Shown piece after piece: positions 1 to 64,000 of a DNA stretch of 64,000 nucleotides. A program made the translations under genes and the position numbers. The notes under the pieces are model-generated. The model was not told where the DNA came from, made no database searches, and was given only the letters and a program-made list of their open reading frames with translations. The number at the start of each line of letters is the position of its first letter. The stretch's first letter is position 1. The DNA comes from a virus (lineage: Duplodnaviria; Caudoviricetes), in IMG/VR virus record IMGVR_UViG_3300029288_006559, positions 32,001-96,000 of that record. One strand, given 5' to 3'.

Positions 1-1
1 A

Positions 2-454
2 GAGAAATTTGACGCTCCTGTTGTATTAACTGTTAATCCGGGAACGTTGACAGATACTGCTGCTTGTATGCTTCACGATATACCTAAAAACCTGATGTTT
101 GTTAGGTTTAGAGCTAACATGTGGAATCAAGGCATCTGTCAAGATGTAGTTAAATGGTATTCTGAACGTTCTGTTCCTATTGTAATGACTTTTATGGCAT
201 ATTATAATGAAAAATCTATTCCGGAACAATGGAAAGATTGTTATACTTATAGGAAAAGAACTTTAAATTCTTATTGGGCAATTACAACCTCTGCTTGGGA
301 AGTTTTTATGTCTCGTTACAAATATAATAAATGGGTGTATTCTTGTGGGAAAATAGAAGGAGAAAAAGGAGTGACAGGGTGCAGATTTTGCGGTAATTGC
401 TTAAGAGAATATTTTGCTACTTTAGAGAGGTTAGAACCTTTCAAAGGAGAGTAA
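2..454 (+). CDS. 5'-truncated hypothetical protein with C-terminal Cys cluster (possibly Fe-S/radical-SAM-like)
   Basis: Frame is open from the window start (EKFDAPVVLTVNPG...); ends with C-x10-CRFCGNC. Confidence 0.5.
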   Translation, partial: EKFDAPVVLTVNPGTLTDTAACMLHDIPKNLMFVRFRANMWNQGICQDVVKWYSERSVPIVMTFMAYYNEKSIPEQWKDCYTYRKRTLNSYWAITTSAWEVFMSRYKYNKWVYSCGKIEGEKGVTGCRFCGNCLREYFATLERLEPFKGE

Positions 455-455
455 T

Positions 456-845
456 ATGAAAGTTTGGTATTATTCTTGTAATGTTGTTCAAAATAAAGCT
501 ACTCTTTTTTTAGACGAAATGCCTTGGTATATTAGGTTTACAGAATGGCTTTTTGATGGTATTTTAAGCCACGATTCGATTCCTTCTATTCCCTTACCCA
601 ATTGGTTTCCAAAAGTTAGGGATAAAAGCTGTCCTGATAAACTTTATACTTTAAAAGAGTGGTATGGGGATTTAGATGATTTATATTGTTATTTTGTTTG
701 TACCCGTATTTTAATTTGGACTCAGACTCATCCGAAAAGAAAATCTTATGAGTTTAGTTTGACTTACGAAGAATTAAAAAGAAAGCTATATACTTACGAT
801 CCTAAATATTTTGATATGTGTGAACGAGAAGTGGAAGAAGAGTGA
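456..845 (+). CDS. hypothetical protein
   Basis: 129-aa ORF, AAGGAG RBS, in operon context. Confidence 0.6.
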   Translation: MKVWYYSCNVVQNKATLFLDEMPWYIRFTEWLFDGILSHDSIPSIPLPNWFPKVRDKSCPDKLYTLKEWYGDLDDLYCYFVCTRILIWTQTHPKRKSYEFSLTYEELKRKLYTYDPKYFDMCEREVEEE

Positions 846-867
846 GAAAAACGAAAGGAAAAGTTAG

Positions 868-3042
868 GTGACAAAAGCCACAGGTGTAGTTGAAGAAGTT
901 GTTAAGGAAAAAAATTATTTAGATGAATTATCGAATTTTATTTTTACAAGTAAATATGCACGTTATAATGAGAAGTTACAAAGAAGAGAGACATGGGGGG
1001 AGGCTATAAAGCGTGTAGAAAATATGCACTTAAAACATTTTTCTTATTTAAGTGAAGAAGATAAAGTAGAGATGAGCAAGGCTTTTGATCTTGTTAGAGA
1101 GAGAAAAGTAGTGCCTTCAATGAGAACCATACAGTTTGGTGGTAAAGCTGTAGAGGCTCATAATGAAAGGGCGTTCAATTGCGGTGCCTGTTATGTGGAT
1201 TCCATCAGATCTTTTGCGGAAGTATTTTTTGTTTTATTGTGCGGGACAGGAGATAGTATTGGAGTATTTAAAAGGTATATAGACAGATTACCAGATTTAG
1301 TCGATGCTTCTGATAAGGCCGGAATTGTTTTAAATTACGTTGTTGAAGACACTATAGAAGGTTGGGCAGATTCTGTTGAAGCATTATTAATGTGTTATCT
1401 TCGTAATACTCCTCTTACAGGGAGGAAAATAGTATTTGACTATTCTCATATAAGATCAAAAGGAGCTCCTTTAAAGACAGGAGGAGGTAAAGCCCCTGGT
1501 TATAAAGGATTGAAACAAGAGCACTTAAAAATTAAAGAATTGTTAGATCATATTATTGAAAAGCAGCATCAAAAGCGTTTGAATAGCGTTAATGTTTACG
1601 ATATTGTTATGCATTGCGCAGAGGCAGTACTTTCTGGGGGTATACGAAGATCAGCTACAAGCGTTCTTTTTGACAAAGACGATCAAGGTATGCTTAATGC
1701 TAAGACATACTTTAAGGTGACAAAAAGAGGAGGATTTGAATTTGATGAAAAGAAAAAGTTATGGGAGGGATGGGTATATGTTGACGATCTCCTATATAAG
1801 GGTATGAAACACGAGGTTGAAATACCTTATGGGAAAGAAGATGGTGAGTATAAGTTGTTGCAAGAACAAAAACTTATCTCTTGGTTAAGAGTATACCCCC
1901 ATAGAGCGCGTAGTAATAATAGTATTTTATTGATTAGAGAAACTGTTACTAGAGAAGAATTTAAAAAGATTTTTGATGCTACTCGTCAGCAAGGAGAGCC
2001 TGGCTTTGTATTCGGAGTAGAGGATTCTCTATTTAATCCATGTTTCGAAATTCAATTTTTACCTACTACAAAGGATGGAAGAACAGGACATCAATTTTGT
2101 AATTTAACATCTCAAAACGGAGCTTTGATAGATTCAGCAGAAGATTTTTATAAGTGTGCTAAAGCAGCTGCAATTATAGGTACTCTACAGGCTGCATACA
2201 CTGATTATCCTTATCTTTCTAATACAACAAAAGAGTTAACAGAAGAGGAAGCTTTATTGGGAGTATCTATTACAGGAATTATGGATAATCCAGATATATT
2301 TTTAAATCCTCTTTATTTGGAAACTGCTGCTAATATTGTGAAGAGTACAAACGAAGTTTGGTCAAAAAAATTAGGTATTAATCCTGCAGCTAGAACTACC
2401 TGTATCAAACCTGAAGGAACGAGTTCTTTAGTATTGAAAAGTGCTTCGGGGGCGCATCCCCACGAGGCTTTAAAATATATAAGAAGAGTTCAAGTTAATA
2501 AACTCGATCCGGTATATAAGTTTTTTAAAAAACATAATCCGCATATGTGCGAAGAGAGTGTCTGGAGTGCGCACAAGACCGACGATGTAATAGCTTTTCC
2601 TGTTGCTGTTTCCGAAAAAGTTATGGTAAAATCTGAATTAACTGCTTTACAACATTTAGAAATTATCAAACTTTTACAGCAACATTGGGTTATTCCAGGT
2701 ACGACGGAATACAATAAAAGACCTATAACGCACAATGTTAGTTGCACTGTTTTAGTTGGTGAAGATGAATGGGGGATCGTTATGAATTATCTTTATGATA
2801 ATAGAAATTATTTTGCTGCTGTTGCTTTACTTCCTAAAACTCGTGGAAAGATTTTTCCTCAACTACCTTTGGAAGAAATTACAGGTTCTTCTGAAGATCA
2901 AACTTTATGGACAAATATTATATCGAAATTTGCGCATGTAGATTATACAGAGTTGAGAGAAGAAGAGGATGCAACTTCTTTACAGCAAGAACTTGTATGT
3001 GCTGGTGGTCAATGTGAAATGCCTATTTTGAGTAACGCGTAA
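868..3042 (+). CDS. nrdJ: class II (adenosylcobalamin-dependent) ribonucleoside-triphosphate reductase
   Basis: KYAR...RETW, FNC, GGIRRSA, RARSNNS, GEPG, NPCFEI catalytic motif, FCNL, TCIKPEGT, C-terminal CAGGQCE. Confidence 0.93.
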   Translation: MTKATGVVEEVVKEKNYLDELSNFIFTSKYARYNEKLQRRETWGEAIKRVENMHLKHFSYLSEEDKVEMSKAFDLVRERKVVPSMRTIQFGGKAVEAHNERAFNCGACYVDSIRSFAEVFFVLLCGTGDSIGVFKRYIDRLPDLVDASDKAGIVLNYVVEDTIEGWADSVEALLMCYLRNTPLTGRKIVFDYSHIRSKGAPLKTGGGKAPGYKGLKQEHLKIKELLDHIIEKQHQKRLNSVNVYDIVMHCAEAVLSGGIRRSATSVLFDKDDQGMLNAKTYFKVTKRGGFEFDEKKKLWEGWVYVDDLLYKGMKHEVEIPYGKEDGEYKLLQEQKLISWLRVYPHRARSNNSILLIRETVTREEFKKIFDATRQQGEPGFVFGVEDSLFNPCFEIQFLPTTKDGRTGHQFCNLTSQNGALIDSAEDFYKCAKAAAIIGTLQAAYTDYPYLSNTTKELTEEEALLGVSITGIMDNPDIFLNPLYLETAANIVKSTNEVWSKKLGINPAARTTCIKPEGTSSLVLKSASGAHPHEALKYIRRVQVNKLDPVYKFFKKHNPHMCEESVWSAHKTDDVIAFPVAVSEKVMVKSELTALQHLEIIKLLQQHWVIPGTTEYNKRPITHNVSCTVLVGEDEWGIVMNYLYDNRNYFAAVALLPKTRGKIFPQLPLEEITGSSEDQTLWTNIISKFAHVDYTELREEEDATSLQQELVCAGGQCEMPILSNA

Positions 3043-3044
3043 TT

Positions 3045-3284
3045 ATGGATACGAATCTACTTTCTACATTACCTCTTGGAGCTTCACAAGAGTTTATAGA
3101 TGGAATAAATAAGTGTTCTATTCCTGTGACGAATGAAGTAAGGCAACTGTTTAATGGGTTCACAGTTATATTAGATAATACATTTCCTCTTACATTAAAA
3201 GATGGAACTATTGTGGATGCAGTAATGTTAGGAGCTAACAGCTCAAGATGTTATTTTATAAGAGAAAAAAATGAGCTTATTTGA
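3045..3284 (+). CDS. hypothetical protein
   Basis: 79-aa ORF packed between neighbours. Confidence 0.5.
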   Translation: MDTNLLSTLPLGASQEFIDGINKCSIPVTNEVRQLFNGFTVILDNTFPLTLKDGTIVDAVMLGANSSRCYFIREKNELI

Positions 3285-3720
3285 ATTATATAGTAAAGTG
3301 GAGTATGAAGGTAAAATGGATGGGGAAGTTCTACCTCTTTGTAATGCTTTAAATGCTTTACCATTTATAAAAACTGTTAATAGTTGCTGTGGCCATGGCA
3401 GCGGCCCTCTTCGTATCTTTTTTACAGTTGGTGAAAGGAAAGAAGGACTGTTTTTTCTTACAAGATGTGTTGATTGCAGATATTGGAAGTATGGCTATTT
3501 ATGGAAATTAGAGTTAAGCGCTGGCGATGCTTGGGATGGAAAGAACCTACCTATAACTTATGTGTTGAGCAGCGGAGTTATTGTAGGAGATTTAGCTTAT
3601 GAACAAGCCCAATCTTTAATAAAAAATATGAATTTGCATATTAATCATAAGAGTTTTATGCAAGGATATGATTTAGAACTATCTAATTTTAAAGTAAGAA
3701 GAGTAATAGGAGAGAAGTAG
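3271..3720 (+). CDS. TYW3/Taw3-like protein (paralogue 1)
   Basis: D-x2-V-x2-L-x3-LN...KTVNSCCGH resembles the TYW3 N-terminal D..I..L...N...TTSSCxG motif. Confidence 0.45.
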   Translation: MSLFELYSKVEYEGKMDGEVLPLCNALNALPFIKTVNSCCGHGSGPLRIFFTVGERKEGLFFLTRCVDCRYWKYGYLWKLELSAGDAWDGKNLPITYVLSSGVIVGDLAYEQAQSLIKNMNLHINHKSFMQGYDLELSNFKVRRVIGEK

Positions 3721-3723
3721 AAT

Positions 3724-4389
3724 ATGACGCAAATAGAGCAAGTTCAGATTCCTATTTTATTACCTAAAAGAGGTAAAGGACATCAAGAAGTAATGGCTTC
3801 TTTTTCTGTTCTTACTTCTAAACCCATAGATCCTCTTACATTTATTCCTATTATAAATACATACGCTAATAAAACGTGTATTATAGTAGATACTGTAGAT
3901 ATGAGTAAACGTTTTTTAAAAACTTTATCATTAGATGATGTGTTCATAAGCATATCTTTTGCATATATGTTAGACAGAGTTTCATCTCAGTTATCTCCTA
4001 CGTTCTTTTCTTTACCTTGTTTCTATGAACGTAGTGTAGGGTTTTCAGATAAAAATAGTATTGCCATAGGAGTTAAGCTACCCATGCAGGCATTTCTAGG
4101 GAAACCTATTTCTTCATCTTTGACTGTTAAAATTGAACATCCTTCAAATGTCTTTTTTGAAGATATTGTGGATAGGGTGTATAAAACTTTAGGGGCTGTT
4201 TTATGCCCTGCGGTTGAGACAAAATCTTTAGATCAAAATCCTTGCTATACTCCCGAAGAAACTTTAAAAAAACTTCGGGGTGTATTCAAAGAGAAGAAAT
4301 TAGGAAAAGGAGGTTCTTTGCAGGTAGAAACTATGGATCTTTATCATATGTATAAATTAACATATACAACATCATGGAAAAACAATTAA
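3724..4389 (+). CDS. degenerate FolE2 (GTP cyclohydrolase IB)-like T-fold protein, catalytic motifs lost
   Basis: Colinear with FolE2 (ISFAY~IEFNY, IGVKLP~LEVNV, FFEDIVD~WIEDVID, SLQVETMDLYH~SLKVENEESIH) but lacks CPCS, HNQR and ESIH. Confidence 0.6.
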   Translation: MTQIEQVQIPILLPKRGKGHQEVMASFSVLTSKPIDPLTFIPIINTYANKTCIIVDTVDMSKRFLKTLSLDDVFISISFAYMLDRVSSQLSPTFFSLPCFYERSVGFSDKNSIAIGVKLPMQAFLGKPISSSLTVKIEHPSNVFFEDIVDRVYKTLGAVLCPAVETKSLDQNPCYTPEETLKKLRGVFKEKKLGKGGSLQVETMDLYHMYKLTYTTSWKNN

Positions 4390-5174
4390 TGACATACGAT
4401 AAAGCTATTTTAAAATTTGGAACTGAGGCTAAGACTCCTAAAATGTCTTTAGGCGGATTATTGCTTTCTAGTGATGGTATATTCTATTCTTTACAAGGAG
4501 AAGGTCCTTCTATAGGACGGCCTGCTATTTTTATTCGTTTACATATGTGTAATTTACAATGTGATTGGACAAAGGCCGGTGGTGGAAGGTGTGATACATT
4601 CTATACCTGGGACAAAGATACCAAAGAATACTGGACATCTCATTTTTTTATGTCTTTTGAAGATATTTTAAAAGAGATTAAAAAATATTCCTGTAAAAGA
4701 ATTGTATTTACAGGAGGAGAGCCTCTGATTCAACAAAAACAAATTTTAGAATTTACGCAAGCATATCTTGATTCAGAGTATATTGTCGAAATAGAAACTA
4801 ATGGTACTATTGCTCCTTCTCGAGAGGTTCTTGCTGATCTTTCCCCCTTTTGTTTAAATTGTTCTCCAAAACTATCCTCAGCGGGAATGGAAAAGAAAGA
4901 TAGAATTAAGCCAGAAGTTTTACAGATTATAAATAACTATGAATCTTCTATTTTTAAATTCGTTGTGACCAGTATTGAAGATTTGGCGGAAATAGAAACC
5001 CTCGTGCAGGAACTTAAGCTACGATCAGACAAGATTGTTATAATGCCAGAAGGGGTAGATGTACAAACATTAACTAAGAGAATGCAAGAGCTAGCTGGCG
5101 TAGTAAAATTAAGGGGGTGGGCTATGATTCCCAGACTACAGATTTTTATTTGGGGGAATAAGAGAGGAGTGTAG
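4389..5174 (+). CDS. queE: 7-carboxy-7-deazaguanine synthase (radical SAM)
   Basis: FYSLQGEG, FIRL, CNLQC-x9-CDT, TGGEPL, IETNG, SPKL, FKFVV, MPEG, PRLQ. Start at 4389 (TAATG overlap) preferred over 4374. Confidence 0.93.
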   Translation: MTYDKAILKFGTEAKTPKMSLGGLLLSSDGIFYSLQGEGPSIGRPAIFIRLHMCNLQCDWTKAGGGRCDTFYTWDKDTKEYWTSHFFMSFEDILKEIKKYSCKRIVFTGGEPLIQQKQILEFTQAYLDSEYIVEIETNGTIAPSREVLADLSPFCLNCSPKLSSAGMEKKDRIKPEVLQIINNYESSIFKFVVTSIEDLAEIETLVQELKLRSDKIVIMPEGVDVQTLTKRMQELAGVVKLRGWAMIPRLQIFIWGNKRGV

Positions 5175-5175
5175 G

Positions 5176-5538
5176 ATGAATTTAGAGGAGGTTCGGCGAC
5201 AAGTTATTAGTGAATTAGATGCTACTTCCGGGGAGCAGGGGCAGGCACATGTTTTAGCCGCCGATGTCGTTCTTACTGCTTTACAAAGACTTGGTTACCG
5301 TATAGTTCCTGCTATGATTAGAGTAGAAGGTAGTGCTATTACAGATTTTCAGAGAGCTATTGCTCAACAATGTGCTTTAGTAAACATTACTTGCAATAAA
5401 CTACACACTTCTTTAGATGGTAAGAAAAGACCGTGCGGTAATCAAATGACTTACCAAGTAGAGGAACAAGATATAAACGGAGCTTCTATAATTCAACTTT
5501 TAATAGCAGATGGGTGGGTTATTATTCCACCTCAGTAG
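5176..5538 (+). CDS. hypothetical protein
   Basis: 120-aa ORF with GAGGAG RBS. Confidence 0.55.
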   Translation: MNLEEVRRQVISELDATSGEQGQAHVLAADVVLTALQRLGYRIVPAMIRVEGSAITDFQRAIAQQCALVNITCNKLHTSLDGKKRPCGNQMTYQVEEQDINGASIIQLLIADGWVIIPPQ

Positions 5539-5548
5539 GAAACTAAAC

Positions 5549-5866
5549 ATGAAAGAGAAAATGTTATCTAAATTATATGAGTGGGCTGAAAGGTTTATTT
5601 TATGGTATGATAGTCGTGTTTACTTGACACATGAAGTAGCTCCATTTTCTTCTACGATGATCGTTACTGTTCCTTGTAAAGGCCAAGTAAAAGCTGGAGA
5701 GTTAGTTGCATATATCTCTGAAGAAGATGGCTCTGGATATTGCATTCCTTGTGGACTAGATAAATCTTTACATCCAATAGGTGTAGCCGTTTCTTCTTCT
5801 GATACAGCTGGCAATATAAACTTACAATTATCTGTAGGTTTTGTTATGCCTTCTAAGTCTAAATGA
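5549..5866 (+). CDS. hypothetical protein (weak resemblance to capsid-cement/DUF2190-like beta proteins)
   Basis: VKAGELV...PIGVAVSS...G.I.LQL pattern; AGGA RBS before ATG 5549. Confidence 0.4.
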   Translation: MKEKMLSKLYEWAERFILWYDSRVYLTHEVAPFSSTMIVTVPCKGQVKAGELVAYISEEDGSGYCIPCGLDKSLHPIGVAVSSSDTAGNINLQLSVGFVMPSKSK

Positions 5867-5901
5867 TTTATATACATTTACAAACTGATTGTATGTAATC
5901 T

Positions 5902-8550
5902 ATGTCTATTTCTTTAAAAGAAGTTAATATTTCTTTTACACCTTTTTGGTGTACCCTTTCTTACTCTCCTACTCCTTCACCAAACTTTTCTCGTGAGCTG
6001 TTAATAGCATTTCAGCAATTAGAACAAGAATTAGATGATGCACTAAAGTTTCATACAGAAGGATATTATTTTTCTCCCCAGTATCAGAGCGGGGGGTGGG
6101 ATGGATATACTCATCTCTATCATTTGAAAACACATCGGTTCAGGGCGGGAATGCTTTTAAAGGTGTTAGAGTTTTTAGAAGTTAAAAGCATCGGCGGAAC
6201 TGTATTTAATTTCCCCGATCCGCAAACTTTTTGCCAAAATAGTAATACCTATACTTTACGCCCTTATCAACTAAAAGCAGCACAAGATGTTTGTAAAAGA
6301 CGGTTTGGGATTTTACAAGCTCCTCCTCGAGCTGGTAAGACAAACATAATTATTGCTATTACAGATTCAGAAAGACGGTTTCCCGCCATATTGTTCTGCA
6401 GGAGTTTAGATTTAGCTTATCAAACTGTAGAAAGATTTAGAAACTTTTTACCATCTGTTTCCGTAGGTTTGGTTGGAGACGGTAAGTGCGATATTCAAGA
6501 TATTACAATTATGACAGTGCAAAGCGCTTTTGAGGCTTTTAATCAGCGTCCGAAAAATTTCGATGTAGCAGAAACTGATAAAGCCTTAGTGCGAGATGTA
6601 GAAAAAGCTTCTGTAAGAAAACTTATTACCGATGCGGAGATTGTTTTCTACGATGAGTGTTTTCCAAAAGGTACATTAGTTCATACTGATGTAGATACAG
6701 TAGTTCCTATAGAAGCAATTTATGAAAATCAAGATATTACTCATGTTCTTTCATATAATAAAGAAACACGAACATTAGAAAGAAAGAGAATTCTTAAAAA
6801 AACGAAGAGAGAAATTTCTAAGGATAGACTGTTTTTAGTAGAAACGTCTTTACATAAAGGAGGAAAAAAATATAAAGTTAGGTGTACTGATACTCATAAG
6901 TTTTGGACAAACAATAGAGGGTATGTAGAAGCAAAAGATTTGTGTTGTAATGATAGTTTAAAAGTGTTAACTACCGGGAATATTCAAACAACTTCTTCTT
7001 ATTATCATGTACCTGTTTTTTGCAAGAGGTGTGGTACACGTTTGAGTAGTTATAAAAAGCTAAAACAGCATAATTACAAATGTCATACGAAAGAAGGGCA
7101 GAGAAAAACGCAGGAACATGCACGTAAAATGTGTATGGAAAGGGAAAAGAACCGAACCTGGAGAAAAAATTTAAAATTAATGGGGTTAAGACGAAGAGGT
7201 AAAAATAATACTGTTTTTAGACATCCTGATACTATTAAAAAGATTAGAGAAACTCACCGTCGACTTTTTAGGAATATGCCGAAAAAAGAACAGTTAATGC
7301 AAATTAAGAGGTTTATGAATGCTCCGATACATAAAAGAAATAAGATTAATCGTCCAGAAAAAACTATTATTTCTTTTAAATTTAAAGGGCTTGAATATAC
7401 TGCAAAAGGTTATCATAATGATAGAAAAGAAACTGCTATAGAATTAATATTAGGTGGTAGAGAAAGATATAAGTTTCCTGATTTTACTTATAAAAAAAGA
7501 AAAAAAGTTATAGAGGTAGCAGATTTTGAATATTGGCATACACGAAAAGAAATGAACAAAGTTAAATACGCTTATAAAAAAGCAGGTTGGGATTGTCTTG
7601 TTTTAAATGCAAAGCAGGTTGTCGAGTTTCCAGATAAGATAAAGCGTAAAATTGTAAAATTTTTGTACAATCATAATGTTTCTCCTATTAAGGTAGGTTA
7701 TTCTAAAATAGGCTTTTATAAACCTACCGTTACTGTTTATAATCTAGAAATAGAAGATAATCATAATTATTTTGCTAACGGATTTCTTGTAAGTAATTGC
7801 CACCACTCTTCTGCAAAAACGAGTAGGTATATACTTGATAGATGCAAAAACGCAGTAATGCGTATCGGTGTAAGTGCTACTCCTTTTGAAGGGGATTCTT
7901 CTGATTGGTTGGTAGAAGAATCTATTGGGCCAGTTATTCATAAGATATCTTACTCTGAGCTTGTAAAAGAGGGGTATATTTTACGCCCTTACATTTATAT
8001 GTATAAACTTCCTCCAATGAATTTAAAGGGGGATGCATATCGGACTGTTTACAAGAAAGCAGTAACTCATAATGATTATCTTACTGGTTTAATAAAGAAA
8101 ATAGTAGATACGTTAACTTCTCAAGGTAATTCCGTCGTTGTGCAAACAGAGTTCATTGAACATACAAAACTTCTTGCTGAAGTTACCGGTGGAGTAATGC
8201 TTACCGGTCAGGAACGAGACATGTCTGTGCGTACAGATGTATTGCAAAGGTTGCGCAGTAAAGAAATACTTTGTGTTGTATCTACTCTTTTTGAAGAAGG
8301 TTTAGATGTTGCTTCCCTTGATTATACAATTAATGTGGCGGGGGGTTTAAGTAATATTGGAACATTGCAAAGAATGCGTTCATTAACAGCGTCTGAAGGA
8401 AAGGAAACCTGTGGTATTATTGATTTTTATCATCAATGCGAATATCTTGAAAGACATAGCAAGATAAGAAGAGATATTTACACTTCTGAGGAGGAATTTG
8501 TTTTTGAGATGAGAGATGTAAGTAAGTTAAAATTAGAGGAGATAGAATAA
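5902..8550 (+). CDS. SF2 (DExH, UvsW-like) helicase containing an intein
   Basis: LRPYQ, APPRAGKT, DE|CH split by intein, GVSATP, EGLDV, QRMR. Confidence 0.9.
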   Translation: MSISLKEVNISFTPFWCTLSYSPTPSPNFSRELLIAFQQLEQELDDALKFHTEGYYFSPQYQSGGWDGYTHLYHLKTHRFRAGMLLKVLEFLEVKSIGGTVFNFPDPQTFCQNSNTYTLRPYQLKAAQDVCKRRFGILQAPPRAGKTNIIIAITDSERRFPAILFCRSLDLAYQTVERFRNFLPSVSVGLVGDGKCDIQDITIMTVQSAFEAFNQRPKNFDVAETDKALVRDVEKASVRKLITDAEIVFYDECFPKGTLVHTDVDTVVPIEAIYENQDITHVLSYNKETRTLERKRILKKTKREISKDRLFLVETSLHKGGKKYKVRCTDTHKFWTNNRGYVEAKDLCCNDSLKVLTTGNIQTTSSYYHVPVFCKRCGTRLSSYKKLKQHNYKCHTKEGQRKTQEHARKMCMEREKNRTWRKNLKLMGLRRRGKNNTVFRHPDTIKKIRETHRRLFRNMPKKEQLMQIKRFMNAPIHKRNKINRPEKTIISFKFKGLEYTAKGYHNDRKETAIELILGGRERYKFPDFTYKKRKKVIEVADFEYWHTRKEMNKVKYAYKKAGWDCLVLNAKQVVEFPDKIKRKIVKFLYNHNVSPIKVGYSKIGFYKPTVTVYNLEIEDNHNYFANGFLVSNCHHSSAKTSRYILDRCKNAVMRIGVSATPFEGDSSDWLVEESIGPVIHKISYSELVKEGYILRPYIYMYKLPPMNLKGDAYRTVYKKAVTHNDYLTGLIKKIVDTLTSQGNSVVVQTEFIEHTKLLAEVTGGVMLTGQERDMSVRTDVLQRLRSKEILCVVSTLFEEGLDVASLDYTINVAGGLSNIGTLQRMRSLTASEGKETCGIIDFYHQCEYLERHSKIRRDIYTSEEEFVFEMRDVSKLKLEEIE
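6658..7797 (+). mobile_element. intein (380 aa) with C2H2 zinc finger and Vsr/DUF559-like endonuclease
   Basis: Starts CFPKGT, block B CTDTHKF, ends YNLEIEDNHNYFANGFLVSN/C. Internal CxxC-x12-H-x4-H and FPDF...IEV...YWH. Confidence 0.88.
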
Positions 8551-9104
8551 TGGGAATGTACACAAGTATAGTTCATCCTATAAGCGGTAAAGAAATACAA
8601 ATAAAAACAGGAGATGACGCTCTTGGGTGTTATCACATAGGGGATAAGGTTTGTACACATGTTCACCCCCGTGATTTTGGTAGCGGGTGTTGCTTTGACG
8701 GTGCATATTTAGGAATTGCCCTTCTTGATAATAAGCAATACAAGACAGAAGAGTATTGGGTAGTTATTAAAGATAGTATTGTATATTCTGTTATTTTAAG
8801 AAACTCTTGTTTGGAAGTCTATGAAGATAGGGAGAGTATAATAAAACGTTTGAGAATCAAATGTGGTTATAGGTGGTATTGGTATACCCCACGCGCTATG
8901 ATTTTGTTTTACACTCGTGTGTTCTTTAGCTTCTTTAAGTTTTGGTTTGAGAACAGAAAATTTGAAAGGGCAATAGCTCGTCTTACTCCGGAAGAGCAAC
9001 TCTGTTGGAGACTAGCACGTCCTTTGATGAAGCAGTTAAATTATGATAGTATTAGTAAGAAAGTGCTTCGTGTAAAAGGGATAAAAGAAAAGAAGCGGAA
9101 ATAA
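8550..9104 (+). CDS. hypothetical phage protein
   Basis: 184-aa ORF, TAATG-coupled to the helicase. Confidence 0.6.
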   Translation: MGMYTSIVHPISGKEIQIKTGDDALGCYHIGDKVCTHVHPRDFGSGCCFDGAYLGIALLDNKQYKTEEYWVVIKDSIVYSVILRNSCLEVYEDRESIIKRLRIKCGYRWYWYTPRAMILFYTRVFFSFFKFWFENRKFERAIARLTPEEQLCWRLARPLMKQLNYDSISKKVLRVKGIKEKKRK

Positions 9105-9524
9105 ATGCCTGTCGGTAAACATACTATAGGTTCTTCAAAAGCTACTAACGAATGGAGCAATAAAGATTTATTAATTTATTTTTCTCAAAGGCTCCAGCAA
9201 AGCGTTGGTTATGGTCTTAAGTTAGAAAGCGATGTAGAATGGGCTGCTTTTTTAGGTAGGATCAAGGGCTTTCGTAATAAATTGCATTTGAATTCATTGC
9301 AATATAAAGATTTTATTGATAAAGTATTTGATAACTTTTTTGTGAGTAATGAATATATACCTGTATTCGGCTCTATTGTTAGTGAACGTGTATATAATAT
9401 TATTAAGAAGTATTGTAGTTCTACTCGTCTAATGTATAGTGATTTTGATGAGGTAAAGAAAGAGCTATACTCTAATAATTTATTATTTAAAAAACTATTG
9501 GAGAGAGACGTTCATGTCCGTTAA
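9105..9524 (+). CDS. hypothetical protein, possible replication initiator/loader partner
   Basis: Helical 139-aa ORF overlapping the DnaC-like gene; function inferred from position only. Confidence 0.45.
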   Translation: MPVGKHTIGSSKATNEWSNKDLLIYFSQRLQQSVGYGLKLESDVEWAAFLGRIKGFRNKLHLNSLQYKDFIDKVFDNFFVSNEYIPVFGSIVSERVYNIIKKYCSSTRLMYSDFDEVKKELYSNNLLFKKLLERDVHVR

Positions 9525-10278
9525 CGGCCGTGTTTTTGTTACTTCTGATGATATTCGTAAGATAAAAGAAGCAACCATAGGTGTTGTTTGTAAGAACAAG
9601 TGTGGGGGAACCGGTTCTATAGTCTCTAAAAACGTTATAAGAGATTGTGAGTGTCTATTAGAGTTTCAAGCTCAATTAGCTTATCTTTGTGCAGGCATTC
9701 CAAAGAAATATTGGAATTTTACTTTTGATGATCTTCTTCCAGCCTTTCAAAAATCTAATACTATTGCGCTTAAAATAATTAGTAATTATTTTGAAAGAAT
9801 TCCTGAAATGATTTTCGATGGTGTGGGTTTATATATTCAAGGAAAAAGCGGTTTGGCAAAAAGTGCGTTGGCCTCTTTGATTTTAAAAGAAGCCAAGTTA
9901 TTAACTTACGACTGTTACTGTATTAGGATGTCTCAGCTAACAAAATTAGTCTTCGAAAGCTTGAATGATCCCGACAAAAGAGATATGTTAAAGTGGTTAA
10001 AGGATGATGTTCAGCTTTTAGTTATTGATGAAATAGATAAAGATTATAGAATTCAGAGCACCGACGGATTTGCGGGCAATCAAATAAACGAATTCTTTGG
10101 AGATGTTTATAATTCTAAAAAAGCTTTAATTGTAACATCTAATCTGTCTAAAAAGGATCTATCAAAAGTACATGCTTTAAACGTTGTCGATCGTTTGTCT
10201 GAACTTGTTGATGTTGTATTAGTAGGCGAAAGTTATCGTAATCAAGAGGATGCACTGAAAAAAATTATAGGTGAGTAG
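9514..10278 (+). CDS. DnaC/IstB-like AAA+ helicase loader
   Basis: N-terminal Zn site (CKNKC...CEC), Walker A variant GKSGLAKS, Walker B LLVIDEID, IVTSNL, DRL, GESYR. Confidence 0.85.
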   Translation: MSVNGRVFVTSDDIRKIKEATIGVVCKNKCGGTGSIVSKNVIRDCECLLEFQAQLAYLCAGIPKKYWNFTFDDLLPAFQKSNTIALKIISNYFERIPEMIFDGVGLYIQGKSGLAKSALASLILKEAKLLTYDCYCIRMSQLTKLVFESLNDPDKRDMLKWLKDDVQLLVIDEIDKDYRIQSTDGFAGNQINEFFGDVYNSKKALIVTSNLSKKDLSKVHALNVVDRLSELVDVVLVGESYRNQEDALKKIIGE

Positions 10279-10573
10279 AATGTTATCCGCTTATACATTC
10301 GGGGATTCTAAGGCAGCTCGAATACTCTGTGAAATTTTAGATAAAAGAAATAAGAAAACCAGACATAATGTTTGTCGTCAGATAACTAAGTTTACAGAAA
10401 TTCTTAACTCTATAGCAACAATAAGTAATCAAGAACATAAGGTGAAGTTAGCCCTTATGTTGCTCAACTATTATTTACATTTTTTTGATAATGTTTCGTG
10501 CATAGCTTCTGATTTTGAACTTTTATCTTTTTATAAAAATATTCTTAAGATGAAGTATCGACAAATAGTATAG
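10271..10573 (+). CDS. hypothetical protein
   Basis: 100-aa ORF overlapping the upstream gene. Confidence 0.5.
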   Translation: MSRMLSAYTFGDSKAARILCEILDKRNKKTRHNVCRQITKFTEILNSIATISNQEHKVKLALMLLNYYLHFFDNVSCIASDFELLSFYKNILKMKYRQIV

Positions 10574-10588
10574 AAGGAGTTTAATACG

Positions 10589-10762
10589 GTGGAGAAAGTA
10601 AAAGATGATTTTGATAGACTTTCAAAAGAACTTTATAAATATATGAAAAAACAAGGATGGGAGCTATTAGTGCTTTCCTCCCCCTTTGTTGTTCAAAATG
10701 TTAGCGACAAAAAGTATAATTTTGATCTCGTGTTTAAGTTTACGGGTAAGAAAATAAAGTAA
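10589..10762 (+). CDS. small hypothetical protein (57 aa, absent from ORF track)
   Basis: AAGGAG RBS then GTG; MEKVKDDF...GKKIK; fills the gap exactly. Confidence 0.55.
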   Translation: MEKVKDDFDRLSKELYKYMKKQGWELLVLSSPFVVQNVSDKKYNFDLVFKFTGKKIK

Positions 10763-10948
10763 ATGAACAATGTAAAATCTATTCTTAAAACGATAGATAG
10801 AGAAATAAGGATACGACAGGGGAGTGCTAGGTGGTTTCGTAAGCACGAACCGTTGAATATTACTGTTTATAAGGTGAGCGAGCTTCATCAACATAGTGTC
10901 ACTGTCTTAAAATACCTAAAACAACAGATAAAAGAATTAAGTGAATAA
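10763..10948 (+). CDS. hypothetical protein
   Basis: 61-aa ORF in tight operon. Confidence 0.5.
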   Translation: MNNVKSILKTIDREIRIRQGSARWFRKHEPLNITVYKVSELHQHSVTVLKYLKQQIKELSE

Positions 10949-12257
10949 TATAAAATTCTTTGATGCAGATATAGAAGCTTATGTAATAGCGTCGTTGTTA
11001 AACGATCCTACGAATTGGAAAAACATTCCAGAAAATTGGTTTCGTGAACCCATATCTCAGAAAGCTTATTCTGAATTAAAAAAATGCCTTGCTCCTCCAT
11101 ATACTACTTTTCCTACAATAGATATTTTAATGAGTACTGTTGAGGATCCTGAGACTAAATTATTTCTAAGAGAATTATCGCACATAAAAACAGATCCCCG
11201 TACCGCCGCTTTTAGAAAAAACGAACTCTTTGAAATGTACGCCACCCGAAGAGTAGATGAGATTATTAGAAGAATACCTACTTCTTTATCTCAAAAGAAA
11301 ATAGATACCCTAGTACAAGAAACAATTCGTGAATTTGCTGAATTGCAAAACCCTTTATTGTATGGTAATAGAGAAAGAGGGTTTATTTATGATCGTGCGC
11401 AAGACAGGTGGGATTACTATAAAGATATAGAAAGCGATCCTACGAAAAGAGAGGGAATTCCTTTTCATATTAATGAATTAGATAAGCATACGAGGGGGGG
11501 CATTAGAAAACCTCATATCTTTTTGCTTTATGCCGCTACCGGAGGGTTTAAGAGTAGGGTTAAAGCAAATTTAGCCTATAATTTTTCTTTTTTAGGCCAT
11601 CAAGATGTTATGGTAATTACTCTTGAAATTCCAAATAATGACTATGAAAGAATTATCGATAGCCGTCACGGGTTGCTGGATTTTAATAATATAGTAGCTG
11701 GAGATTTAGGGCCGGATAAAGATAGGTATTTTGATGCCCTGAGTAATATTATGGTGGCTAAACCTTCTTTATACATTGTTGATATTCCTGATAGATCTAC
11801 CTCAGCCGACGTAATTGCAGAGCTTAATTTATACCGTGCAGAATTCGGAAAGTACCCTGATATTGTTGTTTTAGATTATGTTAATGAAATGGAACCTGTA
11901 GGAGAGTGGCAAGGTACTAGTGATAAATACAAGACGCTCGGCGTAGAACTACGCAGGATTTGCCGTACACACAACATAGCTTTAATTACAAGTATGCAAG
12001 AAAACAGGGAAGGGGCAAAAAAGAAGGATAAAGAAAAGTCGGGACTTGAAAATGTGGGGGAAAGTCATTATTTTTCTAATGTGTGTCATTTAGTTATTCA
12101 CTTATATCAAGATGAGGCTGATGTTGTGGAAAATGCTTTACATTGGAGCATAAAGAAAAACAGGTATGGGCCGAAAGATTTGAGCTTTATTACTTATGCT
12201 AACGCAGCTTTGAACTATGTCGGAGATAGACAATTGCATATAGGAGATTCTGTATAA
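10941..12257 (+). CDS. dnaB: DnaB-like replicative helicase
   Basis: AATGGFKS Walker A, ITLE, VVLDY, SMQENRE, KNRYG. Confidence 0.88.
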   Translation: MNNIKFFDADIEAYVIASLLNDPTNWKNIPENWFREPISQKAYSELKKCLAPPYTTFPTIDILMSTVEDPETKLFLRELSHIKTDPRTAAFRKNELFEMYATRRVDEIIRRIPTSLSQKKIDTLVQETIREFAELQNPLLYGNRERGFIYDRAQDRWDYYKDIESDPTKREGIPFHINELDKHTRGGIRKPHIFLLYAATGGFKSRVKANLAYNFSFLGHQDVMVITLEIPNNDYERIIDSRHGLLDFNNIVAGDLGPDKDRYFDALSNIMVAKPSLYIVDIPDRSTSADVIAELNLYRAEFGKYPDIVVLDYVNEMEPVGEWQGTSDKYKTLGVELRRICRTHNIALITSMQENREGAKKKDKEKSGLENVGESHYFSNVCHLVIHLYQDEADVVENALHWSIKKNRYGPKDLSFITYANAALNYVGDRQLHIGDSV

Positions 12258-12403
12258 TGGATAATTGGTTTTTTGCTCTTCTTATTGTTTTAGTTTTCGC
12301 TGGAATGTTTTCTATTATTTACTTTCCCTACCTGACTCATAAGAAAAGAGTAGATGAAATTATTAAAAATATAAAATCAACTAAAAGAACAATGTACTTT
12401 TAA
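12257..12403 (+). CDS. small membrane peptide (48 aa)
   Basis: TAATG-coupled to dnaB; MDNWFFALLIVLVFAGMFSIILL hydrophobic helix. Confidence 0.5.
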   Translation: MDNWFFALLIVLVFAGMFSIIYFPYLTHKKRVDEIIKNIKSTKRTMYF

Positions 12404-12407
12404 TAAT

Positions 12408-12947
12408 ATGTCTAGGCAATCTAGAGTTCAACAAACATTAAATCATTACGGGATCTATTTTGAAGCAGATCCTGCAAAATTATCTGAGTGGTTATATCTT
12501 TGTCCTTTCCACGATGACCATGACGTTGGTAGCGCGTTTTTTAATGATACTAAAGAATGTTATCATTGTTTTAGTTGCGGGGAAGGGGGTAGTTTAGCAG
12601 AATTTATAGCTAAAATAGAAGGGTGTACAACAGCAGATGCTGCTATTCTATTAGATAATAATTTTAAAAAACCTGGAACATATGATTTAGAAGCTACTCA
12701 ACGTTTTCTTTCTTGTAAACTTGATTCTTCTCCATCTTCTGTTACATATCAGCGATTAGTCGAAGGGGTTGTTACAAGATTACTCCAAAAGAGTTCCGTA
12801 AATGTTACATCTTTGCGTAATGCTATAGCCTTTGGAACATGGGCTATGTCTTTTAAAGATGATAATTTGAATAAAAAGTCAAAACAAGTACTTACTCTTT
12901 ACGATGAGTTTTACGATAAGTACATTACAACCAATTGTTTTAAATAA
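12408..12947 (+). CDS. primase CHC2 zinc-binding domain protein (N-terminal part of split DnaG)
   Basis: CPFHDDH...S...YHCFSCGEGG...F...IEG; no Toprim domain. Confidence 0.82.
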   Translation: MSRQSRVQQTLNHYGIYFEADPAKLSEWLYLCPFHDDHDVGSAFFNDTKECYHCFSCGEGGSLAEFIAKIEGCTTADAAILLDNNFKKPGTYDLEATQRFLSCKLDSSPSSVTYQRLVEGVVTRLLQKSSVNVTSLRNAIAFGTWAMSFKDDNLNKKSKQVLTLYDEFYDKYITTNCFK

Positions 12948-12961
12948 AGAAAGGTTTTTAC

Positions 12962-13897
12962 ATGTCAGAACTTCCAGATATTCAAAATCAAAAAGACGAG
13001 CGTGGTATCGCTATTGATAGAGTTGGTGTAACAGGAATTATATTTCCGACCAAAGTAAGGGTTAAAAGAACGAAGATGGATCAATCTCTTCTTACTCTTC
13101 AACAGGAAACCGCTGCTAAGGTAGATTTATACGTTGGACTTCCTCACGATTATAGAGGAGCTAACCTTTCAAGATTTATGCAATGTTTGCTTTACTTCCA
13201 CCTCCAAGGAGCTGGATGTTTATCTATTGATACATTGCCTGAGCTTTTAAAAAAACTTCAAGAAGAAATGAAAAGTGAAGATGCTTATGCAAGGATAGAA
13301 TTTAATTACTTTGCAAACAAACTTTCTCCTGTAACAGAACTTTCTGCTCCTCAGGCTTACAAGTGTGCGTTTACGGGGATAATGAAAAAGGATGTGTATA
13401 GATTTATCTTGGAAGTGAATGTAATCGCTGCCTCTTTATGTCCTTGCAGTAAAGAGATGAGCCTGTTAGAGAATTTAACTGAAATTGTTAAGGAAAAGGA
13501 TACAGCGACAATCATAGGTGAAGGGGGGCCTCCAATGCTAGCAGGAAAGTCCTTACTCTCCCAGGTTGGTATGGGAGCCCATAATCAACGTTCTTTAATA
13601 CGTGTACAATTAACGTCGAAAGATAATCAAATAATATGGATAGAAGATGTTATTGACGCTATTGAAAAATCAGCTTCTGCTCCTACATACCCTGTATTGA
13701 AAAGGCCAGATGAAAAGTTTGTGACTGAACAAGCATATAACAATGCTAAGTTTAGTGAAGATATTTTAAGAGATTTGCAAAAGAATATAGAAGCTTTACC
13801 TAATGTAGACTCTTGGTCTTTAAAGGTAGAGAACGAAGAGTCTATACATCCTTATAATGTTACATGTTATCAAAATTCTGATAATTGGAATCATTGA
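12962..13897 (+). CDS. folE2: GTP cyclohydrolase IB
   Basis: LPDIQ, IDRVGV, GANLSRF, LCPCSKE, GAHNQRS, LKRPDEK, FSED, ENEESIH. Confidence 0.93.
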   Translation: MSELPDIQNQKDERGIAIDRVGVTGIIFPTKVRVKRTKMDQSLLTLQQETAAKVDLYVGLPHDYRGANLSRFMQCLLYFHLQGAGCLSIDTLPELLKKLQEEMKSEDAYARIEFNYFANKLSPVTELSAPQAYKCAFTGIMKKDVYRFILEVNVIAASLCPCSKEMSLLENLTEIVKEKDTATIIGEGGPPMLAGKSLLSQVGMGAHNQRSLIRVQLTSKDNQIIWIEDVIDAIEKSASAPTYPVLKRPDEKFVTEQAYNNAKFSEDILRDLQKNIEALPNVDSWSLKVENEESIHPYNVTCYQNSDNWNH

Positions 13898-13929
13898 TTT
13901 TATTGATGTTTTTTATGTAAAAAAACCAG

Positions 13930-13975
13930 TTGCTTTTATGTACATATAATTGCATATTGTAGTGTGGTAAGAAAG
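13930..13975 (+). promoter_or_regulatory. class A (sigma70-like, probably early) promoter TTGCTT-N17-CATATT-N6-TGGTAAGAAAG
   Basis: Same motif at 16523 and 32035. Confidence 0.72.
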
Positions 13976-13997
13976 GTAAAATATATCAATCAAATAT

Positions 13998-14873
13998 ATG
14001 GAGGTATTTATGAATCCCACTAACAATGTTTTACATCACCCCAGAATGCGAAATCGCTGTACCGACAAATCTATTGTCGATTTTCCTGTTATAACTCATC
14101 CACTGCGTATTATAGATGAAAAACAGGAAAAGTTAATTAAAGGTGATAGAGGTGTTTGTGTTGTAAGAAGTGATACTAAAGAAGTTATTTGCCGCGGTAG
14201 TTCCGAGTATCAACTTGTTCCTCATATTCAAATTCTTTCTTCTATAGAAGCTATGTTCGAGGCAAATAATTTGGAATATCAGATATTTGATATTCATACC
14301 GGCGGTACGAAGGGAAATAGGATGTACGTGGATTATATTTTACCCGCACATAAGTTCGATATAGATGGAGACAAATATACTCCCTTTGTTCAAGTACAGA
14401 ATAGTTATGATAAACTTATTTTGTTCGGACTTGTTACAGGTGTTTATCGAACGGCGTGTACAAACGGTTTATTGCTTGGCCTGCGTGATACACAATTTAT
14501 GACAAAGAAACATTTAGGCGAAAATATTTCTTTGAAGGACATTTCTTGGGATATAGATGGTTGGATTCAGAATCTTGGAATTGCACGCGCTCAAATTGCG
14601 AATCTTTTGAAGAAAAAACTATCCAAGACTACTTATGAAGATATATTAAAGAGGGTTTTGAATAAAGAAAAAGATCAAAAGAAGTTTGAAGAAGAAAAGC
14701 TCTACAAGATGTATAGCAAAGAATTTGGTGATAATCAATATGCTTTATTCAATGCTCTGACACATTATGCAACTCATACATTGGATGATGTCGAATTTTG
14801 TAAAAATCATGACAAAGCAAGAGCTATTCAATTAGGTATATCTAAGGTTTTATTGCAGCCGGTTCAAAATTGA
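13998..14873 (+). CDS. DUF932/DUF945-family protein
   Basis: YQLVPH, NSYD, YRTACTNGL, KH, YALFNALTHYATH. Probable start 14010 after GGAGG. Confidence 0.8.
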   Translation: MEVFMNPTNNVLHHPRMRNRCTDKSIVDFPVITHPLRIIDEKQEKLIKGDRGVCVVRSDTKEVICRGSSEYQLVPHIQILSSIEAMFEANNLEYQIFDIHTGGTKGNRMYVDYILPAHKFDIDGDKYTPFVQVQNSYDKLILFGLVTGVYRTACTNGLLLGLRDTQFMTKKHLGENISLKDISWDIDGWIQNLGIARAQIANLLKKKLSKTTYEDILKRVLNKEKDQKKFEEEKLYKMYSKEFGDNQYALFNALTHYATHTLDDVEFCKNHDKARAIQLGISKVLLQPVQN

Positions 14874-14884
14874 CATTGAATAAC

Positions 14885-14915
14885 GAAAGCCCTCACTAAG
14901 AGGGCTTTCTATTTT
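14885..14915 (+). terminator. intrinsic terminator
   Basis: GAAAGCCCTC-ACTAA-GAGGGCTTTC followed by T-rich tail. Confidence 0.8.
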
Positions 14916-14999
14916 ATATATCTATATAAGGAGAATAAATATGGAAGCAAAACAAATTGAAAAGGACTGACAGTTAATTGATTAGAAAAGGAGCGGAGT

Positions 15000-15971
15000 A
15001 TGAGTGACATCTCAGTAGAAATTGATAAATTAGCTGAACAATGTTGTGAAAAAATGACTTGGAGTGCCAGAACAGAATATTTTCGTTATCAGAAGCGGGT
15101 GCGAGAAGAAGGTAAATGTATTAAGAAAAGATATGAGGTGGGTAATTATTATTATAAAGGTAAACGGCGTGGGCAATTGCGCGATGTATATGAAGTAAAG
15201 GGAGATCTTTTTAATCAATTATGGAAAAAATTATACCCTTACGCAATTACATCAATTATGAATTCTGGTATTGCTAAAGACAGGGACGATGCAGAGTGTA
15301 TTGCATCTGATATGAAAGCTCAAGCTTTTTATGTTCTGCGATCTTTCGGATCCGTTGTTCGTGGCAAGAAGCGTAATCAGAAATTTTCAGGTGTGTTTCG
15401 TACTATTGTAATAAATGTTCTTCAGACCACCGCAAGACGTAGGGGTAGAGTTTCAAAACATAAAATTGAAGAACATAAAATTACAGAATATAGATGTCCT
15501 GAATGTGGTAGTGAACTATATCAGCATCCAAATCTAGCATTTAAAGATATTTTAATTTGTCCTCATTGTGATAATAAAGAATTTTCAAAGTTCGGGAAAG
15601 GTTATAGTACTCGTATTTTATTTGATGCTGTTAGTATCAATTCTCCTGTTAATAGCGATGAAAACGGGAATGGAATGACTTTAGAGGATAAGATTCCCAG
15701 CAGTTCTATTGTAAACAATTTTCCCTTGATAATAGATGTCCCCGATAAATTTCAATCATACATTTTTGATTTATTAAAAGGGAAATCTATAGTTGACGTA
15801 GCAAAACAGAATGGGTACCGGACGAAGGAAAGAATTGCAAAGTTTAGGTCTGATTTGCAAGAAGCAATGGGGCCTGTTTTGCAAGAATATTTTCCGAAAA
15901 AATTACATTATGATGAAAAAAAAGAAATGTGGAAAGTAATAAAATCTATTAAAAAGGAGAAACATATATGA
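15000..15971 (+). CDS. phage sigma70-like factor with zinc-ribbon insertion
   Basis: Region-2-like DDAECI...KFSGVFRTIVINVLQT..RR; CPEC/CPHC; region-3-like VSINSPV...TLEDKIP; C-terminal HTH (GKSIVDVAKQNG). Confidence 0.6.
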   Translation: MSDISVEIDKLAEQCCEKMTWSARTEYFRYQKRVREEGKCIKKRYEVGNYYYKGKRRGQLRDVYEVKGDLFNQLWKKLYPYAITSIMNSGIAKDRDDAECIASDMKAQAFYVLRSFGSVVRGKKRNQKFSGVFRTIVINVLQTTARRRGRVSKHKIEEHKITEYRCPECGSELYQHPNLAFKDILICPHCDNKEFSKFGKGYSTRILFDAVSINSPVNSDENGNGMTLEDKIPSSSIVNNFPLIIDVPDKFQSYIFDLLKGKSIVDVAKQNGYRTKERIAKFRSDLQEAMGPVLQEYFPKKLHYDEKKEMWKVIKSIKKEKHI

Positions 15972-16411
15972 AAAACTTAATTGTTTTTATAATTGCAATA
16001 ATTACTTTGTCCGGCTGCTTTGGTCCTGCAGCTGATATTATTTTGCAAAAAGATGATTTATTTACCCAACCATTGAAAAAGGTTCTAATCAAGGTTGAAA
16101 GTCTTTCGGTGGCAGATAAACTTCAAACAGAAGAAGAACTGGTTGAAGAATTTAAGACGGTATTAATAGATGCCAGTGCAGATCACGAGCTTTTTCCACT
16201 GACTGAGGATTATTCTTTAACATACAGAGATAGTGTTTTAAAGGCTCAAAATTTCGATGGTATTCTTGAAATACGCCCTTATGGGAATATTATCCTATAT
16301 GATATACAAGGACGTAAACTTGTAGTAGCGGGTAATTTAAAGTCAGAAAAATTTCCAGATGCTTACTATCTCGTGATGTGGCTACAAGGACTTGGTTTTA
16401 CAGAAGGTTAG
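15968..16411 (+). CDS. putative lipoprotein
   Basis: Signal peptide ending in lipobox LSGC. Confidence 0.65.
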   Translation: MKNLIVFIIAIITLSGCFGPAADIILQKDDLFTQPLKKVLIKVESLSVADKLQTEEELVEEFKTVLIDASADHELFPLTEDYSLTYRDSVLKAQNFDGILEIRPYGNIILYDIQGRKLVVAGNLKSEKFPDAYYLVMWLQGLGFTEG

Positions 16412-16453
16412 AGGAATTTCTTTCAGAAGAAGGTGAGTTGTTAGCGTAACCAT

Positions 16454-16470
16454 GCGTGTATAATAATAGA
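16454..16470 (+). promoter_or_regulatory. class B motif GCGTGTAT plus AT-rich tract (candidate phage promoter)
   Basis: Recurs at 26962, 29672, 29760, 35702, 38568 and 58851. Confidence 0.55.
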
Positions 16471-16522
16471 TAGAAAGATGTATTTATAGTGTATTATCCC
16501 TTGATTTTATTGGTTAAAAATG

Positions 16523-16568
16523 TTGCTTTTTTGGGTAAATATGGACATATTATATTATGGTAAGAAAG
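16523..16568 (+). promoter_or_regulatory. class A promoter TTGCTT-N17-CATATT-N6-TGGTAAGAAAG
   Basis: Second copy of the motif. Confidence 0.72.
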
Positions 16569-16602
16569 CACATAATCCAAACAATAATAAAGGAATGAAT
16601 CT

Positions 16603-17364
16603 ATGACAAATAAATCTGTTGATCGTATAAAAAAAGAGGCTCAAAAAGAAGCCGCTGCTGAAATTGCAGAGGAATTGAGAAACTCCCCTAAGTATTTATT
16701 TCCTGATCCTAATGCTCCTAAAATTGATGAGCAAACGAAACAACCTATTATTTTTGCAAAAGACGCAGAGATAGGTAAAGATTATCTTACTGTAGGTTTT
16801 TATTATAAAGTAACCCTTTTGAAAAAGTATGGAGATGAAACTCATGTGTCTAGCGTTCAAATCCAAACAGAAGGAGAATATAAGCCCATAAATGTTGCGG
16901 GAGGTACCGAACTTATTGAGTATAAAGAAGAGTTTCATAAACCACGCGTAGTAACTACACTAGATTCTGATGAAGACACAACCCCCCCTACCAATTCCAA
17001 GGAGAAACACAAAATGCCAAAAACAAGCAAGCCACCTAAGGCTTCTGAGCAACCTCAACCTAAAATGAGCGATATCATTGTTCCTATGCTAGCAGCTGCA
17101 AAATATACAGCTACTGAGATTGCAGATGCTGTTATAGAAAAGTTCCCTGAAAAGAAAAGTGAACGCGATAAGTTAATCAGTCAAATTGCAGGTCCTCGTT
17201 TGTATAATCTGTTAAAGGATACTACAAAGTGGCAAAACGGAAAAAAACCGGGGTTGAGGGGCGCTGAATCTACACCCCCTTCAAAAAAAGATTCCAAGAA
17301 GAAGCCTGCTAAAAAAGAAACCCCCAGCGAAGTTCCCGAGAATACAGCTGAAGTTTCTAAATAA
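16603..17364 (+). CDS. hypothetical protein with C-terminal HTH-like domain duplicated in the next gene
   Basis: KMSDII..ML...YTATEIADAVIEKFPE...LISQIAGPR; internal AAGGAG-N9-ATG at about 17014. Confidence 0.65.
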   Translation: MTNKSVDRIKKEAQKEAAAEIAEELRNSPKYLFPDPNAPKIDEQTKQPIIFAKDAEIGKDYLTVGFYYKVTLLKKYGDETHVSSVQIQTEGEYKPINVAGGTELIEYKEEFHKPRVVTTLDSDEDTTPPTNSKEKHKMPKTSKPPKASEQPQPKMSDIIVPMLAAAKYTATEIADAVIEKFPEKKSERDKLISQIAGPRLYNLLKDTTKWQNGKKPGLRGAESTPPSKKDSKKKPAKKETPSEVPENTAEVSK

Positions 17365-17385
17365 AAATTGTTCGCTTACCAGTAG

Positions 17386-17420
17386 AGCCCTTTATTTTAG
17401 TATAAAGGGCTTATATTTTT
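17386..17420 (+). terminator. intrinsic terminator
   Basis: AGCCCTTTAT-N6-ATAAAGGGCT followed by T-rich tail. Confidence 0.72.
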
Positions 17421-17436
17421 CTTTACAAGGATTATT

Positions 17437-17673
17437 ATGTCAAAAGCTAACAAGTGTCGTAAAATGAGTCACATTATTCTTCCTATGTTAGCTGAAGGTA
17501 TTTATACTTCAGCACAAATAGCCGATGCTGTTATAAAAAAGTTTCCAGAACAGAAATCTCGAAGAGACGCACTTATTTCTCAGATTGAAGGACCGCGCAC
17601 TTATTATATTATTCATCGCAAGGATCTCTGGCAGGGCAGGAAGAAACCAGGAGTAAAAGTTACTAGAAAATAA
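17437..17673 (+). CDS. small HTH-like protein, paralogue of the C-terminal domain of 16603..17364
   Basis: KMSHII..ML...YTSAQIADAVIKKFPE...LISQIEGPR. Confidence 0.7.
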   Translation: MSKANKCRKMSHIILPMLAEGIYTSAQIADAVIKKFPEQKSRRDALISQIEGPRTYYIIHRKDLWQGRKKPGVKVTRK

Positions 17674-17684
17674 CGGAGAGACGC

Positions 17685-18692
17685 ATGAAAAATAGTGCAG
17701 ACACGTCTATTGAAGACTTTGGAGCAGATATTCCTACTAAGAGAATTAATGGAGAGAGTAGTGCATGTAGAGAAGCTACACCTGTTCCTGTAGAGACTGA
17801 TAATAAGTCTTTTACATTTCTTAGACAATGGGCCAAGGTAGGAGACGACGCTTATTTACCTGTCGGAGAATGCCTTCACCTTTTACCTTCAGGACTTTAC
17901 GATTATAATATAACAACTCAAGGTATTGTTTTCAATAAAAAACAGATTAATACCGATACTCTTATTAACTTTCCAGATAGCGTATCCGAAAATGTACTGC
18001 AAGAAATAGATAGATTTTGGTTAGCGGGGGATGCATTTTCTAAGTATGGTTTTTTACAACGTAGGGGCTACATTCTTTATGGAGGACAGGGAGGGGGAAA
18101 GAGTTGCATTGTTCAGCAGATTATCGAAGGTATTGTAAAAAAGAATGGATTAGCTTTTATTGGTAATAATAATCCAGAAACTTTTGGGCATGTTTTACAT
18201 ACTTTGCGTATTATTGAACCTACTCGTCCGATTGTTTGTATATTTGAGGATATAGATGCTATAGTTCAACATTACGGAGAAGCCTCATTGCTATCCCTCT
18301 TAGATGGAGAAATTCAAGTTAGTAACGTTTTAAATATAGCTACTACAAATTACCCTGAAAGGTTAGACCCCCGTATTGTCGCTCGTCCACGTAGGTTTGA
18401 CAGAATTATTAAGATAAATATGCCAGAAGCTCGTATTAGAAAGATATATTTAGAGCATAAATTAATAGGGGCTACTTCTGAGGAAATAGATTTATGGACA
18501 GAAGCTACCGATAATTTTTCTTTTGCCGCTCTAGCCGATTTAGTTATTAGTGTAAAATGTTTAGGAAACAATTTCGAAGACACTGTTGCTACTTTAAAGA
18601 AATTGCAAACAAAGAAAGTATCTTCTGCGGAATTCGACAAAGTTACAGTTGGCTTCGGTGATAGAGATAATGGGAAACTGTCGAGAGGATAG
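17685..18692 (+). CDS. AAA+ ATPase
   Basis: GGQGGGKS, IFEDID, ATTNYPERLD, RPRRFD. Confidence 0.88.
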   Translation: MKNSADTSIEDFGADIPTKRINGESSACREATPVPVETDNKSFTFLRQWAKVGDDAYLPVGECLHLLPSGLYDYNITTQGIVFNKKQINTDTLINFPDSVSENVLQEIDRFWLAGDAFSKYGFLQRRGYILYGGQGGGKSCIVQQIIEGIVKKNGLAFIGNNNPETFGHVLHTLRIIEPTRPIVCIFEDIDAIVQHYGEASLLSLLDGEIQVSNVLNIATTNYPERLDPRIVARPRRFDRIIKINMPEARIRKIYLEHKLIGATSEEIDLWTEATDNFSFAALADLVISVKCLGNNFEDTVATLKKLQTKKVSSAEFDKVTVGFGDRDNGKLSRG

Positions 18693-18743
18693 GTTTTGAT
18701 TTAGGTGGTTGTAAGGTAACAATTAATAATAAAGGTAACTAAT

Positions 18744-20429
18744 ATGAAAAAAGCTATTATTATTCTTTCTGGAGGGATGGACTCCGCAGTACTATTAGCT
18801 AAGGTTTTAAAAGAGGAGTATGAAGTAGAAACCTTAAGCTTTGACTATGGTTCTAAACACAACGATGAAGAGTATAAACACGCATTAATGCTTTGCGAAT
18901 ATTATAAGGTTAAAAATCAGAGAATTGCTCTTCCGTTTGTGAATGACCTATTCAAATCTGACTTACTAAAAAGCGGTGGAGATATTCCCGAAGGGCACTA
19001 TGAAGATGAGAGTATGCAACGTACTGTAGTGCCAAATCGTAATGCTATTATGCTTTCCATAGCAGTAGGCTATGCTGAATCTGTTGGAGCTGGAGTTGTA
19101 TTTTATGGCCCTCATGCAGGAGACCACGCAATATACGATGATTGTCGCGATACTTTTGTAATACCTTTTGATAAAGCTATGCAAGCTGCTTCTGGAGGTA
19201 AAGTTGTAATAAAGGCTCCTTTTTTAGCATTGACAAAACGCGATATAGGTTTGATTGGAAAAGAGCTTGATGTTCCTTTTGAGAAGACCTATTCTTGTTA
19301 CAAGGGCGGAGAAAAGCATTGCGGGAAATGTGTAGCGAAAGATACAGAAATTCTTATGGGGGATTATAGTAAAAAATTAATTCAAGATATTGTAGTTGGG
19401 GATATTATTTTAAGCTACGACAAGAAAAAGAAATTAATTATTCCTAACAAAGTTGTGCAGGTACATTCTAACGGAAAGCAGGTTATTTATAATGCTAAGT
19501 TTGGAAGAAACATTCTTAGGTGTACTGATTCTCATAAGATTGCAAGATACACTAGTAGCAAAAATGTAGAGTTTGCTGTAGCAAAGAAGTTTTCTTCTTA
19601 TAAGCATTCAAACGCTTTTGTTGTTCCTTTTTGGAAAGATTTAACGCCTGTTGATTTAAAAGCATTCTGGACAGGGTGGTTATCCGGAGTTGTTGACGGA
19701 GACGGAAGTTTTGCGTCGCCGAAGAGCTACCCCAGAGAAAGATTTTTAGGAGTTCCTGTCAAGGAGGTAATTTTTGCAAAATTGATAAAAGAAAACGTAA
19801 AAAAATATTTTAATATAGATATGAGATTTGTAGATCATAAATCCTCCAGTATTGTTAAAGCACATAGTAAAATGATAAACGTTTGTTGTAGCATTACAAG
19901 AGATGTAAAAGCAGTTGAGAATCAGATTAAGTCATATGAAAAGACACTTGATTTTTGGAAAGGGTGGTTAAGAGGTATAATTGATACCGATGGGGGTATA
20001 GATAGATTTTCCTATAGAATTTATCAAAGCAAGCCTGTGATAGTGGCTAAGATTCGTCGAGCATTAAAGCAGTTAAATTTACCTTTTACTGAATATGTCC
20101 AGACAAAAGAAGATCATAATAGTAATTCCAAAAATAAATTACATGCTAATTACGATGCATATACTTTTGTTCTTTCTAGTGGGCATTTAACTAATGTAAT
20201 GACGGGTAATATTAAAACATTTAAGTATAAAGAGTTTAGTTTCTTATTAAAATTTTTAACTCGTCCCGTCTTTGATTCCTTAAAGGTAATAGGGGAAGAC
20301 GATACTTATGATTTAACAACAGAAATAGGTAATTACTTTGCTGATGGCTTCCTAATTCACAATTGTGGCACGTGTACAGAACGAAAAGAAGCTTTAGCAG
20401 GGTTTGATCCAACACAATACCTTGCGTAG
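18744..20429 (+). CDS. queC: 7-cyano-7-deazaguanine (preQ0) synthase containing an intein
   Basis: SGGMDS, FDYGSKH, TVVPNRN, YDDCR, TYSCY; spliced product gives HCGKCGTCTER. Confidence 0.94.
   Translation: MKKAIIILSGGMDSAVLLAKVLKEEYEVETLSFDYGSKHNDEEYKHALMLCEYYKVKNQRIALPFVNDLFKSDLLKSGGDIPEGHYEDESMQRTVVPNRNAIMLSIAVGYAESVGAGVVFYGPHAGDHAIYDDCRDTFVIPFDKAMQAASGGKVVIKAPFLALTKRDIGLIGKELDVPFEKTYSCYKGGEKHCGKCVAKDTEILMGDYSKKLIQDIVVGDIILSYDKKKKLIIPNKVVQVHSNGKQVIYNAKFGRNILRCTDSHKIARYTSSKNVEFAVAKKFSSYKHSNAFVVPFWKDLTPVDLKAFWTGWLSGVVDGDGSFASPKSYPRERFLGVPVKEVIFAKLIKENVKKYFNIDMRFVDHKSSSIVKAHSKMINVCCSITRDVKAVENQIKSYEKTLDFWKGWLRGIIDTDGGIDRFSYRIYQSKPVIVAKIRRALKQLNLPFTEYVQTKEDHNSNSKNKLHANYDAYTFVLSSGHLTNVMTGNIKTFKYKEFSFLLKFLTRPVFDSLKVIGEDDTYDLTTEIGNYFADGFLIHNCGTCTERKEALAGFDPTQYLA
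19329..20363 (+). mobile_element. intein (345 aa) with LAGLIDADG endonuclease
   Basis: CVAKDT start, CTDSHKI, LSGVVDGDG and LRGIIDTDG, YDL...NYFADGFLIHN/C. Confidence 0.92.
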
Positions 20430-20433
20430 ATTT

Positions 20434-20736
20434 ATGGAACCTCTTATTATTTGTTTTCACGGAACGAATAGAGAAGCTGCTACTATTATTGAAAAGCAAG
20501 GGTTTAAGAAGGGAACTTATTTTGCTCGATCTTTAGCAGATGCTGTTGAGTTCAGTAGAGGGAACCACATCTTTGAGGTTGTTTTTAAAAAGGTAAAAGT
20601 TCCTCTTAGTTGGCAGTTTTTAGTACAAAAAAGAGTTTTACCTAGTATGATAGTACGTCATTATGTATTTAATAGAAAGTTTATAAGAGAGAATGAAAAG
20701 TTAAGAAAGAAAGTATTTAAGTCTAATATAATATAA
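20434..20736 (+). CDS. small ADP-ribosyltransferase-fold protein
   Basis: FHGT...I...GF..GTYFA.....A..F pattern of H-Y-type ART domains; ATG 20434 preferred over 20404. Confidence 0.5.
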   Translation: MEPLIICFHGTNREAATIIEKQGFKKGTYFARSLADAVEFSRGNHIFEVVFKKVKVPLSWQFLVQKRVLPSMIVRHYVFNRKFIRENEKLRKKVFKSNII

Positions 20737-20745
20737 AGGTGAAAT

Positions 20746-21792
20746 ATGGAAACTGTAGCGACAATAGAAACAATTTCTGATATTAAGACACATCCAAATG
20801 CTGACTTACTCGAGTTAGCTACTGTGTGCGGTTTTCAAACAGTGGTTAGAAAGGGCGAGTTCAAGGTCGGGGATAAATGTGTTTATGTTAAATCCGATAG
20901 TATATTGAAAGAACATCCTGAGTTTGAATTTCTTCGTAATAAGCAATTTCGTATTCGTATGAATGTGAAACTACGTGGAGAGGTTTCCAACGGAATAGCT
21001 TTTCCTGTGAACATTCTTGAGAAGTTTTCCTGGTCAAAAGAACTTTCTTATCTTAGAAAATTTCCTGATTCAGAGGAGCGTTCCGCAGAGTTTATTGATG
21101 GTGCAGACGTTTCAGAAATTATAGGAGCGTCTCATTACGAAAAACCTATCAATCCTCATTTAGTAGGATTAATAAAAGGTAACTTTCCTGCTTATATACC
21201 GAGAACAGATGAAACCCGTTTGCAAGGTTGTAGAGGTATTTTAGAAGAACTGAGAGGAAGAGATGTGTATATTACATTAAAATGCGACGGTACTTCTTCT
21301 ACTTTTGTTAACAGGAACGGGGAAATAGATGTTTGTTCTCGTAAGCTGTCTGTAAAGCTTGATGATGAAGCAAGTATTTATAACCAAATAGCAAAAAAAT
21401 ATGATCTTGTTAGTAAATTAAAAACATTAGGTAATTACGGGATTCAAGGAGAGATATGCGGTGGGGGAATACAGAAGAACCCTATGGGATTGAAAGAACA
21501 CAAGCTCTTTGTATTTAATATCTGGTATGTTGATAGACAGGAATATATGAATTATTATGATATGGTAAGTTTGTGCGAGAACCTTGAATTAGAAACAGTT
21601 CCTCTTATTAAAATAGTTCCAAACTTTAATATGTCTTTTGAAGAACTTGTCGAACTATCCAGAGGCGTATATAAAGATACTACCAATCCTATAGAGGGAA
21701 TAGTAATTCGTCCCGTTGTAGAAGCGTATAGTGAGAGGCTTCACGGTAGAATGTCTGTTAAGGTAATAAATCCCGATTATAAGGATGAGTAA
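20746..21792 (+). CDS. RNA ligase, DRB0094-like, with N-terminal OB domain
   Basis: HPNADLLE, KLRGEVSNG, PRTDETR, KCDGTS motif I, QGEICG, EGIVIRP, KVIN. Confidence 0.88.
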   Translation: METVATIETISDIKTHPNADLLELATVCGFQTVVRKGEFKVGDKCVYVKSDSILKEHPEFEFLRNKQFRIRMNVKLRGEVSNGIAFPVNILEKFSWSKELSYLRKFPDSEERSAEFIDGADVSEIIGASHYEKPINPHLVGLIKGNFPAYIPRTDETRLQGCRGILEELRGRDVYITLKCDGTSSTFVNRNGEIDVCSRKLSVKLDDEASIYNQIAKKYDLVSKLKTLGNYGIQGEICGGGIQKNPMGLKEHKLFVFNIWYVDRQEYMNYYDMVSLCENLELETVPLIKIVPNFNMSFEELVELSRGVYKDTTNPIEGIVIRPVVEAYSERLHGRMSVKVINPDYKDE

Positions 21793-21822
21793 TTAACAAA
21801 ATTTAGTTAAGGAAAAAATAGA

Positions 21823-22638
21823 ATGAGAATTGCACACGAAGCTCCTCTTTCTCTTATGAAATATGTTAAACAAGTTACTGACTATGATTATGCCCTAGCC
21901 TCTTTGTTTGATAATGTTTCAGGATATTATGAATATTTTAAGCAATCAAAAAAAGAGGGGCGTAAGATCCTTCTAGACAATGGTGTCTTCGAAGAAGGCG
22001 TTGCGATGAAAGATAAAGATTATGTTAATTGGATTAAAGATCTCCAACCAGATGAGTATATAGTTCCTGATGTAATGGGAGATATGCATAGAACTGTGGT
22101 TAACTTTCAAAAATGGTTATTAGAGTATCAGGATCTTCCAGGAAAGAAAATAGGGGTAGTTCATGGATATACTATAGAAGAGTTTATAGAATGTTATAAG
22201 TACATGTCTACATATGCTGATAAAATAGCTATAAATTTTTCTCAATCTTTTTATCAAGAAATTTATCCTCAACAACAAGGTATGAGTAAAGAAATAAAGC
22301 AAGCACAAGGAAGATTGTGGATTACGGGGCATTTACATTCTCTAGGTATTTGGAACGCAGAAAAACCACATCACTTGTTAGGAGCTTCTGTTCCTAGCGA
22401 ATTTAGTGCGTATGTAGAAAGACACCCTTCATTTGTATACAAGTCTATAGAATCTATTGATACAAGTAACCCCATTGTATATGCTATAGTAAAAGGAAGA
22501 TATCCCAAACATATAAGTGGGGTTGTAACAAAAGAAACTACTAAGGTAAAGGATTTGATAACTACTCCTTACTCTGATAAGCTTTTGATAGACGTTATAG
22601 CTAATGTTATTCAATTTAGAACACAAAATAACCTCTAA
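21823..22638 (+). CDS. TGT-fold base-exchange transglycosylase (DpdA-like candidate)
   Basis: ILLDNGVFE, IVPDV, GVVHG, HHLLG and SIDTS follow the TGT/DpdA motif order; genome encodes the preQ0 pathway. Confidence 0.7.
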   Translation: MRIAHEAPLSLMKYVKQVTDYDYALASLFDNVSGYYEYFKQSKKEGRKILLDNGVFEEGVAMKDKDYVNWIKDLQPDEYIVPDVMGDMHRTVVNFQKWLLEYQDLPGKKIGVVHGYTIEEFIECYKYMSTYADKIAINFSQSFYQEIYPQQQGMSKEIKQAQGRLWITGHLHSLGIWNAEKPHHLLGASVPSEFSAYVERHPSFVYKSIESIDTSNPIVYAIVKGRYPKHISGVVTKETTKVKDLITTPYSDKLLIDVIANVIQFRTQNNL

Positions 22639-22641
22639 TAA

Positions 22642-23202
22642 ATGCAAATTGAAGATCTTTCTACTTGTAAAAAGAAATATTTCATAATATACGCAGACCC
22701 TCCTTGGTCGTATAAAAGAAAAGGAGGGCCAAAACATATTGGTACTGCACACCAAACATACAAATCAACTATGTCTGATGAAGAAATTTATAATCTTCCT
22801 ATCAAACATATTGCTGCAAAAAATGCTATTTTGTTTTTATGGATTACTTTTCCTAAATTAAAAGAAGGTCTTATTACACTTGAGAAGTGGGGTTTTGAAT
22901 ATAAGACAGTAGGATTTGTGTGGGTAAAAGTAAACAAAAAACAATGGACATTGTTTTGGGGTTCAGGTCATTATACTCGGGCTAATGCTGAAGTATGTTT
23001 AATAGGAATAAAAGGGCATCCTAAAATAAAGAGACATGATGTACATTCTGTTGTAATTGATCGTAATGTAAAACATTCCCGAAAACCTGTTGTAGTAAGA
23101 GAAAGAATTGTCAAACTTTGCGGTAACTTATCCCGTATAGAATTATTTGCAACCCAAGAGGTAGAAAAATGGGATTGCTTCGGAAATGAGATTGAAAAAT
23201 GA
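22642..23202 (+). CDS. MT-A70-family N6-adenine methyltransferase
   Basis: IIYADPPW, LFLW, WGFEYKT, WVK, HSRKP, RIELFA. Confidence 0.9.
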   Translation: MQIEDLSTCKKKYFIIYADPPWSYKRKGGPKHIGTAHQTYKSTMSDEEIYNLPIKHIAAKNAILFLWITFPKLKEGLITLEKWGFEYKTVGFVWVKVNKKQWTLFWGSGHYTRANAEVCLIGIKGHPKIKRHDVHSVVIDRNVKHSRKPVVVRERIVKLCGNLSRIELFATQEVEKWDCFGNEIEK

Positions 23203-26200
23203 TACAAGAACGACCTAAAGATTGTCAAGGATGTGATCTTTGTGCAACACGGAAAAAAGTAGTTCAATCTGTTTTCCCAGATAACGTAGAAGTAATTTTA
23301 GTAGGAGAAGCACCTGGTTGCTTCCCCGCAGGTACCTTTGTGTACACCCCTACTGGAATTGTGGAAATTCAAAATTTGCAGGAAGGGGATGTTGTTTTAT
23401 CTTCTCAAGGGACTCCACAAATAGTAAAAAAGTGTTTTAAAAGAGAATCTAAGTCTTTAGTAAATTTGAAATTATACGGAGGGTATTCTCTAACTGCTAC
23501 TTGCAATCACTCTATTTTAGTTGTACCTCATAAAAGTTGTGATTTTAACGGACATGGTAATCATTGTTATCCTTGTTACACTAAAGTGTGTAAGTATAGT
23601 TATTATAATGGTTATAAAAAAGTTTGGAAAAAAACAGAAAATATAACTTTAAATGATTGGGTAATTATTCCTAAGATAAAATCTATTGTTAAGGAGCATT
23701 GTTTTGATTTAAAAGAATTTTGTGAAGAGAAAACAAATAGAGGTATTCCTGATGAAATATTACTAGACGCAGATTTAGCGTATGTATTAGGTTGGTACAT
23801 GGCAGAAGGATGTTTGTTATATAAGCCTAATGTAAAAAATCAACAAATTGCTTATGGCATATCTTTTTGTTTAGGAAAAAATGATATTAAATATGTTAAA
23901 AAGATTAGAGAAATTCTTTTTACAAAATTTAAAATATCTTCAAAATATAATGCGCAAACTTTTTGTTTACATTTTCATTCAAAAAAAGTAGCTCAGTGGA
24001 TAGAATCTTTGTTTGGGGAAAGAGTTAAAGCTCCATATAAGAGAATTCCGAAAGTGTTTTTTACTTCTAGTTTTGATGTAAAAGCCTCTTTTTTATTTGG
24101 TTGGTATTTGGGAGATGGTAATCATCCCACGAAAGATAGTAGGCCTTATTCTATAAGTAGTTCTTCTAAGTTTGCTATTTATGATGCTTCTATTTTATTT
24201 CTTAGTTTAGGTGTTTTGCCTACTATAAGAGTTGAAGAAGTAGTAGGGAAGATGACACCTAAAAAAATTAAATTTAATTTTGATATATATCGTATTTGTA
24301 TTAAAAATGCAGATATAGTGAAACTTAAATGGAATCTTCCTACACATAATAGAGTTCAAAGGCGCGTTTTTTGGGAAGACGAAGATAATTTTTATATAAA
24401 AATATGTAAAATTCAAAAAGTTCAAAAGATTACTACTGTTTATAATATTGAAACCGAAGATAATACTTATTGTACTCCTGTAATTGTTCATAATAGCGAA
24501 GAAGACAGGTTAGGTGTTCCATTTGTTGGAAGAGCAGGTCAACTCCTTGATAGGGTTTTAAAAGAAGTACAGATTGATAGAAAAGAAATTGGTATTACTA
24601 ATGTAGTAGGGTGTCGCCCTCCTGAAAATGCTAAACCTACTGTTAAGCAAGCTAAAGCGTGTTGGCCGTTTGTTGATAAAGAGTTAAGACAAATAAAACC
24701 GAAGCTTTTAGTTCCTATGGGGGATACCGCTATGAATAAAATTATTCCTGGAATGGGTAGAATTACCAAGATTCGAGGCCAGATATTTCATAGCGATGAA
24801 TATAATTGTACTGTTATACCTACTTTACATCCATCTTATGTTTTGAGAAACGAAATAGAGCTTCTGCCTCAAATTAGAGAAGACCTACGTAAAGTTTACG
24901 CTTTTATGCAAGGAACTTTAGACCAAAGCCGCTCACCTGTAGAGTATTGTTCTGTAGAAACGCAAAAACAGTTTGATTGGCTTATGGAACAACTTAATGA
25001 ACAACCAGAATGGGCTTGTGATGCTGAAACTACAGGATATGATTGGCAAAAAGATGAAGTTTTTATGGTTTCTTTTTCTTGGCAAGAAAATACCGCAGTA
25101 TTTATAGATTTTAGAAATGAATTTTTTGTAAAAAATCAGGATTACGTTTGGAAAAAATTGGGAGAAGCTTTTGCTAATAGTAGTAAGAAAATTTTTCATA
25201 ATGGTTCTTTTGATATAGAATTTTTTATGATGAAAGGATGTTATGTAAATAATTACTATTTTGATACTTTATTAGCTCACCATCTTGTAAATGAAAATGA
25301 TTTTCACGGATTAGAAGTTCTCGCTGCACAGTATACTGATATGGCAGGATATGAGTTACCTTTATTGCAGTATGTAAAACAGAATAAAATTGCAAATTAT
25401 TCTGAGATCCCAAAAGATATTTTATATACCTACTCTCCTGCGGATGCAGATGTTACTTTTCGTTGTTATAAAAAGCTTTTACCTCTTATATACGAACAAG
25501 GTCTTGATAGAGTGATGTTTACTATTACTATGCCAGCTCAGATTTTATTGATAATGACAGAGTTTTGGGGAGTATCTATTGATGTTCCTTACTTGAAGAG
25601 AACACTTGTTAAGTATAATCAAATGATCAAAGAACAAGAAGACATTATACAAACTACTCCTCAAGTAATTGAATATGAGCAAGAAAAAAAAGATAAAATT
25701 TGGACGGAGTTTAGAAAAAAATATAATAACAGTTCTAGTACTGTAAAGAATAGATTTCCTACATTTGATTCATATGTTCAATCTCGGAAGGCAGATGATT
25801 TAGATTATTCTTTTAATCCTAATTCTCATTTACAATTAAAAGAATTGCTAATTGGTAGAATGAAGCTTCCTATTATTAAGTATACTAAAAAAGGAAAAAA
25901 AGCAACTACGAATCCTAGTTTAGATGCTGAAGTATTAGAAGTTTATGCTACGAAATACAAGCACAAGTTTTGCGTTGCTTTATCCCGTGTGAGTACTTTA
26001 AATCATCTTAAAAGCACTTTTTTAGATGGTATTAAAGAAAGGCTAGATGGAAGTAACAAAGTTCACACAGATTATAGGGTTTGGGGAACAAAAACAGGGC
26101 GTATTTCTTCTAAGGATCCTAATCTAAATAATATTCCTAGGACAGGTACTGCAGATGATATTAAAGATATCTTTTGTGCCGACCCAGGGGAGTGGATGTT

Positions 26201-27029
26201 AGAAATAGACGGATCACAAATGGAATTCCGAACATGGATTAATTATTCTGAAGATCCGCAAGCTATTCGTGATTTGAAAACAGGTATTGATATTCATAAA
26301 CTTATGGCCGCAGCGGGGAAAGGTGTTGCCATTCCTCGTGGGGATATTACTTATGAGCAGTTTAAAGAGTTAGTTAAAGATGTTAAAAAAGACGAGAGAC
26401 AAAATGCTAAATTAGTAGTATTTGGAATTATGTATGGGCGTGGTGCAGAAAGCGTAGCAGAACAACTAGGTATTAGTAAGAGAGATGCACAGCATATAAT
26501 TAATCAGTTCTTTTCACGATATCCTAAAGCAAAAATGTGGTTACTACGTCAGCATACAAAAGCTAGAACTCAAGGATATGTTGAAAATTTGTTTGGTAGG
26601 AGAAGAAGATTACCTAATATTAATTCTAAAGATCAAGGTTTAAGGGCAGACGCTGAGAGACAAGCACAGAATAGTCCCATCCAAGGAGGAGCTTCCGATA
26701 TAGTTATGCGGGCGGGTATAAGAATCGCCCAATGGATGTGGGAAAATAATATAAAAGCCAGGATGGTATTGACTGTATACGATTCTTTGATATTTACTAT
26801 AGCGGATGAACATCTGGAGCAAGTAGCCAAAAAAGTTTATCACGAAATGAGTAATCCTCCTGAAGATGTGCGAATCGTAGTGCCTATTGAAGCTGAAATG
26901 AAAATAGGCAAAAATTGGGGGTCTTTACTTGAAGTAAACCCAGAAAAAGAAGCGTGGGAAAGCGTGTATAATAAGATAAAAGAATATATAATATTAACCG
27001 GACAAAAGAAAAAATTAACTGTAGAATAA
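23199..27029 (+). CDS. polA: family-4 uracil-DNA glycosylase fused to family A DNA polymerase (SPO1-like); intein in the UDG domain
   Basis: CxxCxLC, GEAPG, PFVGRAG, CRPPEN, HPS; exonuclease DAETTG and HNGSFD; TGRISS, DGSQMEFR, AK...FGIMYG, NSPIQG, VYDS. Confidence 0.93.
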   Translation: MIQERPKDCQGCDLCATRKKVVQSVFPDNVEVILVGEAPGCFPAGTFVYTPTGIVEIQNLQEGDVVLSSQGTPQIVKKCFKRESKSLVNLKLYGGYSLTATCNHSILVVPHKSCDFNGHGNHCYPCYTKVCKYSYYNGYKKVWKKTENITLNDWVIIPKIKSIVKEHCFDLKEFCEEKTNRGIPDEILLDADLAYVLGWYMAEGCLLYKPNVKNQQIAYGISFCLGKNDIKYVKKIREILFTKFKISSKYNAQTFCLHFHSKKVAQWIESLFGERVKAPYKRIPKVFFTSSFDVKASFLFGWYLGDGNHPTKDSRPYSISSSSKFAIYDASILFLSLGVLPTIRVEEVVGKMTPKKIKFNFDIYRICIKNADIVKLKWNLPTHNRVQRRVFWEDEDNFYIKICKIQKVQKITTVYNIETEDNTYCTPVIVHNSEEDRLGVPFVGRAGQLLDRVLKEVQIDRKEIGITNVVGCRPPENAKPTVKQAKACWPFVDKELRQIKPKLLVPMGDTAMNKIIPGMGRITKIRGQIFHSDEYNCTVIPTLHPSYVLRNEIELLPQIREDLRKVYAFMQGTLDQSRSPVEYCSVETQKQFDWLMEQLNEQPEWACDAETTGYDWQKDEVFMVSFSWQENTAVFIDFRNEFFVKNQDYVWKKLGEAFANSSKKIFHNGSFDIEFFMMKGCYVNNYYFDTLLAHHLVNENDFHGLEVLAAQYTDMAGYELPLLQYVKQNKIANYSEIPKDILYTYSPADADVTFRCYKKLLPLIYEQGLDRVMFTITMPAQILLIMTEFWGVSIDVPYLKRTLVKYNQMIKEQEDIIQTTPQVIEYEQEKKDKIWTEFRKKYNNSSSTVKNRFPTFDSYVQSRKADDLDYSFNPNSHLQLKELLIGRMKLPIIKYTKKGKKATTNPSLDAEVLEVYATKYKHKFCVALSRVSTLNHLKSTFLDGIKERLDGSNKVHTDYRVWGTKTGRISSKDPNLNNIPRTGTADDIKDIFCADPGEWMLEIDGSQMEFRTWINYSEDPQAIRDLKTGIDIHKLMAAAGKGVAIPRGDITYEQFKELVKDVKKDERQNAKLVVFGIMYGRGAESVAEQLGISKRDAQHIINQFFSRYPKAKMWLLRQHTKARTQGYVENLFGRRRRLPNINSKDQGLRADAERQAQNSPIQGGASDIVMRAGIRIAQWMWENNIKARMVLTVYDSLIFTIADEHLEQVAKKVYHEMSNPPEDVRIVVPIEAEMKIGKNWGSLLEVNPEKEAWESVYNKIKEYIILTGQKKKLTVE
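23319..24494 (+). mobile_element. intein (392 aa) with LAGLIDADG-type endonuclease
   Basis: GEAPG/CFPAGT start, ATCNHSI, LGWYMAEG and FGWYLGDG, VYNIET...IVHN/S. Confidence 0.9.
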
Positions 27030-27044
27030 CGGAGTGTTTTATTT

Positions 27045-27401
27045 ATGGCTTACGATCGTAAAAAAGCAGAAGAACTTGTAAAAAAGGTTCTTGACAAACT
27101 TGATAAAAGTAATGCTGTTTATAAAGATGCTTATGTTTTGAATGATATTGCGAGAGAAACAGACGAAGAGCTCCTCGATATTATTGGTTGGCCTTTGATG
27201 GAAGTATTACGTCTTCAAGAAACTCTACAAAAGGTAATCTATTCAGCTGATAATATTTATTGGGAAAAATTTCTAAAGAATCAAAAGTTCGAGTTCTTGC
27301 AAATATTGCTTCATAGGATTGCTCAAGAACTTGGTAAGAGAGAAAGAGCAACAGAACAAGAACTCGTTACCTTACAAAGAGAGTTATTAGGTGCTGTATA
27401 G
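27045..27401 (+). CDS. hypothetical protein
   Basis: 118-aa helical ORF, GGAG RBS. Confidence 0.6.
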   Translation: MAYDRKKAEELVKKVLDKLDKSNAVYKDAYVLNDIARETDEELLDIIGWPLMEVLRLQETLQKVIYSADNIYWEKFLKNQKFEFLQILLHRIAQELGKRERATEQELVTLQRELLGAV

Positions 27402-27898
27402 TGGATACTTTGCAAAAGCAAATACTTTACGATGTAGAGTGGCAGATTCTTCGTACTCAACTACTTTCTAAGAATAATTATACAGGTGGCTGGGCTTCTA
27501 CTTCTGGGGCTTCTATAAATCTTGAACGATTGAATAATTATTTAGGAGGAAATCCCAATCTTGTCAAAGTTTGGAGAGTGTTGAATCTTTTAGATGCTGT
27601 AAGGATGGGGTATAGTGGTCAGCAAAGAATAGGTTCTCCCCAAGATAAGTTAGTAAAGAGACAAAGGGATAAGCTAAGTAAGATATACAAAAAAATGTCT
27701 TCTATTTATACGTTTGAGATACCTTCTGAAGAAGAAACAATATCTGATATAAGAGAAGCTTCTGGAAGTGATTTACGTGATGTTTATAAAGATCTGTATA
27801 ATAGGTGGGATAAACATAGAAATTCTTTATATAGAAGTGAATTGAAACATTTTTTAGATCTTATTGAGAAATACAGACCAGAGATTATTAATTGTTAA
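27401..27898 (+). CDS. hypothetical protein
   Basis: 165-aa ORF coupled to the previous gene. Confidence 0.6.
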   Translation: MDTLQKQILYDVEWQILRTQLLSKNNYTGGWASTSGASINLERLNNYLGGNPNLVKVWRVLNLLDAVRMGYSGQQRIGSPQDKLVKRQRDKLSKIYKKMSSIYTFEIPSEEETISDIREASGSDLRDVYKDLYNRWDKHRNSLYRSELKHFLDLIEKYRPEIINC

Positions 27899-27931
27899 AT
27901 TTTTGTATTGTTTCTACTGCTTTTTAATTAA

Positions 27932-29668
<1,737 letters not shown>

Positions 29669-29724
29669 TTCGCGTGTATATTATTAATGTGGTATTTGTT
29701 TAATATAATGCCACCTCCTTTCTG

Positions 29725-29759
29725 ACCCCCGTTTTTCTCGACGGGGGTTTTTATTTTTT
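29725..29759 (+). terminator. intrinsic terminator after groEL
   Basis: ACCCCCGT-N8-ACGGGGGT followed by T-run. Confidence 0.85.
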
Positions 29760-29778
29760 GCGTGTATTATATTAATGT

Positions 29779-29976
29779 ATGGATGCTATAAATTTGATAG
29801 GCCTTTCTGCTCGTGGAGAGTTTACCTCTTACAGTAATCGTTTCTTTTATGGAACAATTGCTAAAATTATCGGTGACAATATTACAATAAAAGGGAGTGT
29901 CGGAAAAGGTAAGTACAAAAAAATAAAATACTATGCATTTAATAAAAACAAAGTGAGGATATATAAAAATGGATGA
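29779..29976 (+). CDS. hypothetical protein
   Basis: 65-aa ORF directly after a class B motif. Confidence 0.5.
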   Translation: MDAINLIGLSARGEFTSYSNRFFYGTIAKIIGDNITIKGSVGKGKYKKIKYYAFNKNKVRIYKNG

Positions 29977-30421
29977 TATAAATAACTACAGACAAAACCA
30001 TCCTGAATTAATTGTTAGAGACCTTTCTAAATTAGTTGATCCTGAAATCGTAAGGCATGTATTGAAATATAGAGGGGTAAATAAATGGTTGAGGGTAAGA
30101 AGGCTTTTGATTACCTTAAAACATAATTGGAAAGCCCGTTTAAATTTACTGAAACTTGCAAGGCAAGATGCGAAAGAAAAAAGAGATTGGAGAGCTTATC
30201 ACCGTCTTGGTGGTTATATGGAAGCTTTAGCTGATTGTAGGCAGCAGGTTAGAGCTTTGTGCCATTCTCCAAGAGATGTGGATTTTTCTACATCCCCAAA
30301 AGATTTTGGTGAAATTTGTGAATTACCTTCTGACTTTCCTTTCCGCCCTCATAAAAGATGGTTTTGGAGACATGATGGTTTGAAAGTAAAAGATAATGTA
30401 GTAGAAGGAGTTAGACAATGA
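29969..30421 (+). CDS. hypothetical protein
   Basis: 150-aa ORF with overlapping start and stop codons. Confidence 0.6.
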   Translation: MDDINNYRQNHPELIVRDLSKLVDPEIVRHVLKYRGVNKWLRVRRLLITLKHNWKARLNLLKLARQDAKEKRDWRAYHRLGGYMEALADCRQQVRALCHSPRDVDFSTSPKDFGEICELPSDFPFRPHKRWFWRHDGLKVKDNVVEGVRQ

Positions 30422-30990
30422 AAAAAGAACTAGACGAAGCGCTTTGTAAAAAATACCCAGAAATCTTTTGTGATAGAAATAAATCCCCCCAAGAGACCCT
30501 AATGTGCTTCGGGTTTGAGTGCGGAGACGGGTGGTACTATCTTATAGATAGTCTATGTGCTATGATTCAATGGAGTATTAACGGATCTAAAAAGCAGGCT
30601 GTGCGGGATGAAACGTTTAATAAAATGTTACTTGCTCTAAGAGCTGGGGATGATGTTCTTTTTAAAGAATATTATAGCTTTATAGAAGATCAAAAACGAT
30701 TGGAAAAATTAAAGGCTGAGACTCTAGCAAGGCCTGAAAGAGAAATCAAACCTGCCCATCAGGTTGTTGCTGTACAGGTAAAAGAAAAATTTGGAGGTTT
30801 AAGGTTTTATGTAAATAGTGCTAGTGTTGAAATTTACGCTATGCTAAATTTTGCAGAGCATTTATCTTACAGCATTTGCGAATTCTGTGGGAGTATGAAG
30901 AATATAAAACATTCCAAAGGATGGATTATAACAGCTTGTCAGGAATGTATTGATACACATGAAAATTTAAAAACCCGGATATGGGAGTAA
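30418..30990 (+). CDS. conserved phage protein (QVKEKFGGLRFY type) with C-terminal Zn ribbon
   Basis: ECGDGW, QVKEKFGGLRFY, CEFCG...CQEC. Confidence 0.7.
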   Translation: MKKELDEALCKKYPEIFCDRNKSPQETLMCFGFECGDGWYYLIDSLCAMIQWSINGSKKQAVRDETFNKMLLALRAGDDVLFKEYYSFIEDQKRLEKLKAETLARPEREIKPAHQVVAVQVKEKFGGLRFYVNSASVEIYAMLNFAEHLSYSICEFCGSMKNIKHSKGWIITACQECIDTHENLKTRIWE

Positions 30991-31772
30991 TGAATTTACA
31001 AGATATTATAGATAATTATAACGAGACTATTGAATACTTAACTCAACTATCTGCTTGGTACAATCATTCTCTTCAAATTTCCCCAGACATTCTTGATTAT
31101 TTGACCCAAAGGGGACTAACAAAAGAAACGATTGAACTCTTTCAGCTAGGTTATTCTCCTACGACAAAAACTACTTTATCTTTTTTAGAGTTAAATGAAC
31201 TTTCTGTTGACTCCTTTATCAGTACAGGTAATTTTCATTCTACTTCAGGTCTTATATTCGATAAATTTCAAAATAGAGTTGTATTTCCTATTTTTGATTT
31301 ACTAGGAGGGGTTGTAGGTTTTAGCGGTAGAACTTTGGAAAAGAACGTAACTACAAAGAAATATATAAATAGCCCCTCGAGTTTTGCCTATAAAAAATCT
31401 TTATCCTTGTACGGTCTGTATCAGTCTATTAATCAAATACAGTCTTACGATTTTGCAGTAGTTGTAGAGGGGAACATGGATGTATGTAAAGGATTTCAAG
31501 AAGGAGTTGACAATATTGTAGCCCCCTGCGGTACGGCTTTAAGACCAGAGCATTTGTTAATTCTTAAACACTTTACTTCTAATATTGTATGTTGTTTTGA
31601 TAGCGATACTGCAGGACAAAAGGCTGCTGTGAAAGCTCGACAACTGTGCAAAGACAATGATTGTAGTTTTTGGTCTATTTCTTTATCTGGTGCAAAAGAC
31701 CCAGATGAGTATATTGGTAAATATGGTGGAGAAGCTTTTAAAGATATTATTAATGAAGTTTTAAAAACATAA
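30981..31772 (+). CDS. dnaG: DnaG primase catalytic core (Toprim) without zinc-binding domain
   Basis: YLTQRG, FQLGY, FQNRVVFPI, GFSGR, KYINSP, VVEGNMD, GTAL, FDSDTAG, KDPDE. Probable start 30990. Confidence 0.9.
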   Translation: MGVMNLQDIIDNYNETIEYLTQLSAWYNHSLQISPDILDYLTQRGLTKETIELFQLGYSPTTKTTLSFLELNELSVDSFISTGNFHSTSGLIFDKFQNRVVFPIFDLLGGVVGFSGRTLEKNVTTKKYINSPSSFAYKKSLSLYGLYQSINQIQSYDFAVVVEGNMDVCKGFQEGVDNIVAPCGTALRPEHLLILKHFTSNIVCCFDSDTAGQKAAVKARQLCKDNDCSFWSISLSGAKDPDEYIGKYGGEAFKDIINEVLKT

Positions 31773-32014
31773 TGGAGAAAGATATGGATAAAAAGAAAAA
31801 CGTTCCTGTTGTTATTATAAACAATGGAAAAGAAGGTACGATCGAGGTACATAGATATAATTGGAGATTCAAACTATTTGGACCAGGGCCGAAAACTTTT
31901 CTCAGTTGCTGTTTTGCATCAGATGGAAAAGGTAAGGAATATGCTATTAACTATGCTAAACAACAGCTTTTTGGTAAGAGAGAGATTGTAGAGTATACTA
32001 CATTATCTCCTTGA
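31772..32014 (+). CDS. hypothetical protein
   Basis: 80-aa ORF. Confidence 0.5.
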   Translation: MEKDMDKKKNVPVVIINNGKEGTIEVHRYNWRFKLFGPGPKTFLSCCFASDGKGKEYAINYAKQQLFGKREIVEYTTLSP

Positions 32015-32034
32015 TTCTATTAATTAAAAATTAG

Positions 32035-32079
32035 TTGCTTTTTTACCTAAAAAATATCATATTGGATATGGTAGGAAAG
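32035..32079 (+). promoter_or_regulatory. class A promoter TTGCTT-N17-CATATT-N5-TGGTAGGAAAG
   Basis: Third copy; originally upstream of the IS-interrupted nucleotidyltransferase. Confidence 0.7.
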
Positions 32080-32135
32080 CATATTATGAAAAAGAGAATT
32101 ATATTCTCATTAAGGAATAGTTGCAAAGGAGAACA

Positions 32136-32155
32136 GTGGAACTTTTAAATAAAAT
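32136..32155 (+). pseudogene. detached 5' fragment (MELLNKI) of the nucleotidyltransferase gene
   Basis: AAAGGAGA RBS and GTG; removing the IS and one TSD joins it in frame to 34948-35701. Confidence 0.8.
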
Positions 32156-32184
32156 CGGAAGTATATACTTCAGAAACGCTAATT

Positions 32185-32400
32185 ATGCAGAAAAAATTCA
32201 ATAAAATAATTGAGACAAAACTCAGAGCGCGAATTGATGGATTACAAGTGTGGCTTGACAAGAATGGAAAGGATTGTCAAAAACAACAAGGCCACCTTAT
32301 AGAAATGTCAATAGAAAGAATATATTGGCATTATGGCTATATGGTGGCCTTAATGGATGCCCTTCGTCTGATGGAAAAAACTAAAATACAACAAAATTAG
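32185..32400 (+). CDS. IS passenger hypothetical protein
   Basis: 71-aa ORF just inside the left TIR. Confidence 0.5.
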   Translation: MQKKFNKIIETKLRARIDGLQVWLDKNGKDCQKQQGHLIEMSIERIYWHYGYMVALMDALRLMEKTKIQQN

Positions 32401-32741
32401 TTTTCACATCCAGACACTGGACATTGATACTTTGTTCCCGTTGGTTTTGCAGGGTGGACCTGATTATCAGGCGGAGAAAAATCATGATAAAGAATACATT
32501 CCTTCGCGAACGCTTCTTTCGATGTTTTGTAAAAAGCGTGTTTGAAATGGGTATATTCTCCCACATGTTGTTTTAATCGGCCATTCAAATCGTCGTCTGA
32601 TCTGCCAACATAGGAGACAGAAAAGCCACCTTCTTTATTCTTTGTTCCAAGAGCGTAAGCTCCCGGAGCAATTCCGGCGGCATTTTCGTCTATACTTGTT
32701 GTAGTCAACGGAAACGGTCCATACAATCCGGTACTTGCCAT
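32397..32741 (-). CDS. IS passenger: small GIY-YIG-like protein
   Basis: GAYALG...SYVGRS...LNGRLKQH...KEC; C-terminal CPVSGC; AAAGGA RBS. Confidence 0.65.
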   Translation of the reverse strand: MASTGLYGPFPLTTTSIDENAAGIAPGAYALGTKNKEGGFSVSYVGRSDDDLNGRLKQHVGEYTHFKHAFYKTSKEAFAKECILYHDFSPPDNQVHPAKPTGTKYQCPVSGCEN

Positions 32742-32891
32742 TGTATGTTCCTTTCAATTTAGAATGAAAAAACACTTGCATCTGAAATTTGAGGAATGTA
32801 AATTGAACACAGTCTATCTCAATTCCCCACGTGCAAGTAGTGGATTATATCACAAGTGGGATTGTGATTTTAAACCCGGGATAGTTCGTTG

Positions 32892-33383
32892 CTATTTCGG
32901 GTTTTCATTTTTTTGATCGACCTCTTTCTCTTCTGGTTCTTCTGTTTGAGCTTTTTCTCGCTCTTTTGCCTTTTCAGGATAAAACTCCCATAGCCCATAA
33001 GCACTACTACTTTTAACGAATACAAAATCTCTGCGATTTTTTCCCAACGACACGGCCACTCCGCGAAACCAGAACTTTTCATCTCCCGTGAATTCAAAGC
33101 CCCCCTCTTTTAAAGCAGTGTATATTTCTTCTGCCGTAGCTGCTCTCCCTCTCATTCTTAAGTATTCTTTCATTGCCGTTGTCAGGGCTTTTCCGAAAAA
33201 TTGGTCGGGCTGAACCCGAATAATTCCTGTTATAATACTGGAATCAATATTAGAATATGGCGGTGGATCGCCAACTAAAACAGAGAGTTCGTTTATTGTA
33301 CGCTTCAAACTTGCCTCTTTTTGCAAAATAGTTTGGAGTTCGGTTGTTAGGGACTCAATGGCTTTTTTAAGATCGGCAGACAT
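32892..33383 (-). CDS. IS passenger: coiled coil plus HARE-HTH-like winged-helix protein
   Basis: AMKEYL...ATAEEIYTAL..GG...SL..N...F...AYGLWEFY; upstream TTGACT-N17-TATATT. Confidence 0.65.
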   Translation of the reverse strand: MSADLKKAIESLTTELQTILQKEASLKRTINELSVLVGDPPPYSNIDSSIITGIIRVQPDQFFGKALTTAMKEYLRMRGRAATAEEIYTALKEGGFEFTGDEKFWFRGVAVSLGKNRRDFVFVKSSSAYGLWEFYPEKAKEREKAQTEEPEEKEVDQKNENPK

Positions 33384-33635
33384 TTGTCTTTCCTTTCTAA
33401 ATGTGATTAATTTTTATGTATCTAATATACGTATAGCGAAACCAAAAGTCAATAGTCATGTATATTATACATAATAACAGCTGTAAAATATTGATTTATA
33501 AGGTGTTGGGGGCGTTTTCGCAACAGTTGTAGTGTTGTTGCTATCACTCTATTAAATGAGTGCTAATGAGGTTATTTAACTTGCATGTTTATTTATTATT
33601 TGCTATTTTAGTATTGCTTGAAAAAACAATTATAA

Positions 33636-33748
33636 ATAAAAAACCCGTCACCGATTGCAGTCGGAACGGGTCTAATAAATTACTCAATAATATTAAAAAG
33701 AAAGGACGGTTAAAATGAACCGAATTAGAGATTCATCATAATACATCC
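33636..33748 (-). ncRNA. candidate ~110-nt small RNA inside the IS
   Basis: TTGACC-N17-TATATT (33783-33755) upstream; ends in ACCCGT/ACGGGT hairpin plus U-run. Confidence 0.4.
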
Positions 33749-33779
33749 AACGACAATATAATAAATTGTCAGATAAAGG

Positions 33780-33914
33780 TCAACGAGTTTTTTTCGTTGG
33801 CCTTTTTTTTGTTTTTTTCAAGGATTTTAATTGAAAGATTTTTTTTACAGTGTCCTTGAATTCTTCTTCATTTATCGAATAGGATATATTGTCCTTTTTT
33901 GTCTGTTTTTGCAT
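33780..33914 (-). CDS. small basic ORF (44 aa) downstream of the transposase
   Basis: AAAAGGA RBS; MQKQTKKDN...PTKKTR. Confidence 0.45.
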   Translation of the reverse strand: MQKQTKKDNISYSINEEEFKDTVKKIFQLKSLKKTKKRPTKKTR

Positions 33915-33926
33915 TATTCCTTTTCT

Positions 33927-34859
33927 TTAGTTTAATGAGTCCTTGTACATTAACCTTTTACCTTCGATCATAGAGATAGCAACTTCCATTCTTTCAGTAT
34001 CACTAATTTTACGATTATTCCATCTGAAAGCAAATTCATTACAATACTTCTCTAAATGTTCTTTGGATACATTATGAAATGTTCCATAGATACCACGCTT
34101 TAATAATGCAAAGAAAGACTCTGCTGTATTATTATTAACTTCGCCTCGTGCATATTCCCATTTAGAATGATTTACAGAATGATGTCTACCGTTGAAATAT
34201 ACTCCGATGTTGTTATATAACGGAGAATCATCGCTCATAATTTTAGAATTTACATCAATGTTCTTTCGCATTACTTCACGAAGATTTATTCTATTAACAT
34301 CAGGCATTACTTTTGTTTTTGCTCTACCGTCTCTTTCTACTAATACAACAACGGGAGTTTTACCGGCTGTACCACGACCATGAAACTTTCTCTTTGCTAA
34401 TTTCCTTGGTTTGCCTCCAATATAGGCTTCGTCTGCCTCTATGATACCAGCTAACTTTTCCATGCTTGTATCTTCCATTGCATGACGGATTCTATGAGAC
34501 ATAAACCATGCAGATTTATAAGTAATTCCTAACATACGCTCTAATTGTTTAGAAGATATTGCTTTTTTAGATGCACAGATTAAAAAGATTGCAGCAAGCC
34601 AAGTACCTAAAGGAATATGACTGGATTCCATTATAGTGCCAACAGTAACAGTAAATTGCTGACGACATTTAGAACAAAAGTAAACGCCTTTTCTTGCTCC
34701 GTGTTCGGATTCTTTATGTGCAGTAATTTTATGATCTTGTTTAGTTTTACAGCGAGGACATATAGCACCATTAGGCCAGCGAATATTTTCTAAAAAGCTA
34801 CGCGCTTTGTCATCGCTTCCGTATTTCTTCAGTAGTTCTGTTAATGTTAAGTCTGCCAT
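33927..34859 (-). CDS. IS1595-family DDE transposase
   Basis: RWPNG..CPRC...CSKC Zn ribbon, HTH, IEADEAYIGG, MSDD, HHSVNHS, NTAESF, YCNEFAFRWN. Confidence 0.95.
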   Translation of the reverse strand: MADLTLTELLKKYGSDDKARSFLENIRWPNGAICPRCKTKQDHKITAHKESEHGARKGVYFCSKCRQQFTVTVGTIMESSHIPLGTWLAAIFLICASKKAISSKQLERMLGITYKSAWFMSHRIRHAMEDTSMEKLAGIIEADEAYIGGKPRKLAKRKFHGRGTAGKTPVVVLVERDGRAKTKVMPDVNRINLREVMRKNIDVNSKIMSDDSPLYNNIGVYFNGRHHSVNHSKWEYARGEVNNNTAESFFALLKRGIYGTFHNVSKEHLEKYCNEFAFRWNNRKISDTERMEVAISMIEGKRLMYKDSLN

Positions 34860-34896
34860 ATAAGCTCCGTAAATAATCTTGTTTATTAACTATATG

Positions 34897-34925
34897 TAAT
34901 ATACAACATTATTCTGCGTTTGTCA
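34897..34925 (-). promoter_or_regulatory. transposase promoter overlapping the TIR
   Basis: Minus strand TTGACA-N17-TATATT. Confidence 0.7.
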
Positions 34926-34972
34926 AGTATATACTTCCGAATAAAATTCTAACTACAGCTCCTGATTTTGAT

Positions 34973-35701
34973 ATGCTAGAACATTCTATCATTTTATGTT
35001 ATCGTGGGAGCATTGCTCATAATACTTATATTCCAAATGCTGATCCTAACTCTATCGACGATAAAGATGTTATTGGAGTAGCTATCCCACCTGCTTCTTA
35101 TTTTTATGGATTAAAAAAGTTTGAGCAGTTTGAAAAAATAGAAGGTAGTTGGGATGTATTGGTTTATGATTTTAAAAAGTTTATTAATTTACTAATCAAA
35201 TCCAATCCTAATGTTTTGTCCGTTTTATGGGCACCTTCTAAGTATATAATCAAAACTTCTTGGGCATTTGAGAAACTTCAGGAGCACAGGCATTTGTTTG
35301 CGCATAAACAGATTTACGAAACTTTTGTAAATTATGCCAAAGCACAATTACATAAGATGGAACACATGGTTTATTGTGGCTATATGGGGAAGAAAAGGAA
35401 AAACCTTGTAGATAAGTTCGGTTATGATTGTAAAAACGCAGCTCATTTAATCAGGTTGTTGCGGCAAGGGGCTGAATTTTTACAGACAGGCGAACTTGTT
35501 GTTGAACGACCTGATAGAGAACAGTTGATTGCTATAAAAACAGGACAATGGAGTCTCCAGCAAGTAAAAGAAGAAGCTGAAAAGTTATTTACAGTGCTTG
35601 CAAATGCTTACACCTACAGTTCCTTACCCGAGCAAATTGATATTGAAAGGGTGGATCTATTGACTCAAGATATTTTAGAAAAACATTTTTTGTCAGAATA
35701 A
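34973..35701 (+). CDS. Nuc-transf/RlaP-like Pol-beta-superfamily nucleotidyltransferase, 5' end separated by the IS
   Basis: RGSIAH...SIDDKDVIG, SNPNVL, YDCKNAAHLIRLL, LIAIKTG. Confidence 0.82.
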   Translation: MLEHSIILCYRGSIAHNTYIPNADPNSIDDKDVIGVAIPPASYFYGLKKFEQFEKIEGSWDVLVYDFKKFINLLIKSNPNVLSVLWAPSKYIIKTSWAFEKLQEHRHLFAHKQIYETFVNYAKAQLHKMEHMVYCGYMGKKRKNLVDKFGYDCKNAAHLIRLLRQGAEFLQTGELVVERPDREQLIAIKTGQWSLQQVKEEAEKLFTVLANAYTYSSLPEQIDIERVDLLTQDILEKHFLSE

Positions 35702-35745
35702 GCGTGTATAATATAAATACATATCATATATGAAAGGATAGATTT

Positions 35746-36378
35746 ATGAAGGGTAAATATATTAGCTTGGAAGAAAAAGTTGCACGGTTAACGATGTATA
35801 TTTCTCTCCTGAAAGAGGGTAAGAAGACAAAAGATTCAGCCGCTCTTTGCAAAGTTCCTCTTTGTACATTACGTGTTCTTGAACGTAATAACTTCGTTAC
35901 CGTTGTAGGAAAATTAAGTAGCTTGAAGGTCACGCATGTAGAGGACATTAGTCCAGATGTAATGCCTTTAGTTGTGGATGAAATTTGGAAAGAAACCAGA
36001 ATTCCTTCTGCCCCGCGTAGCGTTTCTTCTATGGTTAAGGTTATAAAAAATCTTCCAGAGACCTTAACCGAACCCCTACCCCCTCTCTTACCTCATACCC
36101 TGCTTGAGAAAGTATCTCATCATATTGCCGCAATTGCCTCAGATTTAGGATTGCAGTGTAGTGGTAAGACACCTCCTGGGATGGCACAAGTTATTTCCAA
36201 GCTTCAAATGGAAAATGGTGAGCTCAGGGGAAAAAATAAAAAACTAGAGCAAGATTTATTTGACGCTCAAAAACGTCTACGTAGGGTAGCCCAGAATATG
36301 AGAGACCAGGCAGAAAAGTTTGAAAAGGTTGGTGATAAGATAAACGTTCTCGAGGATCAATCTGATGGATTGGAATGA
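35746..36378 (+). CDS. hypothetical protein (N-terminal HTH-like, C-terminal coiled coil)
   Basis: 210 aa; AAAGGA RBS; class B motif upstream. Confidence 0.6.
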   Translation: MKGKYISLEEKVARLTMYISLLKEGKKTKDSAALCKVPLCTLRVLERNNFVTVVGKLSSLKVTHVEDISPDVMPLVVDEIWKETRIPSAPRSVSSMVKVIKNLPETLTEPLPPLLPHTLLEKVSHHIAAIASDLGLQCSGKTPPGMAQVISKLQMENGELRGKNKKLEQDLFDAQKRLRRVAQNMRDQAEKFEKVGDKINVLEDQSDGLE

Positions 36379-36853
36379 ATATTTTTTTAACCTTGCAGAG
36401 GTTATAAAATCTAAATCAAAAGATCCTTCAACCAAAGTAGGTTGCGTTATTGTAGGAGAAGATAATGAAATTATCTCTACAGGCTTTAATGGGCTTCCGA
36501 TAGGAGTTGCGGAGAGATCAGATCGGCAAGAGAGGCCCATAAAATACTTATACTATGAACACGCGGAACGTAATGCTATATATCTTGGAGCTCGTAGGGG
36601 AATACCGAAAGGTTCCCGTATCTATTTAGAATGGTTTCCCTGTGCAGACTGTGCAAGAGCAATTATTCAGGTTGGTATCAAAGAAGTCTGGATAGACGGT
36701 AGAAAATATAATCCAGATATTCCTACTGAAGCTGATAAAAGATGGAAAGAAAGTATTGAGGCTGCAAGGTATATGTTTATAGAAGCAAAGGTTAAAGTTT
36801 GTCTTTACTTATCTACGAATAGGATACGAATTTTATCATTTGGAGAGAGATAG
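36365..36853 (+). CDS. dCMP deaminase
   Basis: SKDPSTKVGC, GFNG, HAERNAI, PCADCARAIIQ. Confidence 0.93.
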   Translation: MDWNEYFFNLAEVIKSKSKDPSTKVGCVIVGEDNEIISTGFNGLPIGVAERSDRQERPIKYLYYEHAERNAIYLGARRGIPKGSRIYLEWFPCADCARAIIQVGIKEVWIDGRKYNPDIPTEADKRWKESIEAARYMFIEAKVKVCLYLSTNRIRILSFGER

Positions 36854-36854
36854 G

Positions 36855-37523
36855 ATGAAAAGGAATGAGGATAACACAGTTACGCTAACAGCTGAAGAGT
36901 TTTCAAGAGCTAACATTGGTTTAAGCAATTTAACACTTGAAGAATTACAGACAAAACTTTCTTGTGTAACTTGCTTAGCAGATGATATTGACGTTCCTAT
37001 TAAAAGAGTAGTAGCTATGCTTGCATTACTCGATCTTAAGCCTTTATGGTCTTGTTGTGGATTTAACTATCCAGATCAACCTGCTTATAAAGATCATACT
37101 TTTGGATATACTTATATTACGTTGCGAGCAAGTAGTCGGGGCTTTTACTTTCTTACAAAGGTTGTTCAACATCCAGATTGGGTTGTTTCGTGCTTTCAAA
37201 TAAGTTTGAGCACTTTAGACGGCTTTCCTACACTGACTTTATCTAAATCTTGGTTAAGACCCGGTATGTGGAATACTCCTGCATCCCCACATGCTTCTGA
37301 ATTAGCAGTTACTGGTATTAAGTATTTAGAGCAAATTCTTGCATCTTTTCAAGATGAGTTTTTAGAAGAAGTAGTGCTTAAAGATACAAATAAAGTATAC
37401 CGAAAAACCTGTTTTTGGCAATACCCAGATAGGGAAGATTGGATAATTCATAAGCAAGATGTTTTGTCTAATCTCAATCCCTTAGTTATTAGGGAAAGTT
37501 TGGAAGGGAAAGATAGTAAGTAA
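36855..37523 (+). CDS. TYW3/Taw3-like protein (paralogue 2)
   Basis: IDVPIKRVVAMLALLDLKPLWSCCGF; start 36855 preferred over 36840. Confidence 0.4.
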   Translation: MKRNEDNTVTLTAEEFSRANIGLSNLTLEELQTKLSCVTCLADDIDVPIKRVVAMLALLDLKPLWSCCGFNYPDQPAYKDHTFGYTYITLRASSRGFYFLTKVVQHPDWVVSCFQISLSTLDGFPTLTLSKSWLRPGMWNTPASPHASELAVTGIKYLEQILASFQDEFLEEVVLKDTNKVYRKTCFWQYPDREDWIIHKQDVLSNLNPLVIRESLEGKDSK

Positions 37524-37548
37524 CTTAAGTAATATAGGAGAGAAAATA

Positions 37549-38577
37549 GTGACAGAACAGAAAGAAAAAGTTGTTGTAAAGGATATAACAGAGAAGCGTA
37601 AAGCGTTGGACGAGGCTATAAAAGCTGCCGAGAAAAAACATGGGAAAGGTATTGTTCAACGTTTAGGAGGGGGGCCTATTCCTGATATACCTGTCATAAC
37701 GAGCGGGATAACTTCCCTAGATATAGCTCTAGGTGTTTTTGGTATTCCTAGAGGACGTATTATCGAGATTTTCGGAACAGAGGCTGGAGGTAAATCTACT
37801 TTATCCCTTCAAATAGCTGCCGAAGTTCAAAAAGCTGGTGGAAATGTCTTATTTATTGATGCAGAACATGCTCTAGATTTAAAGTTAGCTAGGGGAATAG
37901 GTGTTGATACGAATACAATGTTATTAACACAACCCGAATATGGAGAGCAGGCATTACAATTAGCAGAGGATATGATTTCTAGTGCTAGTCTAGACCTTGT
38001 TATTATTGATTCTACAGCCGCTTTGACTCCTTTAAAAGAGATAGAAGGAGAGATGGGAGATGCTACCATGGCTGCCCAAGCTCGTTTAATGTCTCAAGCT
38101 ATGCGGAAACTTACAGGAGTTGTAAGTAAAACGAAAACGATTTTGATTTTTATTAATCAAATCCGTAAAAAAGTAGGAGTCATGTTTGGTAGTAACGAAA
38201 CTACCTCGGGAGGAGAGGCTTTAAAATTTTATTCCTCTATTCGTCTTGACACTCGTAGAGTAGAGGCAATTAAAGAAGGGAAAGATGTTATTGGGGTTCG
38301 TTCCAGAATAAAGGTTGTTAAGAACAAAGTTGCTCCTCCTTTTAGAGAAACTATCGTTGATATTGTTTTTGGAAAAGGGGTGTCTAAAGAAGTAGATCTT
38401 CTTAACACAGCTGTAAATTATGAAATTGTTAGAAAAGACGGGCGAACATTTAGTTTTGAGCAGACAAAACTTGGGGAAGAAGCTAAAGCTTTAGAATTAT
38501 TAACCAAAGATCCTGTTTTATTTAATGCTGTTAGAGAAGCTATTATTTCTAAAGTTAAAAGTGATTCACGTGTATAG
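37549..38577 (+). CDS. recA: recombinase RecA
   Basis: GRIIEIFG.EAGGKST, FIDAEHALD, QARLMSQAMRKL, FINQIR, GGEALKFYSS, KNKVAPPF. Confidence 0.97.
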   Translation: MTEQKEKVVVKDITEKRKALDEAIKAAEKKHGKGIVQRLGGGPIPDIPVITSGITSLDIALGVFGIPRGRIIEIFGTEAGGKSTLSLQIAAEVQKAGGNVLFIDAEHALDLKLARGIGVDTNTMLLTQPEYGEQALQLAEDMISSASLDLVIIDSTAALTPLKEIEGEMGDATMAAQARLMSQAMRKLTGVVSKTKTILIFINQIRKKVGVMFGSNETTSGGEALKFYSSIRLDTRRVEAIKEGKDVIGVRSRIKVVKNKVAPPFRETIVDIVFGKGVSKEVDLLNTAVNYEIVRKDGRTFSFEQTKLGEEAKALELLTKDPVLFNAVREAIISKVKSDSRV

Positions 38578-38711
38578 TATTATTGTGTGCGGCCACCCCT
38601 TACAGGACAAAAGGGAGCGTAAGTGCTTTCTTACCACTTTCCTCTTTAAACTTTTTCCTGTCGCCGCACACAGATTTTGTTTATTATATATTTTTTCAAC
38701 AGGAGTTGTTT

Positions 38712-38924
38712 ATGCCTGATACAGACCTTACTCAACTTACAAATATAGTAACCTCTGTTATTACTGATTCTAATGTTGCTCAAACAGTAGCAAGTATTCA
38801 GTTGGTAAAGCAGCAAATAGCAGAGTTACAGCAGCAGTTACTAGAGTTAGAAGCTTCTCTACCTACTGTCGTCGCAAACGCTATTAATCCCTCTGTAGAG
38901 AGTACAGAAGAAACAAACTTATAG
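38712..38924 (+). CDS. small coiled-coil protein
   Basis: AGGAG RBS before ATG 38712 (MPDTDL...). Confidence 0.55.
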   Translation: MPDTDLTQLTNIVTSVITDSNVAQTVASIQLVKQQIAELQQQLLELEASLPTVVANAINPSVESTEETNL

Positions 38925-38932
38925 AATACTAT

Positions 38933-39514
38933 ATGCAGCTCCCGTTAAATCGAGATGAGGTTTGGCATCCTCTCAACGAGTGTTTGCCTCAATTATTAGA
39001 AATTGTAGATGAAGTTAGGAATAGAAACTATTCTTTTGATAAAGAGCTTAGTGAAGTTTCTAATATAAAAATTTCTCTAGACGAGGCACCCCAAGATGAT
39101 GTTGTAGGGATGAATAAACTATATGCCGAGATTCAAGCCTATCAGAGTAGAACTTCTGCTATTATAATGGATATTTATAGAGAAAAAGCTTGGTGGCAAC
39201 AATGTTATTTTCGTGCCAAACGGCTTTATAGGAAAGCACGTGGTGTTTTGTTGAATACAAGAGAAGATGTTAAGAAACTTAAAAATAAAGAGCTTCAAGA
39301 GGCCGCTATCCATGAAGAAATAAGAGAGCTTGTTGATTTAGTAGATATTTTAGACCAAGTTATTGAAGACTTAGATTTATCTATTGCTCTTGTTAGTGTA
39401 AAAAAAGAAGAACTGGACAAAGCTAATACTAATCTTTCACGACAGCAGAAAGCTATCGATACTCTGGTGGGTTTAGGTTATCCTGTAAAACCCCGACCAG
39501 ATTATCCTAATTAG
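38933..39514 (+). CDS. helical/coiled-coil protein (possible recombination mediator)
   Basis: 193 aa, all-alpha, near recA; function speculative. Confidence 0.45.
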   Translation: MQLPLNRDEVWHPLNECLPQLLEIVDEVRNRNYSFDKELSEVSNIKISLDEAPQDDVVGMNKLYAEIQAYQSRTSAIIMDIYREKAWWQQCYFRAKRLYRKARGVLLNTREDVKKLKNKELQEAAIHEEIRELVDLVDILDQVIEDLDLSIALVSVKKEELDKANTNLSRQQKAIDTLVGLGYPVKPRPDYPN

Positions 39515-39522
39515 GTAATTGC

Positions 39523-40329
39523 ATGAATATAGATTTTAATAGAGTTAAAACAATTATAATGGATCAATTGCAAGAATATTCTTCTATCTCTTCTTTGACT
39601 GGACATGAAGAGCAAATGGTGCATAAAGTTTCCAAGACATTTCTACCAGTACACCCTCTCCATGAATTCTATTCTGTTACAAAAAAGGGAAAGCCATATT
39701 GTGCTTATATTACTTCTTCCATTACACCTCCAAAATATGTTTTAGTTACTCATTTAGATAGGGTATGCAGTCCTTCGGGGAAACCTTACAACACACTTCC
39801 CAAAGATTATAATTCTTTTGTAACAGGTCAATTAGATGATATTATTGGAATTGCCATTGCTTATTATGTGTATATGTTTTCTAAGCAGCCTGTTTCTGTT
39901 TTGTTTACTACGAGAGAAGAGGTTAAACATTCTTGGCATCAAATAAAAATGTTTTTAAAAGCTTATTCTTCTGCACATCATCAAATCGTTCCCATAGGGA
40001 TTGACATTGATATTTTTAAAGCTTTTCCTGTAATGACCGGTACTATTAGTCTAAGACGTAGAGACGAAGATGGAGATATGTGTGCCAAGCAGGTATCTTT
40101 ATTTCAAAAGCAAGCAGACCATCTTTCTATTCCCTGGACAGCTACTGAGGGAATGGCTATTACAGAGATAGGAGCATTAGCTAGATATACAAAAAATAAA
40201 CTACAGGGAATACATATAGGCTTACCTTTACGTAATTATCATACAGATGACGAAGAGGTGCAATGGGCTGCAGTTTTTAATGTTATTAAGTTAATTATTT
40301 CGGTTTTGTCAATTACATCATCATCTTAA
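39523..40329 (+). CDS. M28/M42-like zinc peptidase
   Basis: SLTGHE, THLD, LDD, REE, IDID and NYHT metal ligands in order. Confidence 0.72.
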   Translation: MNIDFNRVKTIIMDQLQEYSSISSLTGHEEQMVHKVSKTFLPVHPLHEFYSVTKKGKPYCAYITSSITPPKYVLVTHLDRVCSPSGKPYNTLPKDYNSFVTGQLDDIIGIAIAYYVYMFSKQPVSVLFTTREEVKHSWHQIKMFLKAYSSAHHQIVPIGIDIDIFKAFPVMTGTISLRRRDEDGDMCAKQVSLFQKQADHLSIPWTATEGMAITEIGALARYTKNKLQGIHIGLPLRNYHTDDEEVQWAAVFNVIKLIISVLSITSSS

Positions 40330-40349
40330 ACTTTTTATGGAGATACATT

Positions 40350-40970
40350 ATGCCAATCGGTCAAAAAACAACTTTTGATCCTGTACCCGACGGTACTTAT
40401 TTACTACGCGTAACAGATTGTACGGAACGCAGTAGAAAAGACGATTCTTCGCAGGTTTTTCATTCATGGTCATTTGAAGTAATGAATGATTGTGAAGAAG
40501 CCGGAAGAAGGGTTTCTATTGCTATGCCATCTGATATGGCTGTAGGTTCAAAGCTCGAAAAAATGTGGTTAGCAATTGGATTACCTGCTCTTGCTTTAGG
40601 TGAAGGCTTTGATACCGACGATGCTCTAGGAGGAGAATTTTACGCTCGCGTTGTTGTTAAGCAGAGGAAAGGGAACGCAGGTACTAAAAACGAGTTTGAA
40701 AGTATCTGGTCTATAGAAGAGTATGAGAAGGAGATTGCAAAAGCTACTTCTGGAAGACGTTCGTCCTCCCCTTCTACATCATCCCGAACAACTAATACAG
40801 CTAGAGTTTCTTCTGCAGAACAGGAAGAACCTGAAGATAATGGAGGAGAGGCAGGTTCAGGAGAGGGGGAATCTTCTAATGCTGCACCTCGACGGCCTGC
40901 TGCACCTCAACGACCTGCCGGAAAATCGCTATTATTTCCTAAAGGCGGCGCAGGGAGTTTAAAGAAATAG
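40350..40970 (+). CDS. DUF669-like single-stranded DNA-binding protein
   Basis: FDPVPDGTY.L.V OB-fold pattern plus long disordered tail. Confidence 0.65.
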   Translation: MPIGQKTTFDPVPDGTYLLRVTDCTERSRKDDSSQVFHSWSFEVMNDCEEAGRRVSIAMPSDMAVGSKLEKMWLAIGLPALALGEGFDTDDALGGEFYARVVVKQRKGNAGTKNEFESIWSIEEYEKEIAKATSGRRSSSPSTSSRTTNTARVSSAEQEEPEDNGGEAGSGEGESSNAAPRRPAAPQRPAGKSLLFPKGGAGSLKK

Positions 40971-41016
40971 TATGACCTATAATGGAGAGCCGTAACTCTC
41001 TTTATAGTATATTTTT

Positions 41017-41397
41017 ATGATTAAAGAAAAAAAGTTAACAAAAAAACGTATTAGACAACTTGAAAAAAGAGTTCGTAACAAGAAACTTAAGGTTTGGGCT
41101 AATACTGTAAAAGATAGAGATAATCGCAAGTGTGCATTTTGCGGTGTAGAGAAGCTTTTGAACGCTCATCACATCGTTCCTAGACAGATTAAGGAATTTA
41201 TGGATGATGTAAATAATGGTATTTCTTTGTGTCCAAAACATCATAAATTTAGTTCTGAATTTTCTGCACATAAGAATCCCTTTGCTTTTTTTCTCTGGTT
41301 TTGTAAAACACGTCCGCAGCAATTTCAAAAGCTTGCAGAGGACTGGGAAAAGTATCTTGTTAGGGGGCGTTTAGAACTTTTAAGGAAAATAAAATGA
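41017..41397 (+). CDS. HNH endonuclease
   Basis: VKDRDNRKCAFCG...AHHI...NGISLCPKHH. Confidence 0.85.
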   Translation: MIKEKKLTKKRIRQLEKRVRNKKLKVWANTVKDRDNRKCAFCGVEKLLNAHHIVPRQIKEFMDDVNNGISLCPKHHKFSSEFSAHKNPFAFFLWFCKTRPQQFQKLAEDWEKYLVRGRLELLRKIK

Positions 41398-41684
41398 TTA
41401 TTACAAAACATTACGAAATAGGGATAACAGGTAAGTTTCAGAGTCGTAGATTTGGAACTACTCTTACAGTTGATGCTGATAAGATATCTTGGGATCAAGC
41501 AGCACCTGTAGCTGAAGATTTACAGAAATTGTGTATAAAGTTAGTTGAAAACGATATTAAAGCTATGCGTAGGGCAGATCCTAATTTTAGTATAATAGAA
41601 GCCGCTGCTCAAGAGGAACTTGATAAGTTTGTAAAGTATCAAGAAGGAGTAAAAAAATCTGAAGACAAGAGGCGTCCGTTATGA
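41394..41684 (+). CDS. hypothetical protein
   Basis: 96-aa ORF, ATGA overlaps. Confidence 0.6.
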   Translation: MIITKHYEIGITGKFQSRRFGTTLTVDADKISWDQAAPVAEDLQKLCIKLVENDIKAMRRADPNFSIIEAAAQEELDKFVKYQEGVKKSEDKRRPL

Positions 41685-42223
41685 TTATTTCGGTTTGTAT
41701 AATTGCGTTGTTACTTATTTGGGGATATTTTAGATATTTAGGCCCTGTATTCATTACATATCAAAAAATACATCCTCATGCAATTGCACCTACAAGAGCT
41801 TATCATAGAGCTGCTTGCTGGGATGTATATTCTAATATTAACTGGACAATACCTGCAGGGTGTTGGCAAGAAATTAATACGGGGTTAAAATTTGCCCCCG
41901 CTTTTCACTTTCATATTCCTTTTTTAAATTGGACTATTACTCCTTTGGGTAATATTGCGGGGCGTATTTTTACACGGTCGGGGCTTGCATCTCGTAGAGG
42001 AATAAGATGTCATTTAGGTATTATAGATAATGATTATCGAGGGGAGTGGACAATTATTATGTATAATCACGGGAAAGATCCTGTAAGAATTCGTACAGGA
42101 GATAAAGTAGCTCAAATTGATTTTTATAGAGTTCCTTCTACTTATATGTTTAAGGTAGGAAAATTATCTAAATCTGTAAGGGGAGAAAAGGGATTTGGTA
42201 GTTCGGATAAGGTACAAAAATGA
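41681..42223 (+). CDS. dut: trimeric dUTPase with N-terminal transmembrane helix
   Basis: RSGLA, GIIDNDYRGE, GDKVAQ, RGEKGFGSS; N-terminal MIISVCIIALLLIWGYF. Confidence 0.9.
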   Translation: MIISVCIIALLLIWGYFRYLGPVFITYQKIHPHAIAPTRAYHRAACWDVYSNINWTIPAGCWQEINTGLKFAPAFHFHIPFLNWTITPLGNIAGRIFTRSGLASRRGIRCHLGIIDNDYRGEWTIIMYNHGKDPVRIRTGDKVAQIDFYRVPSTYMFKVGKLSKSVRGEKGFGSSDKVQK

Positions 42224-42882
42224 AAATAATAAAACAATCTGCGACATTAGAATTTATTACTCCAAATGCATTACAGGTTATAGAGAAAGCTGGAAGAACA
42301 TGTTATAAATCCGAAGATCTTATAACTAAGGAATCTGCAGAAGAATTCGTTAAAAAGATACTTGAAAGCGGACACGAATCTGTATTAGAGCATGCTTATG
42401 CTTCTTTTAGGTTTATTACTGATAGAGGTGTAACTCATGAAATGGTAAGGCATAGGCTTGTTTCTTATTCTCAGGAATCTACTCGTTATTGTAATTACAG
42501 TAAAGACAAATTTGGGAATGAAATTACAATCATTCTTCCTGTTAGGTTCAATCAAGTTAAAATAATATCTTCTGATGAGAGGTGGATTGACGATTTACCC
42601 GAAGATAAATTTTCAAAATTTCAAAATTGGTTTAAGGGTTGTTATAATGCTCAAGTTGCTTATTTACAGGCTTTACAGTTAGGTGATACTCCCCAAGAAG
42701 CCAGAGATTTATTACCGAATTCATTGAAAACCGAAATTGTAATGACCACTAATTTTAGAGAGTGGAGACACTTTTTTAAGTTAAGAACTTCACCAAAAGC
42801 ACATCCTCAAATGAGAGGTTTAGCAGCGCAGGCATTAGATATAATTAGGAAAGAAGTTGAAGTAGTATTTGACAATTTATGA
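42220..42882 (+). CDS. thyX: FAD-dependent thymidylate synthase
   Basis: GHESVLEH, RGVTHEMVRHR, SQESTRY, ARDLLPN, NFREWRHF, AHPQMR. Confidence 0.95.
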   Translation: MKIIKQSATLEFITPNALQVIEKAGRTCYKSEDLITKESAEEFVKKILESGHESVLEHAYASFRFITDRGVTHEMVRHRLVSYSQESTRYCNYSKDKFGNEITIILPVRFNQVKIISSDERWIDDLPEDKFSKFQNWFKGCYNAQVAYLQALQLGDTPQEARDLLPNSLKTEIVMTTNFREWRHFFKLRTSPKAHPQMRGLAAQALDIIRKEVEVVFDNL

Positions 42883-44096
42883 TAAAATCTTTATACATAC
42901 GAAATTTTCAGTCTCACAAGGACACCGCTCTTGATTTATCTCCTTTAGTTACTGCTATAGTAGGTCTTAACAATCATGGGAAGTCTGCTGTATTGAGAGC
43001 TTTTCAGAAGGTAATAAGAAATGTTCCTACTGGAAATACTTTTATAACAGATGGAGAAAAACAGTGTGATATTACTCTTTCTACAGATTCGGGTAAGGTT
43101 TGTAGGAGTGTAAAAAATATTGCTGCTTCAGATGCTAATAAATATACTATAAACGATAAAGAAGATTATGTAAAGTTCGATACTGAAATTCCCGCTGAAG
43201 TTTTGCCTTTAATGGAAACTTCCCTTATTCAGAAGTTCGGTGATATAGAGGTGGATTTTAATTTTCAACCTCAATTGGAAGATCTTTTTCTTATGCAAGG
43301 GGATGGATTACCTTCAAAAAGAGGTAAAATCCTAGGTAGTGTAACGGGAGTTGATATTGTAAATAGAGCTATTCAATTGTGCGCTTCTGCGATTAAATCT
43401 GCGAAAAGCAGTAATACTCGTAACGAGCAACAGATTATAGATATTGATCAAAAGTTAGAAGCTTACAAAAATCTTTCCGCCCTATCTTCTCAAGTAACAA
43501 CTCTTCTGGCTAATAAAGAATATTATCAAGAACTTTCTTCCAAGTTAGTAGAGCATCGTAGTATTTTATCTTCTCTTGAATCTTTAGTTGCTCAGGCAAT
43601 TAAAGCTACAAAAGTTGTGGATAGCATAGATGAGAAAAGTTTAGTTAATACCTTACGGGATGTTCAGTCTCTGCATCAAAAGATTCAAGTTAGTCGTTTA
43701 CTTTGGTCTTTACAAACAAGAATTCAAAAGCAAGATTATGTTATTCAAATAGCCGTTGTTCCTGATACTTCGTTTATAGAAAATTGCATACGTAGAGGAA
43801 AGTTATTACAAAATCTTTATTTATTAAGCCAGCAAATAACTCAAGCTTATAGCATTATAGATATTGCAAAAACTATCTCTATATCGGCTGATAGAGCTGA
43901 AAAGGTAAAAGAGATTCAAAAAAAGGAACAACAGTATACTGATATTTATAATACTTTAAAACAGATAAAGAAAAAAAGTGAAGGGCAAGAGCAGGGTATT
44001 TTTATTTTAAATGGTGAACTTGAAAAAGTAGAACAAGAAAAGAAAGCCTTAGAGCAAGAGCTTGGGGTATGCCCGTTGTGTGGGAGAGCGTTTTGA
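42879..44096 (+). CDS. SbcC/Rad50-like ATPase, N-terminal half (Walker A to zinc hook)
   Basis: NFQSH, GLNNHGKS, coiled coil, ends CPLCGRAF. Confidence 0.85.
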   Translation: MIKSLYIRNFQSHKDTALDLSPLVTAIVGLNNHGKSAVLRAFQKVIRNVPTGNTFITDGEKQCDITLSTDSGKVCRSVKNIAASDANKYTINDKEDYVKFDTEIPAEVLPLMETSLIQKFGDIEVDFNFQPQLEDLFLMQGDGLPSKRGKILGSVTGVDIVNRAIQLCASAIKSAKSSNTRNEQQIIDIDQKLEAYKNLSALSSQVTTLLANKEYYQELSSKLVEHRSILSSLESLVAQAIKATKVVDSIDEKSLVNTLRDVQSLHQKIQVSRLLWSLQTRIQKQDYVIQIAVVPDTSFIENCIRRGKLLQNLYLLSQQITQAYSIIDIAKTISISADRAEKVKEIQKKEQQYTDIYNTLKQIKKKSEGQEQGIFILNGELEKVEQEKKALEQELGVCPLCGRAF

Positions 44097-44170
44097 GTAA
44101 AACGTTAGAAGCACGGGATATAGAAGAAAGATCGAGACTCTATTTAGTTACACGACAGCAGAGAAAATAA

Positions 44171-45148
44171 ATGAAATTAGGATTCTTTACAGATACTCAC
44201 ATAAGAGCAGATTCTCCGGAAGGAAGAACTGATAATTTTCGTCAATCTATTTTGACCAAATTAGAAGAAATAGGCCAAATTTGGAAGGACAATTCTGTAA
44301 GTGTTGTCTTATTTGGCGGGGATTTATTTCATACCCCTGATGTTGCAAAAAGCGTGATTAATGATGTAATTCCTATTTTTAGATCCTGGCAATTACCTAT
44401 TATTGGCGTAGTGGGTAGTCATGATTATTTCGGTTATCAACTAAAGAGTCTTAAACGTACTGCTTTAGGACATTTTGTTAATTTTGGATGTATCCAACTT
44501 GTTGGGGATGAAGATTTAATACCTGAAATTAATTTAGAGATTCATGTAGGGGATGGTATATTCATTACAGGAACTAGTCATAGCTATTGGTTTGCAGATA
44601 CTCCTACTATCTGTAATAAAACTATAGAAGATGGATCTACAGTAAAATATCAAATTCAGTTGGTACATGGGGATTTGTTCAATACCTCCGTTCCTTGGCC
44701 TCATATCTTGACTTCACAAGTAAAAACAGAGTCTGATTTAGTTTTGTCTGGTCACATTCACTCTGGTTGGCCAAATAAAATTATTAAGCATGGAAACACA
44801 AAGTTTGTAAACCCTGGAGGAGTGGCCCGTTTAGAAAATACAGGTGTACAAAGAATTCCAATGGTTTGTACTATCGACGTGTATATTAATAATAAAAAAG
44901 AAACTAATATGGATTCTAAAATAGATTTTATTCCATTGATGAGTGCACTTCCACACCCCTTTAAAGAAAAAGTAGTTAAAGAAGAAGAAACTATTCAAGA
45001 CGTTTCTAAGCTTATCCAGTTAATTTCTTCTACTAAAATTGAGGCTATTGATATTAAAGCTCAACTTCCAGTAGCTGCTAAGGAACTTAAGATGTCTAAA
45101 CAAGTTTTGGAAAGGGCTTTTGAATTTATTGAAAGTGTTCCCACATGA
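44171..45148 (+). CDS. sbcD: SbcD/Mre11-like nuclease
   Basis: TDTH, GGDLFH, GSHD, LVHG, SGHIH, NPGG. Confidence 0.88.
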   Translation: MKLGFFTDTHIRADSPEGRTDNFRQSILTKLEEIGQIWKDNSVSVVLFGGDLFHTPDVAKSVINDVIPIFRSWQLPIIGVVGSHDYFGYQLKSLKRTALGHFVNFGCIQLVGDEDLIPEINLEIHVGDGIFITGTSHSYWFADTPTICNKTIEDGSTVKYQIQLVHGDLFNTSVPWPHILTSQVKTESDLVLSGHIHSGWPNKIIKHGNTKFVNPGGVARLENTGVQRIPMVCTIDVYINNKKETNMDSKIDFIPLMSALPHPFKEKVVKEEETIQDVSKLIQLISSTKIEAIDIKAQLPVAAKELKMSKQVLERAFEFIESVPT

Positions 45149-45477
45149 AAAAGTTACTTACTAAATTTATGCGAGGGAAACAGACCTCGTCTTCTAATTC
45201 CAGTTCTAATACAGGAGATTCTTTTATGTCGTCAGCAAAACCTACTACCGTTACAATTCGTTATCATAATGAAAAAGACGAAAAGTTTGAATGTGTCTAT
45301 GCAAAGCCAGGAGCCGGGGCTTTGATTGTTGCTAATAAGTTATCAGGCTATACCGATCGTTGGCAATTTCGTTATATTCCCTTTTCCAACCCGGAGATTG
45401 TGGATATTGTTGTCGAGAGCGAGTCAAAAGAAGGAAAAGGTCACTATCATAGTCGCAACAGAGATGAAGATATTTAG
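45145..45477 (+). CDS. hypothetical protein
   Basis: 110-aa ORF. Confidence 0.5.
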   Translation: MKKLLTKFMRGKQTSSSNSSSNTGDSFMSSAKPTTVTIRYHNEKDEKFECVYAKPGAGALIVANKLSGYTDRWQFRYIPFSNPEIVDIVVESESKEGKGHYHSRNRDEDI

Positions 45478-45600
45478 AAAAATCATTTGTTGGTTGTTTC
45501 ATCGGAATGAAGGTTTAATTCCTATTCGGCCGGGTTCAAGCGTCTGTAAGTGTGTTAAATGTGGTTGCGAATGGGTTAAGAGTTATTAATAGGAGGAAGT

Positions 45601-46050
45601 ATGTTTGCAATTCATAAGTCTTTTAGTTGGGATATGGGGCATCGTATTAGCCAGCACGGAGGAAAATGTTTTTCTCCGCACGGTCATCGTTATAATGCCA
45701 CCGTTTGGCTTGGGGGGGTGCTTGGCGATAAAGGTATGGTAATGGATTTTTATCGGCTTTCTCAGATAGTTGACCCTATTGTTGAAGAGCTAGACCATGC
45801 CTTTATGGTATATGAAAAAGATGATGTAATGCGGTGGTTTTTCAGTGAGTGTAATAAGGAGGATCGTTGTTCTATATTACAAAAGCCCGAACGTCCCTTT
45901 AAAGTCAAGGTCGTTCCTTTTGAGTCTACAGCTGAGAACATTGCAAAGTATATTTTTGATAGGGTTTACGAAAAAACTCCTAATGTTGTTAAAGTAGAAG
46001 TTTGGGAGACTCCAAAATGTTGTGCTGTTTATGAGATTAATCTTGCCTGA
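45601..46050 (+). CDS. queD: 6-carboxy-5,6,7,8-tetrahydropterin synthase
   Basis: MGHR...C..PHGHRY, MVMDF, LDHA, STAENIA, VWETP. Confidence 0.93.
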   Translation: MFAIHKSFSWDMGHRISQHGGKCFSPHGHRYNATVWLGGVLGDKGMVMDFYRLSQIVDPIVEELDHAFMVYEKDDVMRWFFSECNKEDRCSILQKPERPFKVKVVPFESTAENIAKYIFDRVYEKTPNVVKVEVWETPKCCAVYEINLA

Positions 46051-46337
46051 TGCCTGTAGGAAAGAAAATAGAAGGTACTGATTGGATTGAAGATCCTAAA
46101 TTATTACAGGCCTTTATTCAGCGTCTGGATGATGCTATAGATTCAGGAGTTGATTTAGATTTTGCTTGGGCTAGGACGGTAAAAGCTAATGCTTTAAAGC
46201 ATAAAAGATATTCTCTAGGTCAAGAATGGGCTTTACAAAAACTAGAAACTAGAATAGATAATTTGTTAAGTGATAGATCCTACGATGATGGTGATCTCTT
46301 TGGCGTTGGCCCTGATTATTCAAGTTATTATGATTGA
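46050..46337 (+). CDS. hypothetical protein
   Basis: 95 aa, coupled to queD. Confidence 0.55.
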   Translation: MPVGKKIEGTDWIEDPKLLQAFIQRLDDAIDSGVDLDFAWARTVKANALKHKRYSLGQEWALQKLETRIDNLLSDRSYDDGDLFGVGPDYSSYYD

Positions 46338-46346
46338 GGAAAATTT

Positions 46347-46613
46347 ATGAGTCAAGATAATGCACAAAAGTTACAGCAGCTTCAAAAGCGAATTGAAGAG
46401 ATAAAGCAGAGAAAAACATCTGCGGAAGCTGAAGTAAAATTATTGCATCAACGTTATGAAGAAGAGGTGGTAAAGGCGAAAGAGCTAGGTATTGAAAACG
46501 TTGATGATCTTCCTACTTTAATTAATCAACAGGAAGAAGAGGAACAAACACAGCTTCAGAATCTTGAAGCAGAAGTCAATTCTGTTGAGCAAGCTTTACA
46601 AGAGAATTCTTAA
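46347..46613 (+). CDS. coiled-coil protein, possible third piece of the split SbcC
   Basis: 88-aa heptad-rich ORF, TAATG-coupled to the SbcC C-terminal gene. Confidence 0.6.
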   Translation: MSQDNAQKLQQLQKRIEEIKQRKTSAEAEVKLLHQRYEEEVVKAKELGIENVDDLPTLINQQEEEEQTQLQNLEAEVNSVEQALQENS

Positions 46614-47317
46614 TGCCTTTATCTAAGAATACAGAATCTCGTATTAGAAACGTTGAGCTACTCCTAACTCGTAGGGTAGCTCAAAGAGATACTTTTTTGT
46701 CTCAGAAAAAAGAGTTGCAAGATCTCTTAAAAAAGACGCAAGAACAGATGAGTGTAGATACTCAAGTTCAAAAGTTATTAGAGGTGTTTGTTAAATCTAC
46801 TGAAGGCTACGTAAGGCAATATTTAGAGCCTTTAATAACAGAAGCTTTAGATTTTGTTTTCAATCAAGGCCTTTATTTCCATCTCTTATTTGTAACTCGT
46901 AGAAATCAGGTAGAAATTGATTTCATTCTTCTTAGGGATGATGTATCCGAAGAACAATATCAGAAGTTCTTACTTGAACCTAATAAATATGCGAAACAAT
47001 TAGAAGGATTGGTAAAAGAAACAAAACAGATAAATTATATGTATGGGGGAGCTATAAATCAAGTTATTGCTTTAGTGCTTCGTTTGATTTTAGCTGAGCT
47101 TTTACAAATACAAGGACCTATTTTTCTAGATGAACCTTCAAGTGCAGTGGGAGAAGAATACAGTGCAAGACTTGGCCAATTGATTTCATCTCTTAGTAGT
47201 AGATTCAATCGTCAGTATGTGTTAGTTACCCATTCTCATAGTTTAGCTAGTTATGCAGATATTATTTATGAGGTTGAAAAAATTAATAATGTAAGTCAAA
47301 TCAGTGTTAAGGAATAG
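46613..47317 (+). CDS. SbcC/Rad50-like ATPase, C-terminal half
   Basis: Signature-like YGGA, Walker B IFLDEP, H-loop LVTHS; no Walker A. Confidence 0.85.
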   Translation: MPLSKNTESRIRNVELLLTRRVAQRDTFLSQKKELQDLLKKTQEQMSVDTQVQKLLEVFVKSTEGYVRQYLEPLITEALDFVFNQGLYFHLLFVTRRNQVEIDFILLRDDVSEEQYQKFLLEPNKYAKQLEGLVKETKQINYMYGGAINQVIALVLRLILAELLQIQGPIFLDEPSSAVGEEYSARLGQLISSLSSRFNRQYVLVTHSHSLASYADIIYEVEKINNVSQISVKE

Positions 47318-47321
47318 AGAT

Positions 47322-47534
47322 ATGTCAAAAATAATTGAAACTATAGCAGAAGCAAGTTGGAAATCCTGTAGGGAAGAAGTTCGCGGTCCAGATGGGAGTA
47401 TTTCAGTTGCTAATGAAGGGCAGGCTTGTATAACCCTTACTCCTCGGTGGGGTAATTGGGGAAGTACTTTAGAAGACGGGACTAAGTTAGAAGCTGGAAA
47501 GTGTTATAAAATTACTATTGAGGTGGAGGAATAA
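47322..47534 (+). CDS. hypothetical protein
   Basis: AAGGA RBS before ATG 47322. Confidence 0.5.
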   Translation: MSKIIETIAEASWKSCREEVRGPDGSISVANEGQACITLTPRWGNWGSTLEDGTKLEAGKCYKITIEVEE

Positions 47535-47537
47535 AAT

Positions 47538-47774
47538 ATGTCTTCTAATATAGAGGTTAAGGTAATAGGTCATGTAGGAGAAGGTGTTCCTACTATTGCA
47601 TCTGAAATAGCTCAAGCTCTTAGATTGCTCGGGTTTAAGGTAACGATTGGGGGTAAATTAAAAAAGGAAGTTCCTCAAGGATCGCTTTCGCAAACAAAAA
47701 GAGTGAAGGCAATGGTATCTTCTATAGAAAACCACATAAAGATTATATGCGAGCAGCTTCCAAGGAAAGTGTAA
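47538..47774 (+). CDS. hypothetical protein
   Basis: 78 aa, GGAGGA RBS. Confidence 0.55.
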   Translation: MSSNIEVKVIGHVGEGVPTIASEIAQALRLLGFKVTIGGKLKKEVPQGSLSQTKRVKAMVSSIENHIKIICEQLPRKV

Positions 47775-47775
47775 T

Positions 47776-48156
47776 ATGCTGGAAAAAGTTAAATTATTCT
47801 TGTCTTTTGTAAGATCTTTATTTCCTCAAAAACAGGTAAAGATTCTTAATTCGTTGTGCTTAAAGTTCTACAAGGGTAACCAAATTACATATTTACAGGG
47901 TACTAATTTTAGACAATTTCGCTTACCATCTTATGTAAAGATAGGAGTACCGAAGGGTAAGTATTTTATTGCAAATGTTTCAAATACTTCTATTACTTTA
48001 ATAGCCGATGGGTATGGGGCGCTTTTGGATAATGAGTTTTGTTTAAAAGGTATTTATGGAAAAGGACCTTTAATAATTTTAACTAAAAACCTTCCGGTAG
48101 ATGTAAAAAGATTTTTTTATTCTCTACAGCATAAGAAATTAAGAGGTAGAGAATAA
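47776..48156 (+). CDS. hypothetical protein
   Basis: 126 aa, in operon. Confidence 0.5.
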   Translation: MLEKVKLFLSFVRSLFPQKQVKILNSLCLKFYKGNQITYLQGTNFRQFRLPSYVKIGVPKGKYFIANVSNTSITLIADGYGALLDNEFCLKGIYGKGPLIILTKNLPVDVKRFFYSLQHKKLRGRE

Positions 48157-48683
48157 TGCCGAAAGTTCCTCTGCAAATAGACAACACAGGTAATGTTATA
48201 GCCCCTGATTTTTGTCCCTACAAAGTACCTCAATATGAATACGGTGTTATAAATGCGCCTTGCCTACAACCTACTGGAAAATTTGTCGTTCGCCCAGGAG
48301 TTTGTTGTGTATGTAAGAAATGTGAGTTTATACCTGATGTTGATGTTGTGGAGGCATCTTTACCTACTCAAGTTGAAAGAGAAAAGTTTCAAGAATATTT
48401 AGCTCATACAAATTTAAAAACCTCCACGAGTCTTTCTGGGCAACATCAGTATTTGATGAAACAAGATAGACTACCTATAGCTATTTTTATTAGCAGAACA
48501 CTTTATGATGAAATGGTAAAGAGTGTTATTGAAGATGAAAAGCGAAGACGTTCTTTATTAGGGTATTTTTTAACAGAAGAATCTTACATTTGCCTTTGCC
48601 ATGTTTTAGGATGTCCTGTATATTTGTCGAAAAAGTTAACTAAATCGAACATTCAAGTTGTAGGAGAAATAGAATGGAAATGA
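48156..48683 (+). CDS. Cys-rich hypothetical protein
   Basis: 175 aa, CCVCKKC. Confidence 0.55.
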   Translation: MPKVPLQIDNTGNVIAPDFCPYKVPQYEYGVINAPCLQPTGKFVVRPGVCCVCKKCEFIPDVDVVEASLPTQVEREKFQEYLAHTNLKTSTSLSGQHQYLMKQDRLPIAIFISRTLYDEMVKSVIEDEKRRRSLLGYFLTEESYICLCHVLGCPVYLSKKLTKSNIQVVGEIEWK

Positions 48684-49141
48684 CAAAAAAACAACAAAAA
48701 GTTTATGTGGATATTCTTAATAGCTATCCCGAGTTAAAATCGGAGGTAATTGAAACTATTTTTACATTGGGCATAAAAGCTGGTATGGAGGTAGTTGATT
48801 CAAAAGCAACGTCGGGGTTACATCCTACAGAGGAAAAATATCCAGAACAGACAACTGCTTTTAGATATATGTTAGATCAAATGTATGAACTTCACTTAGT
48901 TAAGAATCAAGATTATAGCCCGAGCAATATCAATGGTGTTGGTATGATAGGTCTAGCCACCAGGCTTTGGGACAAGACCGTAAGAGTTATGAATTTGTTA
49001 GGATTTAACATTGAAGCTAGACTTATTAGTTATGATGTTGCTAAAGAACCAAAGAATGAAAGCCTAGAAGATACTTTTATTGATTTAGCAAATTATGGTG
49101 TTATTGGTCGTTTGATGATGATTGGAAAGTGGGGAAAATGA
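48674..49141 (+). CDS. nucleotide-modification-associated domain 1 (Nmad1/DUF1599-like) protein
   Basis: KNQDY...RLWDK..R..NL...ESLEDTFIDLANYGVI. Confidence 0.78.
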   Translation: MEMTKKQQKVYVDILNSYPELKSEVIETIFTLGIKAGMEVVDSKATSGLHPTEEKYPEQTTAFRYMLDQMYELHLVKNQDYSPSNINGVGMIGLATRLWDKTVRVMNLLGFNIEARLISYDVAKEPKNESLEDTFIDLANYGVIGRLMMIGKWGK

Positions 49142-49398
49142 TGGACGCAAGAGAAACACACAGCTTATGGTTTTGGTTAAAACATCACCGTAAGGTTCCA
49201 ATACGAATAATAAGGGGAGAATATTTTTGGCATGATTCTTTTGGTAAGTACTGGAATAGATTTCTTGGGTGTAGGCTGCGTGGGCATAAGTTAAGGCAAT
49301 GGATTGATGTAGATAATGGTAAAAAACAGTTATATTGTTTTGCCTGTGGAAAGTACCTTTCAGTAAGAATACCGCATGATAGAGTCTATATCTTTTAA
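49138..49398 (+). CDS. hypothetical protein
   Basis: ATGA overlap; CRLRGH...CFACG. Confidence 0.5.
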   Translation: MMDARETHSLWFWLKHHRKVPIRIIRGEYFWHDSFGKYWNRFLGCRLRGHKLRQWIDVDNGKKQLYCFACGKYLSVRIPHDRVYIF

Positions 49399-49452
49399 CA
49401 ATCTTTGAGAACTTGAAATTTCATATCCTTTACTCTATATATTAGATAGAGT

Positions 49453-49632
49453 ATGTTAGTTAAAACAACAACTACGGACATCGATACAGCTACTGCTTCT
49501 CAGCAGCTTTGTAAGAGTTGTCATTCCTTTGTGGATGCAACTTCTCTTGACCCTATTACCGGGCTTTGTCCAATTTGTTTACAAGCAAAGAAGGATATTG
49601 AAAATGGTGCAAACCCCCAGCCGCAAATTTAA
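49453..49632 (+). CDS. small zinc-finger protein (59 aa, absent from ORF track)
   Basis: MLVKTTT...CKSCH...CPIC...QPQI. Confidence 0.55.
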   Translation: MLVKTTTTDIDTATASQQLCKSCHSFVDATSLDPITGLCPICLQAKKDIENGANPQPQI

Positions 49633-51142
49633 CGTTGTATCTGACAACACAAAGCGTATTCTTGCTAATCTTTCAAAATCTGTTCTTCCACAAAAAATAG
49701 CTACAGTTTCTTCTTCTAACAAAATTGCTTTAGACGAAGCTTTAGCTTCTGGTAGATTTACTGCGGATAAGTTTGGTTTGTTTAAAGAAGCAGATAATGG
49801 AGCAGACCTTGGAAGAATTTGGGTAAAGAAAAGAATCAAAGAAGCCAACGGAGAAGAGAAAGAGTGGTTAGTTGTTTATACTAATGATGAGGATGAAATT
49901 ATTCGACAATTAGCTAGTAATACTTTAAAAGCAACTTCTCTTCAAAAAACAGCTGCCCCAAAGCAACCTAATCCAAAAGATGTTCCTATAGCTCCTGGTA
50001 TCAAATCGAAAAACATTACTATGGATGAATCCGGTGCAACAGGAACAGCAAAGGTTACTGTGGAATTTACCGATACTGATCAGGCTTTAAATTTTTATCA
50101 AGACCAAGGTCAGCCTCAGCAGAAAGAAGCCCCTGCAGAAGAAAAACCAGCCGAAGGAGGAGAAAAAGGTGAAGGTGAAGGTGAAGGAGAAGGAAAAGCT
50201 CCTGCAAATGTGCAGCCAGGTAATGTACCTCCTGTACCTCCTATTCCACAAACCGCTCCTGCAGGACAAAAGATGACTAATCTTCGTCCTACAATTAAAC
50301 AAATGAGTAGTTTTGGTCAGCAAGTAGCTTATGTAATTGCTACAGAAGAAGATAAACAGGAAGAAACCGAAAAGAAAGAATCTTCTCAAATTACTTATTC
50401 ATTTATTAATGAACAACAGCAAGAGATTACACTCCCCTGGAATTCTCCTCTGCGTATAGGTTCTATATTTGAAAGACCCGATACCGGCCAGGCTATTAGA
50501 GTCGCTGGCTATATTCAGAGGAAACTAACTCCTATTTCCAATCTTATTAATGAATTGGTTGTATTAGCAAAAAAGCCCTATTATTGTGAAACTTGTAATA
50601 CAGGTTTTACAGAGGGGCAGATGAATTTTCATAAAAGCCATACTTATAAAAAGAGCGATGGTGAAGAAGAACCAACAGAGAGTGCTGAGAAAGAAAAAGA
50701 TGATAATGAAAAGAAAGCTTCGTTGGAACTTATACAAAAGCAAGGGGCTGATATAAGTGATGAGATTCCTCCTATGGGATGGCAGACGCAGGAAGGAAAA
50801 AATAATCCTGTAGGTGCGGGGGCTGCTTTACCACCTCAGCAGAGTTTACAAAATCAAGAACAACCTCAAAATCAGTCTCAAAACCCCGTTCTATACGATA
50901 GTAATCAGGATGAAGGACCTCAGTTTCAGACAACTATAAATCCCAAAGATAAGTCTGTGACAGTAAAATTTGTAAACAGTCCAGAACAACAGGCTTTACA
51001 GGAAGCTGTTAATACTTCCAAACCTGTACCTCCATTGGCGCCACCTCAGCAAACCCCTGCACCCCCACAGGCTGCTCCCGGGGCGCAAACCCCTCCAGCT
51101 GGAGGTAATTTTGAACAACAGAATGTTCCCGTGACTTTCTAA
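49604..51142 (+). CDS. low-complexity protein, probably virion/head-associated
   Basis: AAGGA RBS before ATG 49604; P/Q/E-rich linkers, repeated KxA motifs, one CxxC-H-H finger; lies before the terminase genes. Confidence 0.55.
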   Translation: MVQTPSRKFNVVSDNTKRILANLSKSVLPQKIATVSSSNKIALDEALASGRFTADKFGLFKEADNGADLGRIWVKKRIKEANGEEKEWLVVYTNDEDEIIRQLASNTLKATSLQKTAAPKQPNPKDVPIAPGIKSKNITMDESGATGTAKVTVEFTDTDQALNFYQDQGQPQQKEAPAEEKPAEGGEKGEGEGEGEGKAPANVQPGNVPPVPPIPQTAPAGQKMTNLRPTIKQMSSFGQQVAYVIATEEDKQEETEKKESSQITYSFINEQQQEITLPWNSPLRIGSIFERPDTGQAIRVAGYIQRKLTPISNLINELVVLAKKPYYCETCNTGFTEGQMNFHKSHTYKKSDGEEEPTESAEKEKDDNEKKASLELIQKQGADISDEIPPMGWQTQEGKNNPVGAGAALPPQQSLQNQEQPQNQSQNPVLYDSNQDEGPQFQTTINPKDKSVTVKFVNSPEQQALQEAVNTSKPVPPLAPPQQTPAPPQAAPGAQTPPAGGNFEQQNVPVTF

Positions 51143-51156
51143 CAAGGAGAAGTAAA

Positions 51157-53439
51157 ATGTCGCTTATTATTCCGAAAAACAATGAAGTTAAGGTAAAAGT
51201 TCCTACTTGGATAAAATCTCAGGAGCTTATACAGGCAAGCAAGGAAGAGTTGGAGAGAAACAGGCAGTTTCAAAAAATTGCTTCTCAGAAAGATATTCCT
51301 ACTGTAATTGCTCAATATGTTTGTCCTAACTGTCAAAAGGTTGTTAATGCTTCTTCTCCTGAATTGAAATTACAGGAAGATTTAGCAAAGAGAGCTTCTA
51401 AAGAGTTTAAACCCACTTGTAGCTTTTGCCAAACAGAATTAATTCCTTATCGGAAAGTAATAGCTTCTTCTGTTTCTACCCAACGACAAGGTAATATGAC
51501 TCAAAAAGAGGTAGATCTTTCTACTAAGTCAGGTACTTATAATACTTATGTAGATAGGCACCTTGTTTTTAAAGCTGTCAATGCTTTACAAAACTATGCA
51601 TCGCAGCAGGGCATGCAGTTGGCAGAAGTTAGGTATTTGAAATCGGAGCACAGTAAACAAGCTGGACAAGAATACCCAATGTTAAACAATATCGAGTGTG
51701 AGATACGTTGGAAAACAAATCCTAAGGTAGCTCATACCGTTACTGCTACTATTGGAATAGATCAAGCAGGTATAGCCAAAATGCCAATTATGATGACCTT
51801 AGCAGATAAACAAACAGTAGTTCCTTTTACAAAAGAGTCTATTAAAGCAATTGAGGAGAAATTTGCATTCGATCATGAAGTCGAGAGGAAGCAAAAACGT
51901 ACGGACATGGCTACTTATAAGCGGCCTGATATTTCTCGCTTTAAGGCTATTGCATCGCAAGAACAGACTGACACATCTTTATTAATTGATGAGCTTGTGG
52001 AAAGCTCAAAAAAAAAAGTTGAAAGTCTGATTAAGGAAGCAGATAGTATTCCCGGAGTTCAACCTCCAACGACACCGTCTGCTCCTGTTCAATACAGTCC
52101 CAATCAGCAAATTGTTAATCCTGTTGATGGTAAGACCTATACTGTAAAGCAGCAAACTCCCACGGGTATTACTGTTACTGATCCTCAAACTCAGCAAGAG
52201 TCTATTATTCCCGTAGATCAGGTTGCTAATATAAGGCCTGCAGTGAAGACATCTTCTTTTTCTGTTCAAGCGTTAGCTGAAGAGGTAGTAAAAGAAAGTT
52301 TACAGAAGAAAGCATCTTTTAAACCTTCAACACGTCCGCTTATGGAGCACGTACCTCATATGTCACAAGATTGGGCAAATATTAGAAAAGGATTAAAAAC
52401 GAAATCTCAATTAGAAAAAGAAGCCGCTGATATTAGTTATGATAGTAGTGGCCCGAAGAAGGACAAGACAGGGCACGATGTTTCAGGTGTTCCTTTTTCT
52501 GAAGAAGGTGAAATCGAAGTAGGCTTAACCGAATTTCCAAAAGGTCAAGATCGTTCGAAGGGAGAAGGAAAGGGCTATGAAGTTCCTTTTAAAGAGATGG
52601 AAGAAAACCATGTAAAAGAACGGGAGCAATTTGATAATAAGCAGCGTTTGCCCATTAATGTTATGCCGTGGAAAGATTTGAGAGAAATGGTCGGTGGAAA
52701 GGAACCAAAAGAAAATCTCGGTCTCAATCACACCGAAGCCTCTGCTTTAGCAAAAGCTGTTGGTATGACGAAGGTAGCTGAAAACGAAGACACAGGAGAG
52801 AAGAAGCCGCCTGTTGAATTACCTATACAGCAAAAAACGCTTAAGACAGCTCCAAAGATAAAAGAATATCAGGAGCCTGCAGTTATTTCACCTGCTGAGG
52901 GAAAATTAAAAGAAGTTATTACTAAGTGGAGAGGCGTTCAGAGTGAAATAAATACTATTAAAGAGCAAATGCAAAAGAAAGTAGCCCCCTTACAGCAAGC
53001 TGTTACAGATGCTTCTGCTCCGTTTCAAGAGCAGCAAGGTAAGTTGGTAAAAGAGTTGAATACCTATTTAAACTTGGTTTATTCTAAATTAGGGGAAACA
53101 GAGGATAAAGTTGCAGCCTACGAAGATATTATTTTAGCTCGTTTAGAGAGACAGATAGAAACAGGCGGAAATGTTTCTATGGTTGAATTATTAAATGAAC
53201 TGCAAAAGAATCTTCCTGAAATTCATGCAAAGGTTGCTGAGTTAAAAACACAGATGGAGGAGGCAAAATTACAGCCCGCGATTGAGAGATTCTTATATGA
53301 GTATCCTAAATCTAAAGTTCAAGAAAAGAAAGTAACATCTGCAGCTGATTCTTTCTCTTTGGATACCATTATCTCTACATTAGTTGGTTGGGCAGATATT
53401 TTAAATGATATTCTTGAACTCATTCCCGTTTTGGAGTAA
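51157..53439 (+). CDS. large multidomain protein, probably virion/head-associated
   Basis: AAGGAG RBS; CPNC/CSFC Zn ribbon, repeated KxA(S) motifs, C-terminal coiled coil. Confidence 0.6.
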   Translation: MSLIIPKNNEVKVKVPTWIKSQELIQASKEELERNRQFQKIASQKDIPTVIAQYVCPNCQKVVNASSPELKLQEDLAKRASKEFKPTCSFCQTELIPYRKVIASSVSTQRQGNMTQKEVDLSTKSGTYNTYVDRHLVFKAVNALQNYASQQGMQLAEVRYLKSEHSKQAGQEYPMLNNIECEIRWKTNPKVAHTVTATIGIDQAGIAKMPIMMTLADKQTVVPFTKESIKAIEEKFAFDHEVERKQKRTDMATYKRPDISRFKAIASQEQTDTSLLIDELVESSKKKVESLIKEADSIPGVQPPTTPSAPVQYSPNQQIVNPVDGKTYTVKQQTPTGITVTDPQTQQESIIPVDQVANIRPAVKTSSFSVQALAEEVVKESLQKKASFKPSTRPLMEHVPHMSQDWANIRKGLKTKSQLEKEAADISYDSSGPKKDKTGHDVSGVPFSEEGEIEVGLTEFPKGQDRSKGEGKGYEVPFKEMEENHVKEREQFDNKQRLPINVMPWKDLREMVGGKEPKENLGLNHTEASALAKAVGMTKVAENEDTGEKKPPVELPIQQKTLKTAPKIKEYQEPAVISPAEGKLKEVITKWRGVQSEINTIKEQMQKKVAPLQQAVTDASAPFQEQQGKLVKELNTYLNLVYSKLGETEDKVAAYEDIILARLERQIETGGNVSMVELLNELQKNLPEIHAKVAELKTQMEEAKLQPAIERFLYEYPKSKVQEKKVTSAADSFSLDTIISTLVGWADILNDILELIPVLE

Positions 53440-53441
53440 CT

Positions 53442-53606
53442 ATGTTAAAATTAAAAAACTTCTTTGTTCAGTGCAGGTGCGGTGAAGATTTGCGTATGGA
53501 TGAAATTGATCAACAGCGTACTTGTTCTTGCGGAAGAATAGTTAAAATTGCTGAATCTGTAAAGCAATATCTCCGTAAAGAGTATTCTCACCCAGTAAAA
53601 AATTAA
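53442..53606 (+). CDS. small Cys-containing protein (54 aa)
   Basis: GGAG RBS; CRCG...CSCG. Confidence 0.5.
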   Translation: MLKLKNFFVQCRCGEDLRMDEIDQQRTCSCGRIVKIAESVKQYLRKEYSHPVKN

Positions 53607-53631
53607 ATAGGATTTTATAAATGAGGATTTT

Positions 53632-54390
53632 ATGTCTATATCAGGACTCCAGAGGAGACACCCCCTCTGTAAAATATGTAACTCTTTTTCCGACGACCTT
53701 TTAGGTGAAATAACAGCTGATATTTTACTTCGTCGACGAACCTATAAAGAAATTAAAGAATATTATAGTGCGAAGCTTCCCGCTAGCGAAAAGCCTTTAA
53801 ATGATGTAAATATTAACAATCATCGCAAGCACAGCGACCCCCAATTTCTCGTAGATGCTGTTTTACAAAAGCAAGGTCTTACTCCCCCTTCAGAAGCTGA
53901 TGTTATTGTACGTTTATACGAGGAAAGACGTAAACAAGATCTTGATAAAAGAACTATCTTACAAGAGATTTACAGAGAGCGTTTACGTAATTTAGAACTA
54001 TTACAGGAGATGTTAGAAGCTACTAAAAACTCTTACAAGGAAATGTGTAGTAGTACGTCTACGGATTCTGTTTGGGACAAACAGACTGTTGAGAATAGAA
54101 TAGTGGGGTTAACACAACGGATCGATAACATTCACGATGCCTTGCAGCAAGTAATTCTTAAGGAAGTTTCTGCTAATAAGGGGGAAGGTAATACGTTTAT
54201 AAATAATAATATTGTAATACAAGATGGCCTAAAAAAATTTCTTGACGAGTTTGTTCCTTATCTCTTGCATCATAATGTATTTCAAGATCGTCCTGAAGAA
54301 GGAAAAGAAATTATTAAATTTATTTCTGTATTAATGGATAGGCACATTACACCTGTATTAGACCCTCAAAAAGCTTTGCCTGCTAGATAA
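53632..54390 (+). CDS. probable terminase small subunit
   Basis: CKIC...HRKH HTH/Zn N-terminus, helical oligomerisation region, directly upstream of terL. Confidence 0.6.
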   Translation: MSISGLQRRHPLCKICNSFSDDLLGEITADILLRRRTYKEIKEYYSAKLPASEKPLNDVNINNHRKHSDPQFLVDAVLQKQGLTPPSEADVIVRLYEERRKQDLDKRTILQEIYRERLRNLELLQEMLEATKNSYKEMCSSTSTDSVWDKQTVENRIVGLTQRIDNIHDALQQVILKEVSANKGEGNTFINNNIVIQDGLKKFLDEFVPYLLHHNVFQDRPEEGKEIIKFISVLMDRHITPVLDPQKALPAR

Positions 54391-54391
54391 A

Positions 54392-57300
54392 ATGACAGAT
54401 CTTTTTCAATCTTACGCTAATACTGTTTTAGATTCTTCTAATGCTACCTTACCTGTTCAAAACAAGGTAGATGCTTTTGAATTTATTACTAGTCCTAACT
54501 ATATGGGAGTAGATCCTTTTCCTGTACAAAGAGTAGTAATAAAGGCTTTTTACAATTTGTGGGAGAAATATCCCCCCGACGACGAAGAACAAACTATTAT
54601 TAACGTCTTAAAGAACAATTGGAAAATTGATATAAACTTGTTGAGAATCGACCCCATTAAGGTTCTCCTCCTTTGTCTTGGTAGAAGATCTGGAAAATGT
54701 GTAGGGAAGAATTCTAAAATTTTAAATGCAAAAACAGGAAAATATATAACAATTGAAGAGCTATCTAAGATAGACCTTTCTCAAGTAAGAATTCCTACTA
54801 GAGATAATAATAATAATATAATAGATACTTCTAATTTTAGAGTGGAATATTCAGGTAAGAAATTATGTTATAAAATGATCACAAGAGTTGGAAGAGAGAT
54901 TGTTTGTACTAAAGATCACCAATTTTTAACTTTGGGAGGGTGGAAAACTTTAGAAAATCTAGTTTTAAGAGATAGAATAGCTATTCCCAGCAAATTACCT
55001 TTTTTCGGGGATAATCCACTAACTGTAGGAGAAGCAAAGATTTTAGGTTATATGATAGGAGATGGAGGAACTACTACTAAAGTACCTTCTTTTGCTAATA
55101 CGGATGCTTTTGTTATTCAAGAATTGAATATATTAGTAAAGACACTAATCTCTTCCGATTTAGAAGTAAAACATACTGAGGCGCAAAAAGATTATTGTTA
55201 CTCTATTTGCAGAACGCATGCGTTTTGCAAAACTCAGAACCCTATGATTTCCTTCCTTAAGAAATATGGTGTTTGGGGAAAACTATCTATTGAAAAGGAA
55301 ATTCCTCCCGAAGTTTTTATGTCTTCAAAAAATACAATTTCTGCTTTTTTAAATGCACTGTATACGTGTGATGGATCTCTTTATATAAAAAAAGGGAAGA
55401 AATCTTATAAAGGGCTCGTTCTTTCTTTTGGGGTAGGTTCTAAACTATTAGCGGAAGGAGTGAGGGATCTATTATTACGTTTTGGTATCAATGCTCGTAT
55501 TAGATATACTCCTGCAAGTTATGTTAATCATCAAGGAGAAAGAAAATTTTTTGATTCTTGGAAAACTGATGTAAGTTCCTTTCGAGATATTTCTCTGTTT
55601 ATGAAAGAAATAGGATTTTTTGGAAAAAAACAGTTAGATGCACAGAAACTCTTTAAAAGTATTTTATCTAATTCTCTTAAAGTAAAAGATAGTAATTATT
55701 TATTTAGCATTCCAAAAGAAATTTGGAAGTATTTAGATGAGCAAAGGCAGAAAAAGGGGATTGTATATCAAGATTTATTCAATACCAGAAATATAGGAGG
55801 AGGGATTCATAAATCTTGGTCTATTAATAGAAAAAAGTTAAAAAAAGCTGCTTCTGCACTGAACGATTCTTGGTTACACTCACTATGCGATGGGGATATT
55901 CTTTGGGATGAAATAATATCTATAGAAGAAATAGGAGAAGAAGACACATATGATATAGAAGTTCCAGAAACGGAAAATTTTATTACTGATAATATAGTTG
56001 TACATAATAGTAGATTACTTTCTTTTATTGCTACTTACGCTATGTATGAACTTATTACTCTCGGTAATCCTCAATCCTATTATAATATTATGGAAAGACA
56101 TCCTATACATGTTGTACATATTGCTTCCAAGGATAAACAAGCTAGAGAGATGTTTGCTTTTACTTCAGATAATATTCGTAGAACGTCTTTCTTTAAGCCG
56201 TATATGGATTTTGATAAGAATAATATGACAGAATTGAGATTGTTTACTCCATACGATTTAACTCTAAATGAAGAAATAAAAAGAAGAAACAAGGTAGTAG
56301 TTCGTGGAAATAAAAGAGAGCCTTTGTTACCAGGCTCTTTATTAGTAGAATCCATTACGACCTCTGGAGCTACTAGTCGTGGGAAATGTATTTATCTTCT
56401 TATGTTTTCAGAGTTAGCACATTTTCTTCGCACTAGTATAGATATTACTAGCGGAGAAGATGCTTTAGTAGCAGAAAATCCTCAGAGCGATTATGCTGTT
56501 GTAAAAGCCATGACTCCTTCCGTCTTAGATTTTGGGAGAGATGGGCGTATAATTATGGAATCTAGCCCTCGAGAGAAAGGAGGAGAGTTCTATCATCATT
56601 ACTGTATAGGTGGGGGAATAGAGCAAGAAAATTTCGAAAACCTTACTTTCGAGCCTACTTATCAAGTTATACAATTGTCTACATGGGAAGCACGTCCCTC
56701 TATTGCAAGAGAGAGCTTAGATCCCGAATTCAGAAAAGATCCTATAGGAGCATTGATGGAGTTTGGGGCTCACTTTGGTAATCCTTCTGGCAAGTTTATT
56801 TCTGAATCTGTTATTAACAGTATCCCGCAAATAGGTAGACCGCTTACTAGACACGCTACTGGTACCTATCATTCTTTTATTGCGTTGGATCCTGGAGGTA
56901 AAGCAAAGAAAAAAGTTGCCGATACTTATGCGCTTGCATGGGGGCATTATGATTTTTCTCCTAAAGCTGAAAATGTGACTTATTGGATAGATGGAATGAG
57001 GGGGTTTGACGCTACTAATCGCTATCTTGGTTCTGGACAGGTAGAGAGAATCACTGTTGATCCTAATACTGTAATGGGATGGCTGTTAGATCTAGTGAAA
57101 GATTTAGGAGGAAAAGGTTTTGTTGATGAAATTGCTTACGATCAGTTCGATTCTACCCAGCCAGTTTCTACTCTTCAGAGTCTGGGTCTTTATGCTATAG
57201 AGACAACTTTTACAAATTCTTATAAAGCGGATATGTACGGAAATTTTCTACAATTAGCCGAAAGAGGCCAAGTGAAAATGTATGGTGTTGATATAGACCC

Positions 57301-58849
57301 GGAACAGTGGATAGAAAGATGGAAATTAGAGATGAGATATCTGCAACAAGATATTGCCGGTAATATGGTTTATTTTCATCATCCCTCTACAGGCCCTGTA
57401 AGGCACGATGACTTCGCAGATGTTTGTTTTTTATCGGGAACTAAAATTATTACAAGAAAAGGATTAAAAGATATAGATCAAATTCAAACGGGGGAAGAAG
57501 TTCTTACTCATAAGGGAAGATATCGTAAAGTAATCAATACTTCAAAGAGAAAATATACAGGGAAAGTAACTTCTATTAAAATAAATGGGTTTAACAAACC
57601 TGTTATTAGTACTCCAAATCATTTATATTTTGCTCATGCATATCAAGAATGTAATTTAGCTGTTAAGAACAAAGGAATTTGTACACCGTATTGTCATAAA
57701 AACGGGATTAGTAGTTGTAAATTTAATTGGAAAGAATCTCCCTCATGGTTATCTGCAAAAACACTAGTAAGGAATCAACAATTATATTATCCTATTTATA
57801 AAGAAATAAAATATAATGAAAATTACATTTTGGATTTAGTAGATATTCTTCCTTCTGAGACTTTATCAAAATGTTTTGTTGAAAAGGATATTATTTGGTA
57901 TGGTAAATCTTGGTGGGACAAAGATACAAAAAATTCTAAGAGTCGTTCTATTCCGCGTTTTATAACTTTTACACCTGAATTATTTAGATTATTTGGGTAT
58001 TATATTGCTGAAGGGTCTTCTACAACTAATCAAATAATGTTTTCTTTTCATTTTAAAGAAAAAACTTATATAAATGATGTGAAAAGTCTTCTTTATAAAA
58101 TATTTGGTATAAAAGCAAAAATTATAGAAAATATTTCTTCTAACAGTTGTCAAGTGTATTTTCATAATCATTTAATGGCGGATTTATTCAAATTTTTGTT
58201 TGGTAAAGGTGCTGCTAATAAGCAAATTCCTTCTATAGTAGAATTCTCTACGTTAGAATTACAAAAAGAATTTATTGTAGGTTATTGGAGAGGAGATGGT
58301 TGTAAGAATAAAGATAATTCTTTTTCTTGTGGTTCTATATCTGAAAAATTAATATGGCAAATTAGAGAAATGCTTTTACGGTTAGGTATAAATTCATGTA
58401 CTTCGTCTCGTATTAATAATAAAAATTATATTTTTAAAAATAAAGTTCTTAAAGGTAATGGTAGTATCTATTATATGATTAAAGTACAAGGAGAGTTTGC
58501 GCAAAAACTCGCTGACATATTAGATTGTTCTTTAAAGAGCTTTGAACTGCATAGAGAAGTTTGGTTAGATGATGAAGCTTTGCACTCTCGTATAACTAAG
58601 ATAACATCTTTAAATTATTCTGGTTTTGTTTATAATTTACAAGTGGAAGAAGATGAATCTTATGTTACTCAAATAGGAGCTGTACATAATTGTGCTAATT
58701 TAGTCCACCGTATGTGTTTACGTGTTTCTCCTACGAAGGAAAGCGCAGCAGAAGCTAGAAGAGCAGGTATAGGACCGATACGTATGAATAGAGGCTATAA
58801 GCCTGTTATAGGTAAACCTTTGTGGGGAAACCGTCTCCTGCGTAGTTAA
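54392..58849 (+). CDS. terL: terminase large subunit with two inteins (about 626 aa after splicing)
   Basis: GRRSGK|S Walker A, ESSP coupling motif, STWE, EFGA.F, ALDPG nuclease, YDQF, HDDFADV|C. Confidence 0.88.
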   Translation: MTDLFQSYANTVLDSSNATLPVQNKVDAFEFITSPNYMGVDPFPVQRVVIKAFYNLWEKYPPDDEEQTIINVLKNNWKIDINLLRIDPIKVLLLCLGRRSGKCVGKNSKILNAKTGKYITIEELSKIDLSQVRIPTRDNNNNIIDTSNFRVEYSGKKLCYKMITRVGREIVCTKDHQFLTLGGWKTLENLVLRDRIAIPSKLPFFGDNPLTVGEAKILGYMIGDGGTTTKVPSFANTDAFVIQELNILVKTLISSDLEVKHTEAQKDYCYSICRTHAFCKTQNPMISFLKKYGVWGKLSIEKEIPPEVFMSSKNTISAFLNALYTCDGSLYIKKGKKSYKGLVLSFGVGSKLLAEGVRDLLLRFGINARIRYTPASYVNHQGERKFFDSWKTDVSSFRDISLFMKEIGFFGKKQLDAQKLFKSILSNSLKVKDSNYLFSIPKEIWKYLDEQRQKKGIVYQDLFNTRNIGGGIHKSWSINRKKLKKAASALNDSWLHSLCDGDILWDEIISIEEIGEEDTYDIEVPETENFITDNIVVHNSRLLSFIATYAMYELITLGNPQSYYNIMERHPIHVVHIASKDKQAREMFAFTSDNIRRTSFFKPYMDFDKNNMTELRLFTPYDLTLNEEIKRRNKVVVRGNKREPLLPGSLLVESITTSGATSRGKCIYLLMFSELAHFLRTSIDITSGEDALVAENPQSDYAVVKAMTPSVLDFGRDGRIIMESSPREKGGEFYHHYCIGGGIEQENFENLTFEPTYQVIQLSTWEARPSIARESLDPEFRKDPIGALMEFGAHFGNPSGKFISESVINSIPQIGRPLTRHATGTYHSFIALDPGGKAKKKVADTYALAWGHYDFSPKAENVTYWIDGMRGFDATNRYLGSGQVERITVDPNTVMGWLLDLVKDLGGKGFVDEIAYDQFDSTQPVSTLQSLGLYAIETTFTNSYKADMYGNFLQLAERGQVKMYGVDIDPEQWIERWKLEMRYLQQDIAGNMVYFHHPSTGPVRHDDFADVCFLSGTKIITRKGLKDIDQIQTGEEVLTHKGRYRKVINTSKRKYTGKVTSIKINGFNKPVISTPNHLYFAHAYQECNLAVKNKGICTPYCHKNGISSCKFNWKESPSWLSAKTLVRNQQLYYPIYKEIKYNENYILDLVDILPSETLSKCFVEKDIIWYGKSWWDKDTKNSKSRSIPRFITFTPELFRLFGYYIAEGSSTTNQIMFSFHFKEKTYINDVKSLLYKIFGIKAKIIENISSNSCQVYFHNHLMADLFKFLFGKGAANKQIPSIVEFSTLELQKEFIVGYWRGDGCKNKDNSFSCGSISEKLIWQIREMLLRLGINSCTSSRINNKNYIFKNKVLKGNGSIYYMIKVQGEFAQKLADILDCSLKSFELHREVWLDDEALHSRITKITSLNYSGFVYNLQVEEDESYVTQIGAVHNCANLVHRMCLRVSPTKESAAEARRAGIGPIRMNRGYKPVIGKPLWGNRLLRS
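54698..56008 (+). mobile_element. intein 1 in terL (437 aa, LAGLIDADG)
   Basis: CVGKNS start, CTKDHQF, LGYMIGDG and LNALYTCDG, TYDIEV...IVVHN/S. Confidence 0.92.
57425..58690 (+). mobile_element. intein 2 in terL (422 aa, LAGLIDADG)
   Basis: CFLSGT start, STPNHLY, FGYYIAEG and VGYWRGDG, VYNLQVEEDESY...AVHN/C. Confidence 0.92.
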
Positions 58850-59061
58850 CGCGTGTATTGTATGTATAACAACCTATATATTGTATGAGAATAATTTTTA
58901 GAGATTATAGTATCAAGGGACTTTTTGGATTAATTTGCATTTTACTACACCGTCCATTTTATTTACAAGATAAAGTAGGTAATTGGTATTGTGATGTATG
59001 TAAGAAAAAACTTTGTAAAAAAATAGAATCTTAAGGCGAATAAAAACAAAGAGAAAAGGAC

Positions 59062-59469
59062 ATGACAACTGTATTGCAAACTCTTTTATTGATTTTACTT
59101 GGGGCTGTTTTCGCTAGTGGCATTGCCATCCTTCTTGGTCTTTTTTGGAAAAAGGGTATGGAATATGCAACCCAAATGTATTTCCCTCCTGCGGAACCTA
59201 TTCCTCCTACTCCCGAGCAGTTAAGAGCTGAGGTAAGCAAGATACAATGTAATTATGATATTTTGTTTGATTCAAATATTGCAACATACTTTGCATCGGG
59301 AGTTTATGTTTTTAATTGGGGTAAAATTTATGCTGATATTGTGCATCATGTTGGAGAATATGCAAAAGATTTAGATAAAAATGTAAAAACTATTGTTGTA
59401 CGTTCTATTCGAATTAATAAAGAAGGTAAACCTGAGTTTGCCTTTGAACCTATAGTAAAACAATTATAA
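59062..59469 (+). CDS. membrane-anchored hypothetical protein
   Basis: N-terminal hydrophobic helix. Confidence 0.6.
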   Translation: MTTVLQTLLLILLGAVFASGIAILLGLFWKKGMEYATQMYFPPAEPIPPTPEQLRAEVSKIQCNYDILFDSNIATYFASGVYVFNWGKIYADIVHHVGEYAKDLDKNVKTIVVRSIRINKEGKPEFAFEPIVKQL

Positions 59470-59481
59470 GGATTACTTTTA

Positions 59482-59772
59482 ATGGTAGCCGATATCCAGC
59501 CTCTTGTAGTAGCTTTACAGAACAAGTTGCAGGTAACTTTAACTTATCAGAAAAAGACTACAGGTGAAATTGTTACACACACCGGGGGAATCTATGAAAT
59601 AGGTCCTCATAAGAAAACAGGAGTCTCTACTTTGTGGTTGTGGGATACAGCTCTCAACGATCACATTAGAGATTTTATTATTGATAATATTCAATCTTTT
59701 CAGGTGCTTCAAACTCCCTTTCAGCCTAATGGAATATGGCCTTTAAAATTAAATGGAGAGGTTATAGGATGA
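59482..59772 (+). CDS. standalone WYL-like domain protein
   Basis: V.LTY.K..GE......YEI......LWLWD.....IRDF.IDNI.SF.V....F.P. Confidence 0.6.
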   Translation: MVADIQPLVVALQNKLQVTLTYQKKTTGEIVTHTGGIYEIGPHKKTGVSTLWLWDTALNDHIRDFIIDNIQSFQVLQTPFQPNGIWPLKLNGEVIG

Positions 59773-60311
59773 AAAAGAAAATCTTATTAATTTTGGATGG
59801 GGAAAAGCGTGAAATTGAGGCCGATTATTTTGATTTTAGTATAAGCACTGGCATCGGTCAGGGGTATGATTTTATTCTTTCAATAGCTTCTGCTGCCGAG
59901 GGGGAACAACAAGTTCTTGAGCCTTTGTATGGAGTAGTGCCACATCCCTTAAAAAATGCCGTTTCAACCGATCTCCCATCTACTTTAGATTTTAAATCTA
60001 TAGGGTTAACTGAAAATCTCGATGCTATGCGTAGTTTGTTTAAAATAAAGTTTTTAGATACAGAGTTTGAAAAGGAGAAAGCTATTACTTCACAATTTAC
60101 ATATACTTCTCCTTCTTATACTATCTCTATTCCAAACGTTTTTGAAACAGTTTTAAGAGATCTTGTTATATGGGAGAAAGATTCTATTAAAGAGCGCTTT
60201 GCAAAAATTACTATCGAACCAAAGGTTGTTTTTAAGAACCTTGATAGGACAGAATTTATAGTTCTAGAAACTATTCTCGTTCAAACAGGTATTGTGGAAA
60301 ATGAAAAATAA
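59769..60311 (+). CDS. hypothetical protein
   Basis: GAGG RBS before ATG 59769 (ATGA overlap). Confidence 0.55.
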   Translation: MKKKILLILDGEKREIEADYFDFSISTGIGQGYDFILSIASAAEGEQQVLEPLYGVVPHPLKNAVSTDLPSTLDFKSIGLTENLDAMRSLFKIKFLDTEFEKEKAITSQFTYTSPSYTISIPNVFETVLRDLVIWEKDSIKERFAKITIEPKVVFKNLDRTEFIVLETILVQTGIVENEK

Positions 60312-60726
60312 TTGTATGGATAAAACTTCTCTACATTTAGAAGGGGATATGGAAAAAGATGTTCCTATTCTTTCTCCAGATATTGTTTCTTTAGAAGAGG
60401 CCGATCCGCAGGCTACAGTTGTTAAAATGGCTGATTTAATTCACAACAAACTTTATACTGTTGTTCCTAAACAACACGATCTTGCTACAGGTATTCAACC
60501 TGAAATTCAACATTTTAATCGTAAGTACGTTTTTTTATGGGATGATTACAGTAGTTTAAATATTTTTTCAGATGCAAGATGGAAAAAGATTACTGTACAT
60601 CTTCCAGAGGGTTTACGTAACTCTCGTTCTTTAACTAAACTCGTTGGCGATGTTTATGCCTTACCTGAAATTCCCTCATCTTGGCATATTGAGGAACAAC
60701 CTACTCCTCCCCGCCATGTAGAGTGA
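60292..60726 (+). CDS. hypothetical protein
   Basis: 144-aa ORF; start uncertain. Confidence 0.5.
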   Translation: MWKMKNNCMDKTSLHLEGDMEKDVPILSPDIVSLEEADPQATVVKMADLIHNKLYTVVPKQHDLATGIQPEIQHFNRKYVFLWDDYSSLNIFSDARWKKITVHLPEGLRNSRSLTKLVGDVYALPEIPSSWHIEEQPTPPRHVE

Positions 60727-60778
60727 GAATAAATAGATAAATGGATAAGTTTTCTATTCACAATAAAAAGGAATAAAA

Positions 60779-61372
60779 ATGAAGAGTAACATAATCAAGG
60801 GTATACTGTTGTTTGTAGCTTTATTTGTTGCAGGAATTTTATGTGGTAATTATGTTAGAAGTTCTGCACCAATAGAGAAGAGTGGTATATCTAAACTAGA
60901 TTCTAGTAAAATAGGATTAAGCAAAGAGGATGTACTTAGAATGGATGACTCTGATATAGCAACAGTAAGGGAGAAGTATCTCGTTAAAATGTTATGTGAT
61001 ACTGCTAGAGCTTATAATATTCCAGAGTCTGTTTTTTGTGGTTTAGGTTATCATGAAAGTGCTAGGTTTAGAGTGTTACATTCAAAAGTCAAAGACAGTA
61101 ATGCAAAGTTTTCCTATGGTCTATTTCAGATACAATTAGGCACTGCAGTTTTATATGATGGTTCTGCAACAGAAGAGAAGCTATTGGATCCTACGTATAA
61201 TCTACATCTGGCTGCAGTTATATTTAAGAAAAACATGGAAAAACATGGTAGTGTGGAAAAAGCTATAGCTGCACACAATGGTTGCATTAAAGACGGTAGA
61301 ATAACTAATCCAAATTATATGAAGGAAGTTTATTCTTCGATAGGAGTAGTAACGGTTAAGTATAATTTATAA
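60779..61372 (+). CDS. SLT-family lytic transglycosylase with N-terminal membrane anchor
   Basis: HES catalytic Glu, YGLFQI, LLDP.YN, AIAAHNG; N-terminal TM. Confidence 0.82.
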   Translation: MKSNIIKGILLFVALFVAGILCGNYVRSSAPIEKSGISKLDSSKIGLSKEDVLRMDDSDIATVREKYLVKMLCDTARAYNIPESVFCGLGYHESARFRVLHSKVKDSNAKFSYGLFQIQLGTAVLYDGSATEEKLLDPTYNLHLAAVIFKKNMEKHGSVEKAIAAHNGCIKDGRITNPNYMKEVYSSIGVVTVKYNL

Positions 61373-61392
61373 ATTGTAACAAAGGAGATAAT

Positions 61393-61731
61393 ATGCCTAG
61401 AGATTATAAGCTGTATCCAAGTTCTAAATTAGATTCAAATTTGTTAGATCCTAAAATAAGGCCTATAGTTGAGTTATTAATTAAAAACGGTATAGAAACA
61501 ACATCTTCCTGTCAAGGAGGCAGAGGACATGCCTTTCTATCACCTAGAGTAAGTTTTAAAGGTAGTAAAAAAGATGCATATAGGGCTTTAAGGCTTGTGG
61601 AAAACAATGGATGGGCTTGGTGCTCTTTGTATAAAGGTTACTATCCTGAAGAGGGTACTGTTAAATCAAGTGATTGGTTATTACAGTTTAATACTCTAAA
61701 TAAACTCAAAAATATAAGGGAAGGGCTTTAG
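61393..61731 (+). CDS. TYW3/Taw3-like protein (paralogue 3)
   Basis: LDPKIRPIVELL..NGIETTSSCQG. Confidence 0.5.
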   Translation: MPRDYKLYPSSKLDSNLLDPKIRPIVELLIKNGIETTSSCQGGRGHAFLSPRVSFKGSKKDAYRALRLVENNGWAWCSLYKGYYPEEGTVKSSDWLLQFNTLNKLKNIREGL

Positions 61732-61733
61732 AA

Positions 61734-62525
61734 ATGAATTTTAAAAATATAGGTTTAATTACATTTCTTATAAGTTTTGTAGCAGCTGTAGTTTTTGGAT
61801 ATCTATATTTTAATGAGAAGTTCAATCATGCTACGGATAATCAGTTGAACTTTCAAAGATACAACGGGCTTCAAGATCAAATGAATCAGAAAGCTGATAG
61901 TGTACAGACATTATCTATTCAGGTGTCAGATCTTAATAGTCAGATCGATAAAGAACGTGCCAAGAAAGGGTACTGGATGGCGGTAGCCTCCGAGTATAGA
62001 GCCTTTATAGATAGTATGAAATTATCAGGAGAAGGCGGCAGCTCTTCCGGAGAGGATTCTTCAGGAATCTACTACCGGGTGAAGTTTGATGGTAAGAAGT
62101 ATTTCGTATCTTATGTAGGGGAAACTAAGTATTATCCTCAAAGCAAATCTTCAATATGGAATCTGGTTTTAGCATTTGATACTATAGATATAGTTAGTGA
62201 TTTGTACAAAGATACAGATAATCTTTGGAAGATAAGAACTGTCAGCAACACCTCTGGGGTTAAAATAAAAACTTACAGCTCAATAGACAGTACACTATTT
62301 GCAAGCATTATATCTGAATCAGCTCTTTCTATGGTAGAGCCTTCAACTGATTGGGGTATATTAGGTCAGCTGGCCATATCTAAAATTCTCCCCAATACAG
62401 TAGATGGTGCAGTTGGGGGTTATTATGGAGGAATTACTGGAAAATATTTTATTAAGGAGAAGTCTTTCTGGGTAGATGTAACGGGAAAGTTTTCTATAAA
62501 AAACTTTAAATTTGGGGGTAGGTAA
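61734..62525 (+). CDS. membrane-anchored coiled-coil protein with beta-rich C-terminus (spanin-like candidate)
   Basis: N-terminal TM, heptads, amphipathic strands; near the transglycosylase. Confidence 0.45.
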   Translation: MNFKNIGLITFLISFVAAVVFGYLYFNEKFNHATDNQLNFQRYNGLQDQMNQKADSVQTLSIQVSDLNSQIDKERAKKGYWMAVASEYRAFIDSMKLSGEGGSSSGEDSSGIYYRVKFDGKKYFVSYVGETKYYPQSKSSIWNLVLAFDTIDIVSDLYKDTDNLWKIRTVSNTSGVKIKTYSSIDSTLFASIISESALSMVEPSTDWGILGQLAISKILPNTVDGAVGGYYGGITGKYFIKEKSFWVDVTGKFSIKNFKFGGR

Positions 62526-62559
62526 TGAATGTGAGAAATTAATTAGAAGGAGATTTAAA

Positions 62560-62703
62560 ATGTCGCAATCGGCACAAGATGAAGAACGGTTTCCCGTATC
62601 AAGAGACTTTGGTAAATACTCTAATCACGACAAGAACGGGTTACCGTTTTTGGCATTTTTAATACTAGTTTTTATTTTGTTACTCATATTCAAACAATGT
62701 TAA
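62560..62703 (+). CDS. small membrane protein
   Basis: AGGAG RBS, C-terminal TM. Confidence 0.55.
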   Translation: MSQSAQDEERFPVSRDFGKYSNHDKNGLPFLAFLILVFILLLIFKQC

Positions 62704-62724
62704 ACATTTTTGAGGAGATTTAAA

Positions 62725-62997
62725 ATGAATAAATTAGATAAAAGACTTTTTAGCGGAGTTCTAATTATAGCTGTTGCCGCAATAAGTTTTACTATTGGAG
62801 TAGAAACACGTCCAATTCCTGAAATTGAACAAAAACCGATAACTGCAGCAGATAGTTTATTTGACGCTCAATGGGCGCAATACGAAGCTGACATAGCTAA
62901 AGATACAACCACTTGTGTGATAGGCGGGCAAGTTTGTAAGCAAGTGCCAAACCTTGCTGGTTTTATTGATTGGAAAAACAAACACAACGGGAAGTAA
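62725..62997 (+). CDS. secreted/membrane hypothetical protein
   Basis: AGGAG RBS, N-terminal hydrophobic helix. Confidence 0.55.
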   Translation: MNKLDKRLFSGVLIIAVAAISFTIGVETRPIPEIEQKPITAADSLFDAQWAQYEADIAKDTTTCVIGGQVCKQVPNLAGFIDWKNKHNGK

Positions 62998-62998
62998 T

Positions 62999-63295
62999 AT
63001 GAAAATTGTAGGGAAAATTTCTGTATCTCAGGTAGAAGAACCTGTTATTACTGCATTACAGGGGGTTGAGAAAAAATGTGCTGTTTGCAAGAAACGTTGG
63101 GACGATGGAGAAAAGGTAGTTATTTTTATAACTTCTACCATTACTAACGATACTATTCCTTTGCAGGATGACTCTATGCACATTGTTCATTTAAGCCCTT
63201 GTTTGGAGGAATTTGTGGGTACAATTATGGCTTCTTTTCCAAAGCCAGAAGAGGCACTAAAAGACGAGCAGATAACTCCGCCACCGCAACAGTAA
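62999..63295 (+). CDS. hypothetical zinc-binding protein
   Basis: CAVC...H...C; ATG 62999 directly after the previous stop. Confidence 0.55.
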   Translation: MKIVGKISVSQVEEPVITALQGVEKKCAVCKKRWDDGEKVVIFITSTITNDTIPLQDDSMHIVHLSPCLEEFVGTIMASFPKPEEALKDEQITPPPQQ

Positions 63296-63334
63296 TTTCG
63301 TGAATTCTTTTGTGTTTATTCACATATATTGTAT

Positions 63335-64000
63335 GTGAAGCAAGCGTCCGACACATACGTAACTAGTGTTCCTGAGCCTGAGATTTCTCCAGAAGAACAG
63401 ATAGGACTTGTGATTGTTCCCGATCTAAAACTTCGTAGGACCAATCCTAAAAGGTTTGATATTCATCAGGATTGGTACACATCTAACGGAGAACACGAAG
63501 ATACTTCCGTTTCTAATCGTTACGATAATACTGAACCTTTGTTTGCTAGTTTAGACCAACTAGATTGGGAAATAGAACATTATGTAGAAGGAAGTTCTTT
63601 ATTTAAAGCTTCTTCTCTACATTTATTCTCTTTTGAAGATCTACTTCTTAAGCGTAGACAAGCTTATTTACAGTCTGTAGGTAATATAATTATCTACAAA
63701 GATTTTGCTCAAGAAGTAAAAGATTTTATTGATGAGAAGTTTAAGGATTTATTAGATAGACATCCCAAAGCAAGAGAGCATTTGAATTCTTTATCTTTAG
63801 AGTTTACTCTACGTCCGGAGGATTATCGTAATAATATTGGGGCAGAATATTATCCAGAGACAAAAACTATAGGTTATTATCTTCCAAAAGAAACTTTGAA
63901 GAAAAATTGGGCTGGAGTTGTTCACGAAATAGTGCATGCTTTACAAGATTTTTTTCAAGACTCAGAGCCAGCACTTGTTTCTCCACCCAAAGTAACTGCT
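63335..64000 (+). CDS. 3'-truncated protein with HExxH zincin-like motif (absent from ORF track)
   Basis: Open frame GTG 63335 to the window end; VVHEIVHALQD. Confidence 0.65.
   Translation, partial: MKQASDTYVTSVPEPEISPEEQIGLVIVPDLKLRRTNPKRFDIHQDWYTSNGEHEDTSVSNRYDNTEPLFASLDQLDWEIEHYVEGSSLFKASSLHLFSFEDLLLKRRQAYLQSVGNIIIYKDFAQEVKDFIDEKFKDLLDRHPKAREHLNSLSLEFTLRPEDYRNNIGAEYYPETKTIGYYLPKETLKKNWAGVVHEIVHALQDFFQDSEPALVSPPKVTA

Follow-up and report, generated by a model that had tools for sequence, protein, structure and literature searches.

The window, a stretch of 64,000 nucleotides, spans bases 32001 to 96000 of a phage record in IMG/VR that is 134 kb long and about 73% complete. On its plus strand, an ORF at 3724-4389 starts with ATG behind a GGAG-type ribosome site and encodes a protein of 221 aa, in whose translation all the peptides quoted in an earlier note on this DNA were found. 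Searches of this ORF against Pfam, PHROG and NCBIfam gave no family at threshold, and there was no match above the curated threshold to PF02649 or to the NCBIfam FolE2 models. As detailed below, the product derives from FolE2, has a bimodular T-fold and lacks the metal and catalytic site of that enzyme. Its isoelectric point gave no sign of nucleic-acid binding.

The TAA stop codon of the T-fold gene (4387-4389) has one A in common with the ATG at 4389-4391, so that stop and start overlap as TAATG at 4387-4391 on the plus strand, just as the earlier note had read them. This ATG opens queE (4389-5174, plus strand), the gene for a 261-aa radical SAM 7-carboxy-7-deazaguanine synthase. The assignment made in the note held in every search: the product matched phrog_2076 (6.5e-58) as well as Pfam Radical_SAM and Fer4_12, the five best NCBIfam matches were all QueE, the homologues are labelled 7-carboxy-7-deazaguanine synthase by their sources, and the gene as called in public records gives the 261-aa form from 4389. 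An alternative ATG for queE lies upstream, at 4374. The T-fold gene is preceded by a gene for a class II (B12-type, monomeric-like) ribonucleotide reductase (RNR) at 868-3042 (plus strand; Pfam RNR-II_ins_dom and RNR_Alpha). On the other side, 3' of queE, lies a small ORF of 120 aa (5176-5538, plus strand) that is conserved across the clade, with weak homologues at the same position in the related loci L005, L104 and L105 and with ORFs of similar size following queE in L013, L014, L019 and L022.

Further genes of the deazaguanine pathway are found on the same strand. The second FolE2-like gene, at 12962-13897, encodes GTP cyclohydrolase IB (PF02649, 1.8e-73; NF010200, 224.9 bits at a cut-off of 215). 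It had been taken to be intact, and it is: the CPCS, HNQRS, PDEK and ESIH motifs are all present and are invariant in the FolE2 alignment of the clade. Intact FolE2 is encoded in L005, L014, L017 and L019/L020 as well. The queC gene (18744-20429; PF06508, 9.8e-57, residues 3-198) is interrupted by an intein with Hint and LAGLIDADG domains (Hom_end_hint, LAGLIDADG_3), and queD, encoding the CPH4 synthase (45601-46050; PF01242, 2.3e-30), has the canonical CxxxHGH motif in the form CFSPHGH.

Homology and fold of the 221-aa protein

GTP cyclohydrolase IB, FolE2 (PF02649; PDB 2r5r, 3d2o, 5k95 and 8g6c), is likewise a two-module T-fold, and the 221-aa protein had been aligned with it by eye. Pairwise, this likeness is weak, but it becomes firm by family profile, by hhalign and by structure. 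BLASTP of the 221-aa protein against the phage's own intact FolE2 gave an E value of 0.012, which is weak when taken alone, and paired FFEDIVD with WIEDVID and VETMDLYH with VENEESIH. When a profile of 44 family sequences was run against the PDB, 2r5r (E 1.7e-11) and 3d2o (E 1.7e-6) were the sole significant matches. Alignment of the family with the FolE2s of the same phage clade by hhalign gave a probability of 95.9% (E 6.4e-9) over 197 columns, at an identity that is now only about 14%. Sub-threshold matches to PF02649 were seen in 9 of the 44 family members, and the family HMM, run in a local search of small size, recovered genuine FolE2 ORFs of related phages as well (1e-8 to 1e-13). The homology thus extends, at the level of profiles, over about 200 residues, and the two proteins belong to the same pathway gene set.

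The AF2 model of the 221-aa protein (pLDDT 73.5) consists of two beta-beta-alpha-alpha-beta-beta modules. In the Foldseek comparison with GCYH-IB that the earlier note had asked for, GCYH-IB chains ranked at the top (E 1.7e-9; TM 0.76 to 2r5r/3d2o), and urate oxidases came second. VIA-align over 48,161 chains matched 2r5r with a Z score of 18.9 (211 residues, 3.5 Å), compared with about 14.5 for uricase and at most 9.7 for single-module T-folds. The nearest clusters in the ESM Atlas all carry PF02649 (TM 0.85), and among the viral structures of BFVD there was no match at E ≤0.001. Urate oxidase is, like the 221-aa protein, a metal-free two-module T-fold, but it has no sequence relationship or common motifs with it and acts in an unrelated pathway.

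The family and the phage FolE2s have a barrel core in common, made up of F79, [DN]-[RK]-x-S-P around R85, a Cys in strand 4 and P120, and in addition the helix start at E146-D147, Y-P162 and a C-terminal Trp. Expressed as motifs, these common features include F-x-Y..[DN]-[RK]-x-S-P, a strand-5 Pro, an [FW]-x-E-D helix start and Y-P. A real, diverged paralogue of the phage's own FolE2, the 221-aa protein has a bimodular T-fold.

Loss of the FolE2 site and retention of the gene

FolE2 is a tetramer with active sites at the subunit interfaces (PMC11573665; PMC5699537); it is made of identical subunits, three of which meet at each site. Its metal is bound by Cys154 and His166 of one monomer and by Glu208 from the adjacent barrel, and Glu250, next to which His253 is conserved, is the proposed base (B. 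pseudomallei numbering, PMC11573665). In the 221-aa protein, which is about 40-90 residues shorter, none of the FolE2-type metal ligands is found. The loop with the Cys and His ligands (CPCS...HNQRS) is missing in both the PDB profile and the hhalign alignment, in agreement with the deletion described in the earlier note. At the column of the Glu ligand, in the (R)PDEK motif, the family consensus has Lys and the window protein L169, with the preceding Asp mostly kept. D205 stands in place of the catalytic Glu, which bears out the reported change from ESIH to DLYH; 98% of the family members have Asp at this base position, and the position of the partner His is variable. Two further motifs of the phage FolE2s, GxNMSRF and LKRPDEK, are lost from the family in the alignments, and ENEESIH is altered. 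A further FolE2 residue, Glu216 (N. gonorrhoeae numbering), is one that we take to be the T-fold substrate anchor.

Given the loss of the Cys/His loop, the Glu ligand and the Glu/His pair, the FolE2 reaction, GTP to dihydroneopterin triphosphate, appears to be excluded for the 221-aa protein as far as sequence can tell. The earlier description of the protein as catalytically dead would therewith be accurate in the sense of a cyclohydrolase.

An exhaustive search at E ≤0.001 yielded 44 cluster representatives, which range from 170 to 322 aa with most at 215-240 aa, out of a family of about 45 clusters that all come from uncultured phages. The family stays below the Pfam threshold, stands separate from FolE2 and is found in phages only. 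Among the GenBank phages (50,697 records), tblastn with three family members gave no match; a pattern scan of the GTDB prokaryotes, with one genome for each of 185,579 species, gave no relative; and longer fused forms of the family were not found, which is weak evidence. Eleven positions are at least 90% conserved in the family (R16, G19, F79, R85, C99, P120, E146, D147, P162, D205 and Y207), and seven of these are polar or Cys (R16, R85, C99, E146, D147, D205 and Y207). E22, D84, S87 and D150 are the next most conserved. The dN/dS ratio of the gene in relatives, a check proposed in the note, was 0.17 as calculated from a single unsaturated genome pair (L009 and L017, dS 0.85), in which queE gave 0.13 and the RNR gene 0.26; together with the 11 near-invariant positions, this indicates purifying selection. 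The family is firmly described as a FolE2-derived, selected T-fold without the metal site that belongs to one clade of uncultured phages.

The 221-aa protein is the homologue of an enzyme, has lost the catalytic residues and evolves under purifying selection, all of which are features of a pseudoenzyme, and it may have gained no new activity. The claim of a retained pseudoenzyme stands in part. The lost FolE2 site and the dN/dS value speak for it; the conserved polar residues fit a new catalytic site equally. The name is unproven because the near-invariant polar and Cys positions, together with the pathway-linked residues described below, accommodate such a site just as well. A cyclohydrolase that appears dead and has been retained is supported by these alignments, and any role assigned to it, including those of FolE2 hetero-oligomer subunit, QueE scaffold and GTP/pterin-binding regulator put forward in the note, is that of a candidate.

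Gene order, neighbours and the pathway-less branch

The gene contexts of 15 distinct core-type loci, from metagenomes and IMG/VR, and of 3 divergent-type loci were compared. The synteny with queE extends to the relatives: queE lies directly downstream of the T-fold gene in 11 of the 13 informative core-type loci, and one more locus probably has an endonuclease-queE fusion. A stop-start overlap of the two genes is seen in the window, L013 and L014 and, in ATGA form, in L004 and L006; in L005, L009 and L017 they are 12-22 nt apart. In L013 a homing-endonuclease-like domain is fused 5' of QueE, probably also in L010, and in L008 a 182-aa ORF of no assigned function takes the place of queE. An N-terminal extension of QueE was considered as a docking peptide and dropped, being absent from the QueEs of L014, L019 and L022.

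The T-fold gene and queE are part of a longer conserved order of sigma factor, RNR, T-fold gene, queE, small ORF and helicase, with FolE2 following 5-9 kb further on. All core-type members on long contigs co-occur with queE and folE2. An RNR gene is always upstream in the core-type loci and is of three types, namely monomeric-like class II in the window and L005, NrdJ with TSCPD in most loci and class III NrdD in L007. The downstream neighbour varies as well. In a QueE tree, which was a quick one with long branches, the QueEs next to a T-fold gene fell in three places, and constraining them to one clade, a group that was named after the tree had been seen, cost 51.6 log-likelihood units (AU p 0.0005). 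With three RNR types and more than one QueE lineage, both neighbours have therefore been exchanged around a stable T-fold gene. Since the neighbouring QueEs do not form one clade, the adjacency of the T-fold gene and queE may reflect a conserved genome slot rather than a co-evolved pair, and because the whole module order is conserved, the neighbourhood alone says little.

At 79 of 80 further IMG/VR queE loci, whose QueEs are 26-39% identical to that of the window, no family member was present within 5 kb, and the sole exception was a record already counted. On this count and that of the mixed QueE lineages, the 221-aa protein is no general partner of QueE. Most phage QueEs do without the family, which occurs in a single clade of uncultured phages.

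The divergent members of the family (P0048 and P0050, in L103-L105) lie between a sigma-like gene and the pair of small ORF and helicase, and neither RNR nor queE is found at the T-fold gene in these loci. Among these records is a complete genome, G007 (171,836 bp, with terminal repeats), which encodes a family member (profile E 7.5e-38) and in which no QueE, FolE2, QueC, QueD or PF02867 RNR was found. The pairwise match between divergent and core-type members covers about 155 residues. In the family-model alignment the divergent branch keeps P10, K16, K18, G19, F79, R85, S87, Y101, P120, E146 and D147 and is without E22, D150, E179, G197, D205, Y207 and Y210. For two of the residues it lacks, E179 and D205, the BLASTP and hhalign counterparts in FolE2 are acidic as well and lie in the motifs FSEDI and ESIH. 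Conservation of a mostly acidic set of residues, of which two belong to what is left of the ancestral pocket, is thus restricted to phages that have the pathway. To judge from these alignments, no other result here speaks as strongly as this contrast between the branches for a function of the core-type protein that involves the pathway and a ligand, and the contrast singles out E22, D150, E179, D205 and Y207.

The pathway-less branch is at the same time evidence of a second reason for keeping the fold. The protein might have a role that is not tied to deazaguanine, as a structural or regulatory, perhaps nucleotide-binding, core protein of replication or nucleotide metabolism, and the position between RNR and queE would then be a conserved slot for inserted or exchanged genes. 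The persistence of a family member in G007 and the exchange of both neighbours fit such a role. We nevertheless regard it as less likely, and on balance unlikely: the branch without the pathway has diverged far, with the loss of six or seven conserved residues, and may have changed its function, the core-type members on long contigs occur with queE and folE2 throughout, and for a protein descended from a pathway enzyme, a ligand related to that pathway is what one would most simply expect.

Another role that was considered is that of a non-catalytic subunit within the tetramer of the phage FolE2 or of a host enzyme, tuning or redirecting its activity in the manner of a prozyme. The enzyme of which the protein is a paralogue is a tetramer with active sites formed between subunits (PMC11573665; PMC5699537), the protein has the barrel core, the E-D helix motif, the strand-4 Cys and the C-terminal Trp in common with the phage FolE2s, and an intact FolE2 is always present in the core-type genomes. 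The T-fold gene, however, never adjoins folE2; every mixed interface would be short of ligands and so cost active sites; the divergent branch persists where FolE2 is absent; and at so low an identity to FolE2 the interface may not be kept. We consider this role improbable. In general, three results argue against an obligate partnership with either QueE or FolE2, namely the lack of the gene at nearly all further queE loci, the mixed lineages of the adjacent QueEs and the persistence of the pathway-less branch.

Candidate roles in the deazaguanine pathway

Modification of phage DNA with 7-deazaguanines is an active field, in which DpdL, DpdM, DpdN and DpdA3/4 were found through the reading of gene neighbourhoods. 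What the present locus adds is a conserved, unannotated family that is derived from the first enzyme of the pathway, appears to have lost that chemistry and would be co-translated with QueE. The family is a candidate for an accessory factor of the oxygen-sensitive step from CPH4 to CDG, or for a new tailoring enzyme.

The most likely reading, which we hold tentatively, is that of a non-catalytic binder of a pterin or deazapurine at the QueE step. The 221-aa protein is a selected core gene product of one clade of large uncultured phages, and in the phages with folE2, queD, queE and queC it would be made together with QueE by way of a stop and start that overlap or lie very near each other. What is left of the ancestral pocket may still bind a 2-amino-4-oxo pterin or a 7-deazapurine. 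The obvious ligands to consider are the substrate of QueE, CPH4, and its product, CDG; the near-invariant arginines could hold the carboxylate of either. The protein would then serve the QueE step without catalysis, as a carrier or hand-off partner. To our knowledge, QueE works alone in every characterised system, which counts against a carrier, and the seven near-invariant polar and Cys positions could be a new active site and not just a binding site.

Nearly as likely, and possible at best by the same measure, is a neofunctionalised enzyme, with a metal-free or differently metallated T-fold site working on a pterin or a 7-deazaguanine. It might tailor preQ0 or CDG, for example, or carry out a step that alters which deazaguanine enters DNA, in parallel with the evolution of QueF from FolE. 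The seven near-invariant positions and the conservation of E22 and D150 as well are in keeping with such a site, as is the decay of E22, D150, E179, D205 and Y207 only where the pathway is absent. Metal-free T-fold enzymes are known in FolB, FolX, uricase and the Cys-dependent QueF, which also counts in favour. Moreover, no QueF, ArcS or Gat-QueC was recognised among the genes scanned, the QueC being a plain QueC with an intein. On the other hand, the route to preQ0 by FolE2, QueD, QueE and QueC is already complete and has no missing step. C99 is not a newly gained nucleophile, because the phage FolE2s already have a Cys aligned with it. The protein has also evolved faster over long range than its enzyme neighbours: between the window and L005 its identity is 32%, compared with 48-57% for QueE, FolE2 and RNR. 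The more specific proposal that the protein is a new 7-deazaguanine enzyme derived from FolE2, catalysing an unknown step on CPH4, CDG or preQ0 that leads to an undescribed DNA modification or route, is somewhat doubtful.

The closest precedent for an enzyme of this kind is QueF, the preQ0 reductase, a T-fold of the GTP-cyclohydrolase type that is without the metal ligands and has taken on a new role in the same deazaguanine pathway; its sequence closely resembles that of FolE, and the loss of the Zn ligands sets the two apart (PMC5699537). The two cases differ in that QueF descends from FolE, not from FolE2, and has a defined Cys nucleophile, an NADPH motif and a tested function. Neither the nucleophile nor the NADPH motif was seen in the 221-aa protein: the motif E(S/L)K(S/A)hK(L/Y)(Y/F/W) is absent from it, and no Pfam QueF match was obtained at E ≤1, both of which weigh against the reading as a new enzyme. 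The structural match is limited to one module, with Z scores of 7.8-9.3 for QueF-type structures in VIA-align and 7.8 for QueF. An identity of the 221-aa protein as QueF was set aside as unlikely on these motif and family grounds.

The earlier note knew of no such component in described dpd clusters, and we likewise found none in the deazaguanine literature searched. The nearest analogue is DpdL, a QueD paralogue that is the proposed CDG decarboxylase of Cellulophaga phage phiST (PMC10516641). It too is a phage-specific T-fold paralogue of an enzyme of the preQ0 pathway, with altered catalytic residues and no proven activity, but it is single-module and QueD-like (LxxxHRHxF), keeps the metal histidines and occurs in phages that lack QueC (PMC10516641). 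The 221-aa protein, in contrast, is FolE2-like, has two modules and no metal site and is found alongside QueC and a canonical QueD. The possibility that it is itself a QueD or DpdL was discarded, as it gave no PF01242 match; in the genome, this family is matched solely by the canonical QueD (45601-46050).

A candidate for a DpdA-like transglycosylase, to be taken as a lead only, is encoded at 21823-22638 on the plus strand. The ORF corresponds to phrog_19058, of unknown function; searches with PF01702 and PF23859 were negative, the PDB sequence search was empty, and the single-sequence AF2 model (pLDDT 34) was unusable. The lead comes from ESM Atlas structure clusters, the nearest of which are viral, one being auto-named transglycosylase (TM 0.93), and a further cluster has PF23859 DpdA on 17% of its members. 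A homologue of this ORF is encoded, along with QueC and QueD, in the two 130-kb relatives G002 and G003.

A candidate DpdA

An ORF of 271 aa (window 21823-22638), assigned to phrog_19058 (function unknown), was considered as a candidate for the transglycosylase DpdA. The family searches with this ORF (PF01702 and PF23859) yielded no match. Among its closest Atlas clusters were viral proteins that bear transglycosylase as an automatic name (TM 0.93), as well as a cluster with PF23859 DpdA on 17% of its members. Homologues are carried by record G001 and by the 130-kb relatives G002 and G003. This ORF is a likely candidate for the DpdA of the window phage, despite the negative family searches.

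Inserts in queC, folE2 and the helicase gene

The QueC domain of the 561-aa queC product (window 18744-20429) stops near residue 198 and is followed by matches to Hint and LAGLIDADG endonuclease domains; queC holds an intein. The intact FolE2 proteins of this clade have approximately 30-35 extra residues between CPCS and HNQRS compared with the solved bacterial enzymes, and this insert (window 13440-13580, within folE2 at 12962-13897) is located inside the metal-binding loop.

Two separate blocks of the 882-aa helicase (window 5902-8550), namely residues 8-253 and ~625-881, aligned with the ~490-aa helicases of the related phage loci L005, L017, and L019. The helicase therefore contains an insert of ~375 aa, which is probably an intein or an endonuclease. 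The long form was also found in the related locus L014.

Variation around the T-fold gene

One genome slot (window 868-3042; L007:2-505 and L010:3-2318 in related phage loci) is occupied across these phages by three types of ribonucleotide reductase, namely a monomeric-like class II enzyme, NrdJ with a TSCPD domain, and class III NrdD, and the types have been swapped by in-place replacement. In the related locus L013, QueE is a fusion protein (L013:1142-2650) with an N-terminal domain of ~260 aa, for which weak PHROG matches of a homing-endonuclease or resolvase-like type were obtained; a partial ORF downstream of the T-fold gene in L010 is similar to the fusion ORF.

The complete genome of a related phage (G007; 171,836 bp with terminal repeats), which contains the divergent T-fold locus L105, was found to be without QueE, FolE2, QueC, QueD, and class I/II ribonucleotide reductase. 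The order of sigma, T-fold, small ORF, and helicase is common to G007 and its relatives. The small ORF (window 5176-5538; ~100-120 aa among relatives) lies after queE in all relatives, and in phages lacking queE it directly follows the T-fold gene.

Follow-up and report, generated by a model that had tools for sequence, protein, structure and literature searches.

The genome of an uncultured large phage very probably carries a DpdA3-type gene set, of a kind already published, for exchanging guanine in DNA with a 7-deazaguanine. What is new is a FolE2-derived copy of the enzyme for the first pathway step, conserved and put to another use; the remaining gene set has been described before. We analysed a window of 64,000 nucleotides, to which all coordinates refer, and searched the genome record of 134 kb, which is ~73% complete according to CheckV. 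All four enzymes of the preQ0 pathway (FolE2, QueD, QueE and QueC) are co-encoded with DpdA3 in this one record, and the co-occurrence of such genes is far beyond chance. An earlier note on this DNA had proposed that a 7-deazaguanine is made via FolE-QueD-QueE-QueC and inserted by a DpdA-type transglycosylase, in a system with several non-canonical parts. FolE2, QueD, QueE, the intein-interrupted QueC and the TGT-fold gene were each found where that note had placed them. The core of the proposal is well supported because the transglycosylase is homologous to those of three DpdA3 phages studied by experiment and because the FolE2-QueD-QueE-QueC pathway is complete, but most of the parts listed as non-canonical turned out to be ordinary or unsupported.

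The transglycosylase belongs to the DpdA3 family

The gene at 21823..22638 (+ strand) encodes a DNA guanine transglycosylase of 271 aa (P0001) of the DpdA3 subfamily described by Cui et al. 2023 (PMC10516641). In tblastn comparisons the protein is 41.8% identical to the "DNA guanine transglycosylase" of Flavobacterium phage immuto (3e-52, 98% coverage), 38% identical to the Campylobacter CP220 group (6e-43, 100% coverage) and 24% identical to the phiST group (7e-9, 95% coverage), and it matches phrog_19058 over its full length (2.1e-46). Its AF2 model has a pLDDT of 95.3, and the best 50 PDB matches listed by Foldseek are all TGT, ArcTGT or DpdA (7ui4), with E-values from 1.7e-9 to 9e-8. The earlier note had suggested placing this gene among the DpdA subfamilies; tblastn, phrog_19058 and the fold all place it in DpdA3.

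Residues D52 (LLDNG), D83 (VPD), D213 (IDTSNP) and H184 are invariant in a family alignment of 36 sequences and also in a second alignment to which the CP220 and immuto proteins were added. The three aspartates occur in the same order as those of the TGT/DpdA active site and may correspond to them; in the latter they are Asp95, Asp130 and Asp256 in Salmonella DpdA and are invariant across TGT and DpdA as general acid/base, base-binding residue and nucleophile (PMC10164549). The motif LDN(G/S) is kept across DpdA3, CP220 and immuto included; DNG in place of DSG, previously taken as the mark of a divergent TGT, is therefore the norm of the family. The protein consists of the barrel alone and has only one cysteine, hence no TGT-type zinc site; a search with the Pfam TGT model gives no match to it, even with the E-value limit set at 10. 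By its sequence, it is a normal DpdA3 member and not an odd TGT.

Genes for synthesis of the base

An apparently intact FolE2 (GTP cyclohydrolase IB) is encoded at 12962..13897 (+ strand; Pfam GCHY-1, 1.8e-73). It scores above the NCBIfam FolE2 equivalog cut-off (224.9 vs 215 bits), carries CPCS160, HNQR207 and ESIH293, and is the sole FolE2 match over cut-off in the 134-kb record. A type IB cyclohydrolase is thus present, as reported earlier, but it is not unusual, since other DpdA3 loci also have FolE2 instead of FolE. QueD (6-carboxytetrahydropterin synthase) lies at 45601..46050 (+ strand; Pfam PTPS, 2.3e-30) and is the only PTPS match found in the record. The signatures CxxxHGH and LxxxHRHxF define QueD and DpdL, respectively (PMC10516641). 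The protein carries CFSPHGH, an intact QueD signature, and not LxxxHRHxF, so that its identification as DpdL, a QueD-like CDG decarboxylase, was rejected. A QueE-like radical SAM protein (7-carboxy-7-deazaguanine synthase) is encoded at 4374..5174 (+ strand; Pfam Radical_SAM/Fer4_12) and matches phrog_2076, "QueE-like" (6.5e-58); its top five NCBIfam matches are all QueE models, each below its own cut-off.

QueC (18744..20429, + strand; Pfam QueC 9.8e-57, residues 3-198) contains an intein, as had been reported. Its N-extein (nt 18744-19328, + strand) scores above the NCBIfam QueC equivalog cut-off (179 vs 150 bits) and its C-extein covers nt 20364-20426 (+ strand). Between them lies a class-1-type intein of 345 aa with a LAGLIDADG homing endonuclease domain (19329..20363, + strand; QueC residues 196-540), which has an N-terminal Cys (CVAKD...), a C-terminal His-Asn (LIHN) and Cys as the +1 residue; the Pfam matches to its Hint (Hom_end_hint) and LAGLIDADG_3 domains are sub-threshold. 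The intein interrupts the zinc motif of QueC; the joined exteins read SCYKGGEKHCGK followed by CGTCTER, which aligns with the zinc motif of CP220 QueC. These features are those of a class 1 intein, whose predicted splicing would restore the canonical zinc motif. No intein was seen in QueC of G002, one of two related IMG/VR contigs (G001 and G002).

Tailoring genes and neighboring genes

QueF (PF14489) has no match in the 134-kb record at an E-value of 1 or below, and neither the ArcS core (DUF5591), a second QueC, a formyltransferase, DUF3109/DpdM, DpdN, DpdL, Gat-QueC nor the small kinase that usually follows DpdA3 was found anywhere in it. Searching the whole record by tblastn with QueF, DpdN, the kinase and FolE of immuto likewise returned nothing. 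The absence of queF, arcS and Gat-QueC, originally reported for the window, therefore extends to the whole record, and the search of the rest of the genome for queF, arcS, dpdM and dpdN that the note had suggested found none of them in the record. The part of the genome that the record does not cover could still encode QueF or a different tailoring gene. Among the 80 nearest IMG/VR DpdA3 loci, QueF stands beside DpdA3 in 74, which makes a QueF-less DpdA3 system a minority pattern. A small kinase follows DpdA3 in 67 of the 80 loci, and also in CP220 and immuto; because it is absent here, the usual machinery may be incomplete or different.

The adjacent modification genes listed in the earlier note fared less well. 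An MT-A70 DNA adenine methyltransferase is encoded at 22642..23202 (+ strand), with a Pfam match over the full domain (5.9e-30) and the motif DPPW (YADPPWSY). It shares ~50% identity with annotated DNA methyltransferases from many phages, those of Pasteurella, Mannheimia and Klebsiella among them, and many of these phages carry no deazaguanine genes. It is an ordinary phage adenine methylase that probably provides an independent second modification outside the deazaguanine pathway; the gene is there, but as a common phage methylase it is no non-canonical part of the system. The gene called TYW3-like (3271-3720; TYW3 Atlas lead 0.83) scores 12.2 bits with PF02676 in a match of 29 residues, where the cut-off is 27 bits, and no homologue of it was found in the two related contigs. 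For Nmad1 (DUF1599, PF07659), the highest-scoring match in the record reaches 17-18 bits, against a cut-off of 25 bits, and lies at 48674-49141, outside the range given for the system. Neither assignment could be upheld.

Comparison with characterised DpdA3 phages

CP220, phiST and immuto, the three DpdA3 phages that have been characterised, have all of their guanine replaced (PMC10516641). Campylobacter phage CP220 (Firehammervirus) has a dADG system with QueC-like, QueD and DpdA3 (gp056) proteins and 100% of dG replaced (PMC10516641). The phage studied here resembles it in its DpdA3 (38-42% identity over the CP220/immuto range, with the LDN and DTSNP motifs in common), in the QueC zinc motif SCYKGG..C..C.TC..R and in the dispersal of the deazaguanine genes over a large genome. 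However, DpdA3 of CP220 is immediately followed by a kinase, where this phage has MT-A70 and no kinase in the record; CP220 also lacks a FolE2-derived paralogue and a QueC intein, and FolE2 is used by this phage. The closest annotated DpdA3 is that of immuto, with which the phage shares the local order of DpdA3, family A DNA polymerase (PolA), GroES and GroEL. In immuto, FolE type IA, DpdN, the kinase and QueF separate DpdA3 from the polymerase, whereas this phage has only MT-A70 at that place; unlike the QueC described above, that of immuto has no cysteine motif.

A conserved FolE2-derived paralogue upstream of QueE

The gene at 3724..4389 (+ strand) encodes a FolE2-derived bimodular T-fold paralogue of 221 aa (P0123), identified by AF2, Foldseek and a family HMM. 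Its AF2 model (pLDDT 73.5) has the topology beta-beta-alpha-alpha-beta-beta x2; the top 10 Foldseek matches are all GCYH-IB/DUF198 (E 1.7e-9), and the VIA Z is 18.9 to FolE2 2r5r (211 residues) vs 9.3 to QueF-L and 7.8 to QueF. The family HMM matches the FolE2 of the same phage at 43 bits, which is homology at the profile level. While the bimodular fold and a FED motif that falls on the conserved (W)IED in alignments with FolE2 (PDB 2r5r, 3d2o) point to FolE2 as the parent, the paralogue is ~90 residues shorter, is without the CPCS...HNQR loop and has DLYH in place of ESIH. The motifs CPC[ST], H.QR and ES.H are missing from it and from 43 of the 44 aligned family members, whereas the true FolE2 of the phage retains all three. 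With the metal and substrate motifs lost, a role as GTP cyclohydrolase was rejected in spite of the FolE2-type fold; an assignment as QueF was rejected because PF14489 does not match at an E-value of 1 or below and the nearest folds are FolE2.

The earlier note had described this protein as a dead FolE2 paralogue. The paralogue is real and its metal motifs are lost, but "dead" is too simple, since it and its relatives form a separate, conserved family. This family comprises ~50 clusters at 50% identity, so far from viruses only. Residues G19, F79, C99, P120, E146, D147, P162 and D205 are conserved in at least 90% of 44 aligned members, and PKRGKGH.E, LDRVS and FED..D are recurrent motifs. In all three contexts retrieved (this record and the contigs G001 and G002, all syntenic relatives), the family gene is located immediately 5' of QueE, and no QueF was found in these contexts (~251 kb altogether). 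In the phage studied here an alternative QueE start, ATG at 4389, overlaps the stop of the paralogue (TAATG). In every genome retrieved, the family gene is accompanied by a true FolE2, and the family was found neither in the 80 DpdA3-scan loci nor in CP220 or immuto. In one locus (L009), QueF occupies the position directly upstream of QueE. The paralogue appears to be translationally coupled to QueE, as a conserved extra component that may add a step to the pathway.

QueF and QueF-L are FolE-derived T-fold enzymes whose reaction with preQ0 proceeds via a cysteine thioimide. The paralogue is likewise a cyclohydrolase-derived T-fold protein in which the metal site is gone and a near-invariant cysteine remains, and it is encoded in a deazaguanine pathway that is otherwise without QueF. 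However, it has no QueF sequence match and its structure is far closer to FolE2, so the resemblance is one of analogy and not of membership.

Proposed pathway and alternative explanations

In the proposed pathway, FolE2 would open GTP to yield dihydroneopterin triphosphate, QueD would produce CPH4, and QueE 7-carboxy-7-deazaguanine. Intein splicing would be required for QueC to work, and the spliced enzyme, its zinc motif restored, would form the amide (ADG) and the nitrile (preQ0). DpdA3, which amounts to a minimal TIM barrel of the TGT fold and carries the three invariant aspartates, would then exchange guanine in DNA for the base. The predicted canonical product is dPreQ0 or dADG, with heavy or complete replacement of dG, because QueF, DpdN, DpdM, DpdL, ArcS and Gat-QueC were not found in the record; dADG is considered because CP220 has the same pattern of QueC and DpdA3 without QueF. 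Such a modification would shield G-containing sites against restriction, and the adjacent MT-A70 would independently add ordinary N6-methyladenine. Against this explanation stand, besides the incomplete record, the minority pattern without QueF and the absent kinase, that attempts in E. coli have never yielded a reconstituted DpdA3 activity (PMC10516641) and that the paralogue beside QueE could change the end product.

That the phage instead boosts queuosine or preQ-type tRNA modification, with the TGT-fold protein as a tRNA enzyme, seems highly improbable. Structurally, the protein matches tRNA TGTs as strongly as it does DpdA, and the preQ0 pathway is common to tRNA modification; yet the barrel is bare, without a TGT-type zinc site or a Pfam TGT match, and all annotated or characterised relatives are DpdA3 proteins of phages with fully modified DNA (PMC10516641). 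A pre-replicative route, in which free nucleotides or nucleosides are the substrates of DpdA3 and a modified dGTP analogue is built in by the polymerase, is unlikely. Full replacement of G is hard to attain by post-replicative exchange, and the small kinase that so often follows DpdA3 would fit such a route, but with no kinase in this record that argument is inapplicable here, and the published view is post-replicative exchange (PMC10516641).

A more serious, though still doubtful, alternative is that the paralogue is a new pathway enzyme and that the DNA bears something other than plain dPreQ0. It could tentatively be a QueF substitute giving preQ1, form an amidine or amide on preQ0 like QueF-L, or act on CDG. 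The conservation of the family with motifs of its own, the position next to QueE in contexts without QueF, its absence from loci that mostly have QueF, and the use of the same slot by QueF in L009 are in favor of such a role. So are the precedents for re-purposing of T-folds in this pathway, from FolE to QueF, QueF to QueF-L and QueD to DpdL (PMC5699537, PMC10516641). However, the contexts are only three syntenic relatives, so that inertia of the lineage may account for the anti-correlation with QueF; Pfam QueF does not match and the structure is closest to FolE2; the protein might just as well assist FolE2 or QueE as a partner without catalytic activity; preQ1 could come from a host QueF; and no Pfam formyltransferase model matches the DpdN-like gene in G002, which is hence no proof of a need for preQ1. 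The possibly new derivative suggested earlier is thus conceivable through the paralogue, but not through the other oddities listed.

The exchange of guanine by DpdA3 for dPreQ0 or dADG remains our preferred explanation. With some hesitation, the paralogue family could be seen as a previously undescribed phage 7-deazaguanine enzyme, either a stand-in for QueF or the maker of a different, possibly new, side chain. If so, it would be a further re-purposing of a T-fold in this pathway, after FolE to QueF and QueD to DpdL, and the genomes of this phage clade would hold something besides plain dPreQ0.

A DpdA3 transglycosylase with a variant gene complement

The TGT-fold gene recognized at 21823-22638 encodes a protein of 271 amino acids (P0001) for which no Pfam, NCBIfam or sequence-level PDB match was found, and which phrog_19058 matches over its full length. 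Its tblastn matches are DpdA3-type phage genes only: a gene of Flavobacterium phage immuto annotated as "DNA guanine transglycosylase" (41.8% identity, E = 3e-52), the group of Campylobacter phage CP220 (38%), the phiST group (24%) and a few others. The CP220, phiST and immuto proteins were named DpdA3 by Cui et al. 2023, and dG is undetectable in the DNA of these phages, which carry dADG, dDG and fdPreQ1, respectively (PMC10516641). P0001 belongs to an abundant family: IMG/VR contains at least 545 relatives, and the protein collection contains 867 clusters. When metagenomes were scanned with DpdA3, the only loci recovered were 51% identical.

The TGT fold was confirmed by an AlphaFold model built with 36 homologs (pLDDT 95); each of the listed top 50 PDB neighbors is a tRNA TGT, archaeosine TGT or the Salmonella DpdA structure 7ui4. 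The earlier note had proposed placing the protein among DpdA subfamilies and tRNA TGTs; by tblastn its sequence matches DpdA3-type genes only, and its fold neighbors include tRNA TGTs. Residues D52, D83, D213 and H184 are invariant across the family, and they follow one another in the order in which DpdA carries its histidine and the three aspartates that serve as acid/base, base-binding residue and nucleophile (PMC10164549). The DNG found in place of DSG had been taken as a mark of a divergent TGT, but it is a family trait, because LDN(G/S) is present in CP220 and immuto as well. We conclude that this is a further DpdA3 system of the type already published, with a variant layout: the cyclohydrolase is FolE2, QueC contains an intein, QueF and the kinase are absent from the record, and QueE is coupled to a conserved protein derived from FolE2.

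Base-synthesis enzymes and the predicted base

The base-synthesis genes named in the earlier note were all recovered. The type IB cyclohydrolase FolE2 (12962-13897; Pfam GCHY-1, 1.8e-73) scores above the NCBI FolE2 equivalog cut-off and keeps its CPCS, HNQR and ESIH motifs. QueD (45601-46050) is a PTPS-family protein whose signature is CxxxHGH and not that of DpdL, as the two are defined in PMC10516641. QueE (4374-5174) belongs to the radical SAM proteins and is matched by phrog_2076, "QueE-like" (6.5e-58); its best five NCBIfam matches are QueE models, each below its own cut-off. QueC (18744-20429) matches the Pfam QueC family across residues 3-198, and its N-extein exceeds the NCBI QueC equivalog cut-off; comparison with the QueC proteins of CP220 and immuto revealed no feature by which formation of preQ0 could be told from formation of ADG.

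The intein reported in QueC spans residues 196-540, with Cys as its first residue, His-Asn at its C-terminus and another Cys at position +1; its Hint and LAGLIDADG matches in Pfam are sub-threshold. The insertion site is within the zinc-binding cysteine motif, and the joined exteins read SCYKGGEKHCGK/CGTCTER (slash at the junction), which aligns with the zinc motif of CP220 QueC. Because the intein splits this motif, QueC activity depends on the predicted splicing.

The absence of queF, arcS and Gat-QueC from the window extends to the whole 134-kb record, which is about 73% complete according to CheckV. Family searches of the whole record found no QueF, Formyl_trans_N (DpdN), ArcS core (DUF5591), DUF3109 (DpdM) or TGT match, no second PTPS protein (DpdL), no second QueC (Gat-QueC) and no second FolE2-model match above cut-off, so the proposed search for queF, arcS, dpdM and dpdN elsewhere in the genome found none in these 134 kb. 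Nothing was returned by tblastn of the record with the QueF, DpdN, kinase, phosphoribosyltransferase and FolE of immuto.

Across the 80 nearest IMG/VR DpdA3 loci, QueF is present in 74, DpdN in 40, and a small kinase adjoins DpdA3 in 67; DpdN occurs without QueF in three, all of them cut by contig ends. The absence of QueF, DpdN and the kinase beside DpdA3 is unusual for the family; here only an MT-A70 gene lies between DpdA3 and the polymerase. CP220, like the phage studied here, has QueC and DpdA3 without QueF, and the canonical prediction from this pattern is therefore dPreQ0 or dADG. The DNA base would be one of these two by that prediction, which covers a record missing about 27% of the genome, and its occupancy is probably high.

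A conserved T-fold protein derived from FolE2 and coupled to QueE

Directly upstream of QueE, with its TAA stop overlapping a possible QueE start codon ATG (TAATG), is the gene (3724-4389) for a 221-aa T-fold protein that the earlier note called a dead FolE2 paralogue. The gene is real, and its product has the FolE2 fold and has lost the metal loop, but it belongs to a conserved family and is not a decaying copy. Its direct similarity to the phage's own FolE2 is weak in pairwise BLASTP (E = 0.012), as is its similarity to FolE2 in hhalign with seven sequences (probability 9.6%); the relation is settled only by the wider profile and the fold. The AlphaFold model (pLDDT 73.5) consists of two beta-beta-alpha-alpha-beta-beta modules, and each of its top ten Foldseek matches is a GTP cyclohydrolase IB or DUF198 protein (E = 1.7e-9, TM 0.76). 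An independent aligner gave Z scores of 18.9 for 2r5r, 14.6 for uricase, 9.3 for QueF-L, 8.8 for FolE and 7.8 for QueF, and in the Atlas the paralogue has FolE2 clusters as its nearest neighbors in features as well as in structure. The phage's FolE2 scores 43 bits against a family HMM built without true FolE2, the wider profile matches 2r5r at 3.9e-19, and hhalign against an alignment of FolE2 reaches 97% probability.

A profile search across 1.84 billion representatives yielded 50 clusters. The CPC[ST], H.QR and ES.H motifs are missing from all of the 44 aligned clusters except the weakest match, which is a true FolE2. The family has motifs of its own (PKRGKGH.E, LDRVS, FED..D, D.Y and a near-invariant Cys99), and the N- and C-terminal extensions of its longer members gave no informative match. 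The paralogue thus descends from FolE2, lost the metal loop and has been conserved over deep divergence.

When viral contigs were scanned, profiles of close relatives found nothing and the wider profile found two loci, on IMG/VR contigs G001 (45 kb) and G002 (72 kb), which are the two other genomic contexts retrieved. Both contigs are distant syntenic relatives of the phage, with shared proteins about 30-57% identical. In both, the paralogue is again directly upstream of QueE, and true FolE2, QueC and a DpdA3-like gene are present with no QueF; in G002 the paralogue directly follows a ribonucleotide reductase gene. At the G002 locus (L102:4025-6137) DpdA3 is followed by a DpdN-like gene, an uncharacterized 259-aa ORF and a kinase. 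The DpdN-like protein is 28% identical to immuto DpdN (E = 3e-15), but a Pfam search at E 0.01 gave no formyltransferase match for it. The paralogue family was not found in CP220 or immuto, in GenBank phages (tblastn, E 1), in GTDB representative genomes (two pattern scans), or within 10 kb of DpdA3 in 80 scanned loci, 74 of which have QueF.

T-fold enzymes of this pathway have been re-purposed before, FolE giving rise to QueF, QueF to QueF-L and QueD to DpdL (PMC5699537; PMC10516641), and a FolE2 copy with a kept FED/IED motif and a gained conserved cysteine would fit this pattern. A 7-deazaguanine intermediate could be the substrate of the paralogue, which might in that case stand in for QueF. 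A catalytic role that changes the product is a tentative and rather doubtful proposal, drawn from gene position and phyletic distribution in three related genomes. It is equally possible that the paralogue is a non-catalytic partner of FolE2 or QueE.

Neighboring genes and genomic setting

The adjacent MT-A70 gene is real (22642-23202, with a DPPW motif) but encodes an ordinary phage methylase and is not an unusual part of the system. It shares about 50% identity with DNA methyltransferases from phages that lack deazaguanine genes (Pasteurella, Mannheimia, Klebsiella, Vibrio and Stx phages), and a role as a deazaguanine-specific methylase was rejected because of this identity to methylases of many unrelated phages. 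We read it as a putative independent m6A methylase. In G001 an MT-A70 gene (59% identical) follows QueE at once. Two other proposed accessory genes did not hold: the "TYW3-like" ORF (3271-3720) reaches only 12 of the 27 bits that the cut-off requires, with an Atlas lead of only 0.83 and no counterpart in G001 or G002, and the "Nmad1" gene (PF07659) scores 17-18 bits against a 25-bit cut-off and lies at 48674-49141, beyond the range described for the system.

FolE2 is followed by a DUF932 ORF (13998-14873). Two proteins of no known function are encoded at 15000-17364, one of 323 aa with a zinc ribbon and one of 253 aa without a family match; a partial copy of the latter (66 residues, 61% identical) is found just downstream at 17461-17658. 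Their homologs in G001 are encoded directly upstream of the DpdA3-like gene, and in G002 a homolog of one of them adjoins QueC. The two proteins may be accessory factors, or their position may reflect nothing more than synteny.

Three inteins occur within 21 kb, in the UvsW-like helicase (5902-8550), in QueC (18744-20429) and near the N-terminus of a UDG-exonuclease-PolA fusion protein (23199-27029). The helicase intein is missing in G001 and G002, and the polymerase intein is missing in G002; since the relatives' alignments run unbroken over the sites, the inteins must have entered this phage recently.

The window (bases 32001-96000 of the 134,292-bp IMG/VR virus record) is where a large uncultured phage encodes its replication and nucleotide metabolism; it has a G+C content of 34% and nearly all genes on the plus strand. 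It encodes a class II-like ribonucleotide reductase, UvsW-like helicase, DnaB, a split primase, RecA, ThyX, dUTPase, dCMP deaminase, an SbcCD-like pair, an RNA ligase, a GroEL-like chaperonin and a family A polymerase with an N-terminal UDG domain; megablast of positions 18000-24000 against GenBank phages gave no match. In the polymerase fusion, the UDG-superfamily domain (residues 434-554; Pfam UDG, 4.6e-26) is N-terminal to the 3'-5' exonuclease and polymerase domains. The chaperonin (27045-29668; Cpn60_TCP1, 2.7e-68) lies downstream of the polymerase, the same gene order as in immuto, and is preceded by a 118-aa ORF, conserved in G001, that could be a co-chaperonin. The RNA ligase (20746-21792), with a PHA02142 OB-fold domain, is directly upstream of DpdA3, and together with an RlaP-family (RNA repair pathway) nucleotidyltransferase (34973-35701) suggests an RNA repair capability. 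The sole minus-strand block (32397-34859) comprises an IS1595-family transposase (33927-34859; DDE_Tnp_IS1595, 9.5e-41) and two small ORFs, one weakly GIY-YIG-like, and is the only part of the window where GC skew is near zero; the block has the appearance of an inserted mobile element.

Significance of the variant system

DpdA3 systems are, to our knowledge, the sole known route to full guanine replacement in a DNA genome. Their reconstitution in E. coli has so far been unsuccessful (PMC10516641). Apart from its variant layout and the T-fold protein, the system described here adds one more ordinary member to the published family. The phage clade represents a different DpdA3 layout, without the kinase and without QueF, and the conserved extra T-fold protein tied to QueE is an added feature of this clade. 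A catalytic paralogue would be a new enzyme, and the DNA base that results would perhaps be new as well. Should it instead act as a partner subunit, it may be among the missing factors without which DpdA3 systems do not function in the laboratory.
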